Assembly (NCBI GenBank): GCA_016207885.1
Contig: JACQZE010000005.1
Coordinates: 197,158 to 261,157, forward strand
Length of the DNA stretch: 64,000 nucleotides
Reading direction: 5' to 3'
DNA from: Nitrospirota bacterium
GTDB taxonomy: Bacteria > Nitrospirota > Thermodesulfovibrionia > UBA6902
Part shown: positions 1 to 64,000 of the stretch, piece by piece
How the letters are laid out: each line of letters starts with the position of its first letter
Numbering within the stretch: position 1 is the stretch's first letter
Program-made: the position numbers and the translations under genes
The notes under the pieces: model-generated
Database searches by the model: none
What the model saw: only the letters and a program-made list of their open reading frames with translations
What the model was told of the DNA's origin: nothing

Positions 1-818
1 AATGTAATTATGAAGATCAAGAGCGCGGCCCAGCCGATGAGCTTTCTTTTTTTATCAAGCTCGACCATCTCGTATACAACCGGCGGATGCCTGTAACCGA
101 TTATTATCATCAGCACAGCCCATAGCATCCAGCCTGTCCAGAAGAATGCGCCCATAATTGCCAGCAGCGGGATTGTTATCTTTGAGATGATCTCATGCTT
201 TCTGCCGAAGAGCGCGTAGATAATATGGCCGCCGTCAAGTTGTCCGACAGGCAGAAGGTTGAGCGCGGTAACGAGCAGGCCTATCCATCCTGCGAATGCG
301 ACAGGATGCAGGACCACTTCAAATTTATCAGGGTCTATGTTCAGGACAATATTGGAAAGAAAATAAAAGAGCATTGAACTGCCGAGAGACATCGCCTCAG
401 GCATCTTATTCATCTCATCTATCGGGATTATTGTGGAGAGCTTCAGTCCTATGATGACAGCGACAACCGCAACCAGAAATCCGCCTATCGGGCCTGAAGC
501 GCCAATATCTATGAGCGCCCTTCTGTCTGGTATCGGCGGCTTCATCTTTATTATCGCCCCGAATGTTCCTATGAGTGACGGCGCCGGGATGAAGTATGGA
601 AGCGAGGCTTGTACATGATGTTTACGGGACATGAAGTAGTGCGAGAACTCATGTACTAAAAGGATAAAGAGCAAAGTCAGGGAGAACGGCAGGCCCATAT
701 ATATCTTTGCAGGTTCCTCCCACGGGGCGATGCCGCTTAGCATAACTCCTGCGAGGGTGGTTGTGATAAAGGTGAGGATAAAGAGAAGGACGTGAATGCG
801 TGTCAGGTTATGCGGCAT
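1..818 (-). CDS. Site-2 protease (peptidase M50, RseP-like). N-terminal part only; the C-terminus runs off the window start.
   Basis: Reverse-strand translation from the ATG at 816-818 reads MPHNLTRIHVLLFILTF...LVHEFSHYFMSRKH (HExxH) ... NLLPVGQLDGGHIIYALFG (LDG motif). There is no stop before position 1, so the ORF track omits it as unterminated. Confidence 0.75.
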   Translation of the reverse strand, partial: MPHNLTRIHVLLFILTFITTTLAGVMLSGIAPWEEPAKIYMGLPFSLTLLFILLVHEFSHYFMSRKHHVQASLPYFIPAPSLIGTFGAIIKMKPPIPDRRALIDIGASGPIGGFLVAVVAVIIGLKLSTIIPIDEMNKMPEAMSLGSSMLFYFLSNIVLNIDPDKFEVVLHPVAFAGWIGLLVTALNLLPVGQLDGGHIIYALFGRKHEIISKITIPLLAIMGAFFWTGWMLWAVLMIIIGYRHPPVVYEMVELDKKRKLIGWAALLIFIIT

Positions 819-1305
819 GTTTGATCTTCTTGTATCTCCTGGCTACCCCCAGAATGATAAAGTAGCTTGCGATCGATGAAAGAGTACATACTATAAAAGA
901 GCCTACAAAAAAAGATTTGATCAGCGGCATCAGGTCGAGTATAAGATTGAAAAAATTATCAGAATCCGTTACGAGGCTCTTAAGCCATGCCATGACCGTA
1001 GTGAATGTCATGGCGTTCCAATCCACTTCAGGAAGGACATCTTTTATCATAAGGATCTTTGCTCCGAGCCATACAGAAAATGTGGAGATCGGCACAATGG
1101 TCCACGGGTTGTTGACGCTCACCCCTACAAAAGCAACCAGTTTGTTCAGGCGGAATATCCACGCGAGAAAGATGCCTCCTACATAGTGAAGGCCGAGGAA
1201 TGGCGAGTTGCCCATGAATACCCCGAGTGCAAACGCAAGCGCGATGCGGTGCGGCGTCTCATGCACCTGCATTATGCTTTTGAATTTGTCTCTGAGATAA
1301 GCCAT
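808..1305 (-). CDS. DUF2062-like small membrane protein
   Basis: 165-aa ORF with hydrophobic helices and an ...ETPHRIALAFALGVFMGNSPFLGLH... motif typical of DUF2062. It overlaps the M50 start by 11 nt. Confidence 0.5.
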   Translation of the reverse strand: MAYLRDKFKSIMQVHETPHRIALAFALGVFMGNSPFLGLHYVGGIFLAWIFRLNKLVAFVGVSVNNPWTIVPISTFSVWLGAKILMIKDVLPEVDWNAMTFTTVMAWLKSLVTDSDNFFNLILDLMPLIKSFFVGSFIVCTLSSIASYFIILGVARRYKKIKHAA

Positions 1306-1325
1306 AAAATAAAATCTCTAATTAT

Positions 1326-1396
1326 GTCATTCCGGCTTGTCCGGAATCACTTTTTCAATATGAATAAGAGCATGATTCCGGACAAGCCGGAATGAC
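1326..1396. repeat. Palindromic intergenic repeat (REP-like): GTCATTCCGGCTTGTCCGGAATC, a 23-nt spacer, then its reverse complement
   Basis: Perfect 23-bp inverted arms. The same element recurs at 44874-44931, and a half-site lies at 42088-42110. Confidence 0.7.
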
Positions 1397-1428
1397 AACC
1401 AGTTAATATGACAACTTAATGATGTGAT

Positions 1429-2379
1429 CTATTTTCTGAAATGCTCGTACCCTTCTGACCTGAACGCCTGTTTTTTGCCGTTGGAGTCTATTATATATCG
1501 TCCCTTATTTATTATCTCCCCGATCCTGAAGGCGTCTTTCCTGTTTTTTGCTGAAGAGCTGAAGAGAAGGACAAAATCCTCTCCGCCTTTTAACGCGTAG
1601 CTGAGCGGGTCTTTGCCTGACTTCTTTGCGACGGCTAATATTTCTTCTGAGAGAGGGATGTTATCAGAATATATAATTGCGCCGGCATCGCTCTCATCAC
1701 ATATGTGGCTTAAGTCTATCAGCAGCCCGTCGCTTACATCGATCATCGCTGTTATATCTTTTGTCTTTTTTAACGGTGCAGGTTCTGGCATCAGGTGGCA
1801 TTTGCAAAGATATTCCTTATCTATCCCTTTCACTCTCTTACCCTTGCCCTGCTTCAATATCTCAAGACCCATTGCCGAGTTGCCGAGGGTTCCGGCCACA
1901 TAGATGCTGTCTCCCGGCTTTGCTCCTTTGCGTGAGATAACCCTCTTTGCTTCTCCTATGATCGTGCCGCTGAGCACAAGGTTATGTTTTGAGCTTGAGG
2001 TGTCTCCGCCGATAACTGCGACTCCGTGCATATCAGCCAGTTTTTTTATGCCCCGATATAGATCTTTGATGTCATTTGCTTCACACCTTTCAGGTATTCC
2101 GATATTCAGGAGAAAGTATTTCGGCTTGCCGCCCATCGCATAGATATCACTCAGGTTAACTGCAAGCACCTTATGCCCGAGTTGATAATAGGAGGTGAAT
2201 TTCAGGTCAAAATGAACGCCTTCAACAAGCATGTCAGAAGAGATCAGGGTTGTTCCAGTCCCTGGCTTTACAGCAGCGGCATCGTCGCCTATGTTCAGCA
2301 GAACATCCTTTGAACTGTTTTTACAGATTCTCTTGATCTTTTTTATCAGGCCGAATTCGCCAAGTTGAGATAGCTTCAT
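1429..2379 (-). CDS. thiL: Thiamine-monophosphate kinase
   Basis: 316 aa of the AIR-synthase-related PurM fold. The N-terminus (EFGLIKKI...LNIGDDAAAV...DMLVEGVHF) is characteristic of ThiL. Confidence 0.8.
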   Translation of the reverse strand: MKLSQLGEFGLIKKIKRICKNSSKDVLLNIGDDAAAVKPGTGTTLISSDMLVEGVHFDLKFTSYYQLGHKVLAVNLSDIYAMGGKPKYFLLNIGIPERCEANDIKDLYRGIKKLADMHGVAVIGGDTSSSKHNLVLSGTIIGEAKRVISRKGAKPGDSIYVAGTLGNSAMGLEILKQGKGKRVKGIDKEYLCKCHLMPEPAPLKKTKDITAMIDVSDGLLIDLSHICDESDAGAIIYSDNIPLSEEILAVAKKSGKDPLSYALKGGEDFVLLFSSSAKNRKDAFRIGEIINKGRYIIDSNGKKQAFRSEGYEHFRK

Positions 2380-2399
2380 GGTTTCATCGGACAGGAAAC

Positions 2400-4805
2400 C
2401 TAATGCGGCCTGTTCTTGCCGCGCCCTTTTTTAAGCGCTGCCTTCAGCACCTCATCCATCGTATCAACAAGGGTGAACTCCATATCTTTTTTTATGTACT
2501 TTGGTATCTCTTCCAGGTCCTTCTGGTTTCTTTTCGGAATGATCATCCTGCTTATGCCCATCCTCTTTGCCGCAAGAGTCTTCTCCTTAAGCCCGCCTAT
2601 CGGCAGCACCCTGCCTCTCAGCGTTACCTCTCCTGTCATAGCGGTGCTCTTGTAAACAGGCCTTCCGGTAAATGCCGATGCAATGGCAGTTGCCAGGGTT
2701 ATGCCTGCTGAAGGGCCGTCTTTAGGTATGGCTCCCGCGGGAACATGTATATGAATATCATTTTTTGCAAAGGCGGTGCTCTCTATGCCTATCTCATTTG
2801 CCTTTGAACGTATATAGCTTCTTGCGGCATAAGCAGACTCCTTCATTACATCGCCTAACTGGCCGGTGAGCGTTATATCGCCTTTGCCCTTCATTATCGT
2901 GGCTTCTATATAGATAATATCTCCGCCGGTCTCTGTCCATGCAAGGCCGGTTGATACGCCGACCTCATCTTTTTCCATCTCTTCTTCCGGCAAATATTTC
3001 GGAGCGCCTAAATATTTTGAGAGGTTAACCGAGGAAATGTGATATATCTTATCCTTGCCCTCTGCGATCTTTCTGGCGACCTTTCTGCACACGTTCGCTA
3101 CCTCACGCTCAAGATTCCTTACGCCGGCTTCTCTTGTGTAGTGCGTCACCATCTGGATTACCGCGCTGTCGGCTATCTTCAGGTTCTTTTCGGTAAGCCC
3201 GTGCTCTTCAAGCTGCTTTGTGATCAGATAGTTTCTGGCGATGCCGAGCTTCTCCTCAGCCGTATACCCGGAGAGGTATATTATCTCCATCCTGTCCCGA
3301 AGCGGAGACGGTATCGGATCGATAAGGTTGGCTGTGGTTATGAACATTACATTGGTCAGGTCAAAAGGCACGCCGAGGTAATGGTCTGTAAACGCAAAGT
3401 TCTGCTCAGGGTCAAGCACCTCAAGCAACGCGGAAGCCGGGTCGCCCCTGAAGTCCATGCCTATCTTGTCGACCTCATCGAGCATGAAGACAGGGTTGTT
3501 CTTTCCTGCTGCCTTGATGCCCTGAATTATCCTTCCGGGCATAGCGCCGACATATGTCCTTCTGTGCCCCCTTATCTCAGCCTCATCCCTCACTCCGCCT
3601 AAAGACATTCTGAAGAACTCTCTTCCAAGCGCGCGCGCAATGGATTTCCCCAATGATGTCTTGCCGACGCCCGGAGGCCCGACGAAGCATAGTATGGGGC
3701 CCTTCATCCCGGACTTTCCCTTGGCCTTTTCTTTAAGTTTTCTTACACCGAGGTATTCAAGTATCCTCTCTTTTACCTTCTCAAGGTCATAATGGTCTTC
3801 ATCAAGCACCTGTTTTCCCTTTTTGAGGTCAAGGTTATCCTTTGTTGCCTTGGACCACGGGATCTCCACGAGCCAGTCAACATAGGTCCTTATCGTCCCT
3901 GCCTCGGCAGAGTCGGGATGCATCTTCTCAAGCCGGCTGATCTGCTTGAGCGCCTCCTTTTCGACCTTCTTAGGCATCTTCACTTCTTCGACCTTCTGTT
4001 TCAGTTCAAATATCTCCTCGGTCTTTTCATCTATCTCGCCAAGCTCTTTCTGTATGGCCTTAAGCTGCTCTCTGAGGAAGTATTCGCGCTGGGTCTTGTC
4101 TATCTCTCCCTTTGCGTCTGACTGGATCTTCTGCTGGACAAGAAGGAGTTCCACCTCTCTGCTGAGGATCTCGCTTATTCTCTTAAGCCTCATTACAGGA
4201 TCAAGTTTCTCAAGGAGTTCCTGCGCCTGATCCGCCTTTAATCCGAGGTTTGAAGCTATGAGGTCGGCAAGCCTTCCGGGTTCGTCGATATTCTCTATCA
4301 GCAGAATTATATCCGGCATAAAGGATTTGCCGAGCGCCACTGATTTATCCAGCAGCTCCTTGACGTTGCGGATAAGCGCTTCAACCTCGATGGTCAGCTC
4401 ATGCTCTTTAGTGTCAGCCAGCTTCTCTATCTCTCCTATGAAATAAGGGTCTGTCTGTGTAAAATTGGTTATCCTTGCCTTTGTTATGCCCTGAACAAGG
4501 ACCTTTGACCTGCCGTCCGGGAGTTTTAAAGTCCTTAGGATACTGCCTACAGTTCCGATCCTGTAAAGGTCATCTTTGGTAGGGTTCTCAACATCAACAT
4601 TCTTCTGTGTGACAAGCATTAAAAGCTTGTTCTCTCCCACGGCATTCTCAATAGCCTTTATCGAAACATCCCTGCCGACGAATAACGGAAGTATCATATA
4701 CGGGAAGATAACTATATCTCTCACAGGGAGCACAGGCAAGGCAGAAGGAACCTCGACATTGCGTTCATCCTTTGCATTGATCTCTTTTGCGTCTATATCA
4801 GTCAT
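2400..4805 (-). CDS. lon: ATP-dependent Lon protease
   Basis: 801 aa with a Lon N-domain, a AAA+ Walker A (GPPGVGKTS) and a C-terminal Ser protease domain ([10 protein letters not shown]). Confidence 0.95.
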
Positions 4806-5701
4806 TGTTTCTCCTTTTGGATTTTGGGCAGTATCGACAACAGATATTTTCTGAAATCGTTTTTTACAGCCGGGTTCTTGAGGCCGAGCTCAACCGTGGC
4901 CGTGAGAAATCCGACCTTGTCGCCGGCGTCATATCTTTTGCCTTCAAAGAGGAAACCGTAAACAGGTTTCTTCTTCAGCATCGCGTTTATCGCGTCGGTC
5001 AGCTGGATCTCTCCGCTTTTTCCGGGCTTGACCTTTTCTATATATTTGAAGATGTCGGCGGTAAGTATATACCTTCCTATGATCGCGAGATCGGACGGGG
5101 CGTCAGCCGCTTTCGGTTTTTCCACCATGCCCGTTACCTTATACAGGTTCTTCTTTATCTCTCTGCCGGCTATTACCCCGTAATTATGTATCTCTGATCC
5201 CGGCATCCTCTCCAGCGCCAGTATCGGCGTCTGGTATTGATCGTAAAGCTTTATCATCTTTCCAAGCAGGTCATCGTCAGGGTCTATTATATCATCGCTC
5301 AGGATGACTGCAAACGGCTCATCATTTACAAAAGGTTTTGAACAGTAGATGGCATGGCCGAGCCCTAACGGAGCGTTCTGCCTTATATAAGCAAAATGAA
5401 GGTGGTCTAACTTTTTGATCTCCGCAAGCATGGCGTGCTTGCCCTTCTTTTTAAGTGTCTCCTCAAGTTCAAACGCGGAATCAAAGTGGTTTTCGATCGC
5501 CCTCTTTGATTTGCCGGTAATCATTATGAATTCATTGATTTCGCATTTCTGAGCCTCTTCAACCGCATATTGGATCATGGGTTTATCAACGATCGGAAGC
5601 ATCTCTTTTGGAGACGCTTTTGTCGCAGGCAGAAACCTTGTTCCCAGGCCAGCAGCCGGAAAAACAGCTTTTTTTATCTTGCTTCTGGTTTTTTTAGGCA
5701 T
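4802..5701 (-). CDS. galU: UTP--glucose-1-phosphate uridylyltransferase
   Basis: 299 aa with an N-terminal [34 protein letters not shown] signature. It overlaps the lon stop by 4 nt. Confidence 0.9.
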
Positions 5702-5970
5702 TTAGAACTCCTGAATAAGCTATGGGTTTAAGACGTAAATATTCTACCATGTATATATAGTTAATGAAAGCAGCAGAATATATAACTTTATTCTACAGTT
5801 ATGCAAATACCTGCCATTATTTTGATAGTCTGGACATTTCTATTTTGGTTTGACATGTATGGATAAGTGTTGTTGTAAAGTCATTTATTCTAAGCGTATA
5901 CTAACACACAGGGTTAGCGGCACAAACTTAAGATTAAAATTTTTTTACTATCCTCATGCGAACATATTAA

Positions 5971-7344
5971 ATGAAAAAATCATTATTTATTACCGGATCC
6001 AGTGGTTTTATATCGGGCAATTTCATTCAAAAACTTAACCTTGCTGATTTTGAGCAAATATTATGTATCAGCAGGAAAGAGAGCGCAGTTACAGATTCTC
6101 TTTCAAAATACGGTAATTTTAAGTTCATAAAAGGGGATATATTCGTCCCTGAACTCTACAAAGAATATCTTCCATCAATTGACACTGTAGTACATTTTGC
6201 CGCAGTTACAGGAAAGGCCATGCCGGAGGAATACTTCAGAACGAATTTAGCTGCAACAGAGGCACTTCTTAAGGAGTGTGTACGGTGCGGAGTTAAGAAC
6301 TTTCTGTTTGTCAGCTCAATAGCTGTTAAATTCCCGGATATCTCCAGGTATTACTATGCGCAGTCAAAGCTTAAGGCAGAGGAGCTCGTTAGAAAAAGCG
6401 GGCTTAACTATTCGATAGTTAGGCCAGCAATAGTGATAGGAAAGGGCTCCTCTATATTAGAGAGTTTTGTGAAGGTTGCCAAGATGCCACTGTCACTTAT
6501 ATTCGGCAATGGAAAAACAAAGATACAGCCGATATATACAGACGATCTTTCAGAATGTTTTCAGCATATAATTAACGAGGATATATTCAATAATGAAATA
6601 TATGAGCTCGGCGGCCCTGAGATACTGACCATTGATGAGTTTGTAACAAAGATAGCCGGTAGTTATCTGGGCAGGGCGCCAAAATTGATCCATTTCCCCT
6701 TAGGGCTTCTGGTACCGGTTCTTTCAGTGCTTGAGAAATTCATTTATTCAGCGCTGCCTTTTAATGTAGGCCAGCTCTCTTCTTTCCGTTTTGACGGCAC
6801 TATCTCTGAAAACAGGGTGTTTTCTGACATGTCGCTTCATATGAAAAATGTTGATGAAATGCTTGCGCTGAGCGCTGAAAAAAAAACTTCTGCCGATGCA
6901 GATAAACTAAAAAAAGAATGCGCTGTATTCTCACTTTATCTTATATGCAGGAATCCTGATGAATATGTGACTGGCAAGTATAAAGATGCTCACATCGCGG
7001 GTGTTGTTGCTAATGACTCAGGGCTGAAGCAGTTTGACAGTTTTTTGGCAAGGGCGGCCGGCTTCCACCCGATACTTACAAAACTCGCAGACGTATACAC
7101 AAGCGTTTTTTTTAAAGGTTCTGTCCTCAGGAAAAAACTGGTGCTTCTCCTTGCCATTATTGAAAGCAGCGCCCCGGCATCCTTCTATTTTGATTCAGCG
7201 CCGAGATCCGCCAGGCTCGCTGTCCTGGGCAGGTTCTTAAGGAGTGCGATATTTTTTACTCTCAGCCTGTTAGTATCTTTTGTAATATTCTCACCTTTTC
7301 ATCTGTTTTACAAAGCAACTTCAGGAGATAAAAATGAAGGCTGA
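5971..7344 (+). CDS. NAD(P)-dependent epimerase/dehydratase-family protein with a ~150-aa C-terminal extension of unknown function
   Basis: N-terminal Rossmann GxxGxxG motif (ITGSSGFISGNF) and an SDR-like Y...K region. The C-terminal third matches no family I recognise. Confidence 0.65.
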   Translation: MKKSLFITGSSGFISGNFIQKLNLADFEQILCISRKESAVTDSLSKYGNFKFIKGDIFVPELYKEYLPSIDTVVHFAAVTGKAMPEEYFRTNLAATEALLKECVRCGVKNFLFVSSIAVKFPDISRYYYAQSKLKAEELVRKSGLNYSIVRPAIVIGKGSSILESFVKVAKMPLSLIFGNGKTKIQPIYTDDLSECFQHIINEDIFNNEIYELGGPEILTIDEFVTKIAGSYLGRAPKLIHFPLGLLVPVLSVLEKFIYSALPFNVGQLSSFRFDGTISENRVFSDMSLHMKNVDEMLALSAEKKTSADADKLKKECAVFSLYLICRNPDEYVTGKYKDAHIAGVVANDSGLKQFDSFLARAAGFHPILTKLADVYTSVFFKGSVLRKKLVLLLAIIESSAPASFYFDSAPRSARLAVLGRFLRSAIFFTLSLLVSFVIFSPFHLFYKATSGDKNEG

Positions 7345-8948
7345 TGGATAAGATTGTAATTGTCGGATCAGGAGCAAGCGGTGTTAATTTCACCCTTTCA
7401 TTGCTTAAGAAAGGCTATGAGGTGACCATGCTTGATGTCGGCTACAGGAAGGCTGAACCGGTAAGCCCGGAGAGCAGTTTCATTGAACTGAAAAGCCGGC
7501 TTGATGACCCGGTCAAATATTTTCTCGGCAGTGATTATGAGGCAGTTCTCTTTCCGGGCAATGAATCCGAGTACTATGGTTTCCCCCCGAGCAAAAATCA
7601 TGTCTTCAGAAAACCCGGCAATTTCAGTTTCAGCGCTGATGGTTTTGCGCCTTTATTCTCTTTTGCGAGGGGCGGGCTTGCTGAGGCATGGACAGCAGGC
7701 GTGGACCCGTTTAATTCCCATGAGTTAGAGGACTTTCCATTCAAATATGAAGACATTGAGCCTTATTACAGCGAGATAGCCGGCCGCATAGGAATTACCG
7801 GAGCTGAGGATGACCTGGTAAGGTTCACGCCTTTCCATTCCAACATAATGACTCCGCTGAAGACGGATGAGCATACCGGCCTTTTTCTCTCTGATTATGA
7901 GAAGGCTAAAAGCTCCATCAACAAGAAACATGGCTGTTATATAGGACGTTCCAGGACAGCTACCATAAGCAGTGATAAAGACAACCGTAAGGGGTGCAGG
8001 TACTGCGGAAGGTGCCTGTGGGGATGCCCGATTGAATCCATTTATACTCCTTCCATTACACTGGCGCAATGCATGCAGTACCCAGAGTTTAAATATGTTC
8101 CAGGCTCCTATGTGACACATTTTAAATTTGATTCCAAAAGACGTATCACAGGTGTCGTTGCCGTTTCAGGAAATGAGACGCTGGAATTCCCTTTAAGCAG
8201 GCTCGTGCTGGCAGCGGGCACGCTCTCTTCCTCCGAGATATTTATGAACTCAATATTCAAAGGTTCCGGAGAGATAGTCAAACTCCATGGACTGATGGAT
8301 AACCGTCAGGTCTTCATGCCTTTTATAAACCTTAAAATGGCAGGTAAGCCCTATAACCCGGAAAGCTACCAGTACCATCAGCTTGCGCTGGGCATGGAGA
8401 GTGAAAACCCAAAGGAAGATATACATGCGCATATCACCATGCTGAAGACCGCGCTGGTACATCCTATAATCCAGAACATGTTCTTTGACCTTAAAGCATC
8501 ATCTTTATTTTTCAGGGATGTCCATTCAGCGCTTGGAATCGTAAATATTAATTTTTCCGACTCAAGAAGGCAGGATAATTACGTTACGCTTGATGTAGAC
8601 AAAAAGACCCGGCGTTCAAGGCTGGCGATCCATTATTCTCCGGTGGAGCGTGAAGGGGCGATTATAAAGAAGACCGTTAAAGAGGTTAGCAGGGTTCTTT
8701 TGAGGCTCGGATGTCTGTCTCCGTCCAAGACGATACATATTCGCCCCCCCGGGGCCAGTGTTCATTATTCCGGAACCTTGCCTGCGGCGGAAGGGAAAAA
8801 ACCATTTACTGTGTCGGAGTTTTGTCAAAGCAATGATTTTGATAATCTATATTTTATAGATGGAACGACCCTCGGTTTTCTGCCTTCAAAGAATGTGACG
8901 TTTACTCTTATGGCCAACGCCATCAGAGTTGCGGAATGCGTTTTTTGA
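7344..8948 (+). CDS. FAD-dependent (GMC-family-like) oxidoreductase
   Basis: N-terminal FAD dinucleotide fold (IVIVGSGASGVNFTLSLLKKG), a Cys cluster (CRYCGRCLWGCP) and a C-terminal GMC-like region. Its start overlaps the upstream stop (TGATG), which suggests translational coupling. Confidence 0.55.
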   Translation: MDKIVIVGSGASGVNFTLSLLKKGYEVTMLDVGYRKAEPVSPESSFIELKSRLDDPVKYFLGSDYEAVLFPGNESEYYGFPPSKNHVFRKPGNFSFSADGFAPLFSFARGGLAEAWTAGVDPFNSHELEDFPFKYEDIEPYYSEIAGRIGITGAEDDLVRFTPFHSNIMTPLKTDEHTGLFLSDYEKAKSSINKKHGCYIGRSRTATISSDKDNRKGCRYCGRCLWGCPIESIYTPSITLAQCMQYPEFKYVPGSYVTHFKFDSKRRITGVVAVSGNETLEFPLSRLVLAAGTLSSSEIFMNSIFKGSGEIVKLHGLMDNRQVFMPFINLKMAGKPYNPESYQYHQLALGMESENPKEDIHAHITMLKTALVHPIIQNMFFDLKASSLFFRDVHSALGIVNINFSDSRRQDNYVTLDVDKKTRRSRLAIHYSPVEREGAIIKKTVKEVSRVLLRLGCLSPSKTIHIRPPGASVHYSGTLPAAEGKKPFTVSEFCQSNDFDNLYFIDGTTLGFLPSKNVTFTLMANAIRVAECVF

Positions 8949-9091
8949 ATAAGTGTTATTAAATATTTACTAATTACAATTGATGATAGCCTATGTCATT
9001 TTGTTATGTATGCCCGGCATTTCTGCATGGCAAGGTTGGATACAGGGAATGCCATGTTGTCATTATCATCTCATTATGCTACATTTCGGAC

Positions 9092-9487
9092 ATGGACCTT
9101 ACTGACGACGGACACTGTTTTGTTTGCGGGCCTAAGAATCCGATCGGACTTAAACTGGATTTCTCCTTTGACGGAAAGATGATATCGGCGGATTTCACCC
9201 CGAAAAAAGAGCATCAGGGATACTTCAATATAGTGCACGGCGGGATTATAACAACACTGCTTGATGAGGCGATGGTAAAGCTCGTCATCGCGATGGGAAT
9301 GCCTTCTGTTACCGCGCAAATGGACGTCCGCCTGAAAAAGCCTTTAAATGTGGGCGTCCGGATAACTGTGACGGCTGAGATATTAAAAGAGACCAGAAAG
9401 ACTATCGAGGCTTATGCAAAGGCCGTAACTTCTGATGGTGTTGTTATAGCTGATGCGAAGGGGAAACTGGTGAAGGTTTCAAATTAA
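9092..9487 (+). CDS. PaaI/hotdog-fold thioesterase
   Basis: The ...[14 protein letters not shown]...[13 protein letters not shown] motif marks a 4HBT/PaaI thioesterase. I place the start at the internal ATG at 9092 rather than the ORF-track start. Confidence 0.65.
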
Positions 9488-9927
9488 TATCTCTTCTCAA
9501 AATAATCCTCAAGTATCTGCCTGTGGTCAAATGCTATATCATCGGGAAGTGTATCTCTAAAAAAGATCTCTGCCTCTTTTGCGTCATCACCTGCTTTGGG
9601 CGTGCCTGAAGCGGTCGCAATGAATATGGTTGAAACTGTATGGTGGCGCGGGTCTCTTTTAGGGTCTGAATAGGTGTGGAATTGACGGACAAGTTTTACA
9701 TCCAGCCCTGTCTCTTCTTTAGCTTCCCTGATAACAGCATCTTCAATCGTTTCTCCGTAATCAACAAAACCGCCGGGAATCGCCCAGCCTGGAGGCGGGT
9801 TCTTCCTTTTTATAAGGACTATCCCTTTGTTGATCTCGATTATGACATCAACAGTCAGGAATGGATTTCGATATGTCTGTTTCATTATATATGAAGAAAA
9901 ATACCTATCATTGTTTAAGTGGTTCAT
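9484..9927 (-). CDS. NUDIX hydrolase
   Basis: A Nudix box ([24 protein letters not shown]) is present. Confidence 0.85.
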
Positions 9928-10050
9928 ATTTTACAGGATTGCTAAACCTGTTGTCTTTTGCCGGTTTCAAAGCTTAAGAATGCTTGCAAAAAACAGGGGA
10001 ACTTGATACATTACACTTTATTAATATTGTTAGTTACAGAGAGAGATAAT

Positions 10051-11118
10051 ATGGCCAAACTCAAATCCCTGAGAAACAAGATAGATGATATAGACAATAC
10101 GATCGTTAAGCTTTTAAACGACAGGGCGAAGATCGTCCTTGATATCAAAGAGGCTAAAAAGGACGACCGGCTCAAGGTCTACTCGCCGACCAGGGAAAGA
10201 GAGATTCTTAAGAGATTAGGAAAGCTCAACACAGGCCCTTTCCCCGGTGACGCGCTTATCGCGCTTTATAAAGAGATACTCTCAACTTCACGCTCACTCC
10301 AGCAGCCGCTGAAGATAGCATACTTCGGCCCGCCTGCGACATTTACGCATCTTGCGGCAAGAAGGCAGTTCGGCGCGTCAGCTGAATATGTCCCGGAAAG
10401 CACGATCAAGGCCATCTTTGAATCTGTAATGAGAGGCAAGGCGCAGTATGGTGTTGTGCCTATTGAGAATTCTACAGAGGGCGTTGTCAACTATACGCTT
10501 GACATGTTCATGGATTCTGACCTGAATATCACCTCTGAAGTTATGCTTCCCATAAGGCATAACCTTATGTCCAAGACAGGCAAAGCTACTGGCATAAAAA
10601 AAATTTACTCCCACCCTCAGCCGATAGCCCAGTGCAGGGGCTGGCTCGAAGAACACTATCCCGGCGTTCCGCTTATAGGCGGGATGAGCACGGCGTCAGC
10701 TGCCAAGCGTGTTGCAAAGGAAACGTCTTCCGCTGCCATAGCAAGCGAACTTGCCGCTGATATTTACAAACTGAAGTTCATTGCAAAGGGCATAGAGGAC
10801 TACAAGAACAACTTCACCCGTTTTCTTGTGATCGCAAAAGATTACCTTCCGAGGACAGGCAATGACAAGACATCCATTATGTTCTCAGTAAAGGACAAGC
10901 CCGGCGCTCTGCATAAGATACTTGAACATTTTGCAAAGCATAAGATAAACCTCACAAAGATCGAGTCAAGGCCGTCCAAGAGGAAGGCGTGGGAGTACAT
11001 ATTCTTTGTTGATATGCAGGGGCATGTAGAGGACCTCAAGGTCAGGAAGGCCATTGATGCCGTAAAAAAGGAATGCCTTTATCTCAAGGTGCTGGGCTCC
11101 TACCCTTTGGCAGATTAG
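10051..11118 (+). CDS. pheA: Bifunctional chorismate mutase / prephenate dehydratase
   Basis: CM_2 domain (LRNKIDDIDNTIVKLLNDRAKIV), a PDT domain and a C-terminal ACT domain. An RBS-like GAGAGAGA precedes the ATG at 10051. Confidence 0.9.
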   Translation: MAKLKSLRNKIDDIDNTIVKLLNDRAKIVLDIKEAKKDDRLKVYSPTREREILKRLGKLNTGPFPGDALIALYKEILSTSRSLQQPLKIAYFGPPATFTHLAARRQFGASAEYVPESTIKAIFESVMRGKAQYGVVPIENSTEGVVNYTLDMFMDSDLNITSEVMLPIRHNLMSKTGKATGIKKIYSHPQPIAQCRGWLEEHYPGVPLIGGMSTASAAKRVAKETSSAAIASELAADIYKLKFIAKGIEDYKNNFTRFLVIAKDYLPRTGNDKTSIMFSVKDKPGALHKILEHFAKHKINLTKIESRPSKRKAWEYIFFVDMQGHVEDLKVRKAIDAVKKECLYLKVLGSYPLAD

Positions 11119-11165
11119 GTTAATATTTCATAAGCATATTTTTCATCAGCAATCCTTTACTCCTT

Positions 11166-32373: not shown

Positions 32374-33201
32374 ATGGAAACGAATATTGCAGTTTTTAGA
32401 GGTAAGGGGATCAGAAAGACGATTCATAAGAATGAATGGTGGTTTGTCGTTGAGGATGTTGTATTGGCGCTTATTGAATCAAGCGACTCAAAACAATATA
32501 TACAGCGCATGAAACAGCGCGATCCCGAACTAGGCAAAGGGTGGGTACAAATTGTACATACCCTTTCCATAGATACTGAAGGCGGTCTTCAAAAGATGAA
32601 CTGCGCCAACACAGAGGGCATTTTCCGCATTATTCAGTCTATCCCATCCCCTAAGGCGGAGCCTTTCAAACGCTGGCTGGCAAAGGTTGGTTATGAACGA
32701 GTTCAGGAGATCGAAAATCCTGAACTCGGAACAAAGCGGACAAGAGAATTGTATAAGGCAAAGGGATATTCCGATGAATGGATAGAAAAGCGCATGCGCG
32801 GCATTGCGATCAGGGAAGAGCTTACAGACGAATGGAAGAAGAGGGAAGTGAAGGAGAAAAAGGAATATGAGATACTTACTGCCGAGATCGCAAAGGCTGC
32901 ATTCGGCGTAACCCCGGGTCAGCATAAGAAATTAAAAGGGTTGAAACGCGAGAACCTGAGAGACCATATGAATGACCTTGAGCTGATATTCTCAATGCTT
33001 GGCGAAGCTGCTACAACGGAGATAACTAAAGTTGATGATGCAAAAGGGTTTCATGAGAGCAAACGTTCAGCGCGCAAAGGTGGCGAGGTTGCAGGCATGG
33101 CGAGAAAAGACCTTGAGAAGAAGACGGGAAAGAGGGTTGTTTCAAAGGAGAATTATCTGACTGAACCTGAGAGCAGGAAAAGATTGGGAAGGAAGAAGTA
33201 G
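32374..33201 (+). CDS. DinD / Bro-N family protein (DNA-damage-inducible protein D-like), copy 1
   Basis: Starts METNIAVF, with an AGGAGG RBS. Bro-N-like N-terminus. From CANTEGIF onward the C-terminal ~200 aa are about 90% identical to the paralog at 47615-48445. Confidence 0.65.
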   Translation: METNIAVFRGKGIRKTIHKNEWWFVVEDVVLALIESSDSKQYIQRMKQRDPELGKGWVQIVHTLSIDTEGGLQKMNCANTEGIFRIIQSIPSPKAEPFKRWLAKVGYERVQEIENPELGTKRTRELYKAKGYSDEWIEKRMRGIAIREELTDEWKKREVKEKKEYEILTAEIAKAAFGVTPGQHKKLKGLKRENLRDHMNDLELIFSMLGEAATTEITKVDDAKGFHESKRSARKGGEVAGMARKDLEKKTGKRVVSKENYLTEPESRKRLGRKK

Positions 33202-33722
33202 AAAACTGAAGGGTTACTATGGGAAACGAAGCTAAGAAGACCGAACATGCCGGTTCTAAAAAAGGGAATGGCGCTTATTGGGGAATAAAGGCAGCAGCCC
33301 AAAAGGAGTCTAATAAAAAGCGCCGGGAGAATGATAAGTCTTATGTGTCGGAGCAAAGAGATATTTCAAAACCGATTGCTGACCGCTAATCTTTAGCCGC
33401 TTGCAATAGAAGCGAAAGAGGAAGCCCTTGCTGATGCTGAAGAATTGAGACATAAATGAACTACGCCGCCGCAAGCGGACGGGGTATCAAAACCCAAAAA
33501 CACAAGCAAGATGCGCCACAAGTGGCGGTGAATTAACACTTAAAGAGATTGAATTGGTTATTGAACGCAGAGAAAGAAGCGGGGGAACTGAAACATTGAT
33601 GATCTCATCATGCTATCTGTCTTGCATCATTTTATATGGCAAAAAATTGTCTACCGTAACCCCTTCAATGTTAAGTCCATGAACCGAGAAAAAAGAGTTA
33701 CGAGATCGTTGATAATAGGAAG

Positions 33723-34265
33723 TTATGTAAATAGTGCATAAAGCCATAACCAAATATTAATCGTTGGCAAATTAAATATAAATGAGATTGCATAAATAAA
33801 AGTGATTAACGATGCTATTGTCTCATAAAATTCAAAATCCAGTTCTCGTAATATATAAAGAGGGCCTATTGTATATAAAGCAACCATTGGCAAAAAAATT
33901 ATTCCAACTAATAACCCACTAAAAAATATAACAATAAAACCAAAAAATATTATGACACATAAAAGTAAAAACCAAGTCATTCCTGATGCTGAATCAATAA
34001 ATGCTGTAGTAACTAAAGCCCCTTCTCCACTATACTTAAAAATGCCTACTATACTCATTAGCATAAAGACAGTAAAGATTGAGTAAGTTGAAGGCTTATT
34101 AAAAATGTAGTCACGTGCAAAACATCGAGTTACAAATACAGACGCAATAAAAATCCCCCATGTTCCACTTGATAACACCTGTGAAGTAGCATTATCAGGT
34201 GTAACACATCCTGTTAAAAATAATGGCAAGATAATTAAAAAATATTTTTTTTGATTCTTTAACAC
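33723..34265 (-). CDS. AT-rich gene encoding a hypothetical polytopic membrane lipoprotein
   Basis: Lipobox-like LFLTGC followed by several TM helices. The ORF is AT-rich and bracketed by ~22-bp direct repeats. Confidence 0.45.
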   Translation of the reverse strand: MLKNQKKYFLIILPLFLTGCVTPDNATSQVLSSGTWGIFIASVFVTRCFARDYIFNKPSTYSIFTVFMLMSIVGIFKYSGEGALVTTAFIDSASGMTWFLLLCVIIFFGFIVIFFSGLLVGIIFLPMVALYTIGPLYILRELDFEFYETIASLITFIYAISFIFNLPTINIWLWLYALFT

Positions 34266-34408
34266 CGAAACACTATATCCATAAGTAATTGTTGCTTGTC
34301 ATCTACTATTTTGAGAAGAAACTATCAATCATTGATAATAGAAAGTTATTAATTACTTTATCTCTTCTTGATTCCCTAACATATAATATTTCTTTGCAAG
34401 GATGGATA

Positions 34409-35626
34409 TTACTTCTTAGCCACTATCTTCAAAAACCGTCTCTTCCCAACTTTCAGAAGGTATTCACCGGCAGTAAGTTTTTTATCAGGGTCATCAAACT
34501 TCTCATCATCAACCTTCACACCGCCCTGCTGCATGAGCCTTATGGCCTCTCCGGTGCTTTTGACTGAGCTGGAATCTTTTAAAACTTTGGGAAGCCAGAA
34601 GTCATTCTCATCTTCCAGTATGTAAACAGGAACGTCATCGGGCACGCCATGATCTTTAAAGATGCTGTCAAACTCTTCCTTCGCCTTGAGCGCCTCGTCT
34701 TTGCTGTGATACCTCTCAGTTATCTCAAGGGCAAGTTCTTCTTTTGCTTTTTTAGGATGGACAGAACCGTCTTTCAGTCCTTCTTTTAATTTAGCAAGTT
34801 CATCAATAGATATATGGCTTAAAAGTTCATAGTACTTGACCATTAGCTCATCGCTGATGGAGAGGATCTTTCCGTAGATATCTTTTGCAGGTTCTGAGAT
34901 GCCGATGTAGTTGCCGAGGCTCTTTGACATCTTCTTTATGCCGTCCGTTCCTTCAAGAAGCGGCATGATGACAAGCACCTGCGGCTCCTGTCCGTCCTTC
35001 TCCTGAAGCTCCCTACCCATCAGGAGGTTGAACCTCTGGTCTGTGCCTCCAAGCTCGACATCAGATTGAAGCACGACTGAATCATATCCCTGAAGGAGCG
35101 GGTACATGAACTCATGTATGCCGATGGAGTTATTATTTGCAAACCTCTTTTTAAAGTCGTCCCGCTCAAGCATGCGGGCAACGGTCTGTTTTGCCTGAAG
35201 CTTTATGATCTCTATGGTTGAGAGCTTATCAAGCCACTCGCTGTTGAAGCGTATTTCTGTTTTCTCAGGGTCAAGAACCTTAAAGACCTGGGTCTTGTAT
35301 GTCTCCGCATTCTTCAAGACCTCTTCCTTTGTAAGCGGCTTTCTTATCTCATTTCTTCCTGTAGGGTCGCCTATCATGCCTGTGAGGTCTCCGATTATGA
35401 GGGTGAGCTGGTGCCCGATATCCTGTAGCTGGCGCATCTTCTGAAGGAGCACAGTATGTCCGAGGTGGATGTCAGGAGCGGTGGGGTCAAAACCGACCTT
35501 CAGCTTTAAAGGCTTCTTCTCTTTGTAAGAGCGTTCAAGCTTCTTGAGAAGCTCCTTTTCGAGCAGGATCTCAAACGTTCCCCTCTTAAATATCTTCAGC
35601 TGTTCTTCAGGTTTAAGCATAGACAT
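34409..35626 (-). CDS. tyrS: Tyrosyl-tRNA synthetase
   Basis: HIGH (DIHLGHTV) and KMSKS (KKMSKSLGN) motifs, with a C-terminal S4 domain. Confidence 0.95.
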
Positions 35627-35671
35627 GGTTAGAAAAGAATACAGGATTTATGTATGAAGATTCAATAACAG

Positions 35672-37546
35672 CTACTTCTTCATCAGCGCCTTAACGCTTG
35701 GGAACGCATCCATGTTCGTGTGCGGGATGAACAATCCTGAGACATACTCATCCATAAATGAGCGTGAGACAGAGAGTTCGAGATATGTCATCCTCTCTGC
35801 TATCTTCTCGCCTTCTTTCCGCAGTTTTCTGGAGAGCGAGCAGAGGTATGCGCCTGTGACAGAGGTATTGCCTAAGAATTTAAACTTCTCTCTCGGCATG
35901 TCAGGAAGCATTCCAAGTATTATCGCTTTTTCAATATCAAGGAACTTTCCGAATCCGCCTGCTATATAGACCTTTTGAATATCATCAAATGTAAAACCAA
36001 CTTCGCTGAGAAGTATCGAAATGCCCGCGTAGATGGCGGCTTTTGCCCTGAGTATATTCTCTATGTCAGGCTCGGTCAGAACGATATCCCTGTCCTTTCC
36101 GTAATGGATCACGAACTCAAGTCCGTCCTCGCCCATCCTCACTCTCTTTGAAACATCTTTCTGCAGCTTGCCCCTCTGGTCAATGATGCCTGTGAAGAAC
36201 ATCTCAGATATCGCGTCGATCATTCCCGAGCCGCAGATGCCGAGCGGCTGAGATTCGCCTATCACCTCGATCTCAGGCTCAAGCGTGCTGCGGTTTATCT
36301 TCACATCCTCTATCGCTCCCTCTGTCGCGCGCATGCCGTGCTTCATGCCGCTTCCTTCAAAGCACGGGCCTGCTGAACATGCGGCAGCCACAAGCAACTC
36401 AGAGTTGCCGAGCACTATCTCGCCGTTGGTGCCGATATCCATAAATAGAGAGAGTTCCTCCCGTTTATACATCCCTGACGCAAGAACGCCTGAGACGATG
36501 TCCCCGCCTACATAACTTGAGACTGAAGGGAAGGTGTATACAGGCGTATTCGGGTTTAGATTTATTCCGAGCTCGCCTGTGAAAGAGATCGGGAAAGTAT
36601 TTGCAGTCGGAATATAAGGTTCCTCTCTTATTGATGAAGGGTCGAGGCTGAAGAAGAGCTGTGTCATTGTCGGGTTGCCCGCGATAACGAGCTGGTCTAT
36701 CGTATCAGGGTCTGTAGCGTGCGCCTTCATCAGCAGCGCCAGCATGATGTTGATGTCATTTATGACAGCCTCATTGATATTGGCGAGCTCGCCGTGCTCT
36801 GTCGCATGCACGATCCTTGTGATGACATCATCCCCGAACCTTATCTGCGAATTATATGTTGATGCGATATCAACTACCTTGCCGTCTGTCAGGTCGATCA
36901 GATAGAGCGCAAGCGTTGTGGTACCGATATCAACAGCAACGCCGTAGCGCGGCGACTCTTTATCTCCCGGAAAGATATTAATGACCTCATGGCAGTCATC
37001 GGTATGTATCGAGGATATCGTCACCTCCCATTTATCTTTTCTCAATGTCGCGGAAAGGTTCTTCAACAATCTGAAAGGCACCTTTAAACAGGAGAGTCCG
37101 TATGCATCCAGCCCTCTCTTGAGCCTCGCAAGGTCGCTGATATTGTCATCAAGTGACGCAGGAGGAAGCTGAAGCAGTGTCCTCTCAGTAAGCGGGTCGA
37201 GCTCTGCGCCTGAGGCTGCGAAGAGGGCCTGAAGGTCTTTGGACTTTTCAGTCGCTATCTTGCCTTCAATCGTGAGGACAGACTCTTTGGGAATATCTAT
37301 TGTAAGGTCGCTTTGCGGAAAGGTCTTGCAGGCAAGCGCATAGCCGCGGCCTATCTCTTCGTGTGAAAGCTTTGTCTTTGCTTTAGAATCTGCAGAGCCT
37401 GACTTTACGATAACCTTGCACTTGCCACAGGTGCCTTTGCCCGCGCATGAAGATGTAAGGAACACGCCCTCTCGGTTGAGGCTTTCAAGGAGCGATGAAT
37501 CAGCGGATGCAGGAATGACCTTGCCGGATGCGAGTGTTATCTTCAT
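35672..37546 (-). CDS. 2Fe-2S ferredoxin plus ASKHA-domain protein (RACo-like reductive activator of corrinoid proteins)
   Basis: N-terminal plant-type ferredoxin Cys pattern (SSCAGKGTCGKCKV...ALAC) and a C-terminal ASKHA/DUF4445 ATPase fold. I chose the start MKITLASG. Confidence 0.7.
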   Translation of the reverse strand: MKITLASGKVIPASADSSLLESLNREGVFLTSSCAGKGTCGKCKVIVKSGSADSKAKTKLSHEEIGRGYALACKTFPQSDLTIDIPKESVLTIEGKIATEKSKDLQALFAASGAELDPLTERTLLQLPPASLDDNISDLARLKRGLDAYGLSCLKVPFRLLKNLSATLRKDKWEVTISSIHTDDCHEVINIFPGDKESPRYGVAVDIGTTTLALYLIDLTDGKVVDIASTYNSQIRFGDDVITRIVHATEHGELANINEAVINDINIMLALLMKAHATDPDTIDQLVIAGNPTMTQLFFSLDPSSIREEPYIPTANTFPISFTGELGINLNPNTPVYTFPSVSSYVGGDIVSGVLASGMYKREELSLFMDIGTNGEIVLGNSELLVAAACSAGPCFEGSGMKHGMRATEGAIEDVKINRSTLEPEIEVIGESQPLGICGSGMIDAISEMFFTGIIDQRGKLQKDVSKRVRMGEDGLEFVIHYGKDRDIVLTEPDIENILRAKAAIYAGISILLSEVGFTFDDIQKVYIAGGFGKFLDIEKAIILGMLPDMPREKFKFLGNTSVTGAYLCSLSRKLRKEGEKIAERMTYLELSVSRSFMDEYVSGLFIPHTNMDAFPSVKALMKK

Positions 37547-37561
37547 TTTATTTCTTCTGTT

Positions 37562-37770
37562 CCCCTCTTGCCTAAAGCACCTACTTTTGGTAGGCAAAGA
37601 GGGCCTGCCTGCCGGTAGGCAGGGTTAGGGGAGATTTTGCAATTGTAGATCATTCCATTATTTCTTTATTGATGTATTAATTTTCTGATTATAATAAAGC
37701 ATTATTATAAAATCCCCCCGTGCCCCCCTTGCCTAAAGCACCTACTTTTGGTTGTTAAAGTGGGGATTTT
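37562..37770. repeat. Composite intergenic repeats: two copies of CTTGCCTAAAGCACCTACTTTTGG (37567-37590 and 37728-37751) with hairpin-forming partners
   Basis: Perfect 24-bp direct repeat. Copy 1 lies inside a CCTCTTTGCCTA/TAGGCAAAGAGG palindrome. Confidence 0.6.
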
Positions 37771-37790
37771 ATAAGAGACTTGCCTGATAA

Positions 37791-38762
37791 TTATTTTCTA
37801 AGCTCTTTGGCTGCTTCCATCGCGTGGTATGTGATTATGATGTCAGCGCCTGCCCTTTTTATGGAGGTGAGAATCTCCATCATGACCTTATTCTCATCTA
37901 TCCAGCCGAGCTTGGCTGCCGCCTTGACCATTGAGTATTCGCCGCTGACATTGTATGCGGCAACAGGCAGGTCAAAGGTATTTTTAATATCCGATATGAT
38001 GTCAAGATATGACAGCGCAGGCTTGACCATTACGATGTCAGCGCCTTCTTCTATATCAAGCGCAACTTCCCTAAGCGCCTCGATCCTGTTAGGAGGGTCC
38101 ATCTGGTAGCTCTTCCTGTCACCGAACTGCGGCACTGATTCTGCCGCATCCCTGAACGGGCCGTAAAAAGCAGAAGCGTATTTCGCGGCATAGCTCATTA
38201 TCGGTGTATCATCAAAACCGTGCTCATCAAGCGCGTCTCTTATATAACCTATCCTGCCGTCCATCATGTCTGAAGGGGCGATGATATCCGCGCCTGCCTC
38301 TGCATGCGAGAGCGCCTCTTTCGCAAGCACCTCAAGCGTCGGGTCATTCAGCACCTTTTCTCCCTTTATAATTCCGCAGTGGCCGTGGTCAGTATATTCG
38401 CACAGGCAGACATCCGTTATGACAAGAAGGCCGGGAACCTTATTCTTTATCGCCTTTACAGCAGTCTGAACCACGCCGTTCTTTTTATATGCCTCTGACG
38501 CATGGGCATCCTTATGCTCAGGAATGCCAAAGAGCAGAACAGCAGGTATGCCGAGCTTGTATGCTGCCTGCGCTTCCTTGACGATGAGATCCACAGACAT
38601 CTGAAAACATCCGGGCATCGCGTTTATCTTCTTCTTTACGTTCTTGCCAAAGGTCACGAACAATGGATATACGAGGTCATCCGTACTGAGATGTGTTTCA
38701 CGAACCAGCCTTCTTATGCTTTCATTTGCCCTGAGCCTTCTCGGCCTGTTTAGTAAAGACAT
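37791..38762 (-). CDS. hemB: Porphobilinogen synthase (delta-aminolevulinic acid dehydratase)
   Basis: HemB signatures (RPRRLR, the active-site Lys region ...VKPAL...). Confidence 0.9.
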
Positions 38763-38883
38763 ATCCGCTCCTTTTATATATGAAATAGGTTAAAAACTGC
38801 TTGTCTTGATTGATAAAGTATACCAGATTTGATAGTTTGAATCCCCTGTATTTCAGGGCTGTTTTCTTTTGATTGTTCATTAA

Positions 38884-39729
38884 TTATTCTTTTGGATCTT
38901 GCCATTTCCAAGAGCTTTCCTCATATCTATGCTCTTTGTCTTCATCACAATAACCAGAGTTATCATATGGTGGCTCTGGAAACCAGAGCATTGTAAGCAC
39001 TACCCCATAATCTATCATTGGCACGCAGCTTTCGAAAAGAGTAGTGGCATTATCTATCCCCTTCCCATTAAACCAGAACGTAGCATGTACTTCTTGTGAC
39101 TCGGCTTCTTGAACGACACCTTTTAGGGAATATGATGCTGTTAAAGTACCTGGAGAAACTTGTTTGCCATGTTCAATCCAGTATGGAAAAGAAGATGATT
39201 TTTGAAACCATTTTATTTTATTCTCTGAAGTTGCAATCAAGACACAACAATCTTCAGTATGTTTTGCGAATTTGATCGCGGTTGCTGTCAGACTTGTCCC
39301 ACAGTCATCGGCAAGTTCTTGAATACTTTCGAAATCTGGCTTGTATTGATAAAGCAATGGCTTAAATAGCCTTTCAGGTAAGAGAAATTCTGACGCAAAC
39401 TGATCAGCCTCTACTTCTTTTATATCCTTGTTCTTAAAGGGATTAGGTATACATTGATAGTTATTTTGATCATGAGAGGGGATACAATGATGAGCAATTT
39501 CATGCGCTAAGGTAAAATGCTTTCTACCTATATTTGTAATATTCTTATTTATGTTGATTACAACTTTGTCACCCACGCGAAGATACAACCCATCAAAACT
39601 ATCTGCATCAACTTCTACAACGTTGAGTTTTAAAGAGCAGGCAATAGTAAAAGGATTGACGGGCAAACTAATTACATTCAAGTCGTTTAGAAGCGTAGAG
39701 GCGTAATATTCAGGATTCAAGGCAATCAT
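38884..39729 (-). CDS. ImmA/IrrE-family Zn metallopeptidase (COG2856) with a C-terminal sensor-like domain; CapP-like
   Basis: HExxH (LAHEIAHH) plus E.EA..FA..LLP (EVEADQFASEFLLP), followed by a ~110-aa extra domain. It overlaps the upstream HTH gene by 4 nt. Confidence 0.75.
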   Translation of the reverse strand: MIALNPEYYASTLLNDLNVISLPVNPFTIACSLKLNVVEVDADSFDGLYLRVGDKVVININKNITNIGRKHFTLAHEIAHHCIPSHDQNNYQCIPNPFKNKDIKEVEADQFASEFLLPERLFKPLLYQYKPDFESIQELADDCGTSLTATAIKFAKHTEDCCVLIATSENKIKWFQKSSSFPYWIEHGKQVSPGTLTASYSLKGVVQEAESQEVHATFWFNGKGIDNATTLFESCVPMIDYGVVLTMLWFPEPPYDNSGYCDEDKEHRYEESSWKWQDPKE

Positions 39730-40067
39730 TTCCTTTCGGATTTCAAAAATTTGATCTGTCGTAAAATCATTTCTCTGTCTTTTGCCGACAGGTTTTTGAA
39801 ATCCCTGAAAAGTAGCTGCACATCGGGATCTTGGAGAATGTCTTCGAGTTCATCTTTAGATGTTTGTCCCAAAAGGCGACTGACAGTAGTCTTCAGAGCT
39901 TTAGCAAGCTTTTCTAATACCTCAGTTGATGGATATCTATCTCCATTTTCAATTTGACTGATTGTAGAGGGGCGAACACCTGCGATTTCTGCCAACTTCG
40001 TTTGGTTCCAGCCAGTTTTAATCCTTTCCGCTTTTATTCTATCCCCTACAGTTTCAGACATACTCAT
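39726..40067 (-). CDS. XRE-family helix-turn-helix transcriptional regulator; CapH-like
   Basis: Cro/C1 HTH (IKTGWNQTKLAEIAGVRPSTISQIENGDRYPS). Confidence 0.8.
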   Translation of the reverse strand: MSMSETVGDRIKAERIKTGWNQTKLAEIAGVRPSTISQIENGDRYPSTEVLEKLAKALKTTVSRLLGQTSKDELEDILQDPDVQLLFRDFKNLSAKDREMILRQIKFLKSERK

Positions 40068-40115
40068 TCTCCCTTCTTAAAATATATTGATATGATAACA
40101 GAATTAACAATAAAT

Positions 40116-40190
40116 AATCACGGCTGTGAAATATTAAATCACAGTGGCTTGACTTTATTGTCACAACTGTGATAATGTAAATCACGTTAG
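40116..40190. promoter_or_regulatory. Divergent promoter/operator region: four TCAC-Nx-GTGA inverted-repeat sites, and a TTGACT-N17-ATAATG promoter with a palindrome (TCACAACTGTGA) in its spacer
   Basis: Sites at 40116-40132, 40137-40149, 40160-40176 and 40179-40190. The -35 is at 40149-40154. Confidence 0.45.
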
Positions 40191-40233
40191 AGAGTTTTAG
40201 TGGGTTATAGATAATATTAAAAAGGAGGTGAAA

Positions 40234-40407
40234 ATGGCAAAGAATCCACCAATAGGAGATGGACATAGACATGGAGCAGTCAGAGATCGCTCACAGGTGC
40301 AAAATTCCAAAACAGAAAGATGGACGAAGCGCGACACTGAGACTGGTCGCTTCAAGGATGTTAAATCAGACGGAACTCCGTTTAAGGGAGTTCGCAAGGA
40401 AAAATAG
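40234..40407 (+). CDS. Small (57-aa) highly basic hypothetical protein
   Basis: AAAGGAGGTG RBS 6 nt upstream of the ATG. It encodes MAKNPPIGDGHRHGAVRDR...KGVRKEK, and is absent from the ORF track only because it is shorter than 60 aa. Confidence 0.5.
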   Translation: MAKNPPIGDGHRHGAVRDRSQVQNSKTERWTKRDTETGRFKDVKSDGTPFKGVRKEK

Positions 40408-40421
40408 GAGGTAGTAAGGAA

Positions 40422-40715
40422 ATGGAAAAAGAAAAAGAGCACAAGGAAGACCACAAAAATGAAGCACCCGGTCAAAACAAAGAATATGCGATCATTGTGA
40501 ATGGTCGGCAAAAGGTCGTGACCACAAAAGAGCTTTCGTTTGACGAAGTTGTCGCTTTAGCTTTTGACAATCCTCCGACTGGCCAGAATATCGTTTTCAC
40601 TGTGACATATAGACGGGGCGAAGGCAATAAGCCCGAGGGAACCTTGGTCGAGGGGGGAAAAGTCAAAATCAAAGAGGGAATAATCTTTAATGTCACAGCA
40701 ACTGATAAATCGTAA
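40422..40715 (+). CDS. Beta-grasp (ubiquitin-like / 'multiubiquitin'-like) small protein lacking a C-terminal GG
   Basis: A charged, disordered N-terminus is followed by ...YAIIVNGRQKVVTTKELSFDEVVALAF...VKIKEGIIFNVTATDKS, a pattern resembling ThiS/MoaD/Ubl beta-grasp proteins. Confidence 0.5.
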   Translation: MEKEKEHKEDHKNEAPGQNKEYAIIVNGRQKVVTTKELSFDEVVALAFDNPPTGQNIVFTVTYRRGEGNKPEGTLVEGGKVKIKEGIIFNVTATDKS

Positions 40716-42042
40716 CAGTGATCTAAAGCGTCTGCGAGACGAAGGCTATGATGTAGAGGTTAGGTCGAACCATCTACTGGTCAAGCAAGTTCCGTATGTG
40801 AACTCTATCAAAGAGATTAAGTTTGGTATACTCGTGTCCGAGTTGAATGTGGCTGGTGACATGACAACTACGCCTAAGGATCATACGGTTTATTTTTCGG
40901 GAGAACATCCTTGCGATAAGAACGGGGTAGCGATGACCAAGATCATAAATCAAAGTGTTCAAAAATCACTTGGTCATGATCTTATTGTTCACCATTATTT
41001 CTCAAGCAAGCCTTCGAGTGGCTGTTACAAGGACCATTATGAGAAGATGGCGACATATGTCGCCATCATTTCTAGTCCTGCTCATTCGATCGACCCAAGC
41101 GTGACAGCAAATACCTTAGCTGCCGGACATATTCTTGTTAATAAAGGTTTGCTGAGTTCTATTGAAAGTGAGGAGGAATTAGAAGGTATATTGGTTCATG
41201 AAATAGCACACGTTGAAAAGAGGCATGTATTAAAACAATATTATGCATTGTTAAACCAACAAGCTGCTAATGACATGATTGCTGCCATGGCTACTGGAAT
41301 AGCAGGCGCGGCTGCAAGAGATGGTAATAGAGATGTCGCAGCTATTGCAGTTGGGATATCTGTTGCTGCAAGGGTTGCCGTAGACATTTTTTACAAGGGG
41401 TATCCTGTAGAGCAAGAAAGAGAAGCTGATGAACTTGCAATTCTATATTTTGATCAAAATAATATGGATAAACAAATTCTTGAGAATGTGTTTAAGAAGT
41501 TAAAATTTTATAGTCTTGCAACTGTTGATAATCCTGACCCTGCATCTAATTCACACCCCTTGCTCGAAGAGAGAATTGCACGGGTTAAACAAACAAAGTT
41601 TAAGAAATTTAATAACGAACATTTTTTATATAAAGGACATCCTTCACAACCACCCGTGCAAATTGATCTTCTTTATCAAAGCACTTTCAATGATACTTCA
41701 AATATTTTCTTCTATATTAATGATTACAGTTTCTTTGATAAATACCAGAGTAAAGAAGCAGAAAAAATATATTTAACATTAGAAGATGATAACGGAAAGC
41801 AAAAATATGCACTTAGTTTGCTTGACCAAGTAAGGGATATGTGGGGTGTTTATTTAGTTTTAAACATCAACAACGCAACGACCATCAAGAATTTAAACAA
41901 TATTTCTATAATTATTGAGACAAAAGATGAGGATATGATGAGAAACAAAATGGAAGTAATCGACTTCAGTAAAGGTAGTATTGATTACGAGTGCCATATA
42001 GAAGCAGAAAAGAAAGGTGGACATTGTTTGTGTATTCATTAA
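40690..42042 (+). CDS. Two-domain protein: an N-terminal alpha/beta domain with an 'HPC' motif (possible E2/UBC-like domain) fused to an M48-like Zn metalloprotease (HExxH...ExxAD)
   Basis: HEIAHVEKRH, then about 75 aa later EQEREADELA (the M48 third-ligand motif). N-terminal ...HTVYFSGEHPCDKNG.... Visibly AT-rich. It overlaps the upstream gene by 26 nt. Confidence 0.6.
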   Translation: MSQQLINRNSDLKRLRDEGYDVEVRSNHLLVKQVPYVNSIKEIKFGILVSELNVAGDMTTTPKDHTVYFSGEHPCDKNGVAMTKIINQSVQKSLGHDLIVHHYFSSKPSSGCYKDHYEKMATYVAIISSPAHSIDPSVTANTLAAGHILVNKGLLSSIESEEELEGILVHEIAHVEKRHVLKQYYALLNQQAANDMIAAMATGIAGAAARDGNRDVAAIAVGISVAARVAVDIFYKGYPVEQEREADELAILYFDQNNMDKQILENVFKKLKFYSLATVDNPDPASNSHPLLEERIARVKQTKFKKFNNEHFLYKGHPSQPPVQIDLLYQSTFNDTSNIFFYINDYSFFDKYQSKEAEKIYLTLEDDNGKQKYALSLLDQVRDMWGVYLVLNINNATTIKNLNNISIIIETKDEDMMRNKMEVIDFSKGSIDYECHIEAEKKGGHCLCIH

Positions 42043-42087
42043 TAGATTTATTTCACCCTCCCGAGTAAAAAGTCCCTCCACAAGATA

Positions 42088-42110
42088 GATTCCGGACAAG
42101 CCGGAATGAC
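42088..42110. repeat. Half-copy of the palindromic repeat (GATTCCGGACAAGCCGGAATGAC) upstream of alaS
   Basis: Identical to the right arm of the 1326-1396 element. Confidence 0.6.
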
Positions 42111-42213
42111 GCAAACACGGAACTGAGGCATAACCAACAATACAAGAACCATAAATATATACAGTTTTTTGTATAATACGGTATCAAAAAACCAGCAGGA
42201 GAAAAATCCCGGA

Positions 42214-44850
42214 ATGAATAGCAGCGATATAAGAAAACTCTTCATCGATTTCTTTAAGGAGAAAGGGCATAAGGCGCTTCCAAGCTCCCCTCTTTTGCCT
42301 GTTGATGACCCTACACTTTTATTCACCAACGCAGGTATGGTCCAGTTCAAATCCATCTTTCTGGGCGATGTGGAGAGCCAGCACAAACGGGCTGTGACCG
42401 TTCAGAAGTGCCTGAGGGCGGGCGGCAAGCACAATGACCTTGAGAATGTCGGAAGGACGGCAAGGCACCATACCTTCTTTGAGATGTTAGGCAACTTCTC
42501 ATTCGGCGATTATTTCAAGAGAGAGGCGTGTGAATGGGCTTGGGAATTTCTAACTGAAAAGGTTCATCTCCCTGCTGACAAGCTGATGATAACCGTTTTC
42601 AATGATGACGACGAGGCTGCGGAGATATGGCAGAAGCATATAGGAATACCTGCCAACCAGATATTCAGGCTCGGAGAGAAGGACAACTTCTGGCAGATGG
42701 GCGACACAGGGCCGTGCGGGCCGTGCTCTGAGATACTGATAGACCAGGGGCCGGAGATGGGATGCGGAAAGCCCGGCTGCATGGTTGGATGCGACTGCGA
42801 CAGATACCTTGAGATATGGAACCTCGTATTTATGCAGTACAACAGGGATACGGCAGGCAAACTTCACCCGCTGCCCAAGCCGAGCATTGACACAGGCATG
42901 GGGCTTGAGAGGCTTGCCGCTGTGCTGCAGGGAAAGACGAATAACTTTGACTCTGACCTATTCATGCCGATCATAAAATATGTTGAAGGTATTTCAGGTA
43001 AAAAATACGGGAAAGATAAAGCAAACGATGTCTCTATGAGGGTCATAGCCGACCATATAAGGTCATCGGCATTCGTGCTTTCAGAGGGGCTTGTGCCTTC
43101 AAATGAAGGAAGAGGTTATGTCTTAAGAAGGATCATAAGAAGGGCTGCAAGGCACGGGCTCATGTTAGGCATCAAGGGGCCGTTCCTGCATGATGTGCTT
43201 GACGCGGTATATAAGATGATGTCCGGCCCGTATTCTGAACTGAATGAAAATATCGGGATGAGCAAAAAGGTCCTTAAGTTTGAAGAAGAGAGATTCGCGC
43301 ACACACTCTCTTCAGGCATGGATCTGCTGGACAAGGTAATTAATGAGGTAAGGGCATCGGGCAAAGAGACGATACCGGGCACCGAACTCTTTAAACTTTA
43401 TGACACATTCGGATTTCCGCTTGACCTTGCGAAGGACATTGCTGAAGACAACGGACTGAAGATAGATGAAAAAGGTTTTAATGAGGAGATGGAGCTTCAG
43501 AAGACAAAGGCGCGCGCATCATGGGTCGGCGGCGGAGAGGAAGTTTCAGGCATATACAAAGAGATAGAAACTCTTGTCGGAGCCACTGAATTCACAGGCT
43601 ATGACGCTCCTGATAAAACAGAGAGCGTGGTCAAGGCGATGATAAAGAACGGCGCCCTCATCAAAGAAGCAAAAGAAGGTGAAGAGGTTGAGGTAGTTTT
43701 AGACAGGACACCGTTCTACGGCGAATCAGGCGGACAGGTGGGCGATACCGGCATGATGGAGCATGGCGAAGGGCTATTGAAACTTGAGGTGATTAATGCA
43801 AAAAGAACCCACAACCTTATCCTGCATTCAGTAAGAATAATCAAAGGCACGTTAAGGCCTGACATGTATGTGAAGCCTGTTATAGATGAAGAGAGAAGAG
43901 CATCTGTCAAACGCAATCATACAGCCACGCATATTCTGCATGCGGCTCTGAAGGAAGTGTTAGGCGACCATATAAAACAGGCAGGCTCGTTTGTAGCGCC
44001 TGACCGGCTGAGGTTTGACTTCAACCACTTCTTTGCCATGGATGAAAGGGAGATCAAAGAGGTCGAGCGGATAGTGAATGAAAAGATAATCAGGAATATG
44101 CCTGTCCATGTCTCTGAGACATCGCTTAACAATGCGATAGCACACGGAGTGGTGGCGCTCTTTGGTGAAAAATACGGAGAGACTGTCAGGGTCGTAAAGG
44201 CGGGAAATTACTCTGCCGAACTGTGCGGGGGAACGCACTGCAGCGCGACAGGTGATATCGGCCCGTTCAAGATAATCTCTGAAGGAAGCGCGGCAGCAGG
44301 CATAAGAAGAATAGAGGCGCTGACAGGATTTTCCGCGCATAAGTTCATTAATGACGAGGAAGACGAGCTTAAAAAGACGGCAGGGCTTCTTAAGGCAACC
44401 CCTCTTAATGTAGCAGATAAAGTGCGCAAGGCCTTAAGCGACCTCAAGCTGCTTGAAAAAGAGATGGAAAAGCTGAGGAGCAGTTCAGCCTCTAATGATA
44501 TAGAGAGCATCCTTGGAAAGACGGTTGAGATAGACGGCATAAAGGTGCTTGCGCACAAGATCGACGGGCTTGATATGAAGACGCTCAGAGACCTGGCGGA
44601 CAAGCTGAAAGATAAGATGAACTCAGGTGTCATAGTCCTCGGCTCCATACTGAACGGCCAGGCATCATATGTATCCCTCGTAACAAAAGACCTCGCCTCG
44701 CGTTTCCACGCGGGGAACATATTAAAGAGCGTCACCGGCGGCAAGGGCGGCGGCAGGGCTGATATGGCTCAGGGCGGGACAAAAGATATCGATGGAATTG
44801 ATATGGCAATCTCCTCAGTACCTGATATAATCAAGGGAGAGACAAAATAA
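42214..44850 (+). CDS. alaS: Alanyl-tRNA synthetase
   Basis: Class II aaRS catalytic domain, editing domain and C-terminal DHHA1, about 880 aa. I chose the ATG at 42214 (MNSSDIRKLFIDFF). Confidence 0.95.
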   Translation: MNSSDIRKLFIDFFKEKGHKALPSSPLLPVDDPTLLFTNAGMVQFKSIFLGDVESQHKRAVTVQKCLRAGGKHNDLENVGRTARHHTFFEMLGNFSFGDYFKREACEWAWEFLTEKVHLPADKLMITVFNDDDEAAEIWQKHIGIPANQIFRLGEKDNFWQMGDTGPCGPCSEILIDQGPEMGCGKPGCMVGCDCDRYLEIWNLVFMQYNRDTAGKLHPLPKPSIDTGMGLERLAAVLQGKTNNFDSDLFMPIIKYVEGISGKKYGKDKANDVSMRVIADHIRSSAFVLSEGLVPSNEGRGYVLRRIIRRAARHGLMLGIKGPFLHDVLDAVYKMMSGPYSELNENIGMSKKVLKFEEERFAHTLSSGMDLLDKVINEVRASGKETIPGTELFKLYDTFGFPLDLAKDIAEDNGLKIDEKGFNEEMELQKTKARASWVGGGEEVSGIYKEIETLVGATEFTGYDAPDKTESVVKAMIKNGALIKEAKEGEEVEVVLDRTPFYGESGGQVGDTGMMEHGEGLLKLEVINAKRTHNLILHSVRIIKGTLRPDMYVKPVIDEERRASVKRNHTATHILHAALKEVLGDHIKQAGSFVAPDRLRFDFNHFFAMDEREIKEVERIVNEKIIRNMPVHVSETSLNNAIAHGVVALFGEKYGETVRVVKAGNYSAELCGGTHCSATGDIGPFKIISEGSAAAGIRRIEALTGFSAHKFINDEEDELKKTAGLLKATPLNVADKVRKALSDLKLLEKEMEKLRSSSASNDIESILGKTVEIDGIKVLAHKIDGLDMKTLRDLADKLKDKMNSGVIVLGSILNGQASYVSLVTKDLASRFHAGNILKSVTGGKGGGRADMAQGGTKDIDGIDMAISSVPDIIKGETK

Positions 44851-44873
44851 AGGGTTGTTTATTATGCACCAGT

Positions 44874-44931
44874 TGCGTCATTCCGGCTTGTCCGGAATCC
44901 TTCTGGGAAAAGATTCCGGACAAGCCGGAAT
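44874..44931. repeat. Complete copy of the palindromic repeat (GTCATTCCGGCTTGTCCGGAATC, a 12-nt loop, then its reverse complement) just after alaS
   Basis: Perfect 23-bp arms. It probably also serves as the alaS terminator hairpin. Confidence 0.7.
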
Positions 44932-44976
44932 GACAGATTTTAAACTGACTTTAAATAATAATTCAGGAGGTTTGTT

Positions 44977-45291
44977 ATGTCATTATCAGATATCTTTCAA
45001 AAGACGTTCATGGCAGGGCTTGGGATGCAGGAGAAGTTCAAGGAGTTTGTAGACGAGCTTATCGATAAAGGCGAGCTCAGCGAGGCGCAGGGCAAGAAGC
45101 TCTTTGACGAATGGTCTATAAAGGCCGGCAAGACCAAAGAAGACTTTGAAAAGAACATAACCGACCTTATTAATAAATCACTCGATACGGTCAACATACC
45201 TAAGAAATCGGAAGTCGAGGAACTTAATAAAAAGCTCCAGGCTCTTTCAAAGAAAGTTGACAAACTCGAAAGATCGCTCGACAAAAACTGA
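44977..45291 (+). CDS. Phasin-family / PHA-granule-associated-like coiled-coil protein
   Basis: 104-aa helical protein with a phasin-like N-terminus (IFQKTFMAGLGMQEKFKEFVDELIDKGEL). Confidence 0.5.
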   Translation: MSLSDIFQKTFMAGLGMQEKFKEFVDELIDKGELSEAQGKKLFDEWSIKAGKTKEDFEKNITDLINKSLDTVNIPKKSEVEELNKKLQALSKKVDKLERSLDKN

Positions 45292-45300
45292 GTATAAGAT

Positions 45301-47007
45301 ATGGCATTCTCAGGATTGCTAAGGTTCTGGCGGGGATACAGGAATATAGCCCGCATAAGACAGATAGTAAATGTATTTCTTAAACACGGCTTCGGGCAGT
45401 TCATCGAACAGATAAACCTTCAAAGATTTATCCCTATCAGAAAGAGGATCAGGGTATTCGGCCAGTGGAAGGAGCCTGAAAAAATATCTATCCCAGCAAG
45501 GCTCAGGATAGCCTTTAGCGAGCTCGGCCCCTCCTTCATAAAGCTCGCCCAGATCCTCTCATCAAGGCCTGACATTATAACCAGCGAGTTTGCTGACGAG
45601 TTCAGAAAACTTCAGGATGATGTGCCCCCCTTCCCTGCTGAAGAAGCGAGGGCCATGATAGAGTCCGAGCTCAAGAGATCCGTCGGAAAGATATTCGCGG
45701 ATTTTGAAGACAGGCCGTTTGCCGCCGCATCCATAGCCCAGGTTCATAACGCAACCTTAATAACCGGGGAGAAGGTCGTTGTAAAGGTCCAGAGGCCGAA
45801 CATCCATAAAGTCATAGAGACCGATATATCGATATTGAGATTTATAGCAAGCCTTATGGTCAGGCACATTCCCGAAGCATCGGTATTCAACCCCGAAGGC
45901 ATTGTCGATGAATTCGCGAAGACCGTCACAAAAGAGCTCGACTTTATCGGAGAGACAAGGAACGCGCAGCGTTTCAGAAGGAATTTTGCTGACAGCGAGG
46001 CCGTCTATATCCCGCTTGTCTATACTGATTTTGTAACTGAAAAGGTCATGGTAATGGAGAGGCTTGAAGGCGTAAAGATAGATGACATCAAGGCTATCGA
46101 CACTCTGGGCGTTGACAGGCGCAAACTTGCGAAAGACGGGCTCGATGCCTATTTTAAGATGATATTTGAGGACGGCTTCTTTCACGCTGACCCGCATCCC
46201 GGGAATATGTTCGTATTCCCGGACGGCAGGCTGGGGCTCATGGACTTCGGCATGGCCGGCAGGCTGACACCTGAGATGATGGAGAGCATAGCCAATACAT
46301 TTCTGGCATTCTTTAATAAGGACTTCGACAGGCTGATAGATGAGTATATCGAGCTCGGCCTTTTAAGCGACGGTATAGACCAGGATATCTTCAGAAGAAA
46401 GTTCAAGAGCGACCTTGTGGACCTTCTGGAACCTGTCTACGGCCTCACAATCTCAGAGATAAATTTTATTGATTACATTGAAAAGGTCACACGGCTTGCC
46501 ATAAAACACGGGCTGACGATACCGTCCGATCTCATACTCGTCAATAAAACCATTTTGATGCTTGATAATATAGGCCGGCAGCTTGACCCTAACTTTAATT
46601 TCATAGCCGCTGCAGAGCCGTATGCTGCAAAACTTGTAAAGAGCCGGATCAATCCTCAGAGGATCTTTGATAAGGCTAAAGGGAACATCTCGGAGATCAG
46701 CAGCCTTCTCATAGAGACGCCGAGACAGATCAACAGGCTATTGGCAAAGGCGTTAAAGAACGAGTTAAGCCTGAAGGTCGACCCCATTGGAATAGACAGG
46801 CTTATTAGAGATATCGACCGTTCAAGCAACCGGCTCGCCTTCAGCGTGATAGTGGCAGCTATCATTATCGGCTCGTCGCTCCTGATCCAGTCAGGCATAG
46901 GCACGACGATATTCGGGCTGCCTGCGATAGGAGCGATCGGATTCTTTATCGCATTCCTGCTCGGCTTGTGGCTTCTGATATCCATTCTAAAATCAGGAAG
47001 ATTATAG
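45301..47007 (+). CDS. ubiB: UbiB/ABC1-family atypical kinase
   Basis: ABC1 motifs (AAASIAQVH, HADPHPGNMFV, DFG) and C-terminal TM helices. Confidence 0.85.
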   Translation: MAFSGLLRFWRGYRNIARIRQIVNVFLKHGFGQFIEQINLQRFIPIRKRIRVFGQWKEPEKISIPARLRIAFSELGPSFIKLAQILSSRPDIITSEFADEFRKLQDDVPPFPAEEARAMIESELKRSVGKIFADFEDRPFAAASIAQVHNATLITGEKVVVKVQRPNIHKVIETDISILRFIASLMVRHIPEASVFNPEGIVDEFAKTVTKELDFIGETRNAQRFRRNFADSEAVYIPLVYTDFVTEKVMVMERLEGVKIDDIKAIDTLGVDRRKLAKDGLDAYFKMIFEDGFFHADPHPGNMFVFPDGRLGLMDFGMAGRLTPEMMESIANTFLAFFNKDFDRLIDEYIELGLLSDGIDQDIFRRKFKSDLVDLLEPVYGLTISEINFIDYIEKVTRLAIKHGLTIPSDLILVNKTILMLDNIGRQLDPNFNFIAAAEPYAAKLVKSRINPQRIFDKAKGNISEISSLLIETPRQINRLLAKALKNELSLKVDPIGIDRLIRDIDRSSNRLAFSVIVAAIIIGSSLLIQSGIGTTIFGLPAIGAIGFFIAFLLGLWLLISILKSGRL

Positions 47008-47017
47008 GAGACAAACC

Positions 47018-47455
47018 ATGACTATCGATGAACTGAAACAAAGCTGTGAAGATGAATTTAAGAATATAGACATTATCCTTCAGCACCTGCACTCTGTTTA
47101 TGACAAAGGCAAATTAGAACATACGATTGCCGAACAGGCGTCAATAGCCACCTTTATCATAAACATCTACAGCGGTGTTGAAACAATCCTGAAGCAGATG
47201 CTTGTCTACGACAAGCTCGATATAAAAGACGCCCCGGGATGGCATGAAATAGTCTTAAAAAAAGCGAACGAGATCGGCATACTCCCCCCGGCTCTCTACC
47301 AGGACCTGTCGAGATACCTTGCATTCCGCAATTACTTCATCTACAACTATATCTTCAACATCAAATGGGATGACCTGAAGGCGCTGACGGATGCCGTAAG
47401 TGAATTGATAACAAAAACAAAAACCGAGGTTGAGGAGTATATACAGACGATATAA
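47018..47455 (+). CDS. HEPN-fold (DUF86/HepT-like) protein with a degenerate Rx4-6H motif
   Basis: ...LAFRNYFIYNY... aligns to the HepT RNxxxHxY motif, with the His replaced by Tyr. No nucleotidyltransferase partner is adjacent. Confidence 0.35.
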   Translation: MTIDELKQSCEDEFKNIDIILQHLHSVYDKGKLEHTIAEQASIATFIINIYSGVETILKQMLVYDKLDIKDAPGWHEIVLKKANEIGILPPALYQDLSRYLAFRNYFIYNYIFNIKWDDLKALTDAVSELITKTKTEVEEYIQTI

Positions 47456-47553
47456 CATCTGTATATGAATCGCTTTTTGTCGTCTTGAAGTGCAGCGGAA
47501 AGCCGCTGTACTTCCCCATCCTATACCGTCAGTTCTGCAATTAAATAATTATC

Positions 47554-47581
47554 TTGGCAAAAACCATTTAGAGGAATAGAA
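47554..47581 (+). promoter_or_regulatory. Sigma70-like promoter TTGGCA-N17-TAGAAT for dinD-like copy 2
   Basis: Same hexamers and spacing as the copy 1 promoter. Confidence 0.55.
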
Positions 47582-47614
47582 TAAGGCATTATCCTTTCGG
47601 TCATGAGGAGGCAG

Positions 47615-48445
47615 ATGGAAACAAACATCGCAGTTTTTAGAGGCAAAGAAATAAGGAAAACAATTCATAAGAATGAATGGTGGTTTTCGATCATTGACAT
47701 ATGTGCTGCGCTTACTGAAAGCGTCGATGCGGGAGCCTACTGGAGAAAATTGAAACAAAGGCTCAAGAAGGAAGGAGGCGAGGTCGTGACATTTTGTCAC
47801 GGACTGAAATTGCCTGCCGCTGACGGAAAAAAATACGAAACCGATTGCGCCAACACCGAGGGCATCTTCCGCCTTATCCAATCCATTCCTTCACCCAAGG
47901 CAGAGCCTTTCAAGCGCTGGCTGGCAAAGGTCGGCTATGAACGCGTGCAAGAGATAGAAGACCCGGAATTGGGTACAAAGCGGACAAGGGCTTTATACAA
48001 GGCAAAGGGCTACTCTGATGACTGGATAGAGAAACGGATGCGCGGCATTGCTATTAGAGAAGAGTTGACGGACGAATGGAAAAAGCGGGAAGTGAAAGAG
48101 AAAAAGGAATATGAGATCCTCACCGCAGAGATTGCAAAAGCAGCATTCGGCGTAAACCCAAGTCAGCATAAGAAATTAAAAGGGTTGAAACGTGAAAACC
48201 TGAGAGACCATATGAACGACCTTGAACTTATTTTCTCTATGTTAGGTGAAGCTGCAACAACTGAGATAACGCGGGTTGATGATGCAAAGGGTTTTCATGA
48301 GAGCAAACGTTCAGCACGCAAGGGCGGGGTTGTGGCAGGTAAGGCGCGAAAAGACCTTGAGAAAAAGACGGGCAAGAGGGTTGTCTCAAATGAAAATTAT
48401 CTTTCGACTTCTGAAAGTGTGAAAAAACTGGAAAGGAAGAAGTAG
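47615..48445 (+). CDS. DinD / Bro-N family protein, copy 2, immediately upstream of cas3
   Basis: METNIAVF start with a GAGGAGG RBS. It ends 11 nt before cas3. Confidence 0.65.
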   Translation: METNIAVFRGKEIRKTIHKNEWWFSIIDICAALTESVDAGAYWRKLKQRLKKEGGEVVTFCHGLKLPAADGKKYETDCANTEGIFRLIQSIPSPKAEPFKRWLAKVGYERVQEIEDPELGTKRTRALYKAKGYSDDWIEKRMRGIAIREELTDEWKKREVKEKKEYEILTAEIAKAAFGVNPSQHKKLKGLKRENLRDHMNDLELIFSMLGEAATTEITRVDDAKGFHESKRSARKGGVVAGKARKDLEKKTGKRVVSNENYLSTSESVKKLERKK

Positions 48446-48456
48446 AGGGAGATTTT

Positions 48457-50658
48457 GTGAAACAATTCTACGCCCACAGTGTTGACGGGAAGCCGGTTGA
48501 TGAATGGCATCTGCTTGAGGAGCATCTGAAGGGGACGGCGGAACTTGCGAAATCATTTGCGGATGCGTTCGGGTCGGGGGAATGGGGGTATCTGGCGGGG
48601 TTGTGGCATGATGTGGGGAAGTATTCGGAGAATTTCCAGAAAATGCTTCTTGCCTCTATCGATGCTCATATTGAAACAAAATCTGGCAGGGTAGATCATT
48701 CCACCGCGGGGGCAATTCACTCTGTTGTAAAATTTAATACACCAGGAAGAATATTCAGCTATCTTATCGCTGGACACCATGCCGGCCTTGCTGACTGGCA
48801 AACTGCTGAAGCTGGCAACAGGAGTTTAATTCACCGTCTTCAAAATGAAGATCTACTCAAGAAAGCCCTCGAATCAAATATCCCGCAGGAAATCACGGAC
48901 CAATCTCTTCCCAAGCAAAAGTTCAGAACCAGCGACGGGCATGCGCTATGGATCAGGATGCTATACTCCTGCCTTGTGGACGCTGACTTTCTTGATACAG
49001 AGGCGTTTCTTGATCCTGATAAATCAAAGGCACGCAAAGGTTACCCTTCACTGAATAAACTTCAGCCTCTTTTTGAAACTTATATGGAGAGGAAACAGGC
49101 TAATGCTGATGATACCGCTGTAAACAAACAACGGACAGAGATATTACGGCAATGTACTATGAAGGCAACTCACGCGCCTGCAATGTTTACATTGACAGTT
49201 CCAACGGGCGGCGGGAAGACTCTTTCGTCAATGGCGTTTGCCTTGCGTCATGCAGGGGAACACGGTAAGAGGCGCATTATTTATGTCATCCCCTACACGA
49301 GTATTATTGAACAGACAGCCGACCAATTCAGAGACATTTTCAAAGATGCAATTGTAGAGCATCACAGCAACGTTGACATATCGGATGAAGGCCACGAGAC
49401 AACAAAAAGCAGGCTTGCCTGTGAAAACTGGGACGCTCCGGTTATCGTGACAACGTCGGTTCAATTCTTTGAATCACTTTTTGCCAATCGCTCAAGCCGT
49501 TGCCGTAAGCTCCACAACATTGCAAATAGCATTGTGGTTCTTGATGAGGTGCAGCTTTTCCCGCCTGAATATCTCAATCCTATTCTCCATACGATGAAAG
49601 AGCTTCACAAAAATTATGATGTAACTTTTGTCCTGAGCACGGCTACTCAGCCTGCCTTTGGTGAACACAAATCATTTGATTTTAACTTTGAGGGGCTGGG
49701 GTCAACAGTTGAGATTATGGAAAGTCCCGTTGCTTTACATAAGGCATTCAAACGCGTTGAAATCCATGTGCCTGACAATCTTCTGACTTCCCGCTCATGG
49801 GAAGACCTTGCAAAAGAACTTACTCAACATTCGTCTGTCCTGTGTATCGTCAACAGACGCGACGACTGCCGGACGCTTTATGAGCTAATGCCGGAAGGGA
49901 CATTTCACCTCTCTGCTCTCATGTGCGGAGCGCATCGGTCAAAAGTCATTTCACAAATAAAACAGCGTCTCAAGGATAAACTACCTACGCGCGTAATCAG
50001 TACCCAGCTTGTGGAGGCAGGCGTTGATCTCGATTTCCCCGTTGTATACCGGGCTATTGCCGGGCTTGATTCCATTGCACAGGCTTCGGGAAGATGCAAC
50101 AGGGAAGGACTTCTTGATAAAGGAAGTGTTGTAGTTTTTGTTCCGCCGAGCAAAATACCTATTGGTTATCTAAGGCAAGCGGCAAATACCAGTATGATGA
50201 TGCTATCCGATAAAACAAACGATCTGCTTTTACCAGCTATGTTTGAGAAGTTTTTCAAATCACTCTACTGGCTGCAAGGGGAAAATCTTGATAAATACGG
50301 TATCCTGAAAGACCTTGCTCCTGATGGAGAACTTCGGTTTAGCTTTTATACTGCCGCTCAGAAGTTTAAGTTGATTGATGATTCACAGTACGCTCCAGTA
50401 ATTGTACGCTATGAGGAAGGAGAGCGATTGATAGGGATGTTAAAGAAACTTGGTACCGAGCGGTGGCTGATGAGGAAGCTACAAAGATATGTTGTGAATT
50501 TGCCGAGATATGTTCACACGAAACTTCGTAACGAAGGCGCTATCATGGAAGTTCACCCGGGGATTTTCGTTCAGGAATACGGCGCAATGTATCATAATGA
50601 TCTTGGTTTCTGCGCTGATAAATCAATGATCTATGAGCCGGATGATTTGATGTGTTAG
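48457..50658 (+). CDS. cas3: CRISPR-associated helicase/nuclease Cas3 (HD domain plus SF2 helicase)
   Basis: HD motif (LAGLWHDVGKY), Walker A (TVPTGGGKT) and DExH (VLDEVQ). GTG start. Confidence 0.95.
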   Translation: MKQFYAHSVDGKPVDEWHLLEEHLKGTAELAKSFADAFGSGEWGYLAGLWHDVGKYSENFQKMLLASIDAHIETKSGRVDHSTAGAIHSVVKFNTPGRIFSYLIAGHHAGLADWQTAEAGNRSLIHRLQNEDLLKKALESNIPQEITDQSLPKQKFRTSDGHALWIRMLYSCLVDADFLDTEAFLDPDKSKARKGYPSLNKLQPLFETYMERKQANADDTAVNKQRTEILRQCTMKATHAPAMFTLTVPTGGGKTLSSMAFALRHAGEHGKRRIIYVIPYTSIIEQTADQFRDIFKDAIVEHHSNVDISDEGHETTKSRLACENWDAPVIVTTSVQFFESLFANRSSRCRKLHNIANSIVVLDEVQLFPPEYLNPILHTMKELHKNYDVTFVLSTATQPAFGEHKSFDFNFEGLGSTVEIMESPVALHKAFKRVEIHVPDNLLTSRSWEDLAKELTQHSSVLCIVNRRDDCRTLYELMPEGTFHLSALMCGAHRSKVISQIKQRLKDKLPTRVISTQLVEAGVDLDFPVVYRAIAGLDSIAQASGRCNREGLLDKGSVVVFVPPSKIPIGYLRQAANTSMMMLSDKTNDLLLPAMFEKFFKSLYWLQGENLDKYGILKDLAPDGELRFSFYTAAQKFKLIDDSQYAPVIVRYEEGERLIGMLKKLGTERWLMRKLQRYVVNLPRYVHTKLRNEGAIMEVHPGIFVQEYGAMYHNDLGFCADKSMIYEPDDLMC

Positions 50659-50689
50659 GGAAAGATACAGATAGAAAGGAGGTATCAGG

Positions 50690-51331
50690 ATGAGTGATCC
50701 ACTTATCAAAAGCCTGCCCTTCCGCCTGAAGGTCTGGGGAAGGAATGCTTGTTTCACAAGACCGGAGATGAAGGTCGAACGCGTTTCATATGATGTAATG
50801 ACACCATCTGCCGCGCGAGGAGTACTTGAGGCGATACTTTGGAAGCCAGCTATCCGCTGGAAGGTAACGCAAATTGATGTTCTGCAACCGATCAAATGGG
50901 AATCGGTGAGGAGAAACGAAGTAGGCGCTGTTATGTCTTCACGTACAAGCGGAATATTCATTGAAGAGCAGAGGCAGCAACGGGCGGGGTTGTTCTTGAG
51001 GAATGTTGCATACACAATTCATGCGTATTTCGAGATGACGGACAAGGCAGGGAGCGAGGATACAGTTGTTAAGTTTACTGAGATGTTCCTGAGAAGAGCG
51101 GAAAGAGGACAATGTTTTAATATGCCGTATCTCGGATGCCGGGAATTCTCTGCTGATTTTAAACCGTTCCTTAACGGTGAGACCCTGCCGGAGCCGATTC
51201 CTGTCAGTCAGGATTTGGGCTGGATGCTCTATGACATGGACTATAAAGGTAAAGAACCTACTGCTCGTTTCTTCAGGGCAAGCCTCGACAACGGACGCAT
51301 GAAGATTGATGAAAAGGAGGTGAGGCCGTGA
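50690..51331 (+). CDS. cas5: Cas5, type I-C (Cas5d)
   Basis: LPFRLKVWGRNACFTRPE is a Cas5d signature. Confidence 0.9.
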   Translation: MSDPLIKSLPFRLKVWGRNACFTRPEMKVERVSYDVMTPSAARGVLEAILWKPAIRWKVTQIDVLQPIKWESVRRNEVGAVMSSRTSGIFIEEQRQQRAGLFLRNVAYTIHAYFEMTDKAGSEDTVVKFTEMFLRRAERGQCFNMPYLGCREFSADFKPFLNGETLPEPIPVSQDLGWMLYDMDYKGKEPTARFFRASLDNGRMKIDEKEVRP

Positions 51332-53001
51332 TACTGCAAGCGTTGGCTAAATACTATGAAAGGATGCCAGATGATTTTGTCCCTTATGGCTTTCAACGAA
51401 AAGAAATTCCATTCATCATTGTTGTTGATCGTGAAGGAAACTTTAAAAGCTTGAATACATCAGATCGTGTATTTCTTGTTCCTCGTGAAGTTAAACGATC
51501 AGGTAAAAATGCATGGATGAGCGCAAATCTTCTTTGGGATAATGAAGGCTATGTTCTTGGCTATTCAAAAAAAGATGATGACAAGGGGCAGAAACAAAAT
51601 CAAAGCTTTATTTCAGAACTGAAGAAGATATTCCATGAACCATTCGTCGATGACGGGATTGCGGCAGTCTGTAATTTTTATGAGAAAGGCAATCAGAAGG
51701 AAGCGCTTTCACACCCGATGTGGCACGAAATAGAAAAGAAAGGTGGCAATATTAGCTTTCAGCTTGAAAATGACAATGAATTGATCTGCTGTCGCAAAAC
51801 CGTTAGAGATAAAATTATATCTGATTTTCTAAATGATCCGGCTGATACTCAGATATGCCTCGTGACTGGTAGCTCGGATATTCCTGTAGACCTGCATATT
51901 GCTATAAAAGGCGTATGGGGAGCGCAAACATCGGGAGCAAATATTGTATCTTTCAACCTCGACGCCTTTACATCATTTGGCAAAGAACAGGGCTATAATG
52001 CTCCCGTCGGGAAAAAGGCTGAATTTGCTTACATTACTATGTTGAACTATTTACTTGAGAGAGGTTCAAGGCAAAGGATTCAGGTAGGTGATGCAAGTAC
52101 CGTCTTCTGGGCAGAAAAGAAGCATGAGCTTGAAGACTGGTTTGCGGATATATTTGGAGAGCCTGCTAAAGGAGACTCCGAACAGGATAATGCCGCAATA
52201 AAGGCTTTGTTCAAAGCCCCTGAGACAGGAGCAAAACCTGTGCTTAACGACAGCACAAAATTTTATGTGCTCGGTTTATCGCCAAATGCATCTCGTATTG
52301 CTATCCGTTTCTGGTATGCAGGGACAGTAGCAGAGGTTGAAGAAAATATCAGACAGCACTTTAAGGATATTGCAATTGAACACGCTCCACATTATCCTTC
52401 TTATCTTTCTCTCTTCCGACTGCTTGTCTCAACTGCGTTACAAGGAAAGTCAGACAATATCCAGCCTAATCTCGCTGGTGATTTCATGAGGGCGATACTT
52501 GCCGGAACACCGTATCCCGATACGCTTTTGTCTTCTGCTATACGCAGGGTAAAGGCTGAACAGGAAGTAACTTATCCGCGAGCATCTTTGATAAAAGCTG
52601 TACTGGTCAGAAAAGCACGATATAAAAATACAAAGGAGGAAATTGGCATGGCATTAGACACAGACAACACTAACACAGGCTACCGACTTGGACGGTTATT
52701 TGCCGTTCTTGAAAAAATTCAGGAAGAGGCAAGCCCCGGCATCAATGCAACCATACGTGACAGGTTTTATAGTTCGGCCTCAAGCGTTCCCGTTACTGTC
52801 TTCCCACATCTTATGAAACTTAAGAATCATCATATTGCAAAACTTGAGAACAGAGGGCGTGCGGTCAACTTTGAAAAAATTATCGGGGAGATCGTTGATG
52901 ATATTTCAGCCTGTCCAGCGTTTCCTGGTCATCTGAGTCTGGACGATCAGGGATGCTTTGCAGTTGGCTATTATCACCAGAGACAGGATTTTTTCAAATA
53001 G
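51328..53001 (+). CDS. cas8c: Cas8c (Csd1)
   Basis: MILQALAKYYERMP...VVDREGNF is the N-terminus typical of Csd1. 557 aa. Confidence 0.9.
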   Translation: MILQALAKYYERMPDDFVPYGFQRKEIPFIIVVDREGNFKSLNTSDRVFLVPREVKRSGKNAWMSANLLWDNEGYVLGYSKKDDDKGQKQNQSFISELKKIFHEPFVDDGIAAVCNFYEKGNQKEALSHPMWHEIEKKGGNISFQLENDNELICCRKTVRDKIISDFLNDPADTQICLVTGSSDIPVDLHIAIKGVWGAQTSGANIVSFNLDAFTSFGKEQGYNAPVGKKAEFAYITMLNYLLERGSRQRIQVGDASTVFWAEKKHELEDWFADIFGEPAKGDSEQDNAAIKALFKAPETGAKPVLNDSTKFYVLGLSPNASRIAIRFWYAGTVAEVEENIRQHFKDIAIEHAPHYPSYLSLFRLLVSTALQGKSDNIQPNLAGDFMRAILAGTPYPDTLLSSAIRRVKAEQEVTYPRASLIKAVLVRKARYKNTKEEIGMALDTDNTNTGYRLGRLFAVLEKIQEEASPGINATIRDRFYSSASSVPVTVFPHLMKLKNHHIAKLENRGRAVNFEKIIGEIVDDISACPAFPGHLSLDDQGCFAVGYYHQRQDFFK

Positions 53002-53050
53002 AAAGATACAAATGTAGCCGAATAAATAAATTCTAAAGGAGGAATAAAAA

Positions 53051-53944
53051 ATGAGCAACACAATCAACAATCGCTATGACTTCGTACTATTCTTTGACGT
53101 AAAGGACGGCAACCCTAACGGCGACCCGGATGCAGGCAATCTCCCGCGCGTTGATCCTGAAACAGGACATGGCCTTGTGACAGATGTGTGTTTGAAAAGG
53201 AAGGTGAGAAATTATGTGCAGCTTAAGTCTGCGACCGATGAGTTTAAAGACAAGAAGGGCTTTGACATTTATGTCAAAGAAAAAGCTATTTTAAATCTTC
53301 AAAACAAACGAGCCTATGATGCTCTTGGAGTTGATTTGACATCTGAAACAACTAAGCGTAAAGGAGGAGATAAAGTAGAAGACGCTCGTGTTTGGATGTG
53401 CCAGAACTTCTATGATGTTAGAACATTCGGAGCCGTTATGTCGTTGGGTGTTAATTGTGGTCAAGTTCGTGGTCCTGTTCAGTTAACCTTTGCGCGCAGT
53501 GTTAATCAGGTTGTCCCGCTTGAACACAGCATTACCAGAATGGCGGTTGCCACTGAGGCAGAAGCGGAAAAACAGCAAGGCGATAACAGGACTATGGGAC
53601 GTAAGTTCACCATTCCCTATGGACTCTATCGCTGTCACGGATTTATTTCTGCTTCGTTTGCAGCGCAGACAGGATTTAGCGAAGATGATTTGACTCTTTT
53701 TTGGAAAGGGCTTCTTGAAATGTTTGAGCATGACCATTCAGCGGCACGCGGTCAAATGGCAACACGCAAGCTCATTGTATTCAAGCATGACTCAAGCTTG
53801 GGCAGCGCTCCGGCGCATGAACTCTTTGACATGGTGACAACAAAAACAAATGCTAATCCTGTGCGTGATTTCAGCGAGTATGAAATTACTATTCCGACTC
53901 AGGCCGATATGCCACAGGGTGTAACATTAGAGGTGAAGCTGTAA
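53051..53944 (+). CDS. cas7: Cas7, type I-C (Csd2)
   Basis: Csd2/Cas7 pattern ([18 protein letters not shown]). Confidence 0.9.
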
Positions 53945-53948
53945 TCCA

Positions 53949-54569
53949 ATGCACAGCGAAGACGATCTCATTCAGCTTTCAGCGTTGCAGCACTTTATGT
54001 ACTGCATAAGGCAGTGCGCTCTAATCCATATCGAACAGATTTGGAGCGAGAATGTCTTCACCGCCGAAGGCAAAATCATGCATGAGAAAGCCGATAGTAA
54101 TAAATACGAATCGCGGGGAAATGTCCGTATCGACTACAGCGTTCCTCTGCGCTCGCTCAGGCTCGGTCTCATTGGCAAGGCGGATGTGGTGGAGTTTCAC
54201 AAAAAAGACGATGGGACGTGGCAGCCTTTTCCCGTTGAATACAAGCGCGGCAAACCGAAGCTTGATGATTGTGATAAGGTTCAGCTTTGCGCTCAGGCAA
54301 TATGCCTTGAAGAGATGCTCAATGTTCAAATACCGGAGGGTGCGCTTTTTTACGGACAGACTCGTCACAGGGAAGATGTAGTTTTCGATAATGCCTTAAG
54401 AATTGAGACAGAAGATACGGCAAGAAAGGTTCATGAGCTTATTGAATATGGCATTACTCCGAAGGCTGAATATTCGAAGAAGTGTGACAAATGTTCTCTA
54501 CTTGAGTTGTGTATGCCAAAGGTGAGCAGGAAAGCAAGTCATTATTTGGCGAAGATGGTGGAGGAATGA
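53949..54569 (+). CDS. cas4: Cas4 (RecB-like nuclease with an Fe-S cluster)
   Basis: An N-terminal Cys plus a C-terminal CDKCSLLELC cluster. Confidence 0.9.
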   Translation: MHSEDDLIQLSALQHFMYCIRQCALIHIEQIWSENVFTAEGKIMHEKADSNKYESRGNVRIDYSVPLRSLRLGLIGKADVVEFHKKDDGTWQPFPVEYKRGKPKLDDCDKVQLCAQAICLEEMLNVQIPEGALFYGQTRHREDVVFDNALRIETEDTARKVHELIEYGITPKAEYSKKCDKCSLLELCMPKVSRKASHYLAKMVEE

Positions 54570-55597
54570 AAAAACATCTTAATACATTATTTGTCACAAC
54601 ACAGGGCGCATATCTCTCTAAAGAAGGCGAGACGGTTGCTGTCAAAGTTGACGGGACAATCTGCCTGCGTATCCCGATTCATACATTAGGCGGAATTGTC
54701 TGCTTCGGCCAAGTCTCGTGCAGCCCTTACTTAATGGGATTTTGCGCTGAAAGCGGCGTGGCAATCAGCTTCCTGACAGAGAATGGAAGATTCCTCGCAA
54801 AAGTTCAGGGGCCGGTATCAGGTAATGTTCTTTTGAGACGTGAGCAATATAGAAAAGCTGATGATCTTTCTATATCTGCCGATATTGCAAAATATTTCTT
54901 AAGCGGAAAGCTGCTGAATAACAGGGCTGTGTTGCAGCGATTTGTCAGAGATCATAACGACAAGCCAAACGCTGATAGAGTAGATTTTGCATCAAAACTT
55001 ATTGATTCATCATTGAGGCGATTACAAAATGAAGAATCCTTAGACGCAATAAGAGGGATAGAAGGTGATTCCGCTCATACTTATTTCAGCGTCTTCGATC
55101 ATCTCATTACAAGCCGGAAAGACGAATTTAACTTTAGCGAGAGAAACAGAAGGCCGCCTCTTGATAATGTAAACTGTTTGTTGTCATTTCTTTACACTAT
55201 GGTAATGCATGATGTGCGTTCGGCACTTGAAACCGTCGGGCTTGATCCGGCAGTTGGATTTTTACATAGAGACCGTCCGGGCAGGTATGGGCTGGCTCTG
55301 GATATGATGGAGGAGTTCAGGCCGTTTCTTGCAGACCGTCTCACTCTCTCATTGATAAATCTTTGTCAGGTGCAGGGCAAAGGATTTGACAGGAAAGAGT
55401 CGGGAGCTGTGTTGATGGATGATGATACGAGGAAAACGGTTTTGGTTTCATATCAGAAGCGCAAACAGGATGAGATAATGCATCCGTTTCTGAACGAGAA
55501 GGTTACTATAGGATTACTGTTTCACACACAGGCATTATTGATGGCAAGATATTTACGCGGCGACATGGATGCATATCCGCCGTTTGTATGGAAGTGA
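54566..55597 (+). CDS. cas1: Cas1 integrase
   Basis: MKKHLNTLFVTTQGAYL...; the ATG overlaps the cas4 stop (ATGA). Confidence 0.9.
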   Translation: MKKHLNTLFVTTQGAYLSKEGETVAVKVDGTICLRIPIHTLGGIVCFGQVSCSPYLMGFCAESGVAISFLTENGRFLAKVQGPVSGNVLLRREQYRKADDLSISADIAKYFLSGKLLNNRAVLQRFVRDHNDKPNADRVDFASKLIDSSLRRLQNEESLDAIRGIEGDSAHTYFSVFDHLITSRKDEFNFSERNRRPPLDNVNCLLSFLYTMVMHDVRSALETVGLDPAVGFLHRDRPGRYGLALDMMEEFRPFLADRLTLSLINLCQVQGKGFDRKESGAVLMDDDTRKTVLVSYQKRKQDEIMHPFLNEKVTIGLLFHTQALLMARYLRGDMDAYPPFVWK

Positions 55598-55703
55598 TGG
55601 TTTAATTAACACCCCCATCCCCCTCTTAATCTAAGAGTGGGCGAAATTCCTCCTCATAAGATAAGGGAAGGTTAGGAGGGGTTATGAAAATAAGGATTGA
55701 ATT

Positions 55704-55994
55704 ATGTTTGTACTTGTAAGTTATGATGTCTCGACAGTTGAAAAGGGCGGACAGCGCCGCCTTCGCAGAGTAGCAAAAGCCTGTCAGGACTACGGACAGA
55801 GGGTTCAGAACTCTGTCTTTGAATGTATTGTTGATCCTGCGCAATGGACGATGTTGAAAGAGAGATTGATTTCAGAGATCGATCCTGATAAAGACAGCCT
55901 GAGATTTTATTATCTCGGCTCTAACTGGAAGCATCGTGTTGAGCACGTCGGCGCAAAAGCCGGAATAGAGCAGGACGGCCCGTTAATCGTATGA
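55704..55994 (+). CDS. cas2: Cas2
   Basis: MFVLVSYDVSTVEKGGQRRLRRVAKACQDYGQRVQNSVFEC. Confidence 0.9.
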   Translation: MFVLVSYDVSTVEKGGQRRLRRVAKACQDYGQRVQNSVFECIVDPAQWTMLKERLISEIDPDKDSLRFYYLGSNWKHRVEHVGAKAGIEQDGPLIV

Positions 55995-56180
55995 AACGAT
56001 TTTGCGAACCTGCAGAACACATGGTTTACGCATACCATTCGCAAGAGATGAAAAAAGTTTATAAAACAAAGGAGTATGTAAAATGTTCTTTGATAACTTT
56101 AAGGTTTACAGGAGTAAAAGAAGGACGTTCGCAAAAAGCAACAAATTTTTCTTTATAATATTTTGACTTAGAATTAGACT
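55995..56180 (+). promoter_or_regulatory. Putative CRISPR leader (AT-rich) between cas2 and the first repeat
   Basis: AT-rich non-coding stretch of 186 bp directly abutting repeat 1. Confidence 0.5.
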
Positions 56181-56561
56181 GTCGCGCCCCGCACGGGGCG
56201 CGTGGATTGAAACAGAAAAAAATACACAAGAACCTCTCCCCGGCATAGGTCGCGCCCCGCACGGGGCGCGTGGATTGAAACGCGCATGACGAGGACTACA
56301 ACCTCACCGGAGATGTCGTCGCGCCCCGCACGGGGCGCGTGGATTGAAACTTATCAGTTCCACGGGTCAGTGGAGCAATCAGTCCGACATTTCTTTTGTA
56401 AGAGCCAAATTTACTATCGTTCATCAACCAATTAACCCTCAGCTTGGATTTCAGACAGCTCGTCGCGCCCCGCACGGGGCGCGTGGATTGAAACCCCCAC
56501 AGACAACGGCATCTACTCCTAGTGTATCGTCGCGCCCCGCACGGGGCGCGTGGATTGAAAC
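56181..56561 (+). CRISPR. Type I-C CRISPR array: five identical 33-bp repeats (GTCGCGCCCCGCACGGGGCGCGTGGATTGAAAC)
   Basis: Repeats at 56181, 56249, 56318, 56462 and 56529. Spacers are 35, 36, an anomalous 111, and 34 bp. Confidence 0.95.
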
Positions 56562-56744
56562 TTATCAGTTCCACGGGTCAGTGGAGCAATCAGTCCGACA
56601 TTTCTTTTGTAAGAGCCAAATTTACTATCGTTCATCAACCAATTTTTTTCCTTTGAATTTTTATGGAATTAGTATAAAATTCAATTAAGAGACACGCCTG
56701 AATTGAACAGATCATATAATATATTTCCATAAGGAGAGCATCCG

Positions 56745-57563
56745 ATGAAAAGATATTCCTTTGTAATCCTTGCCCTAGTTGTTTCAGTCTCATTCTTCAT
56801 ATCTTCCTGCGCAACCGGCATCAAGCAGGCTGAAGAAGCTCCTGTTGACAATACATTAAAGATCATAGAAGGCGGCAAGCTGTATGATCAATGGTGGGTG
56901 GTTGTCAAAGGGGCTGAAGAGCCGAAACTCAATCATCCGTTATGGTCGCTGCAGAGCATGAACAAAAGAAGCGGCAGCGATACCTGGAGATGCAAAGAAT
57001 GCCACGGTTGGGATTACCTTGGGAATGAGGGAGCGTACAGCTCAGGTTCTCATAAAACAGGATTTGCCGGCGTGCTCCAGATTTCGAAGATGTCTGTAAA
57101 GGATATAGAGGCGATCCTGCTGGGGTCAAATAACCCGTTTCATAATTTCAGCTATGTCATGGACTATGACGCCATTAATAACCTTGCCCTCTTTTTAAAA
57201 GAAGGGCTGATCGACGACAGGGTATATATTGACTCCAAGACAAAGGCCCCTTTTAATGCCGATCCCAAGAACGGCAAGGTACTGTATGAAAAAATGTGCC
57301 TCAAATGCCACGGCTCTGACGGCACTGAGCTTAACTTCGGCACAGACCAGAGCCCTGAGTATGTCGGGACTATCGCTGTATCAAACCCATGGGAACTTGT
57401 TCACAAGATAAGGTTCGGCCAGCCCGGCAGTATTATGCCGGCCCTCAGGCTCAGGCTGAAGCTTTCTGAGAAAGAGAACAAGATGCCGTCCGGAATAGAG
57501 ACAGGATATACCATGCAAGATGTAATGGATATTGTAAGATACTCACAGACACTGCCCAAATAA
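56745..57563 (+). CDS. Secreted dihaem c-type cytochrome (lipoprotein signal)
   Basis: Signal peptide with FFISSC, and two CxxCH motifs (CKECH, CLKCH). Confidence 0.65.
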   Translation: MKRYSFVILALVVSVSFFISSCATGIKQAEEAPVDNTLKIIEGGKLYDQWWVVVKGAEEPKLNHPLWSLQSMNKRSGSDTWRCKECHGWDYLGNEGAYSSGSHKTGFAGVLQISKMSVKDIEAILLGSNNPFHNFSYVMDYDAINNLALFLKEGLIDDRVYIDSKTKAPFNADPKNGKVLYEKMCLKCHGSDGTELNFGTDQSPEYVGTIAVSNPWELVHKIRFGQPGSIMPALRLRLKLSEKENKMPSGIETGYTMQDVMDIVRYSQTLPK

Positions 57564-57612
57564 GGTTTTCTGAAAAAGAGTTCATATATGGGATGAGGAG
57601 ATTAACAGCCCC

Positions 57613-58851
57613 TCATCCCATATTTTTTATGATATCGGCTTTTTGCTTTAGAAGAATCAATGTGCCTGCCAGGCATGCACCTGCAACTGCCTCAAGCGCG
57701 CGCTGCGTGCCTACATAATGCGCCAGGCTTCCAATCGCCAAATTCCCGAGAGTTGCCGTGCCGAGAAAGACGAGCGTAAATGCGCTCATGACCCTGCCCC
57801 TCAGCCTGTCAGGGACTGCAAGCTGAAGCATGCTGTTCGCAGTTGCTATATGGCTGACCGCTCCCCAGCCGACAAAGAAGAGCATGGCATTGGAAAGCCA
57901 GGCGGCAGTTGAAAAAGAGAATATTAGCAGGCTTATCGAAAATACAATCCCTGATACGGCAAGCAGCAGCCCTTTTTTTGAATGGTCACCTTTAAGGACA
58001 AGGCTGATAGCTCCGGCAAAAGCGCCCGCGCCTGCAACGCTCATCAGGATGCCATAACCTGCCGCTCCGGTATTAAGGATATCCCTCGCGTATACAGGTA
58101 AAAAACTTATATAAGGAAGTCCGAAGAACCCGGTTATGGCTATGAACATCAAAAGTGTATAGACGCCCGGCTCGCTGAAGATAAAGCGTATCCCCTCCTT
58201 GAACTCTTCGACCACTCCCTTTCTCTCCTCTTCCTTCTTTTGGGATACCGGAATTCTGATCAGCATAAGCCCTATGATAGCGGCCAGAAAGCTCAATGAG
58301 TTCATGAAAAAACAGGCCGCTATGCCCATGAAGCTTATTAATAATCCTGCGACAGAAGGGCCGATGACCCTTGAACCGTTAAAGGCGGCCGAGTTAAGGG
58401 CGATGGCATTCATAAGCTTATCCTTGCCGACCATCTCAATAAAAAATGCCTGCCTCGCCGGCATATCAAAGGCGCGCGTCGTCCCGACAAAAAAAGCGAT
58501 GACAACGACATGCCAGACCGTCACCACATCTGCCATGACCAGAAAAGCAAGAAGTAACGCAAGGAGCATGAGTGCAACCTGCGCAGCAATAAGTATCTTC
58601 CTCTTTGACAGCCTGTCAGCCGCAACGCCGCCTGCCAATGAAAAGACAACCGAAGGCAGTGATGCGGCAGCGCCCACAAGGCCGAGATAAAAAGGCGAGT
58701 CAGTCAGCTTCAGCACAAGCCACCCCTGTGCGGCAGAATGCATCCACGTGCCGGTAAGGGATATCACCTGCCCGAACCAGTAAAGGCGGAAGTTCCTGTT
58801 GTAGAGCGATGAAAAAACTTTAGAGGACATGGTCAAATTAATATAACACAA
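57613..58851 (-). CDS. MFS transporter
   Basis: 12-TM pattern. The first cytoplasmic loop (G...ADRLSKRKIL) is MFS-like. Confidence 0.8.
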   Translation of the reverse strand: MCYINLTMSSKVFSSLYNRNFRLYWFGQVISLTGTWMHSAAQGWLVLKLTDSPFYLGLVGAAASLPSVVFSLAGGVAADRLSKRKILIAAQVALMLLALLLAFLVMADVVTVWHVVVIAFFVGTTRAFDMPARQAFFIEMVGKDKLMNAIALNSAAFNGSRVIGPSVAGLLISFMGIAACFFMNSLSFLAAIIGLMLIRIPVSQKKEEERKGVVEEFKEGIRFIFSEPGVYTLLMFIAITGFFGLPYISFLPVYARDILNTGAAGYGILMSVAGAGAFAGAISLVLKGDHSKKGLLLAVSGIVFSISLLIFSFSTAAWLSNAMLFFVGWGAVSHIATANSMLQLAVPDRLRGRVMSAFTLVFLGTATLGNLAIGSLAHYVGTQRALEAVAGACLAGTLILLKQKADIIKNMG

Positions 58852-58936
58852 CCCTCTCGTTGCCTTGTGCCTTTATGCCGGTGTAACTTCGTCATTATCT
58901 TTTGACATGAAAAACTCCATGCAGTATCATAACGTG

Positions 58937-59962
58937 ATGAAGAAGATAAGGCTTACAGAAAAAGTAAAAGCAGCAGGCTGAGCAGCCAAATTAGGTCCGG
59001 CGGACCTATCCGAAATACTGACAGACCTGCATAAATGCAAGGACCGGAGCGTTGTCGTGGGCCCGGGGGATGACGCAGGCGTATTCCGCTATAAGGACAC
59101 ACTTATGGTGGAGACGGTTGATGTCATCACGCCGATAGTTGACGACCCGTACACCTTCGGGGCGATCTGCGCCGCAAACTCTGTGAGCGATGTTTACGCC
59201 ATGGGAGGCAAACCACTCACCGCTCTTGCCATACTGGGATACGCATCATGCGATTTCGGCCCTGATGTCATAAGAAGCCTCATGAAGGGCGCCATGGACA
59301 AACTTCACGAAGCAGATGTCTGCCTTATCGGAGGCCATAGTATTGAGGACAATGAGATAAAGTTCGGCTTTGCTGTTTCAGGAGTCGTTGAAAAAAATAA
59401 ACTATTGAGAGTAGACGGAGCGTCTGAAGGCGAGATACTCATCCTCACAAAAAAGCTCGGCACAGGCATACTGACCTCAGCGGTGAAACTCAGGAAGATG
59501 AAAGAAGCCGGATTAAAAGATGTTATTGACTCTATGCTAACGCTCAACAAAACCGCTGCAAAGGCTGCTGTTGCCGCAGGGTCTCAGGCTGCTACCGATG
59601 TGACAGGATTCGGTCTGCTCGGGCATGCTTTGAATATGGCGGCAAGCTCTAAAAAGAATCTTGTCATCTCATATGATGATATCCCGTTTATGAATAGAGT
59701 GAAAGAATTTATCGCGGCGGGCGTGATACCTAAAGGCGCGAAAAAGACGCTGGAGTTCTGCAGCAGGAATACAAAGTTCTCTGACAGGCTTTCAGATATC
59801 GACAAGATAGCGCTCTCTGACCCGCAGACCTCAGGCGGCATGCTCATAGCCCTGCCGCAGAAAGGGCTCGCAACATTCAAGAGGCTTATGAAGAAAGAGA
59901 ATGCCCCTTACTGGATAATCGGAGAGGTTGTTAAAGGCAAAGGTGCGGTTATTGTCAGATAA
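58937..59962 (+). CDS. selD: Selenide, water dikinase (selenophosphate synthetase), selenocysteine-containing. The in-frame TGA at 58979-58981 is decoded as Sec.
   Basis: Reading from the ATG at 58937 gives MKKIRLTEKVKAAG-U-AAKLGPADLSEIL..., which aligns with E. coli SelD IRLTQYSHGAGCGCKISP so that U falls on Cys17. Downstream is the PurM fold (VGPGDDAGV...). The ORF track shows only the GTG-initiated C-terminal part. Confidence 0.8.
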
Positions 59963-59984
59963 CGGGCTGGATGAGATCAAAAAG

Positions 59985-60380
59985 ATGATCGCCGACTATA
60001 TGGAGAGCGGTTTTCTTGATAATATCATTGCGATGTTCAGGCAGGACAAAAGCCTGTACATCACCATCGGCGATATACTCGGAGATGAGAGGCTGCGTGT
60101 AAGGATAGGAATGACCGCGCTGGTTGAGGCCCTGATAGATGAAGATTATGTCCACCTCCATGCCGCCATACCAGGGATTGCAGCGCAGCTTAATAATCCA
60201 ATCCCTACCATACGCGGCGACGCAGCACACCTGCTCGGCATCATAGGCCACAAAGATGCCCTTCCTTATTTGTTGAAAGCGCAGGATGAAGGGCACGCCC
60301 ATGTCAAAGAAGTGATCGATGAATCCATAGAGGCGATCAGACAGAACGCGCTTTCTGAAAAGATAATAAACGGCGAATAG
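59985..60380 (+). CDS. HEAT/armadillo-like repeat protein
   Basis: Repeated helical hairpins (DAAHLLGIIGHKDALPYL). The start is uncertain because the ORF-track TTG overlaps the selD end. Confidence 0.4.
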   Translation: MIADYMESGFLDNIIAMFRQDKSLYITIGDILGDERLRVRIGMTALVEALIDEDYVHLHAAIPGIAAQLNNPIPTIRGDAAHLLGIIGHKDALPYLLKAQDEGHAHVKEVIDESIEAIRQNALSEKIINGE

Positions 60381-60398
60381 ATAATTCATATTGCCAAT

Positions 60399-61031
60399 AT
60401 GAAAAAAGCCCTCAAACAGTCAATCGCAATAATCTGCATATTATTTTCAATGGCATTCTGCGCCTCCTCTCAAGCAAATGAGAACGGCCTTTACGATTCT
60501 GAACTGGCAAAGGTCAAGGCATGCGATGAGTCATCTGATTTCACCAAACTGAGGCTCTTATATTCAAAGACATCCAAATATAATCCATATGCTTCTGACC
60601 GTGAAAAAAGCGAAGCGATGTACCAGTCGTTCAATGAAGGGAAGTTTGAAGAAGCCGTCAGCTATGCCAACCTGATCTTAGACAAAAATTATGTCGATCT
60701 TGATGCTCATATATTATTGACATTCGCCTATCAGGAGATCGGCAACGCGGAGAGGTCAGGTTTTCATGACTTTGTAGTTAATGGTTTGCTGAATTCCATA
60801 CTTGCTTCAGGAGACGGTGAGTCCGCTAAGACCGCCTATGTGGTCATCAGCGTAAAAGAAGAATACGCCATCCTGAATCTCCTCGGCCTTCAGGCAGATG
60901 AACAGAGACTGGTCAATCAAGACGGCCACAGCTATGATGTATTCAAAGTCACAGACCTCAAGACCGGGCAGAGTTCAGTATTGTATTTTAACGTGGACAT
61001 TCCCTTGGGCTGGTTGGAGAAGAAGATTTAA
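60399..61031 (+). CDS. Secreted hypothetical protein
   Basis: Signal peptide (IAIICILFSMAFCASSQA). 210 aa. Confidence 0.45.
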   Translation: MKKALKQSIAIICILFSMAFCASSQANENGLYDSELAKVKACDESSDFTKLRLLYSKTSKYNPYASDREKSEAMYQSFNEGKFEEAVSYANLILDKNYVDLDAHILLTFAYQEIGNAERSGFHDFVVNGLLNSILASGDGESAKTAYVVISVKEEYAILNLLGLQADEQRLVNQDGHSYDVFKVTDLKTGQSSVLYFNVDIPLGWLEKKI

Positions 61032-61056
61032 ACTCTTTCTCATTTCATGCGGGTAA

Positions 61057-61758
61057 ATGACTAATGCGATGCTACGGTATAAACAACGAAGGGAAGATAA
61101 CATTAAGAAAGGCGGTGTAGAGATGGCAATGAAGATATTTAACCAACGACAAAATAAACTGATTTTTATTTTATTGATGTTGATGATGGTTGTCCGGGGT
61201 GGGAGTGGATGGGCGGAGGCGCAGAAAGATACACAGGCAAAACAAGATGAGTTGGTATGCGGGGATACGAGGATTGTATCAGAGCTTATATGTCCTGCTG
61301 AAATAGATTCAGTGGATTTTTTTAATAGTTATGAATGCGAACAAAATCTGTTTATAACAAATGAACAAAAATTAAAAACATATATAGAAGGAAGAATTTG
61401 GTCATGGGGATGCGTGGAAGGAAATAAAACTAAATACATTGCTATTACTTATGATACGGGAGGTAATGGTCGTTGTGGCTTTTTTCACTGGACAGATGTA
61501 TATGATTTGAAGGGGGAATTTTTAATGAGTGATTATTTTAAATCTTCTTCTGTCGATGAAGCATTGTGCGCTCTTTCTTATGTTAATGGCTGTGAAGATT
61601 TTAAGAATTTTTGCGAGGGATTAAGCAAATCTGCTGTAAGTAAGATTAAAAACGAGGTTAATAATTGGAAAATAAATAGAGAGAAAATTGAAGAGTTAAT
61701 AGGTAAAGATGAGAAATTCCTAAAACAGCCTAATTATGGTTATAAGAGAGAAGAATAA
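61057..61758 (+). CDS. AT-rich gene encoding a hypothetical Cys-rich secreted or membrane-anchored protein
   Basis: Hydrophobic segment (LIFILLMLMMVV) and eight Cys. The start is probably the internal ATG near 61123. Confidence 0.4.
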   Translation: MTNAMLRYKQRREDNIKKGGVEMAMKIFNQRQNKLIFILLMLMMVVRGGSGWAEAQKDTQAKQDELVCGDTRIVSELICPAEIDSVDFFNSYECEQNLFITNEQKLKTYIEGRIWSWGCVEGNKTKYIAITYDTGGNGRCGFFHWTDVYDLKGEFLMSDYFKSSSVDEALCALSYVNGCEDFKNFCEGLSKSAVSKIKNEVNNWKINREKIEELIGKDEKFLKQPNYGYKREE

Positions 61759-61769
61759 ATTACTGATAC

Positions 61770-62567
61770 TTACTGACTCGTCTCACTTGATGTAGAAATT
61801 TCCACAGCCGGAGCCGCGCCCATCTTGTCAGGATTGATGATCCATATGATACCGAAGCCCTTCTCCTGGTAGATCCTCGCGAGTCCGAGCCTTGATATCT
61901 CAAGCAGCGCGAGGAAGGTCACTATGATCGAGACCTTTGTATAGTCGCCTTCAAAGAGGTCCTGAAACCTTATGCCGTCCTCCTTCTCAAGCCTTTCAAC
62001 GATGAAGTTTATCTTGTCGGAGATCGTGAGCGTCTCTCTGGTTATCTCGCGCATCTCCATAGGCGCGGTCTTAAGCAGCTCCTTGAACGCGGAGATCAGG
62101 TCAAAGACGCTCATCTCATCAAATAGCGGCTCAGGCTCAAAATCAAAATCTTCTTTTTGCGGAAGCGGCCTGTGAAAGACATTCTTCCATGTCTCTTCTC
62201 TCGTTCTCAGATACAATGAAGAGTCTTTGAACGCCTGATACTCCAAAAGCCTCATGACAAGCTCTGACCTCGGGTCTTCAGGCGCTTCGTCAGCTGCCAC
62301 TTCATCAGGAGGCAGCAGCATCTTTGTCTTGATATGGATGAGCGTGGCTGCCATTACCAGGAACTCGCCTGCGATCTCAAGGTTCAGCTCCTTCATGAGG
62401 TCAATATACTCGAGATACTGTTTGGTAATATGAACTATGGGTATATCATAGATATCGATCTTCTCCTCTCTTATCATATGGAGAAGGAGGTCAAGCGGCC
62501 CCTCAAAATCAGGCATCTTAAAGAGGAAATTTTCCTGCTCTTCTGCTTGTAAAATATCTTCGCTCAT
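61770..62567 (-). CDS. scpA: Segregation and condensation protein A
   Basis: ScpA N-terminus (FEGPLDLLLHMIREEKIDIYDIPI). Confidence 0.9.
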   Translation of the reverse strand: MSEDILQAEEQENFLFKMPDFEGPLDLLLHMIREEKIDIYDIPIVHITKQYLEYIDLMKELNLEIAGEFLVMAATLIHIKTKMLLPPDEVAADEAPEDPRSELVMRLLEYQAFKDSSLYLRTREETWKNVFHRPLPQKEDFDFEPEPLFDEMSVFDLISAFKELLKTAPMEMREITRETLTISDKINFIVERLEKEDGIRFQDLFEGDYTKVSIIVTFLALLEISRLGLARIYQEKGFGIIWIINPDKMGAAPAVEISTSSETSQ

Positions 62568-62724
62568 TTCGGAGGTTATTATAACACGGAATATATTTTT
62601 TTCTTGACTTTTTTGGCCGATTTTCTGTTCAGATCAAAGATTAATTTTCATAGAGAAATCTTAATAAAAAATGCTTGCCTATGCATGTTGTTATCGTATA
62701 TAATACTTAACCTTTCTTCGGGCT

Positions 62725-62755
62725 TTATCAACAAGTTATTCACAATTGTTGATAA
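62725..62755 (+). promoter_or_regulatory. Cluster of DnaA-box-like 9-mers upstream of dnaA (TTATCAACA, TTATTCACA, TGTTGATAA)
   Basis: Each differs from the consensus TTATCCACA by one base. They sit in an AT-rich scpA-dnaA intergenic region, about 50-80 bp upstream of the dnaA ATG. Confidence 0.5.
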
Positions 62756-62806
62756 CTATTATTTTAATTGCGTTAAGGAACCCTTTCATTGCATTTAGAA
62801 AAAGAG

Positions 62807-64000
62807 ATGGACATACAGGAAACCTGGGACAAAACCCTTGAAACTATTCAGGAAAAGATCGGCAGCCAGACCTTTGACCTGTGGTTCAGGCCGATCAAAT
62901 TCTTATCACTGAAAGACCAGCAGCTGGCCCTTGAGGTCCCTAACAAGTTCTTTAAGGAATGGATAGAAGACCACTTCCCCATGCTTATCTCAACAACTTT
63001 TTCAGGACTGCTGAAAGAGAACGTCTCTGTCAAGTACAAAGTCACTGAAAAAAAAGAGAGCATTGTGCTGAAAAAGGTGGAGATAAAACAGGAGAACAGA
63101 AGGGTCAAGCTGGCAAAACGCGGCATCTTTCTTAACCCGAAGTTCACTTTTGAATCTTATGTTGTAGGGCCGAGCAACCAGTTTGCCCATGCCGCTGCCC
63201 ATGCTGTAGCCGATTCGCCGGGCAATGCGTATAACCCCCTCTTCATATACGGAGGCGTCGGCCTCGGCAAGACCCATCTGATGAACGCTATCGGCAATAA
63301 CATCATAGACAAGAACCCGGACATAAAGCTCATGTACGCGCGGGCTGAACAATTCACCAATGAATTCATGAACTCCATACGGAACAAAAAGATGGAGAGC
63401 TTCAAGGAGAAGTTCAGAACTTTCGATGTCCTTCTCATTGATGATATCCAGTTCATAGCCGGAAAGACCGCCACACAGGACGAACTCTTTCATACATTTA
63501 ATTCACTGTACGACAGGCATAAGCAGATCATATTCTCAAGCGACAGGTCTCCGAGAGACATATCAGAGATCACCGAGAGGCTCAGGTCAAGGTTCGGCAT
63601 GGGGCTTATCGCGGATATCCAGCCCCCTGAGGTAGAGACAAAGATGGCGATACTCGGAAAGAAGTCCGAACTTGAAGGCATACATCTTCCGGAAGACGTC
63701 TCAGTGCTGCTTGCGACCAGGATAAAATCCAATGTCAGGGATCTTGAGGCCGCGATGATAAGGCTCGGGGCACACTCGTCGCTGTCAGGCAGGGAGATAA
63801 CAGTGGAGATGGCAAGGGCCATACTCAAGGACATGATCCATGATGAAGAAAAGGCGCTGACAGTCGAGCATATCCAGAAGATAGTCTGCGAATATTACGG
63901 TTTAAAGCTGCCGGATATCAAGGCTAAAAAGAGGACAAGGGACATCGCCTTCCCGAGGCAGATAGCTATGCATCTGTGCAAGACCATGACCCACTCGTCC
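62807..64000 (+). CDS. dnaA: Chromosomal replication initiator DnaA (N-terminal ~400 aa; continues past the window end)
   Basis: MDIQETWDKTLETIQEKIG..., Walker A (GGVGLGKTHL) and sensor motifs. It is absent from the ORF track because it has no stop within the window. Confidence 0.9.
   Translation, partial: MDIQETWDKTLETIQEKIGSQTFDLWFRPIKFLSLKDQQLALEVPNKFFKEWIEDHFPMLISTTFSGLLKENVSVKYKVTEKKESIVLKKVEIKQENRRVKLAKRGIFLNPKFTFESYVVGPSNQFAHAAAHAVADSPGNAYNPLFIYGGVGLGKTHLMNAIGNNIIDKNPDIKLMYARAEQFTNEFMNSIRNKKMESFKEKFRTFDVLLIDDIQFIAGKTATQDELFHTFNSLYDRHKQIIFSSDRSPRDISEITERLRSRFGMGLIADIQPPEVETKMAILGKKSELEGIHLPEDVSVLLATRIKSNVRDLEAAMIRLGAHSSLSGREITVEMARAILKDMIHDEEKALTVEHIQKIVCEYYGLKLPDIKAKKRTRDIAFPRQIAMHLCKTMTHSS

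Follow-up and report, generated by a model that had tools for sequence, protein, structure and literature searches.

Two intact copies of a gene encoding a Bro-N domain and a DinD/DdrC-like helical domain lie 15 kb apart in the window (the whole 64,000-nt stretch of a Nitrospirota contig analysed here), both under strong purifying selection. The second copy heads a predicted type I-C cas operon, and the two differ by a cassette within the N-terminal domain that is exchanged by recombination. On balance we favour, with modest confidence, a predicted accessory role in DNA-cutting immunity through the binding of breaks or ends, in which the shuffled cassette would set specificity or be the target of phage inhibitors. 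The features concerned, all on the + strand, are as follows.

32302..32373 (+): copy 1 promoter/leader block, with -35 TTGGCA at 32313-32318, -10 TAGAAT at 32336-32341 and ribosome-binding site AAGGAGG; 63 of 72 nt shared with the copy 2 block
32374..33201 (+): copy 1, stand-alone Bro-N + DinD/DdrC-like gene, 275 aa, PADLOC PDC-S13 (Pfam Bro-N E 1e-13; PDC-S13 E 8e-111)
32446..32601 (+): copy 1 cassette, 'type B', aa 25-76, the three helices and beta-hairpin wing of the Bro-N domain
47543..47614 (+): copy 2 promoter/leader block, with -35 at 47554-47559, -10 at 47577-47582 and ribosome-binding site GAGGAGG
47615..48445 (+): copy 2, Bro-N + DinD/DdrC-like gene, 276 aa, PDC-S13 (Pfam Bro-N E 2e-14; PDC-S13 E 1e-121)
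47687..47845 (+): copy 2 cassette, 'type A', aa 25-77, the commonest type in the family
48457..50658 (+): cas3, HD and helicase (Pfam DEAD, Cas3-like_C_2, HD)
50690..55597 (+): type I-C cas5c, cas8c (Csd1), cas7, cas4 and cas1 (Pfam Cas_Cas5d, Cas_Csd1, Cas_Cas7, Cas_Cas4, Cas_Cas1)
56179..56644 (+): CRISPR array, repeat GTCGCGCCCCGCACGGGGCGCGTGGATTGAAAC

The two copies and their loci

The earlier note had reported two + strand Bro-N reading frames at 32374-33201 and 47615-48445 and both were found there, each with a Pfam Bro-N match. The copies are identical at 23 of 24 positions over aa 1-24 and at ~95% over aa 78-262 (~95% for the two stretches combined), with only ~30% identity over aa 25-77 and ~60% over the C-terminal 14 aa. 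The C-terminal 200 aa, put previously at about 90% identity, are conserved at these revised figures, while the difference ascribed to the N-terminal ~60 aa holds for aa 25-77 and not for aa 1-24. As had been judged by eye, nucleotide differences fall mostly at third codon positions (9/5/74 at positions 1/2/3 in the conserved part), with a dN/dS of 0.026 and dS of 1.29 for aa 78-262 and a dN/dS of 0.09 for the whole gene (Nei-Gojobori), in keeping with the purifying selection proposed for both copies. Silent sites are saturated and the protein is frozen, indicating long-term selection for function.

Likeness between the copies ends at -72 upstream and at the stop codon downstream; the shared unit is promoter, leader and gene. 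Promoter-like TTGGCA-N17-TAGAAT motifs were identified at 32313-32341 and 47554-47582, with such blocks confined within the window to these two sites. The promoters had been described as identical, which is correct for the motif, with the 72-nt upstream blocks as a whole being near-identical (63/72, 87.5%). Set against 60% identity at third codon positions this gives P = 3e-7, and conservation of the promoter/leader block beyond silent sites is supported by the sequence comparison. Copy 2 is complete with its stop codon at 48445 and cas3 opens with a GTG at 48457, matching the 11-bp gap noted before, and the gap contains no terminator-like site and no + strand promoter-like site. Downstream lies a complete type I-C set (cas3, cas5, cas8c, cas7, cas4, cas1 and a CRISPR array), of which copy 2 is the predicted first gene. 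Co-transcription of copy 2 and cas3 is plausible because of the 11-nt gap lacking a terminator, and the copy 2 promoter probably also drives cas3 and the cas operon.

The copies constitute direct repeats of ~0.9 kb with 83-86% nucleotide identity, which had raised the prospect that they rearrange the intervening 14 kb. The corresponding explanation, that one copy is decaying with the repeats ready to delete or invert the DNA between them, is barely credible and was rejected on dN/dS and on the gene content of the intervening DNA: omega is 0.026-0.09, neither copy shows damage to its reading frame, promoter or ribosome-binding site, the longest run without mismatch is 31 nt, and tyrS, hemB and alaS are encoded between the copies, making repeat-mediated deletion of the region implausible. 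The earlier note had proposed comparing synteny to see whether the 33-47 kb segment is variable; the stretch running from copy 1 across tyrS, RACo and hemB is syntenic in the closest genome (locus L083, ~91% identical in nucleotide sequence), in which a single gene occupies copy 1's position. Copy 1 stands alone, at a chromosomal site that is conserved and stably inherited between genomes.

Cassette exchange and the distribution of the family

Residues 25-77 form the helix-turn-helix and wing of the N-terminal domain. In the alignments this cassette exists as a few discrete types, each conserved, that are swapped by recombination among near-identical genes. The closest genome's gene, at copy 1's position, carries copy 2's cassette type, with flanks 93-100% identical to those of copy 1 and a cassette only 42-47% identical in nucleotide sequence, while across the family the identity of the backbone does not track that of the cassette (r = -0.10). 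Gradual drift as the source of the N-terminal difference given in the earlier note is not supported, the difference being a discrete cassette that has been exchanged. Since the paralogs carry different cassette types they are not redundant.

The family is large, with >8000 homologues (the top 120 being 79-92% identical and from many phyla) and 927 of the clusters built at 50% identity matching at E below 1e-30. Members are 70-90% identical across many phyla and were found in CPR bacteria, Omnitrophota, Bacteroidota, Nitrospirota, Desulfobacterota and one archaeal MAG; the family is rare on plasmids, and relatives occur in only 4 of 50,697 phage records, all small, metagenomic and <60% identical. 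Compared within the same loci, the Bro backbone is 84.5% identical, Cas1 71% and Cas3/5/7/8 39-46%. Cas genes lie nearby in 33 of 79 genome loci and, among 64 metagenome loci, in at least 12, with four recurring architectures across these loci, each survey comprising the 80 loci most similar to the query rather than a random sample, with cas labelling by I-C and I-E query proteins only and simple ORF calling. The host operons encode type I-C, I-E and V-A CRISPR-Cas (the gene mostly lying just before cas4/cas1) or type I/III restriction-modification (R-M), and the family genes are co-oriented with them, with overlapping or near-zero gaps. Downstream neighbours were Cas1 (13), Cas4 (6), Cas3 (3), Cas12a (1) and ResIII (8), with Cas6e (7), Cas4 (5), Cas7 (4) and N6_Mtase/HsdM (4-7) upstream. 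The expectation that a DinD-like/Bro-N gene upstream of cas3 may recur was borne out by the order BRO>cas3-cas5-cas8c-cas7 in loci L003, L010 and L048, with a position between the effector genes and cas4/cas1 being commoner in I-C and I-E loci. Recognisable defence genes are not adjacent to copy 1, nor to the family gene in over half of its loci, indicating that the protein is not dependent on a cas partner.

Predicted function and its alternatives

The PDC-S13 HMM covers both copies over their entire length (E 8e-111 and 1e-121), with family members annotated as 'Bro-N domain-containing' or, in part of the family (JGI), 'DNA-damage-inducible protein D'. For the confident AlphaFold model of copy 2 (pLDDT 93.2, pTM 0.81) DdrC was the only significant Foldseek match in the PDB, and a full-length one (E 5e-7 to 4e-5, ~250 aligned columns, probability 1.00), with TM-scores of 0.41-0.51, high rmsd and 11-14% sequence identity. 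DdrC was also the top PDB match of a sequence profile over the C-terminal domain, at an E of only 0.0032. E. coli DinD has a Bro-N domain at aa 10-105 and its C-terminal half is matched by the family HMM (30.9 bits, E 9e-12, in a single comparison), whereas pairwise BLASTP and shallow-profile hhalign against DinD gave no significant similarity. Sequence and model together predict an N-terminal Bro-N winged-helix followed by a C-terminal helical domain homologous to those of DinD and DdrC, such that the 'DinD' label used earlier fits the architecture but not the pairwise similarity. Phage-related matches comprised weak hits to PHROG 'anti-repressor Ant' over aa 1-105, BFVD folds of Bro-N, KilA-N and 'repressor domain' proteins, and a full-length match to PHROG 15286, of unknown function. 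The lack of an ANT/KilAC (KilA-C) domain in either copy and the rarity of phage relatives speak against the description of the protein as phage antirepressor-like. A marginal PADLOC match to 'Specificity_I' (E 0.0015) was also recorded.

DdrC is a damage-induced dimer. It has been shown to bind and bridge nicks and double-strand breaks (PMC11347143, PMC9303277). On the favoured reading the Bro-N protein would likewise act as a dimer, binding breaks, ends or damage intermediates arising from interference, restriction or spacer capture, and might then stabilise, hand over or shield the bound DNA and/or restrain RecA. The cassette would fix the DNA or partner recognised, or present a surface for phage inhibitors. 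Counting against this reading are the modest TM-scores, high rmsd and profile E value for DdrC, the non-significant pairwise similarity to DinD, the many loci, copy 1 included, at which no recognisable defence gene is adjacent, and an extreme conservation that is atypical of immune effectors.

A less likely, though still serious, candidate is an autonomous single-gene anti-phage system in which the protein on its own senses phage DNA or protein through the Bro-N cassette and blocks infection, functionally unconnected to cas and located in cas and R-M operons only through the nesting of defence genes ('guilt by embedding'). This would suit the full-length match to PDC-S13, candidates of this class having been defined as genes embedded in BREX, DISARM or type I R-M systems, as well as the stand-alone position, with their own promoter, of copy 1 and many relatives, and the shuffling of discrete cassette types among backbones resembles balancing or diversifying selection on a recognition surface. 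However, only the Bro-N and helical DinD/DdrC-like domains were detected, with no effector domain (nuclease, TIR, pore-former, NTPase), and conservation across phyla above that of Cas1 is unusual in a phage-facing sensor. The gene also strongly prefers the site immediately ahead of cas4/cas1, where gaps are near zero or the genes overlap, which points to integration into the operon and not to nesting at random.

Regulation of transcription, with the Bro-N winged-helix binding an operator such as its own promoter and turning on cas or R-M genes after damage or infection in the manner of an antirepressor or anti-silencer, is improbable. Although Bro-N is a DNA-binding domain that occurs in phage regulators, the 72-nt promoter/leader is constrained in both copies and copy 2 heads the cas operon, the gene in most loci lies mid-operon (cas6e>BRO>cas1, cas7>BRO>cas4) without its own promoter. 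Of the upstream block, other genomes conserve no more than a TTGG(C/A)A -35 element, seen in two Nitrospirota; an inverted-repeat operator or RNA structure that would convince is absent; and the matching fold is that of DdrC, which recognises DNA by structure and not by sequence. Still more doubtful is a selfish or hitch-hiking cassette spreading horizontally into frequently transferred defence operons with no benefit to immunity. The wide taxonomic spread, a Bro history that is decoupled from that of the neighbouring cas genes (97% identity for the backbone but 27-43% for the Cas proteins in L048) and the occurrence of the gene at three or more positions within homologous I-C operons would accord with such mobility, but the insertions are seamless with no flanking transposase, integrase, terminal repeats or attC-like sites, the position of copy 1 is stable between genomes, and the saturated silent sites and frozen protein imply selection for function.

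Comparison with known systems

The predicted break-binding accessory shares with DdrC of Deinococcus radiodurans (PDB 7qvb, 7udi, 8u0g) a layout of beta-hairpin, winged helix-turn-helix, helix and helical C-terminal domain, but DdrC is described as Deinococcus-specific and under IrrE/DdrO control, without a link to immunity. E. coli DinD (PcsA), an SOS-regulated modulator of RecA filaments, is similar in having 274 aa, a Bro-N domain and a homologous C-terminal half; it belongs to the LexA regulon (PMC6590174) and is counted among the regulators of RecA filaments (Uranga et al. 2011, as cited in PMC4457935). In contrast, dinD is solitary on the chromosome outside defence operons, and neither a LexA box nor induction by damage is known for the Bro-N pair. 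Phage antirepressors and BRO proteins (Bro-N plus ANT/KilAC) have the N-terminal Bro-N in common but differ in the domain missing here and in their phage setting.

Also among the closest described groups is PDC-S13 (Payne et al., bioRxiv 10.1101/2024.01.29.577857), still a candidate. Relatives of the Bro-N pair lie within R-M operons, preceded by N6_Mtase/HsdM and followed by ResIII, which agrees with the embedding criterion behind the PDC class; here copy 2 instead heads a type I-C cas operon and copy 1 stands alone. CRISPR embedding, cassette exchange and kinship to DdrC and DinD do not feature in the accessible part of that description. As an analogy only, the proteins being unrelated and no inversion or shufflon machinery accompanying the Bro-N genes, the family resembles the swapping of target-recognition domains in HsdS of type I R-M, where a conserved scaffold likewise carries a discrete variable recognition module, of which there are several conserved types that recombination at the conserved flanks reshuffles.

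Two intact paralogues with a common promoter and leader

The two related ORFs described in the earlier note are borne out, with two corrections that concern where the proteins diverge and how alike their promoters are.

Paralogous Bro-N and DinD/DdrC-like genes in the window
32374-33201, + strand: copy 1, ORF of 275 aa
47615-48445, + strand: copy 2, ORF of 276 aa

The copies can be aligned end to end, with 23 of 24 residues identical at aa 1-24, about 30% identity at aa 25-77, about 95% at aa 78-262 and about 60% over the last 14 aa. The N-terminal difference, said to span some 60 aa, is therefore confined to an internal block (aa 25-77, here termed the cassette, the rest of the protein being the backbone), while the extreme N-terminus is conserved. 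Between the copies, aa 78-262 are encoded with 9, 5 and 74 nucleotide differences at codon positions 1, 2 and 3 respectively, with dN 0.034, dS 1.29 and an omega of 0.026 (Nei-Gojobori), the whole-gene omega being 0.09. In keeping with the purifying selection proposed earlier, both genes are intact and selected and decay of either is excluded, the rival reading of a duplicate undergoing pseudogenisation being refuted by the omega values of 0.026-0.09 and left with next to no probability.

Upstream of the two genes lies a block with 63 of 72 nt identical, containing TTGGCA-N17-TAGAAT and the ribosome-binding site in both cases, such that promoters once called identical are near-identical only. 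This identity is far above the 60% seen at third codon positions (binomial P = 3e-7) and the promoter block is under constraint. Similarity between the copies has sharp limits, one at -72 and the other at the stop codon, indicating that the common unit consists of promoter, leader and gene. The two promoter word blocks have no further occurrence within the window, and the block is not conserved in other genomes, except that two Nitrospirota loci have a TTGG(C/A)A-N17-TAAAAT layout. Fold z-scores of -0.4 to -0.5 gave no sign of RNA structure in the leaders and Rfam had no match anywhere in the window. An inverted repeat, AGGAATA...TATTCCT, read from the sequence upstream of copy 1 as a candidate operator, was rejected as it is broken in copy 2.

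Chromosomal surroundings of the copies

Both copies lie in a context of chromosomal housekeeping genes. Between them are tyrS, a RACo-type activase gene, hemB, alaS and a UbiB/ABC1 kinase gene, together with a CapP/CapH-like regulator pair beside a Multiubiquitin and DUF6791-M48 operon and a HepT-like gene, and this DNA is not a dispensable island. The earlier suggestion that the copies act as repeats mediating rearrangement of the intervening DNA is rejected, as is its deletion by them, because recombination between them would remove three essential genes and their longest identical run is 31 nt.

The closest available genome, a Thermodesulfovibrionia MAG (L083) with about 91% nucleotide identity to the window over the syntenic stretch, has the conserved order hemD, histidine kinase, GGDEF, manC, 146-aa ORF, 189/190-aa ORF, Bro, tyrS, RACo and hemB, placing copy 1 at an inherited chromosomal position. 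Synteny stops directly after hemB (38843); from copy 1 through hemB the order is kept in L083, except for a 1.2-kb insertion in the window. Past hemB, L083 (15041-20828) carries mnmE, yidC, yidD and rpmH, and the window carries the CapP/CapH operon, alaS, ubiB, the HepT-like gene, copy 2 and the I-C CRISPR-Cas locus, a difference that is a rearrangement or a large insertion with housekeeping genes. The 1.2-kb insertion, which separates copy 1 from tyrS at 33159-34400 and is missing in L083, is low in GC (39%). It holds two ORFs without a family match, one of 56 aa and basic (33219-33389), the other of 180 aa and resembling a multi-pass membrane protein or a lipoprotein (33723-34265, - strand). 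Upstream of copy 1 and kept in L083 are genes for a protein of 146 aa that matches Pfam Ribosomal_S11 weakly (31018-31458) and contains a 24-nt tandem repeat (31174-31222), and for the 189/190-aa protein without a family match (31538-32110).

Genes between hemB and alaS
38884-39729, - strand: CapP-like IrrE/M78 peptidase
39726-40067, - strand: CapH-like HTH protein; the CapP/CapH pair is divergent from the three ORFs that follow
40234-40407: small 57-aa ORF
40422-40715: Multiubiquitin-domain protein
40690-42042: DUF6791 and M48 peptidase protein

The stretch 38884-42042 looks like a ubiquitin-like defence-type operon under CapH/CapP control, and its CapH-side intergenic region contains TCACAnnTGTGA-type palindromes. 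The CapH/CapP pair (38884-40067, IrrE/DdrO-like) was considered as a controller of both Bro promoters, as IrrE/DdrO is for ddrC, and dropped because these palindromes are absent from the Bro promoters. A 19-nt palindrome, ATTCCGG(ACAAG/CTTGT)CCGGAAT, occurs five times in the window (1329, 1375, 42089, 44880 and 44913), and alaS is bracketed exactly by two inverted 32-nt copies of the palindromic element (42083-42114, 44873-44904), which is REP-like or a shared terminator. The RACo-hemB intergenic region contains a 45-nt direct repeat (37559-37603 and 37720-37764, 87% identical) with an internal hairpin.

Recurrent placement in immune operons and an exchangeable cassette

As had been reported, 11 nt separate the end of copy 2 from cas3, which starts with GTG, and this gap contains no terminator-like site and no plus-strand promoter-like site; the placement of copy 2 beside cas3 is operon-like. 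Downstream of cas3 come cas5c, cas8c, cas7, cas4 and cas1, followed by a CRISPR array whose repeat is 33 nt long. The gene immediately before copy 2 (47018-47455) is of HepT-like_2 (PF20797) toxin type, with no obvious MntA-type nucleotidyltransferase partner, its preceding gene being the UbiB/ABC1 kinase gene.

ORFs were called with a simple in-house procedure in 80 genome loci holding relatives of the two copies and the immediate neighbours scanned against Pfam. Downstream neighbours were Cas1 (13), ResIII (8), Cas4 (6), Cas3-like (3), RhuM (3) and Cas12a (1), and upstream neighbours were Cas6e (7), Cas4 (5), Cas7 (4), N6_Mtase (4), HsdM_N (3) and WYL (3). With a phmmer panel of the window I-C and E. 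coli I-E proteins, which detects only I-C-like and I-E-like Cas proteins, 33 of 79 genome loci had cas genes within five genes of Bro. There are four recurring architectures, in each of which the genes are co-oriented, and the gaps are mostly -8 to +30 nt.

Recurring architectures around family members (BRO)
cas6e > BRO > cas1 (I-E)
cas7 > BRO > cas4 > cas1
cas4 > BRO > cas1
BRO > cas3-cas5-cas8c-cas7 (as in the window; also in loci L003, L010 and L048)

The occurrence of Bro-N/DinD genes upstream of cas3, raised in the earlier note, is thus a repeated one, the Bro-to-cas gaps being 550 nt in L003, 56 nt in L010 and 185 nt in L048. The same architectures appeared in an independent metagenome sample (59-80% identity), in at least 12 of the 64 loci with three or more genes, the genome and metagenome samples both consisting of the matches most similar to the query. 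Family members are found with I-C and I-E systems and at one Cas12a locus (L057:7050-10886), where a member with the cassette type of copy 1 lies directly upstream of the Cas12a (Cpf1) gene, indicating that the association extends beyond type I systems.

In homologous I-C operons the Bro gene occupies at least three different positions. Where loci have cas genes in common with the window, identity of the Bro backbone to copy 2 averages 84.5%, compared with 71% for Cas1, 62% for Cas4 and 39-46% for Cas7, Cas3, Cas5 and Cas8c, and in L048 the Bro backbone is 97% and the Cas proteins 27-43% identical to those of the window. Together, the several architectures and this contrast in identity argue that the association recurs, has several separate origins and follows a history independent of that of the cas genes. 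The family is among the genes found most consistently at the junction of the interference and adaptation modules in I-C and I-E systems and is also found in restriction-modification (R-M) operons. The literature searched yielded no paper that connects Bro-N or DinD with cas loci.

Across the family the cassette falls into a few discrete types, each conserved across phyla.

Cassette types at aa 25-77
Type A: the majority type, including copy 2
Type B: copy 1, L038, L053 and L057; more loosely L048
Types C and D: the other two types

Backbone identity and cassette identity are uncorrelated across the family (r = -0.10), and different types occur on several of the backbones that are most alike, in pairs such as L033 and L054 (backbone 97%, cassette 49% identical) and copy 2 and L048 (97% and 30%). 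At the position of copy 1, the L083 gene has 93-100% nucleotide identity to copy 1 upstream and from +240 to +750 and only 42-47% from +90 to +236, while its cassette matches that of copy 2 at 80-87% identity, a level equal to that of the remainder of the gene. On the simplest reading of these comparisons, the locus would first have been type A and the window lineage would then have swapped in a type B cassette of ~155 nt via the invariant flanks …NEWWF and CANTEGIFR…; that the cassette is exchanged between genes is evident from the sequence comparisons. The different cassette types of the two paralogues make redundancy unlikely. In the structural model described below, the cassette comprises helices 26-33, 39-52 and 57-60 and a beta-hairpin at 62-79, the helix-turn-helix and wing of the N-domain.

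Relatives, fold and proposed role

Pfam Bro-N (PF02498) was detected at aa 12-105 of both proteins (52.0 and 54.4 bits; gathering cut-off 25.6) as their sole Pfam domain, and neither had a match in NCBIfam. Both match the PADLOC phage defence candidate PDC-S13 (HMM of 286 positions), copy 1 over aa 2-269 (E 7.8e-111) and copy 2 over aa 2-272 (E 1.1e-121), and in PHROGs they fall in family 15286, with function unassigned there. The two window genes are ordinary members of a catalogued, functionally uncharacterised family.

Database homologues number more than 8000 for each copy, the top 120 being 79-92% identical, from Nitrospirota, Thermodesulfobacteriota, Chloroflexota, Desantisbacteria and others, and 927 of the clusters formed at 50% have E below 1e-30. 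When one genome was scanned per species, at least 478 relatives emerged; the 80 top-ranking ones, at 67-86% identity, come among others from CPR/Patescibacteria, Omnitrophota, Planctomycetota, Bacteroidota, Elusimicrobiota and one Woesearchaeota MAG. Copies with 68-75% identity occur in that DPANN archaeal MAG (L078) and in Patescibacteria (L012, L014, L021 and L025), with MAG contamination a possible source; the CPR and DPANN copies would reflect either very wide horizontal spread or exceptional constraint. A Smithella MAG (L073) has tandem Bro-N/DinD-like genes (3061-3897 and 3951-4781) that are 49% and 69% identical to copy 2, another case of diverged paralogues in one genome. Relatives were found in only 4 of 50,697 phage records, small and metagenomic and all below 60% identity, and the family is rare on plasmids, with nine full-length matches among 72,556. 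Neither copy has an ANT/KilA-C or other second Pfam domain. With this near absence from phages, and with the chromosomal context of the copies, the earlier description as phage antirepressor-like is a misnomer for the family.

An AlphaFold model from an alignment of 88 close homologues (pLDDT 59) resolved only the N-domain, left the C-domain uninterpretable and was not used, and a monomer model with 50%-level representatives added reached pLDDT 93.2 and pTM 0.81. Foldseek against the PDB gave six significant matches to the latter, all to chains of Deinococcus radiodurans DdrC (7qvb, 7udi, 8u0g), with E of 5.3e-7 to 3.9e-5, probability 1.00 and 235-256 aligned columns, which is full length; target-normalised TM-scores were only 0.41-0.51, and the next match had E 0.65. 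DdrC was also first when the family profile was searched against 177,635 PDB sequences (E 0.0032, 19.9 bits), in the C-domain only, family positions 149-263 matching DdrC residues 115-223 with the motifs W..RL.S...R.EL and KG.K…RD..T..EL in common; a single-sequence PDB search gave no match. E. coli DinD has Pfam Bro-N at aa 10-105 (E 1.5e-7), and its C-terminal homology (aa 137-257, 30.9 bits) was detected only by an HMM from 79 diverse representatives, direct comparison not being significant (BLASTP E 0.03-0.05; shallow-alignment hhalign probability 0.5%). Bro-N in DinD, taken with the profile and fold matches, suggests that DinD, DdrC and the family share one two-domain architecture, and by profile and fold DdrC appears to belong to the same Bro-N and helical-domain superfamily as E. 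coli DinD (L081:5761-6585).

Induced by damage, DdrC forms a domain-swapped homodimer whose N-domain consists of a beta-hairpin and wHTH and whose C-domain has four helices; it binds nicks and double-strand ends and bridges two of them, so compacting or circularising DNA (PMC9303277, PMC11347143). It has been called Deinococcus-specific in these papers, neither of which mentions DinD or Bro-N (PMC9303277, PMC11347143), and the literature describes DdrC as without homologues; the names DdrC and DinD were co-mentioned in one review only. DinD is in the LexA regulon (PMC6590174) and has been listed with other regulators that target RecA filaments (Uranga et al. 2011, cited in PMC4457935).

By this likeness the protein may be a dimer that would bind broken DNA, DNA ends or damage intermediates, which Cas3, Cas12a or HsdR would generate or Cas4-Cas1-Cas2 process. 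The bound DNA might be stabilised, handed over or shielded, or RecA restrained, and the cassette might determine the DNA or partner recognised or form a surface contested by phage inhibitors. Overall, a selected break-binding-type accessory of DNA-cutting immunity with a swappable cassette is the picture we are inclined, with some reserve, to accept; confidence is high in its identity, selection, embedding and cassette parts, while the break-binding role, suggested by sequence and modelled fold, is plausible but falls short of probable.

Among the rival readings, autonomous single-gene defence is unlikely, though a contender to be taken seriously; many family members, copy 1 among them, sit away from cas genes, a distribution to be set beside the recurrent operon positions. 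A role as regulator of the adjacent operon is given a low probability. A selfish hitch-hiker is lower still and seems very improbable, the decoupling from cas history being set against the strong selection on both copies.

Three features were not found in the searchable literature, namely an embedding in CRISPR loci that is strong and specific in position, a cassette that can be swapped, with one replacement caught in the act, and the DinD-DdrC-PDC-S13 homology, and the name PDC-S13 was found in no indexed text nor in the searched supplements of the PADLOC embedding paper. Backbone conservation across phyla exceeds that of Cas1, and the ties by fold and profile to DdrC (nick and double-strand break bridging) and DinD (RecA filament control) would give the family relatives in the DNA damage response; if the homology is confirmed, DdrC would no longer be a Deinococcus-only invention. 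Conservation, position and homology together give a concrete hypothesis for how DNA-cutting immunity handles its own breaks and fragments, the discrete exchangeable cassette types offer a natural handle on specificity, and embedding, cassette and homology make the family a good experimental target.

As regards known systems, the model and DdrC have the same order of secondary structure, a beta-hairpin and wHTH N-domain followed by a helical-bundle C-domain. It is a tentative proposal that DinD, DdrC and PDC-S13 form one superfamily of dimeric break or end sensors or clamps, which would have been recruited repeatedly by DNA-cutting immunity (at the type I effector/adaptation junction and in R-M operons) to capture or protect cleavage products (so as to supply prespacers, keep self-damage in check or block the rescue of invaders by RecA), with the wHTH cassette setting specificity or evading phage inhibitors. 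On that proposal the family would be a widespread CRISPR-associated factor that had gone unrecognised. PDC systems are putative, nominated as defence candidates for embedding in BREX, DISARM or type I R-M systems (bioRxiv 10.1101/2024.01.29.577857). Such embedding is seen in relatives, with ResIII, N6_Mtase and HsdM as immediate neighbours at about 10-15% of loci, but not in the window, where copy 2 heads a cas operon and copy 1 stands alone.

What the first reader, a model, noticed from the sequence alone, without database searches (positions are those of the whole stretch)
40690..42042. The 450-aa protein pairs an M48-type HExxH...ExxAD protease core with an N-terminal domain containing a UBC-like 'HPC' motif
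HEIAHVEKRH followed about 75 residues later by EQEREADELA matches the metal-ligand spacing of M48 (HtpX/Ste24). Unlike HtpX, the protein has no TM helices. Instead it carries about 150 N-terminal residues whose predicted helix, beta-meander and HP-Cys order is reminiscent of E2/UBC active-site geometry (...TVYFSGEHPCDKNG...), and about 150 C-terminal residues of unknown fold. I do not know of an E2-like domain fused to a metalloprotease. It could either conjugate or deconjugate the adjacent Ubl-like protein.
Basis: inference. Interest (0 to 1): 0.65.

Follow-up and report, generated by a model that had tools for sequence, protein, structure and literature searches.

The report
Broken Bub operon fused to protease
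The 450-aa protein is a one-off in-frame join between the first 142 codons of a known bacterial ubiquitin-like E2-E1 gene (bubBD) and the last two-thirds of an unrelated M48 protease gene, so it is most likely the scar of a deletion in an anti-phage-type operon and not a new kind of enzyme.

Summary
The ORF (40690-42042, +) and its motifs are real. [quoted passage not shown] The upstream gene is the Ubl BubA, preceded by a PDC-S38-like gene and a divergent CapH/CapP regulator pair.

The E2-M48 architecture is unique. Residues 1-140 are 89% identical to the start of 395-aa BubBD proteins. Residues about 143-433 match residues about 265-559 of a family of 537-624-aa M48 proteases with a hydrophobic N-terminal anchor. 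No protein in two very large searches matches both halves. DNA homology to intact bubA-bubBD-bubE operons stops at 41110-41117. The E1 domain, BubE and the first roughly 260 residues of the M48 parent are absent, and both Pfam domains are clipped at the join.

An independent per-run assembly reproduces the whole hemB-to-alaS stretch exactly, so an assembly artefact is unlikely.

The 'HPC' cysteine is conserved (90-100%), but its histidine is not. The family's published nucleophile is a serine, which I place at the invariant S105 (FSSKP).

Verdict: a decayed Type II Bub operon carrying a chimeric ORF. Without an E1 encoded in the operon it cannot carry out Bub-type conjugation on its own. Interest is low to moderate.

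The parts
38884..39729 (-). capP: ImmA/IrrE (M78) metallopeptidase, the regulator partner of CapH
   Evidence: PADLOC capP E 2e-58, covering 6-241 of 242 profile positions. Pfam Peptidase_M78. 61% identical to the CapP of the intact Bub island L090.
39726..40067 (-). capH: XRE-type HTH repressor
   Evidence: PADLOC capH E 1e-20. Pfam HTH_3. 54-73% identical to CapH in L088, L090 and L091.
40118..40176 (+). Promoter-like site TTGACT-16-(TG)GATAAT (40149-40176), overlapped by TCAC-N4-GTGA / TCACA-N2-TGTGA palindromes (40118-40129 and 40161-40172). These palindromes are candidate CapH operators.
   Evidence: Best sigma-70-like match in 38700-42300, 10 of 12 with TG. Palindromes read directly from the sequence. 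Function is inferred.
40234..40407 (+). 57-aa PDC-S38-like small basic protein, first gene of the operon
   Evidence: PADLOC PDC-S38 E 2.5e-33, covering 1-57 of 57. 65-68% identical to the first gene of CapH/CapP-controlled operons in L090, L091 and L088.
40422..40715 (+). bubA: single beta-grasp Ubl (Multi_ubiq) with a charged N-terminal extension. Intact, and overlaps the next gene by 26 nt.
   Evidence: Pfam Multi_ubiq E 8e-20. Its C-terminus ...IFNVTATDKS is identical to BubA of the intact operons L004, L005 and L090. The same 26-nt overlap occurs in L005 and in the E. coli operon L093.
40690..41117 (+). 5' part of bubBD (codons 1 to about 142): E2-like BubB domain (DUF6791). It carries H65, P74-C75, G79, S105-S106-K107-P108 and K119.
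   Evidence: 89% amino-acid and 86-88% DNA identity to intact bubBD in L005/L006, ending at 41110-41117. DUF6791 HMM positions 1-134 of 149 only, against 1-149 in the intact P0003. AF2 model pLDDT 87.6.
41110..41124 (+). Breakpoint zone of the chimera (...GTGACAGCAAATACCTT | AGCTGCCGGACAT...)
   Evidence: The bubBD alignments stop here and M48-family similarity starts here. There is no repeat or mobile-element end at the site.
41118..41598 (+). 3' part of an M48 catalytic domain (from the LxxG strand onward): H170ExxH174, E243xxAD247, H289, R295
   Evidence: Pfam M48 HMM positions 33-185 of 186 only, against 4-182 in the intact relative P0002. 45% identical to P0002 residues 257-559. Of the M48-family-conserved positions from L143 onward, all but P144 (Ala here) are retained.
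41599..42042 (+). C-terminal beta-sandwich domain of that M48 family, plus the stop codon
   Evidence: Conserved in P0002, P0006 and other family members. AF2 predicts strands over residues about 303-428. No Pfam match and no significant PDB match.

Best explanation
The locus between hemB and alaS is a low-GC island that carried a CapH/CapP-regulated Type II Bub operon with the gene order PDC-S38-like gene, bubA, bubBD, bubE. An illegitimate recombination or deletion joined bubBD after about codon 142 (window about 41117) in frame to about codon 265 of an M48 protease gene lying in the same orientation. That event removed four things: the linker and E1 adenylation domain of BubBD, BubE, whatever lay in between, and the first roughly 260 residues of the protease.

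The lost protease residues comprise a hydrophobic N-terminal anchor, an N-terminal domain and the start of the M48 domain. From general knowledge of M48-type folds I take that start to be the backing helix and first strand; I did not test this.

The resulting 450-aa ORF is still placed to be transcribed and translated. The promoter-like site, the regulator genes and the 26-nt bubA overlap are all intact. Without an E1 encoded in the operon, however, it cannot adenylate or charge BubA. Its protease half is N-terminally clipped and, lacking the anchor, would no longer be exported.

I therefore read it as a recent, probably non-functional relic of the Ubl pathway, not as an E2-protease enzyme.

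Shown here: the chimeric composition, the breakpoint, the uniqueness and the missing parts.
Inferred: the order of events, loss of function and recency.
For: 1. Two parents. Residues 1-140 are 89% identical to residues 1-140 of the 395-aa DUF6791-ThiF protein P0003. Residues 135-433 are 45% identical to residues 257-559 of the 559-aa M48 protein P0002.

2. Breakpoint. DNA identity of 86-88% with intact bubA-bubBD loci stops at 41110-41117.

3. Uniqueness. Among 5.8 billion clusters, only the query itself carries PF20590 plus PF01435 among the listed hits. In an exhaustive HMMER search of 1.84 billion representatives, each of the top 150 hits matches either residues 1 to about 145 or residues about 135-430, never both. 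The M48 hits always start at their own residue 200-325.

4. Intact relatives. L005 and L004 have bubA, bubBD, bubE. L090 has capP/capH facing a 57-aa gene, bubA, bubBD, bubE, with every shared protein 54-68% identical to the window's.

5. Both domains are clipped. DUF6791 covers 1-134 of 149 and M48 covers 33-185 of 186, against full coverage in the parents.

6. The missing parts (E1 domain, BubE, M48 N-terminus) are nowhere else in the 64-kb window.

7. The junction is real. Logan contig L087 from run SRR12113402, recorded in 2 samples, is 100% identical to window 37232-42452.

8. Foreign origin. GC is 30-43% across 38.8-42.1 kb, against about 49% for hemB and alaS.

9. E1 is required. The published biochemistry shows that conjugation needs the E1 adenylation site and the crossover-loop Tyr.
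Against: - The ORF stays open for 308 codons beyond the join.
- The family-invariant residues of both halves are retained. These are H65, P74, C75, G79, S105, K107 and K119 in the E2 part, and HExxH, E243, D247, H289 and R295 in the M48 part. The only M48-family-conserved position lost past the join is P144, which is Ala here.
- dN/dS of the bubB fragment against intact relatives is 0.10, the same as between intact genes (0.12), and its dN to the outgroup is not raised. This means either that the event is recent or that the fragment is still under selection.
- The pre-deletion allele was not found, so the deleted interval and the original position of the M48 gene are unknown.
- The M48 part is more AT-rich than expected for a resident gene, so the join may predate arrival in this genome.
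Confidence: 0.75

Rival explanations
1. The chimera is a functional new fusion. The BubB-like domain keeps its affinity for BubA and delivers BubA or BubA conjugates to the M48 active site. This would be a metalloprotease substitute for BubE, or a decoy/regulator. Alternatively it accepts BubA from an E1 encoded elsewhere in the genome.
For: - The ORF is intact and keeps the catalytic and invariant residues of both halves.
- dN/dS is 0.10 with no acceleration.
- The promoter-like site, the CapH/CapP pair, PDC-S38 and BubA are intact, and the 26-nt overlap with bubA is preserved.
- Peptidase fusions do occur in Bub systems, for example JAB-E1 in Type I BubCD.
Against: - It has a single occurrence among about 15 billion proteins.
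- Both domains are truncated at the join.
- Every relative of the M48 half carries about 205-325 further N-terminal residues, including a hydrophobic anchor in those scanned, so this half is probably misfolded or mislocalised.
- There is no E1 or BubE in the 64-kb window.
- The first 20 residues after the join model poorly, with pLDDT 43-70.
Confidence: 0.12
2. The join is an assembly or binning artefact. Reads from a bubBD-carrying element and from an M48 gene of another genome were joined by the assembler.
For: - The source is a metagenome-assembled genome.
- The architecture is a singleton.
- The region has heterogeneous, low GC.
- An intact 86%-identical bubBD occurs in a sister run of the same study, SRR12113407.
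Against: - An independently built per-run contig (L087, SRR12113402, recorded in 2 samples) is 100% identical over 5,221 bp. It spans hemB, the island, the junction and the start of alaS.
- There is no repeat of assembler k-mer length at the breakpoint.
- Both flanks are ordinary housekeeping genes on one 314-kb contig.
- A chance artefact would be in frame only one time in three.
Confidence: 0.05
3. The join arose in a donor or mobile element before the island entered this genome. On this view the M48 fragment was never a resident gene upstream of alaS, and the whole 3.2-kb segment (capP to the M48 3' end) was acquired as it is now.
For: - The M48 part has 30-37.5% GC against 49% for the flanks. 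Relatives of this M48 gene sit only about 3 points below their own loci.
- An imperfect 17-nt direct repeat lies at both borders, 38868-38884 and 42027-42043 (D16).
- The M48 relatives show no synteny with hemB or alaS.
Against: - No other copy of the chimera exists in any collection searched.
- The 17-nt repeat is AT-rich and only 82% identical, so it may be chance.
- A host-type REP-like palindrome lies right after the ORF, at 42083-42114.
Confidence: 0.08

Closest known systems
Type II Bub operon (BubA, BubBD E2-E1 fusion, BubE); Ye, Gong, Chambers and Corbett, bioRxiv 2024 (PMC11601596)
   Same: - BubA (Multi_ubiq) lies directly upstream with the same 26-nt overlap.
- The N-terminal domain is the same Pfam family (DUF6791) as the E2 part of BubBD. 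It is 45% identical to an E. coli BubBD and up to 89% identical to metagenomic ones.
- The invariant Ser/Lys/His set is present.
- A CapH/CapP regulator pair is present, as in 31% of Bub operons.
   Different: - There is no ThiF/E1 domain, so no adenylation site and no crossover-loop Tyr.
- There is no BubE (DUF6527).
- The DUF6791 match lacks its last 15 HMM positions.
- The rest of the ORF is an M48 fragment.
A family of 537-624-aa M48 metalloproteases with a hydrophobic N-terminal anchor (P0002, P0006, P0124 and others), distantly related to BepA and to PDB entry 3C37
   Same: - HExxH, the Glu helix motif ExxAD and the downstream HP...R motif are present.
- The hydrophobic hairpin between the ligands is present.
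- The family-specific C-terminal beta-sandwich is present.
- Identity is 45-47%.
   Different: It lacks the roughly 260 N-terminal residues that relatives have. These comprise the hydrophobic N-terminal anchor, an N-terminal domain with an HLHTCNHLP...CGYCF motif, and the start of the M48 domain (HMM positions 1-32).
Type I Bub BubCD (JAB/JAMM metallopeptidase fused to E1; PDB 9EA5) and CBASS Cap2 (E2-E1 fusion)
   Same: These are precedents for fusing a peptidase or an E2 to another enzyme of a bacterial Ubl pathway. The E1 domain of the intact relatives' profile finds BubCD as its best PDB match.
   Different: Those fusions are recurrent, conserved and built around an E1. Here the partner is an unrelated M48 fragment and the fusion occurs only once.
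Canonical eukaryotic UBC/E2 enzymes (HPN motif plus catalytic Cys)
   Same: - The order of elements in the AF2 model is an N-terminal helix, a four-strand meander, an xPC loop right after strand 4 (inferred to be the HPN position) and a long helix.
- The top but non-significant Foldseek hits are Atg10, Cdc34, UFC1, UbcH5c and the TSG101 UEV domain.
   Different: - There is no sequence-profile link. Pfam UQ_con and the Prok-E2 families are not hit, and hhalign against UBE2D2 gives probability 0.6%.
- The published nucleophile is a Ser about 30 residues after the xPC motif, not a Cys 8-10 residues after HPN.

Membership tests
Type II Bub operon | Ubl gene (BubA, beta-grasp / Multi_ubiq) immediately upstream of the E2-E1 gene | tested here: met
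   Pfam Multi_ubiq E 8e-20 at 40422-40715. 68-79% identical to BubA of intact operons, with an identical C-terminus.
Type II Bub operon | E2-like BubB domain with an invariant Ser accompanied by invariant Lys and His | tested here: met
   DUF6791 E 2.8e-53. Conservation across 127 representatives: S105 99%, H65 100%, K107 94%, K119 94%; all are present in the window protein. The assignment of the published S106 to this Ser is by motif. Numbering differs by 1-3 residues between E. coli variants.
Type II Bub operon | E1 (ThiF-type) adenylation domain fused C-terminally to the E2 domain, with a crossover-loop Tyr | tested here: not met
   There is no ThiF match in the ORF. Homology to BubBD ends at residue 140-143. 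There is no E1 fragment elsewhere in the window.
Type II Bub operon | BubE (DUF6527) serine protease gene downstream | tested here: not met
   BubE is present in L004, L005, L090 and L093. It is absent from the window. The ORF is followed by 126 nt and then alaS.
Peptidase family M48 | HExxH plus a third Glu ligand about 60-80 residues downstream; Pfam score above the gathering threshold | tested here: met
   H170, E171, H174 and E243 are present. The score is 69.5 bits against a cut-off of 20.3. The residues align with 3C37 and BepA and are conserved in the closest family.
Peptidase family M48 | Complete catalytic domain (the part N-terminal to the NAxAxPGG strand) | tested here: not met
   Only HMM positions 33-185 of 186 are matched, against 4-182 in P0002. 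The alignment shows that the helix and first strand of relatives (IQEVGNKVLKKWP...YRFQVIED) are replaced by BubB sequence.
Canonical UBC/E2 superfamily | Catalytic Cys shortly after an HPN motif | tested here: not met
   The His of 'HPC' is 30% conserved. C75 is 90% conserved, with His and Ser replacements. The published nucleophile is Ser.
Canonical UBC/E2 superfamily | UBC fold | tested here: inconclusive
CapH/CapP regulator pair | HTH repressor plus M78 metallopeptidase, transcribed divergently from the controlled operon | tested here: met
   PADLOC capP E 2e-58 and capH E 1e-20. The orientation is divergent. The same layout occurs in L090.

The most novel reading that the evidence does not exclude
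The chimera is a working, newly born enzyme. An orphan BubB-type E2-like domain would recruit the neighbouring Ubl BubA (or BubA conjugates) to a cytoplasmic M48 active site. That would give an E1-independent variant of a Bub system in which a metalloprotease replaces BubE. It would be the first E2-like/M48 fusion and a snapshot of domain shuffling in a defence operon.
Probability: 0.08. Interest if true: 0.6.

Novelty: new variant of a known kind. Interest (0 to 1): 0.22.

Why it matters
If the best explanation is right, this is mainly a caution. A striking 'novel domain architecture' in a metagenome-assembled genome can be the in-frame scar of a deletion. The test that exposes it is whether each half has its own full-length family and whether the combination ever recurs.

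It also documents a natural decay state of a Type II Bub operon. The regulators, the small PDC-S38-like gene and the Ubl are kept, while E1 and BubE are lost.

Two side observations could interest people working on Bub systems:
- A Cys that is 90-100% conserved sits in the E2 domain of a pathway described as cysteine-free.
- A conserved 57-aa first gene travels with CapH/CapP in several different Ubl-conjugation operons.

Only if the fusion proved to be active would it matter as a new enzyme type.

Tried and rejected

2. hhalign of the BubBD alignment against human UBE2D2 gave probability 0.6% and no usable alignment of HPC to HPN.

3. A scan of 185,579 species genomes with the M48 half found no close relative (best 40%) and not the source genome. 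Synteny of hemB, M48 and alaS in sister genomes could therefore not be checked.

4. A word-indexed homologue search with the M48 half alone returned only 3 distant proteins and missed P0002 and P0006. The exhaustive HMMER search was needed to see the family.

5. I looked for the deleted halves elsewhere in the window, as an inversion or translocation instead of a deletion. There were none.

6. I looked for repeats, IS ends or long microhomology at the breakpoint and found none. Relatives share TTCCCAG at the equivalent site, but the window reads TTAGCTGCC. The family member P0152 naturally has L-A-A-G there. I therefore do not claim microhomology beyond 2-5 nt.

7. I considered that the M48 family might itself be a Bub or defence component. 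Its relatives sit beside GATase/guaA-type housekeeping genes with no Ubl genes, so I rejected this.

8. Literature searches for 'DUF6791' and 'PDC-S38' found nothing.

9. The published E. coli residue numbers (S106, R219, Y342) do not map one-to-one onto the E. coli STEC383 protein I could retrieve; the offset is 1-3 residues. The Ser assignment therefore rests on motif and conservation.

Full report
**Observation.**
- HEIAH is at residues 170-174 and EQEREAD at 241-247.
- Pfam calls Peptidase_M48 (E 4.3e-19) over residues 135-302 and DUF6791 (E 2.8e-53) over residues 10-144.
- The nearest solved relatives of the protease part are an M48 peptidase (3C37) and BepA.
- The gene just upstream (40422-40715) is a Multi_ubiq Ubl.
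- There is no N-terminal signal or anchor. One hydrophobic stretch (216-234) is present and conserved in the protease relatives.

**What the N-terminal domain is.** DUF6791 is the N-terminal domain of about 395-aa DUF6791-ThiF proteins. Their genes lie between a Multi_ubiq gene and a DUF6527 gene. [quoted passage not shown] (PMC11601596): BubA (Ubl), BubBD (E2-E1 fusion) and BubE.

In that work the E2 and E1 steps run through Ser and Tyr oxyesters, not Cys thioesters. An S106A mutant of E. coli BubBD is inactive, and the invariant Ser is accompanied by invariant Lys and His.

My alignments agree:
- In 117 close relatives, C75 and S105 are both invariant.
- In 127 distant representatives the figures are H65 100%, P74 100%, G79 100%, S105 99%, K107 94%, K119 94% and C75 90% (His in 8, Ser in 2). 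The His of 'HPC' is only 30% conserved.
- An E. coli BubBD that I retrieved is 45% identical without gaps and also has YPC...FSSKP.

The 'E2-like' reading is therefore right at the family level and already published. The Cys is most likely not the nucleophile. From its place straight after strand 4, I infer that it occupies the HPN-like position.

**The architecture is a one-off chimera.**
- Residues 1-140 are 89% identical to residues 1-140 of the BubBD protein P0003, and similarity then stops.
- Residues 135-433 are 45% identical to residues 257-559 of the 559-aa M48 protein P0002 (P0006).
- Of the hits listed from 5.8 billion protein clusters, only the query itself combines PF20590 with PF01435, and it is a one-member cluster.
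- An exhaustive HMMER search of 1.84 billion representatives found 5,561 relatives. Each of the best 150 matches one half only. The M48 hits are 481-624 aa long when complete and match from their residue 200-325 onward.

At the DNA level, identity of 86-88% with intact bubA-bubBD loci ends at 41110-41117, and M48-family similarity begins right there.

Both Pfam domains are clipped at the join:
- DUF6791 covers positions 1-134 of 149, against 1-149 in P0003.
- M48 covers positions 33-185 of 186, against 4-182 in P0002.

The E1 domain, BubE and the first roughly 260 residues of the protease are nowhere else in the window. From general knowledge of M48-type folds, I take the lost start of the catalytic domain to be the backing helix and first strand.

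**Context.** Upstream and divergent lie CapP and CapH (PADLOC E 2e-58 and 1e-20). Then come a strong promoter-like site overlapped by palindromes, a 57-aa PDC-S38-like gene, bubA and the chimera. CapH+CapP accompany 31% of Bub operons.

The relatives of this CapP that I looked up sit next to Ubl-conjugation operons. L090 shows the complete version of exactly this layout: capP/capH facing a 57-aa gene, bubA, bubBD (393 aa) and bubE. Each shared protein is 54-68% identical to the window's.

The island (38.8-42.1 kb) has 30-43% GC, between hemB and alaS at about 49%. Relatives of the M48 half sit among housekeeping genes with no Ubl genes nearby.

**Is the join real?** A contig assembled independently from a single run (Logan, SRR12113402; recorded in 2 samples) is 100% identical to window 37232-42452. 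It covers hemB, the island, the junction and the start of alaS. There is no long repeat at the breakpoint. I rate an assembly artefact at about 5%.

**Relic or new enzyme?**

For function:
- The frame is open for 308 codons past the join.
- The invariant residues of both halves are kept.
- dN/dS of the bubB fragment against intact genes is 0.10, no higher than between intact genes at 0.12, and there is no excess dN to the outgroup.

Against function:
- The fusion is unique.
- Both domains are clipped.
- The protease has lost the hydrophobic N-terminal anchor and about 260 residues that its relatives keep.
- The first 20 residues after the join model poorly.
- The E1 and BubE activities that the published pathway needs are gone.

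An in-frame join is expected one time in three by chance, and unchanged residues are what a recent event would leave. I therefore favour a recent deletion/recombination scar in a Type II Bub operon (0.75). A functional new fusion is the main rival (0.12). Where the M48 gene originally lay, either resident upstream of alaS or already on the incoming element, is unresolved. Its low GC hints at the latter.

**Comparison and novelty.** The parts are known: the Type II Bub E2 domain, BubA, CapH/CapP and an M48 protease family. The locus fails two defining features of a Type II Bub operon (E1 domain and BubE) and one of a complete M48 domain. It is best described as a truncated derivative, which makes it a new variant of a known kind and not a new system. 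Interest is low to moderate (0.22). It would be about 0.6 if the fusion proved active, which I put at about 8%.

Noticed in passing
window 40234-40407 (+); L090 5330-5503, L091 3425-3598, L088 9-182: A 57-aa basic protein (PADLOC candidate PDC-S38, E 2.5e-33) is the first gene after the CapH/CapP promoter here. At 65-68% identity it holds the same position in an intact Type II Bub operon (L090), in a Prok-E2_E + ThiF operon (L091) and next to another CapH/CapP pair (L088). It seems to travel with the regulator module, not with one effector type. I found no literature on it.
   Followed up: partly
window residue C75 of the ORF (about 40912-40914); alignments; L093 3460-4635: The Cys of the xPC motif in the BubB E2 domain is invariant in 117 close relatives. 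It is 90% conserved in 127 distant ones and is also present in an E. coli BubBD. The Bub pathway is nevertheless described as working without catalytic cysteines. Its role (structural, or an HPN-like oxyanion position) is open.
   Followed up: partly
window 1329, 1375, 42083-42114, 44873-44934; L003 4678-4701: A REP-like palindrome (ATTCCGGACAAGCCGGAAT, up to 32 nt) occurs five times in the window. One copy lies just after the chimeric ORF and an inverted pair lies just after alaS. It also occurs in the metagenome contig that carries the closest full-length M48 relative.
   Followed up: partly
window 37559-37603 and 37720-37764: A 45-nt direct repeat (87% identical) lies in the intergenic region between the 641-aa ORF (35672-37597, -) and hemB.
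   Followed up: no
window 38868-38884 and 42027-42043: An imperfect 17-nt direct repeat (82% identical...TTCATTAAT) lies at both borders of the low-GC island, at the stop codons of capP and of the chimeric ORF. It could be an insertion footprint or chance in AT-rich DNA (D16).
   Followed up: no
L004 (SRR12113407) 460-6854: An intact bubA-bubBD-bubE operon, 86% identical in the BubB part, comes from a sister run of the same study as the independent contig of the window locus. It sits next to an 843-aa integrase and an MqsA-like/M78 pair. Related mobile Bub elements therefore circulate in the same habitat.
   Followed up: no
L093 (E. coli STEC383, NZ_CP091026.1 4399170-4407301): This is a Type II Bub operon: a 251-aa three-domain multiubiquitin, a 391-aa ThiF family protein and DUF6527. 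It lies beside a tyrosine integrase and tRNA-Leu, with the same 26-nt bubA/bubBD overlap as in the window. BubA ends in ...NVSRTIQS, compared with ...NVTATDKS here, so neither ends in Gly.
   Followed up: partly
P0002 residues 1-256 (L003 176-943): The N-terminal part that the chimera lacks contains a hydrophobic anchor and a conserved HLHTCNHLP...KPCGYCF motif. The motif is reminiscent of small Cys/His metal-binding modules in exported proteins. Pfam does not call it.
   Followed up: no
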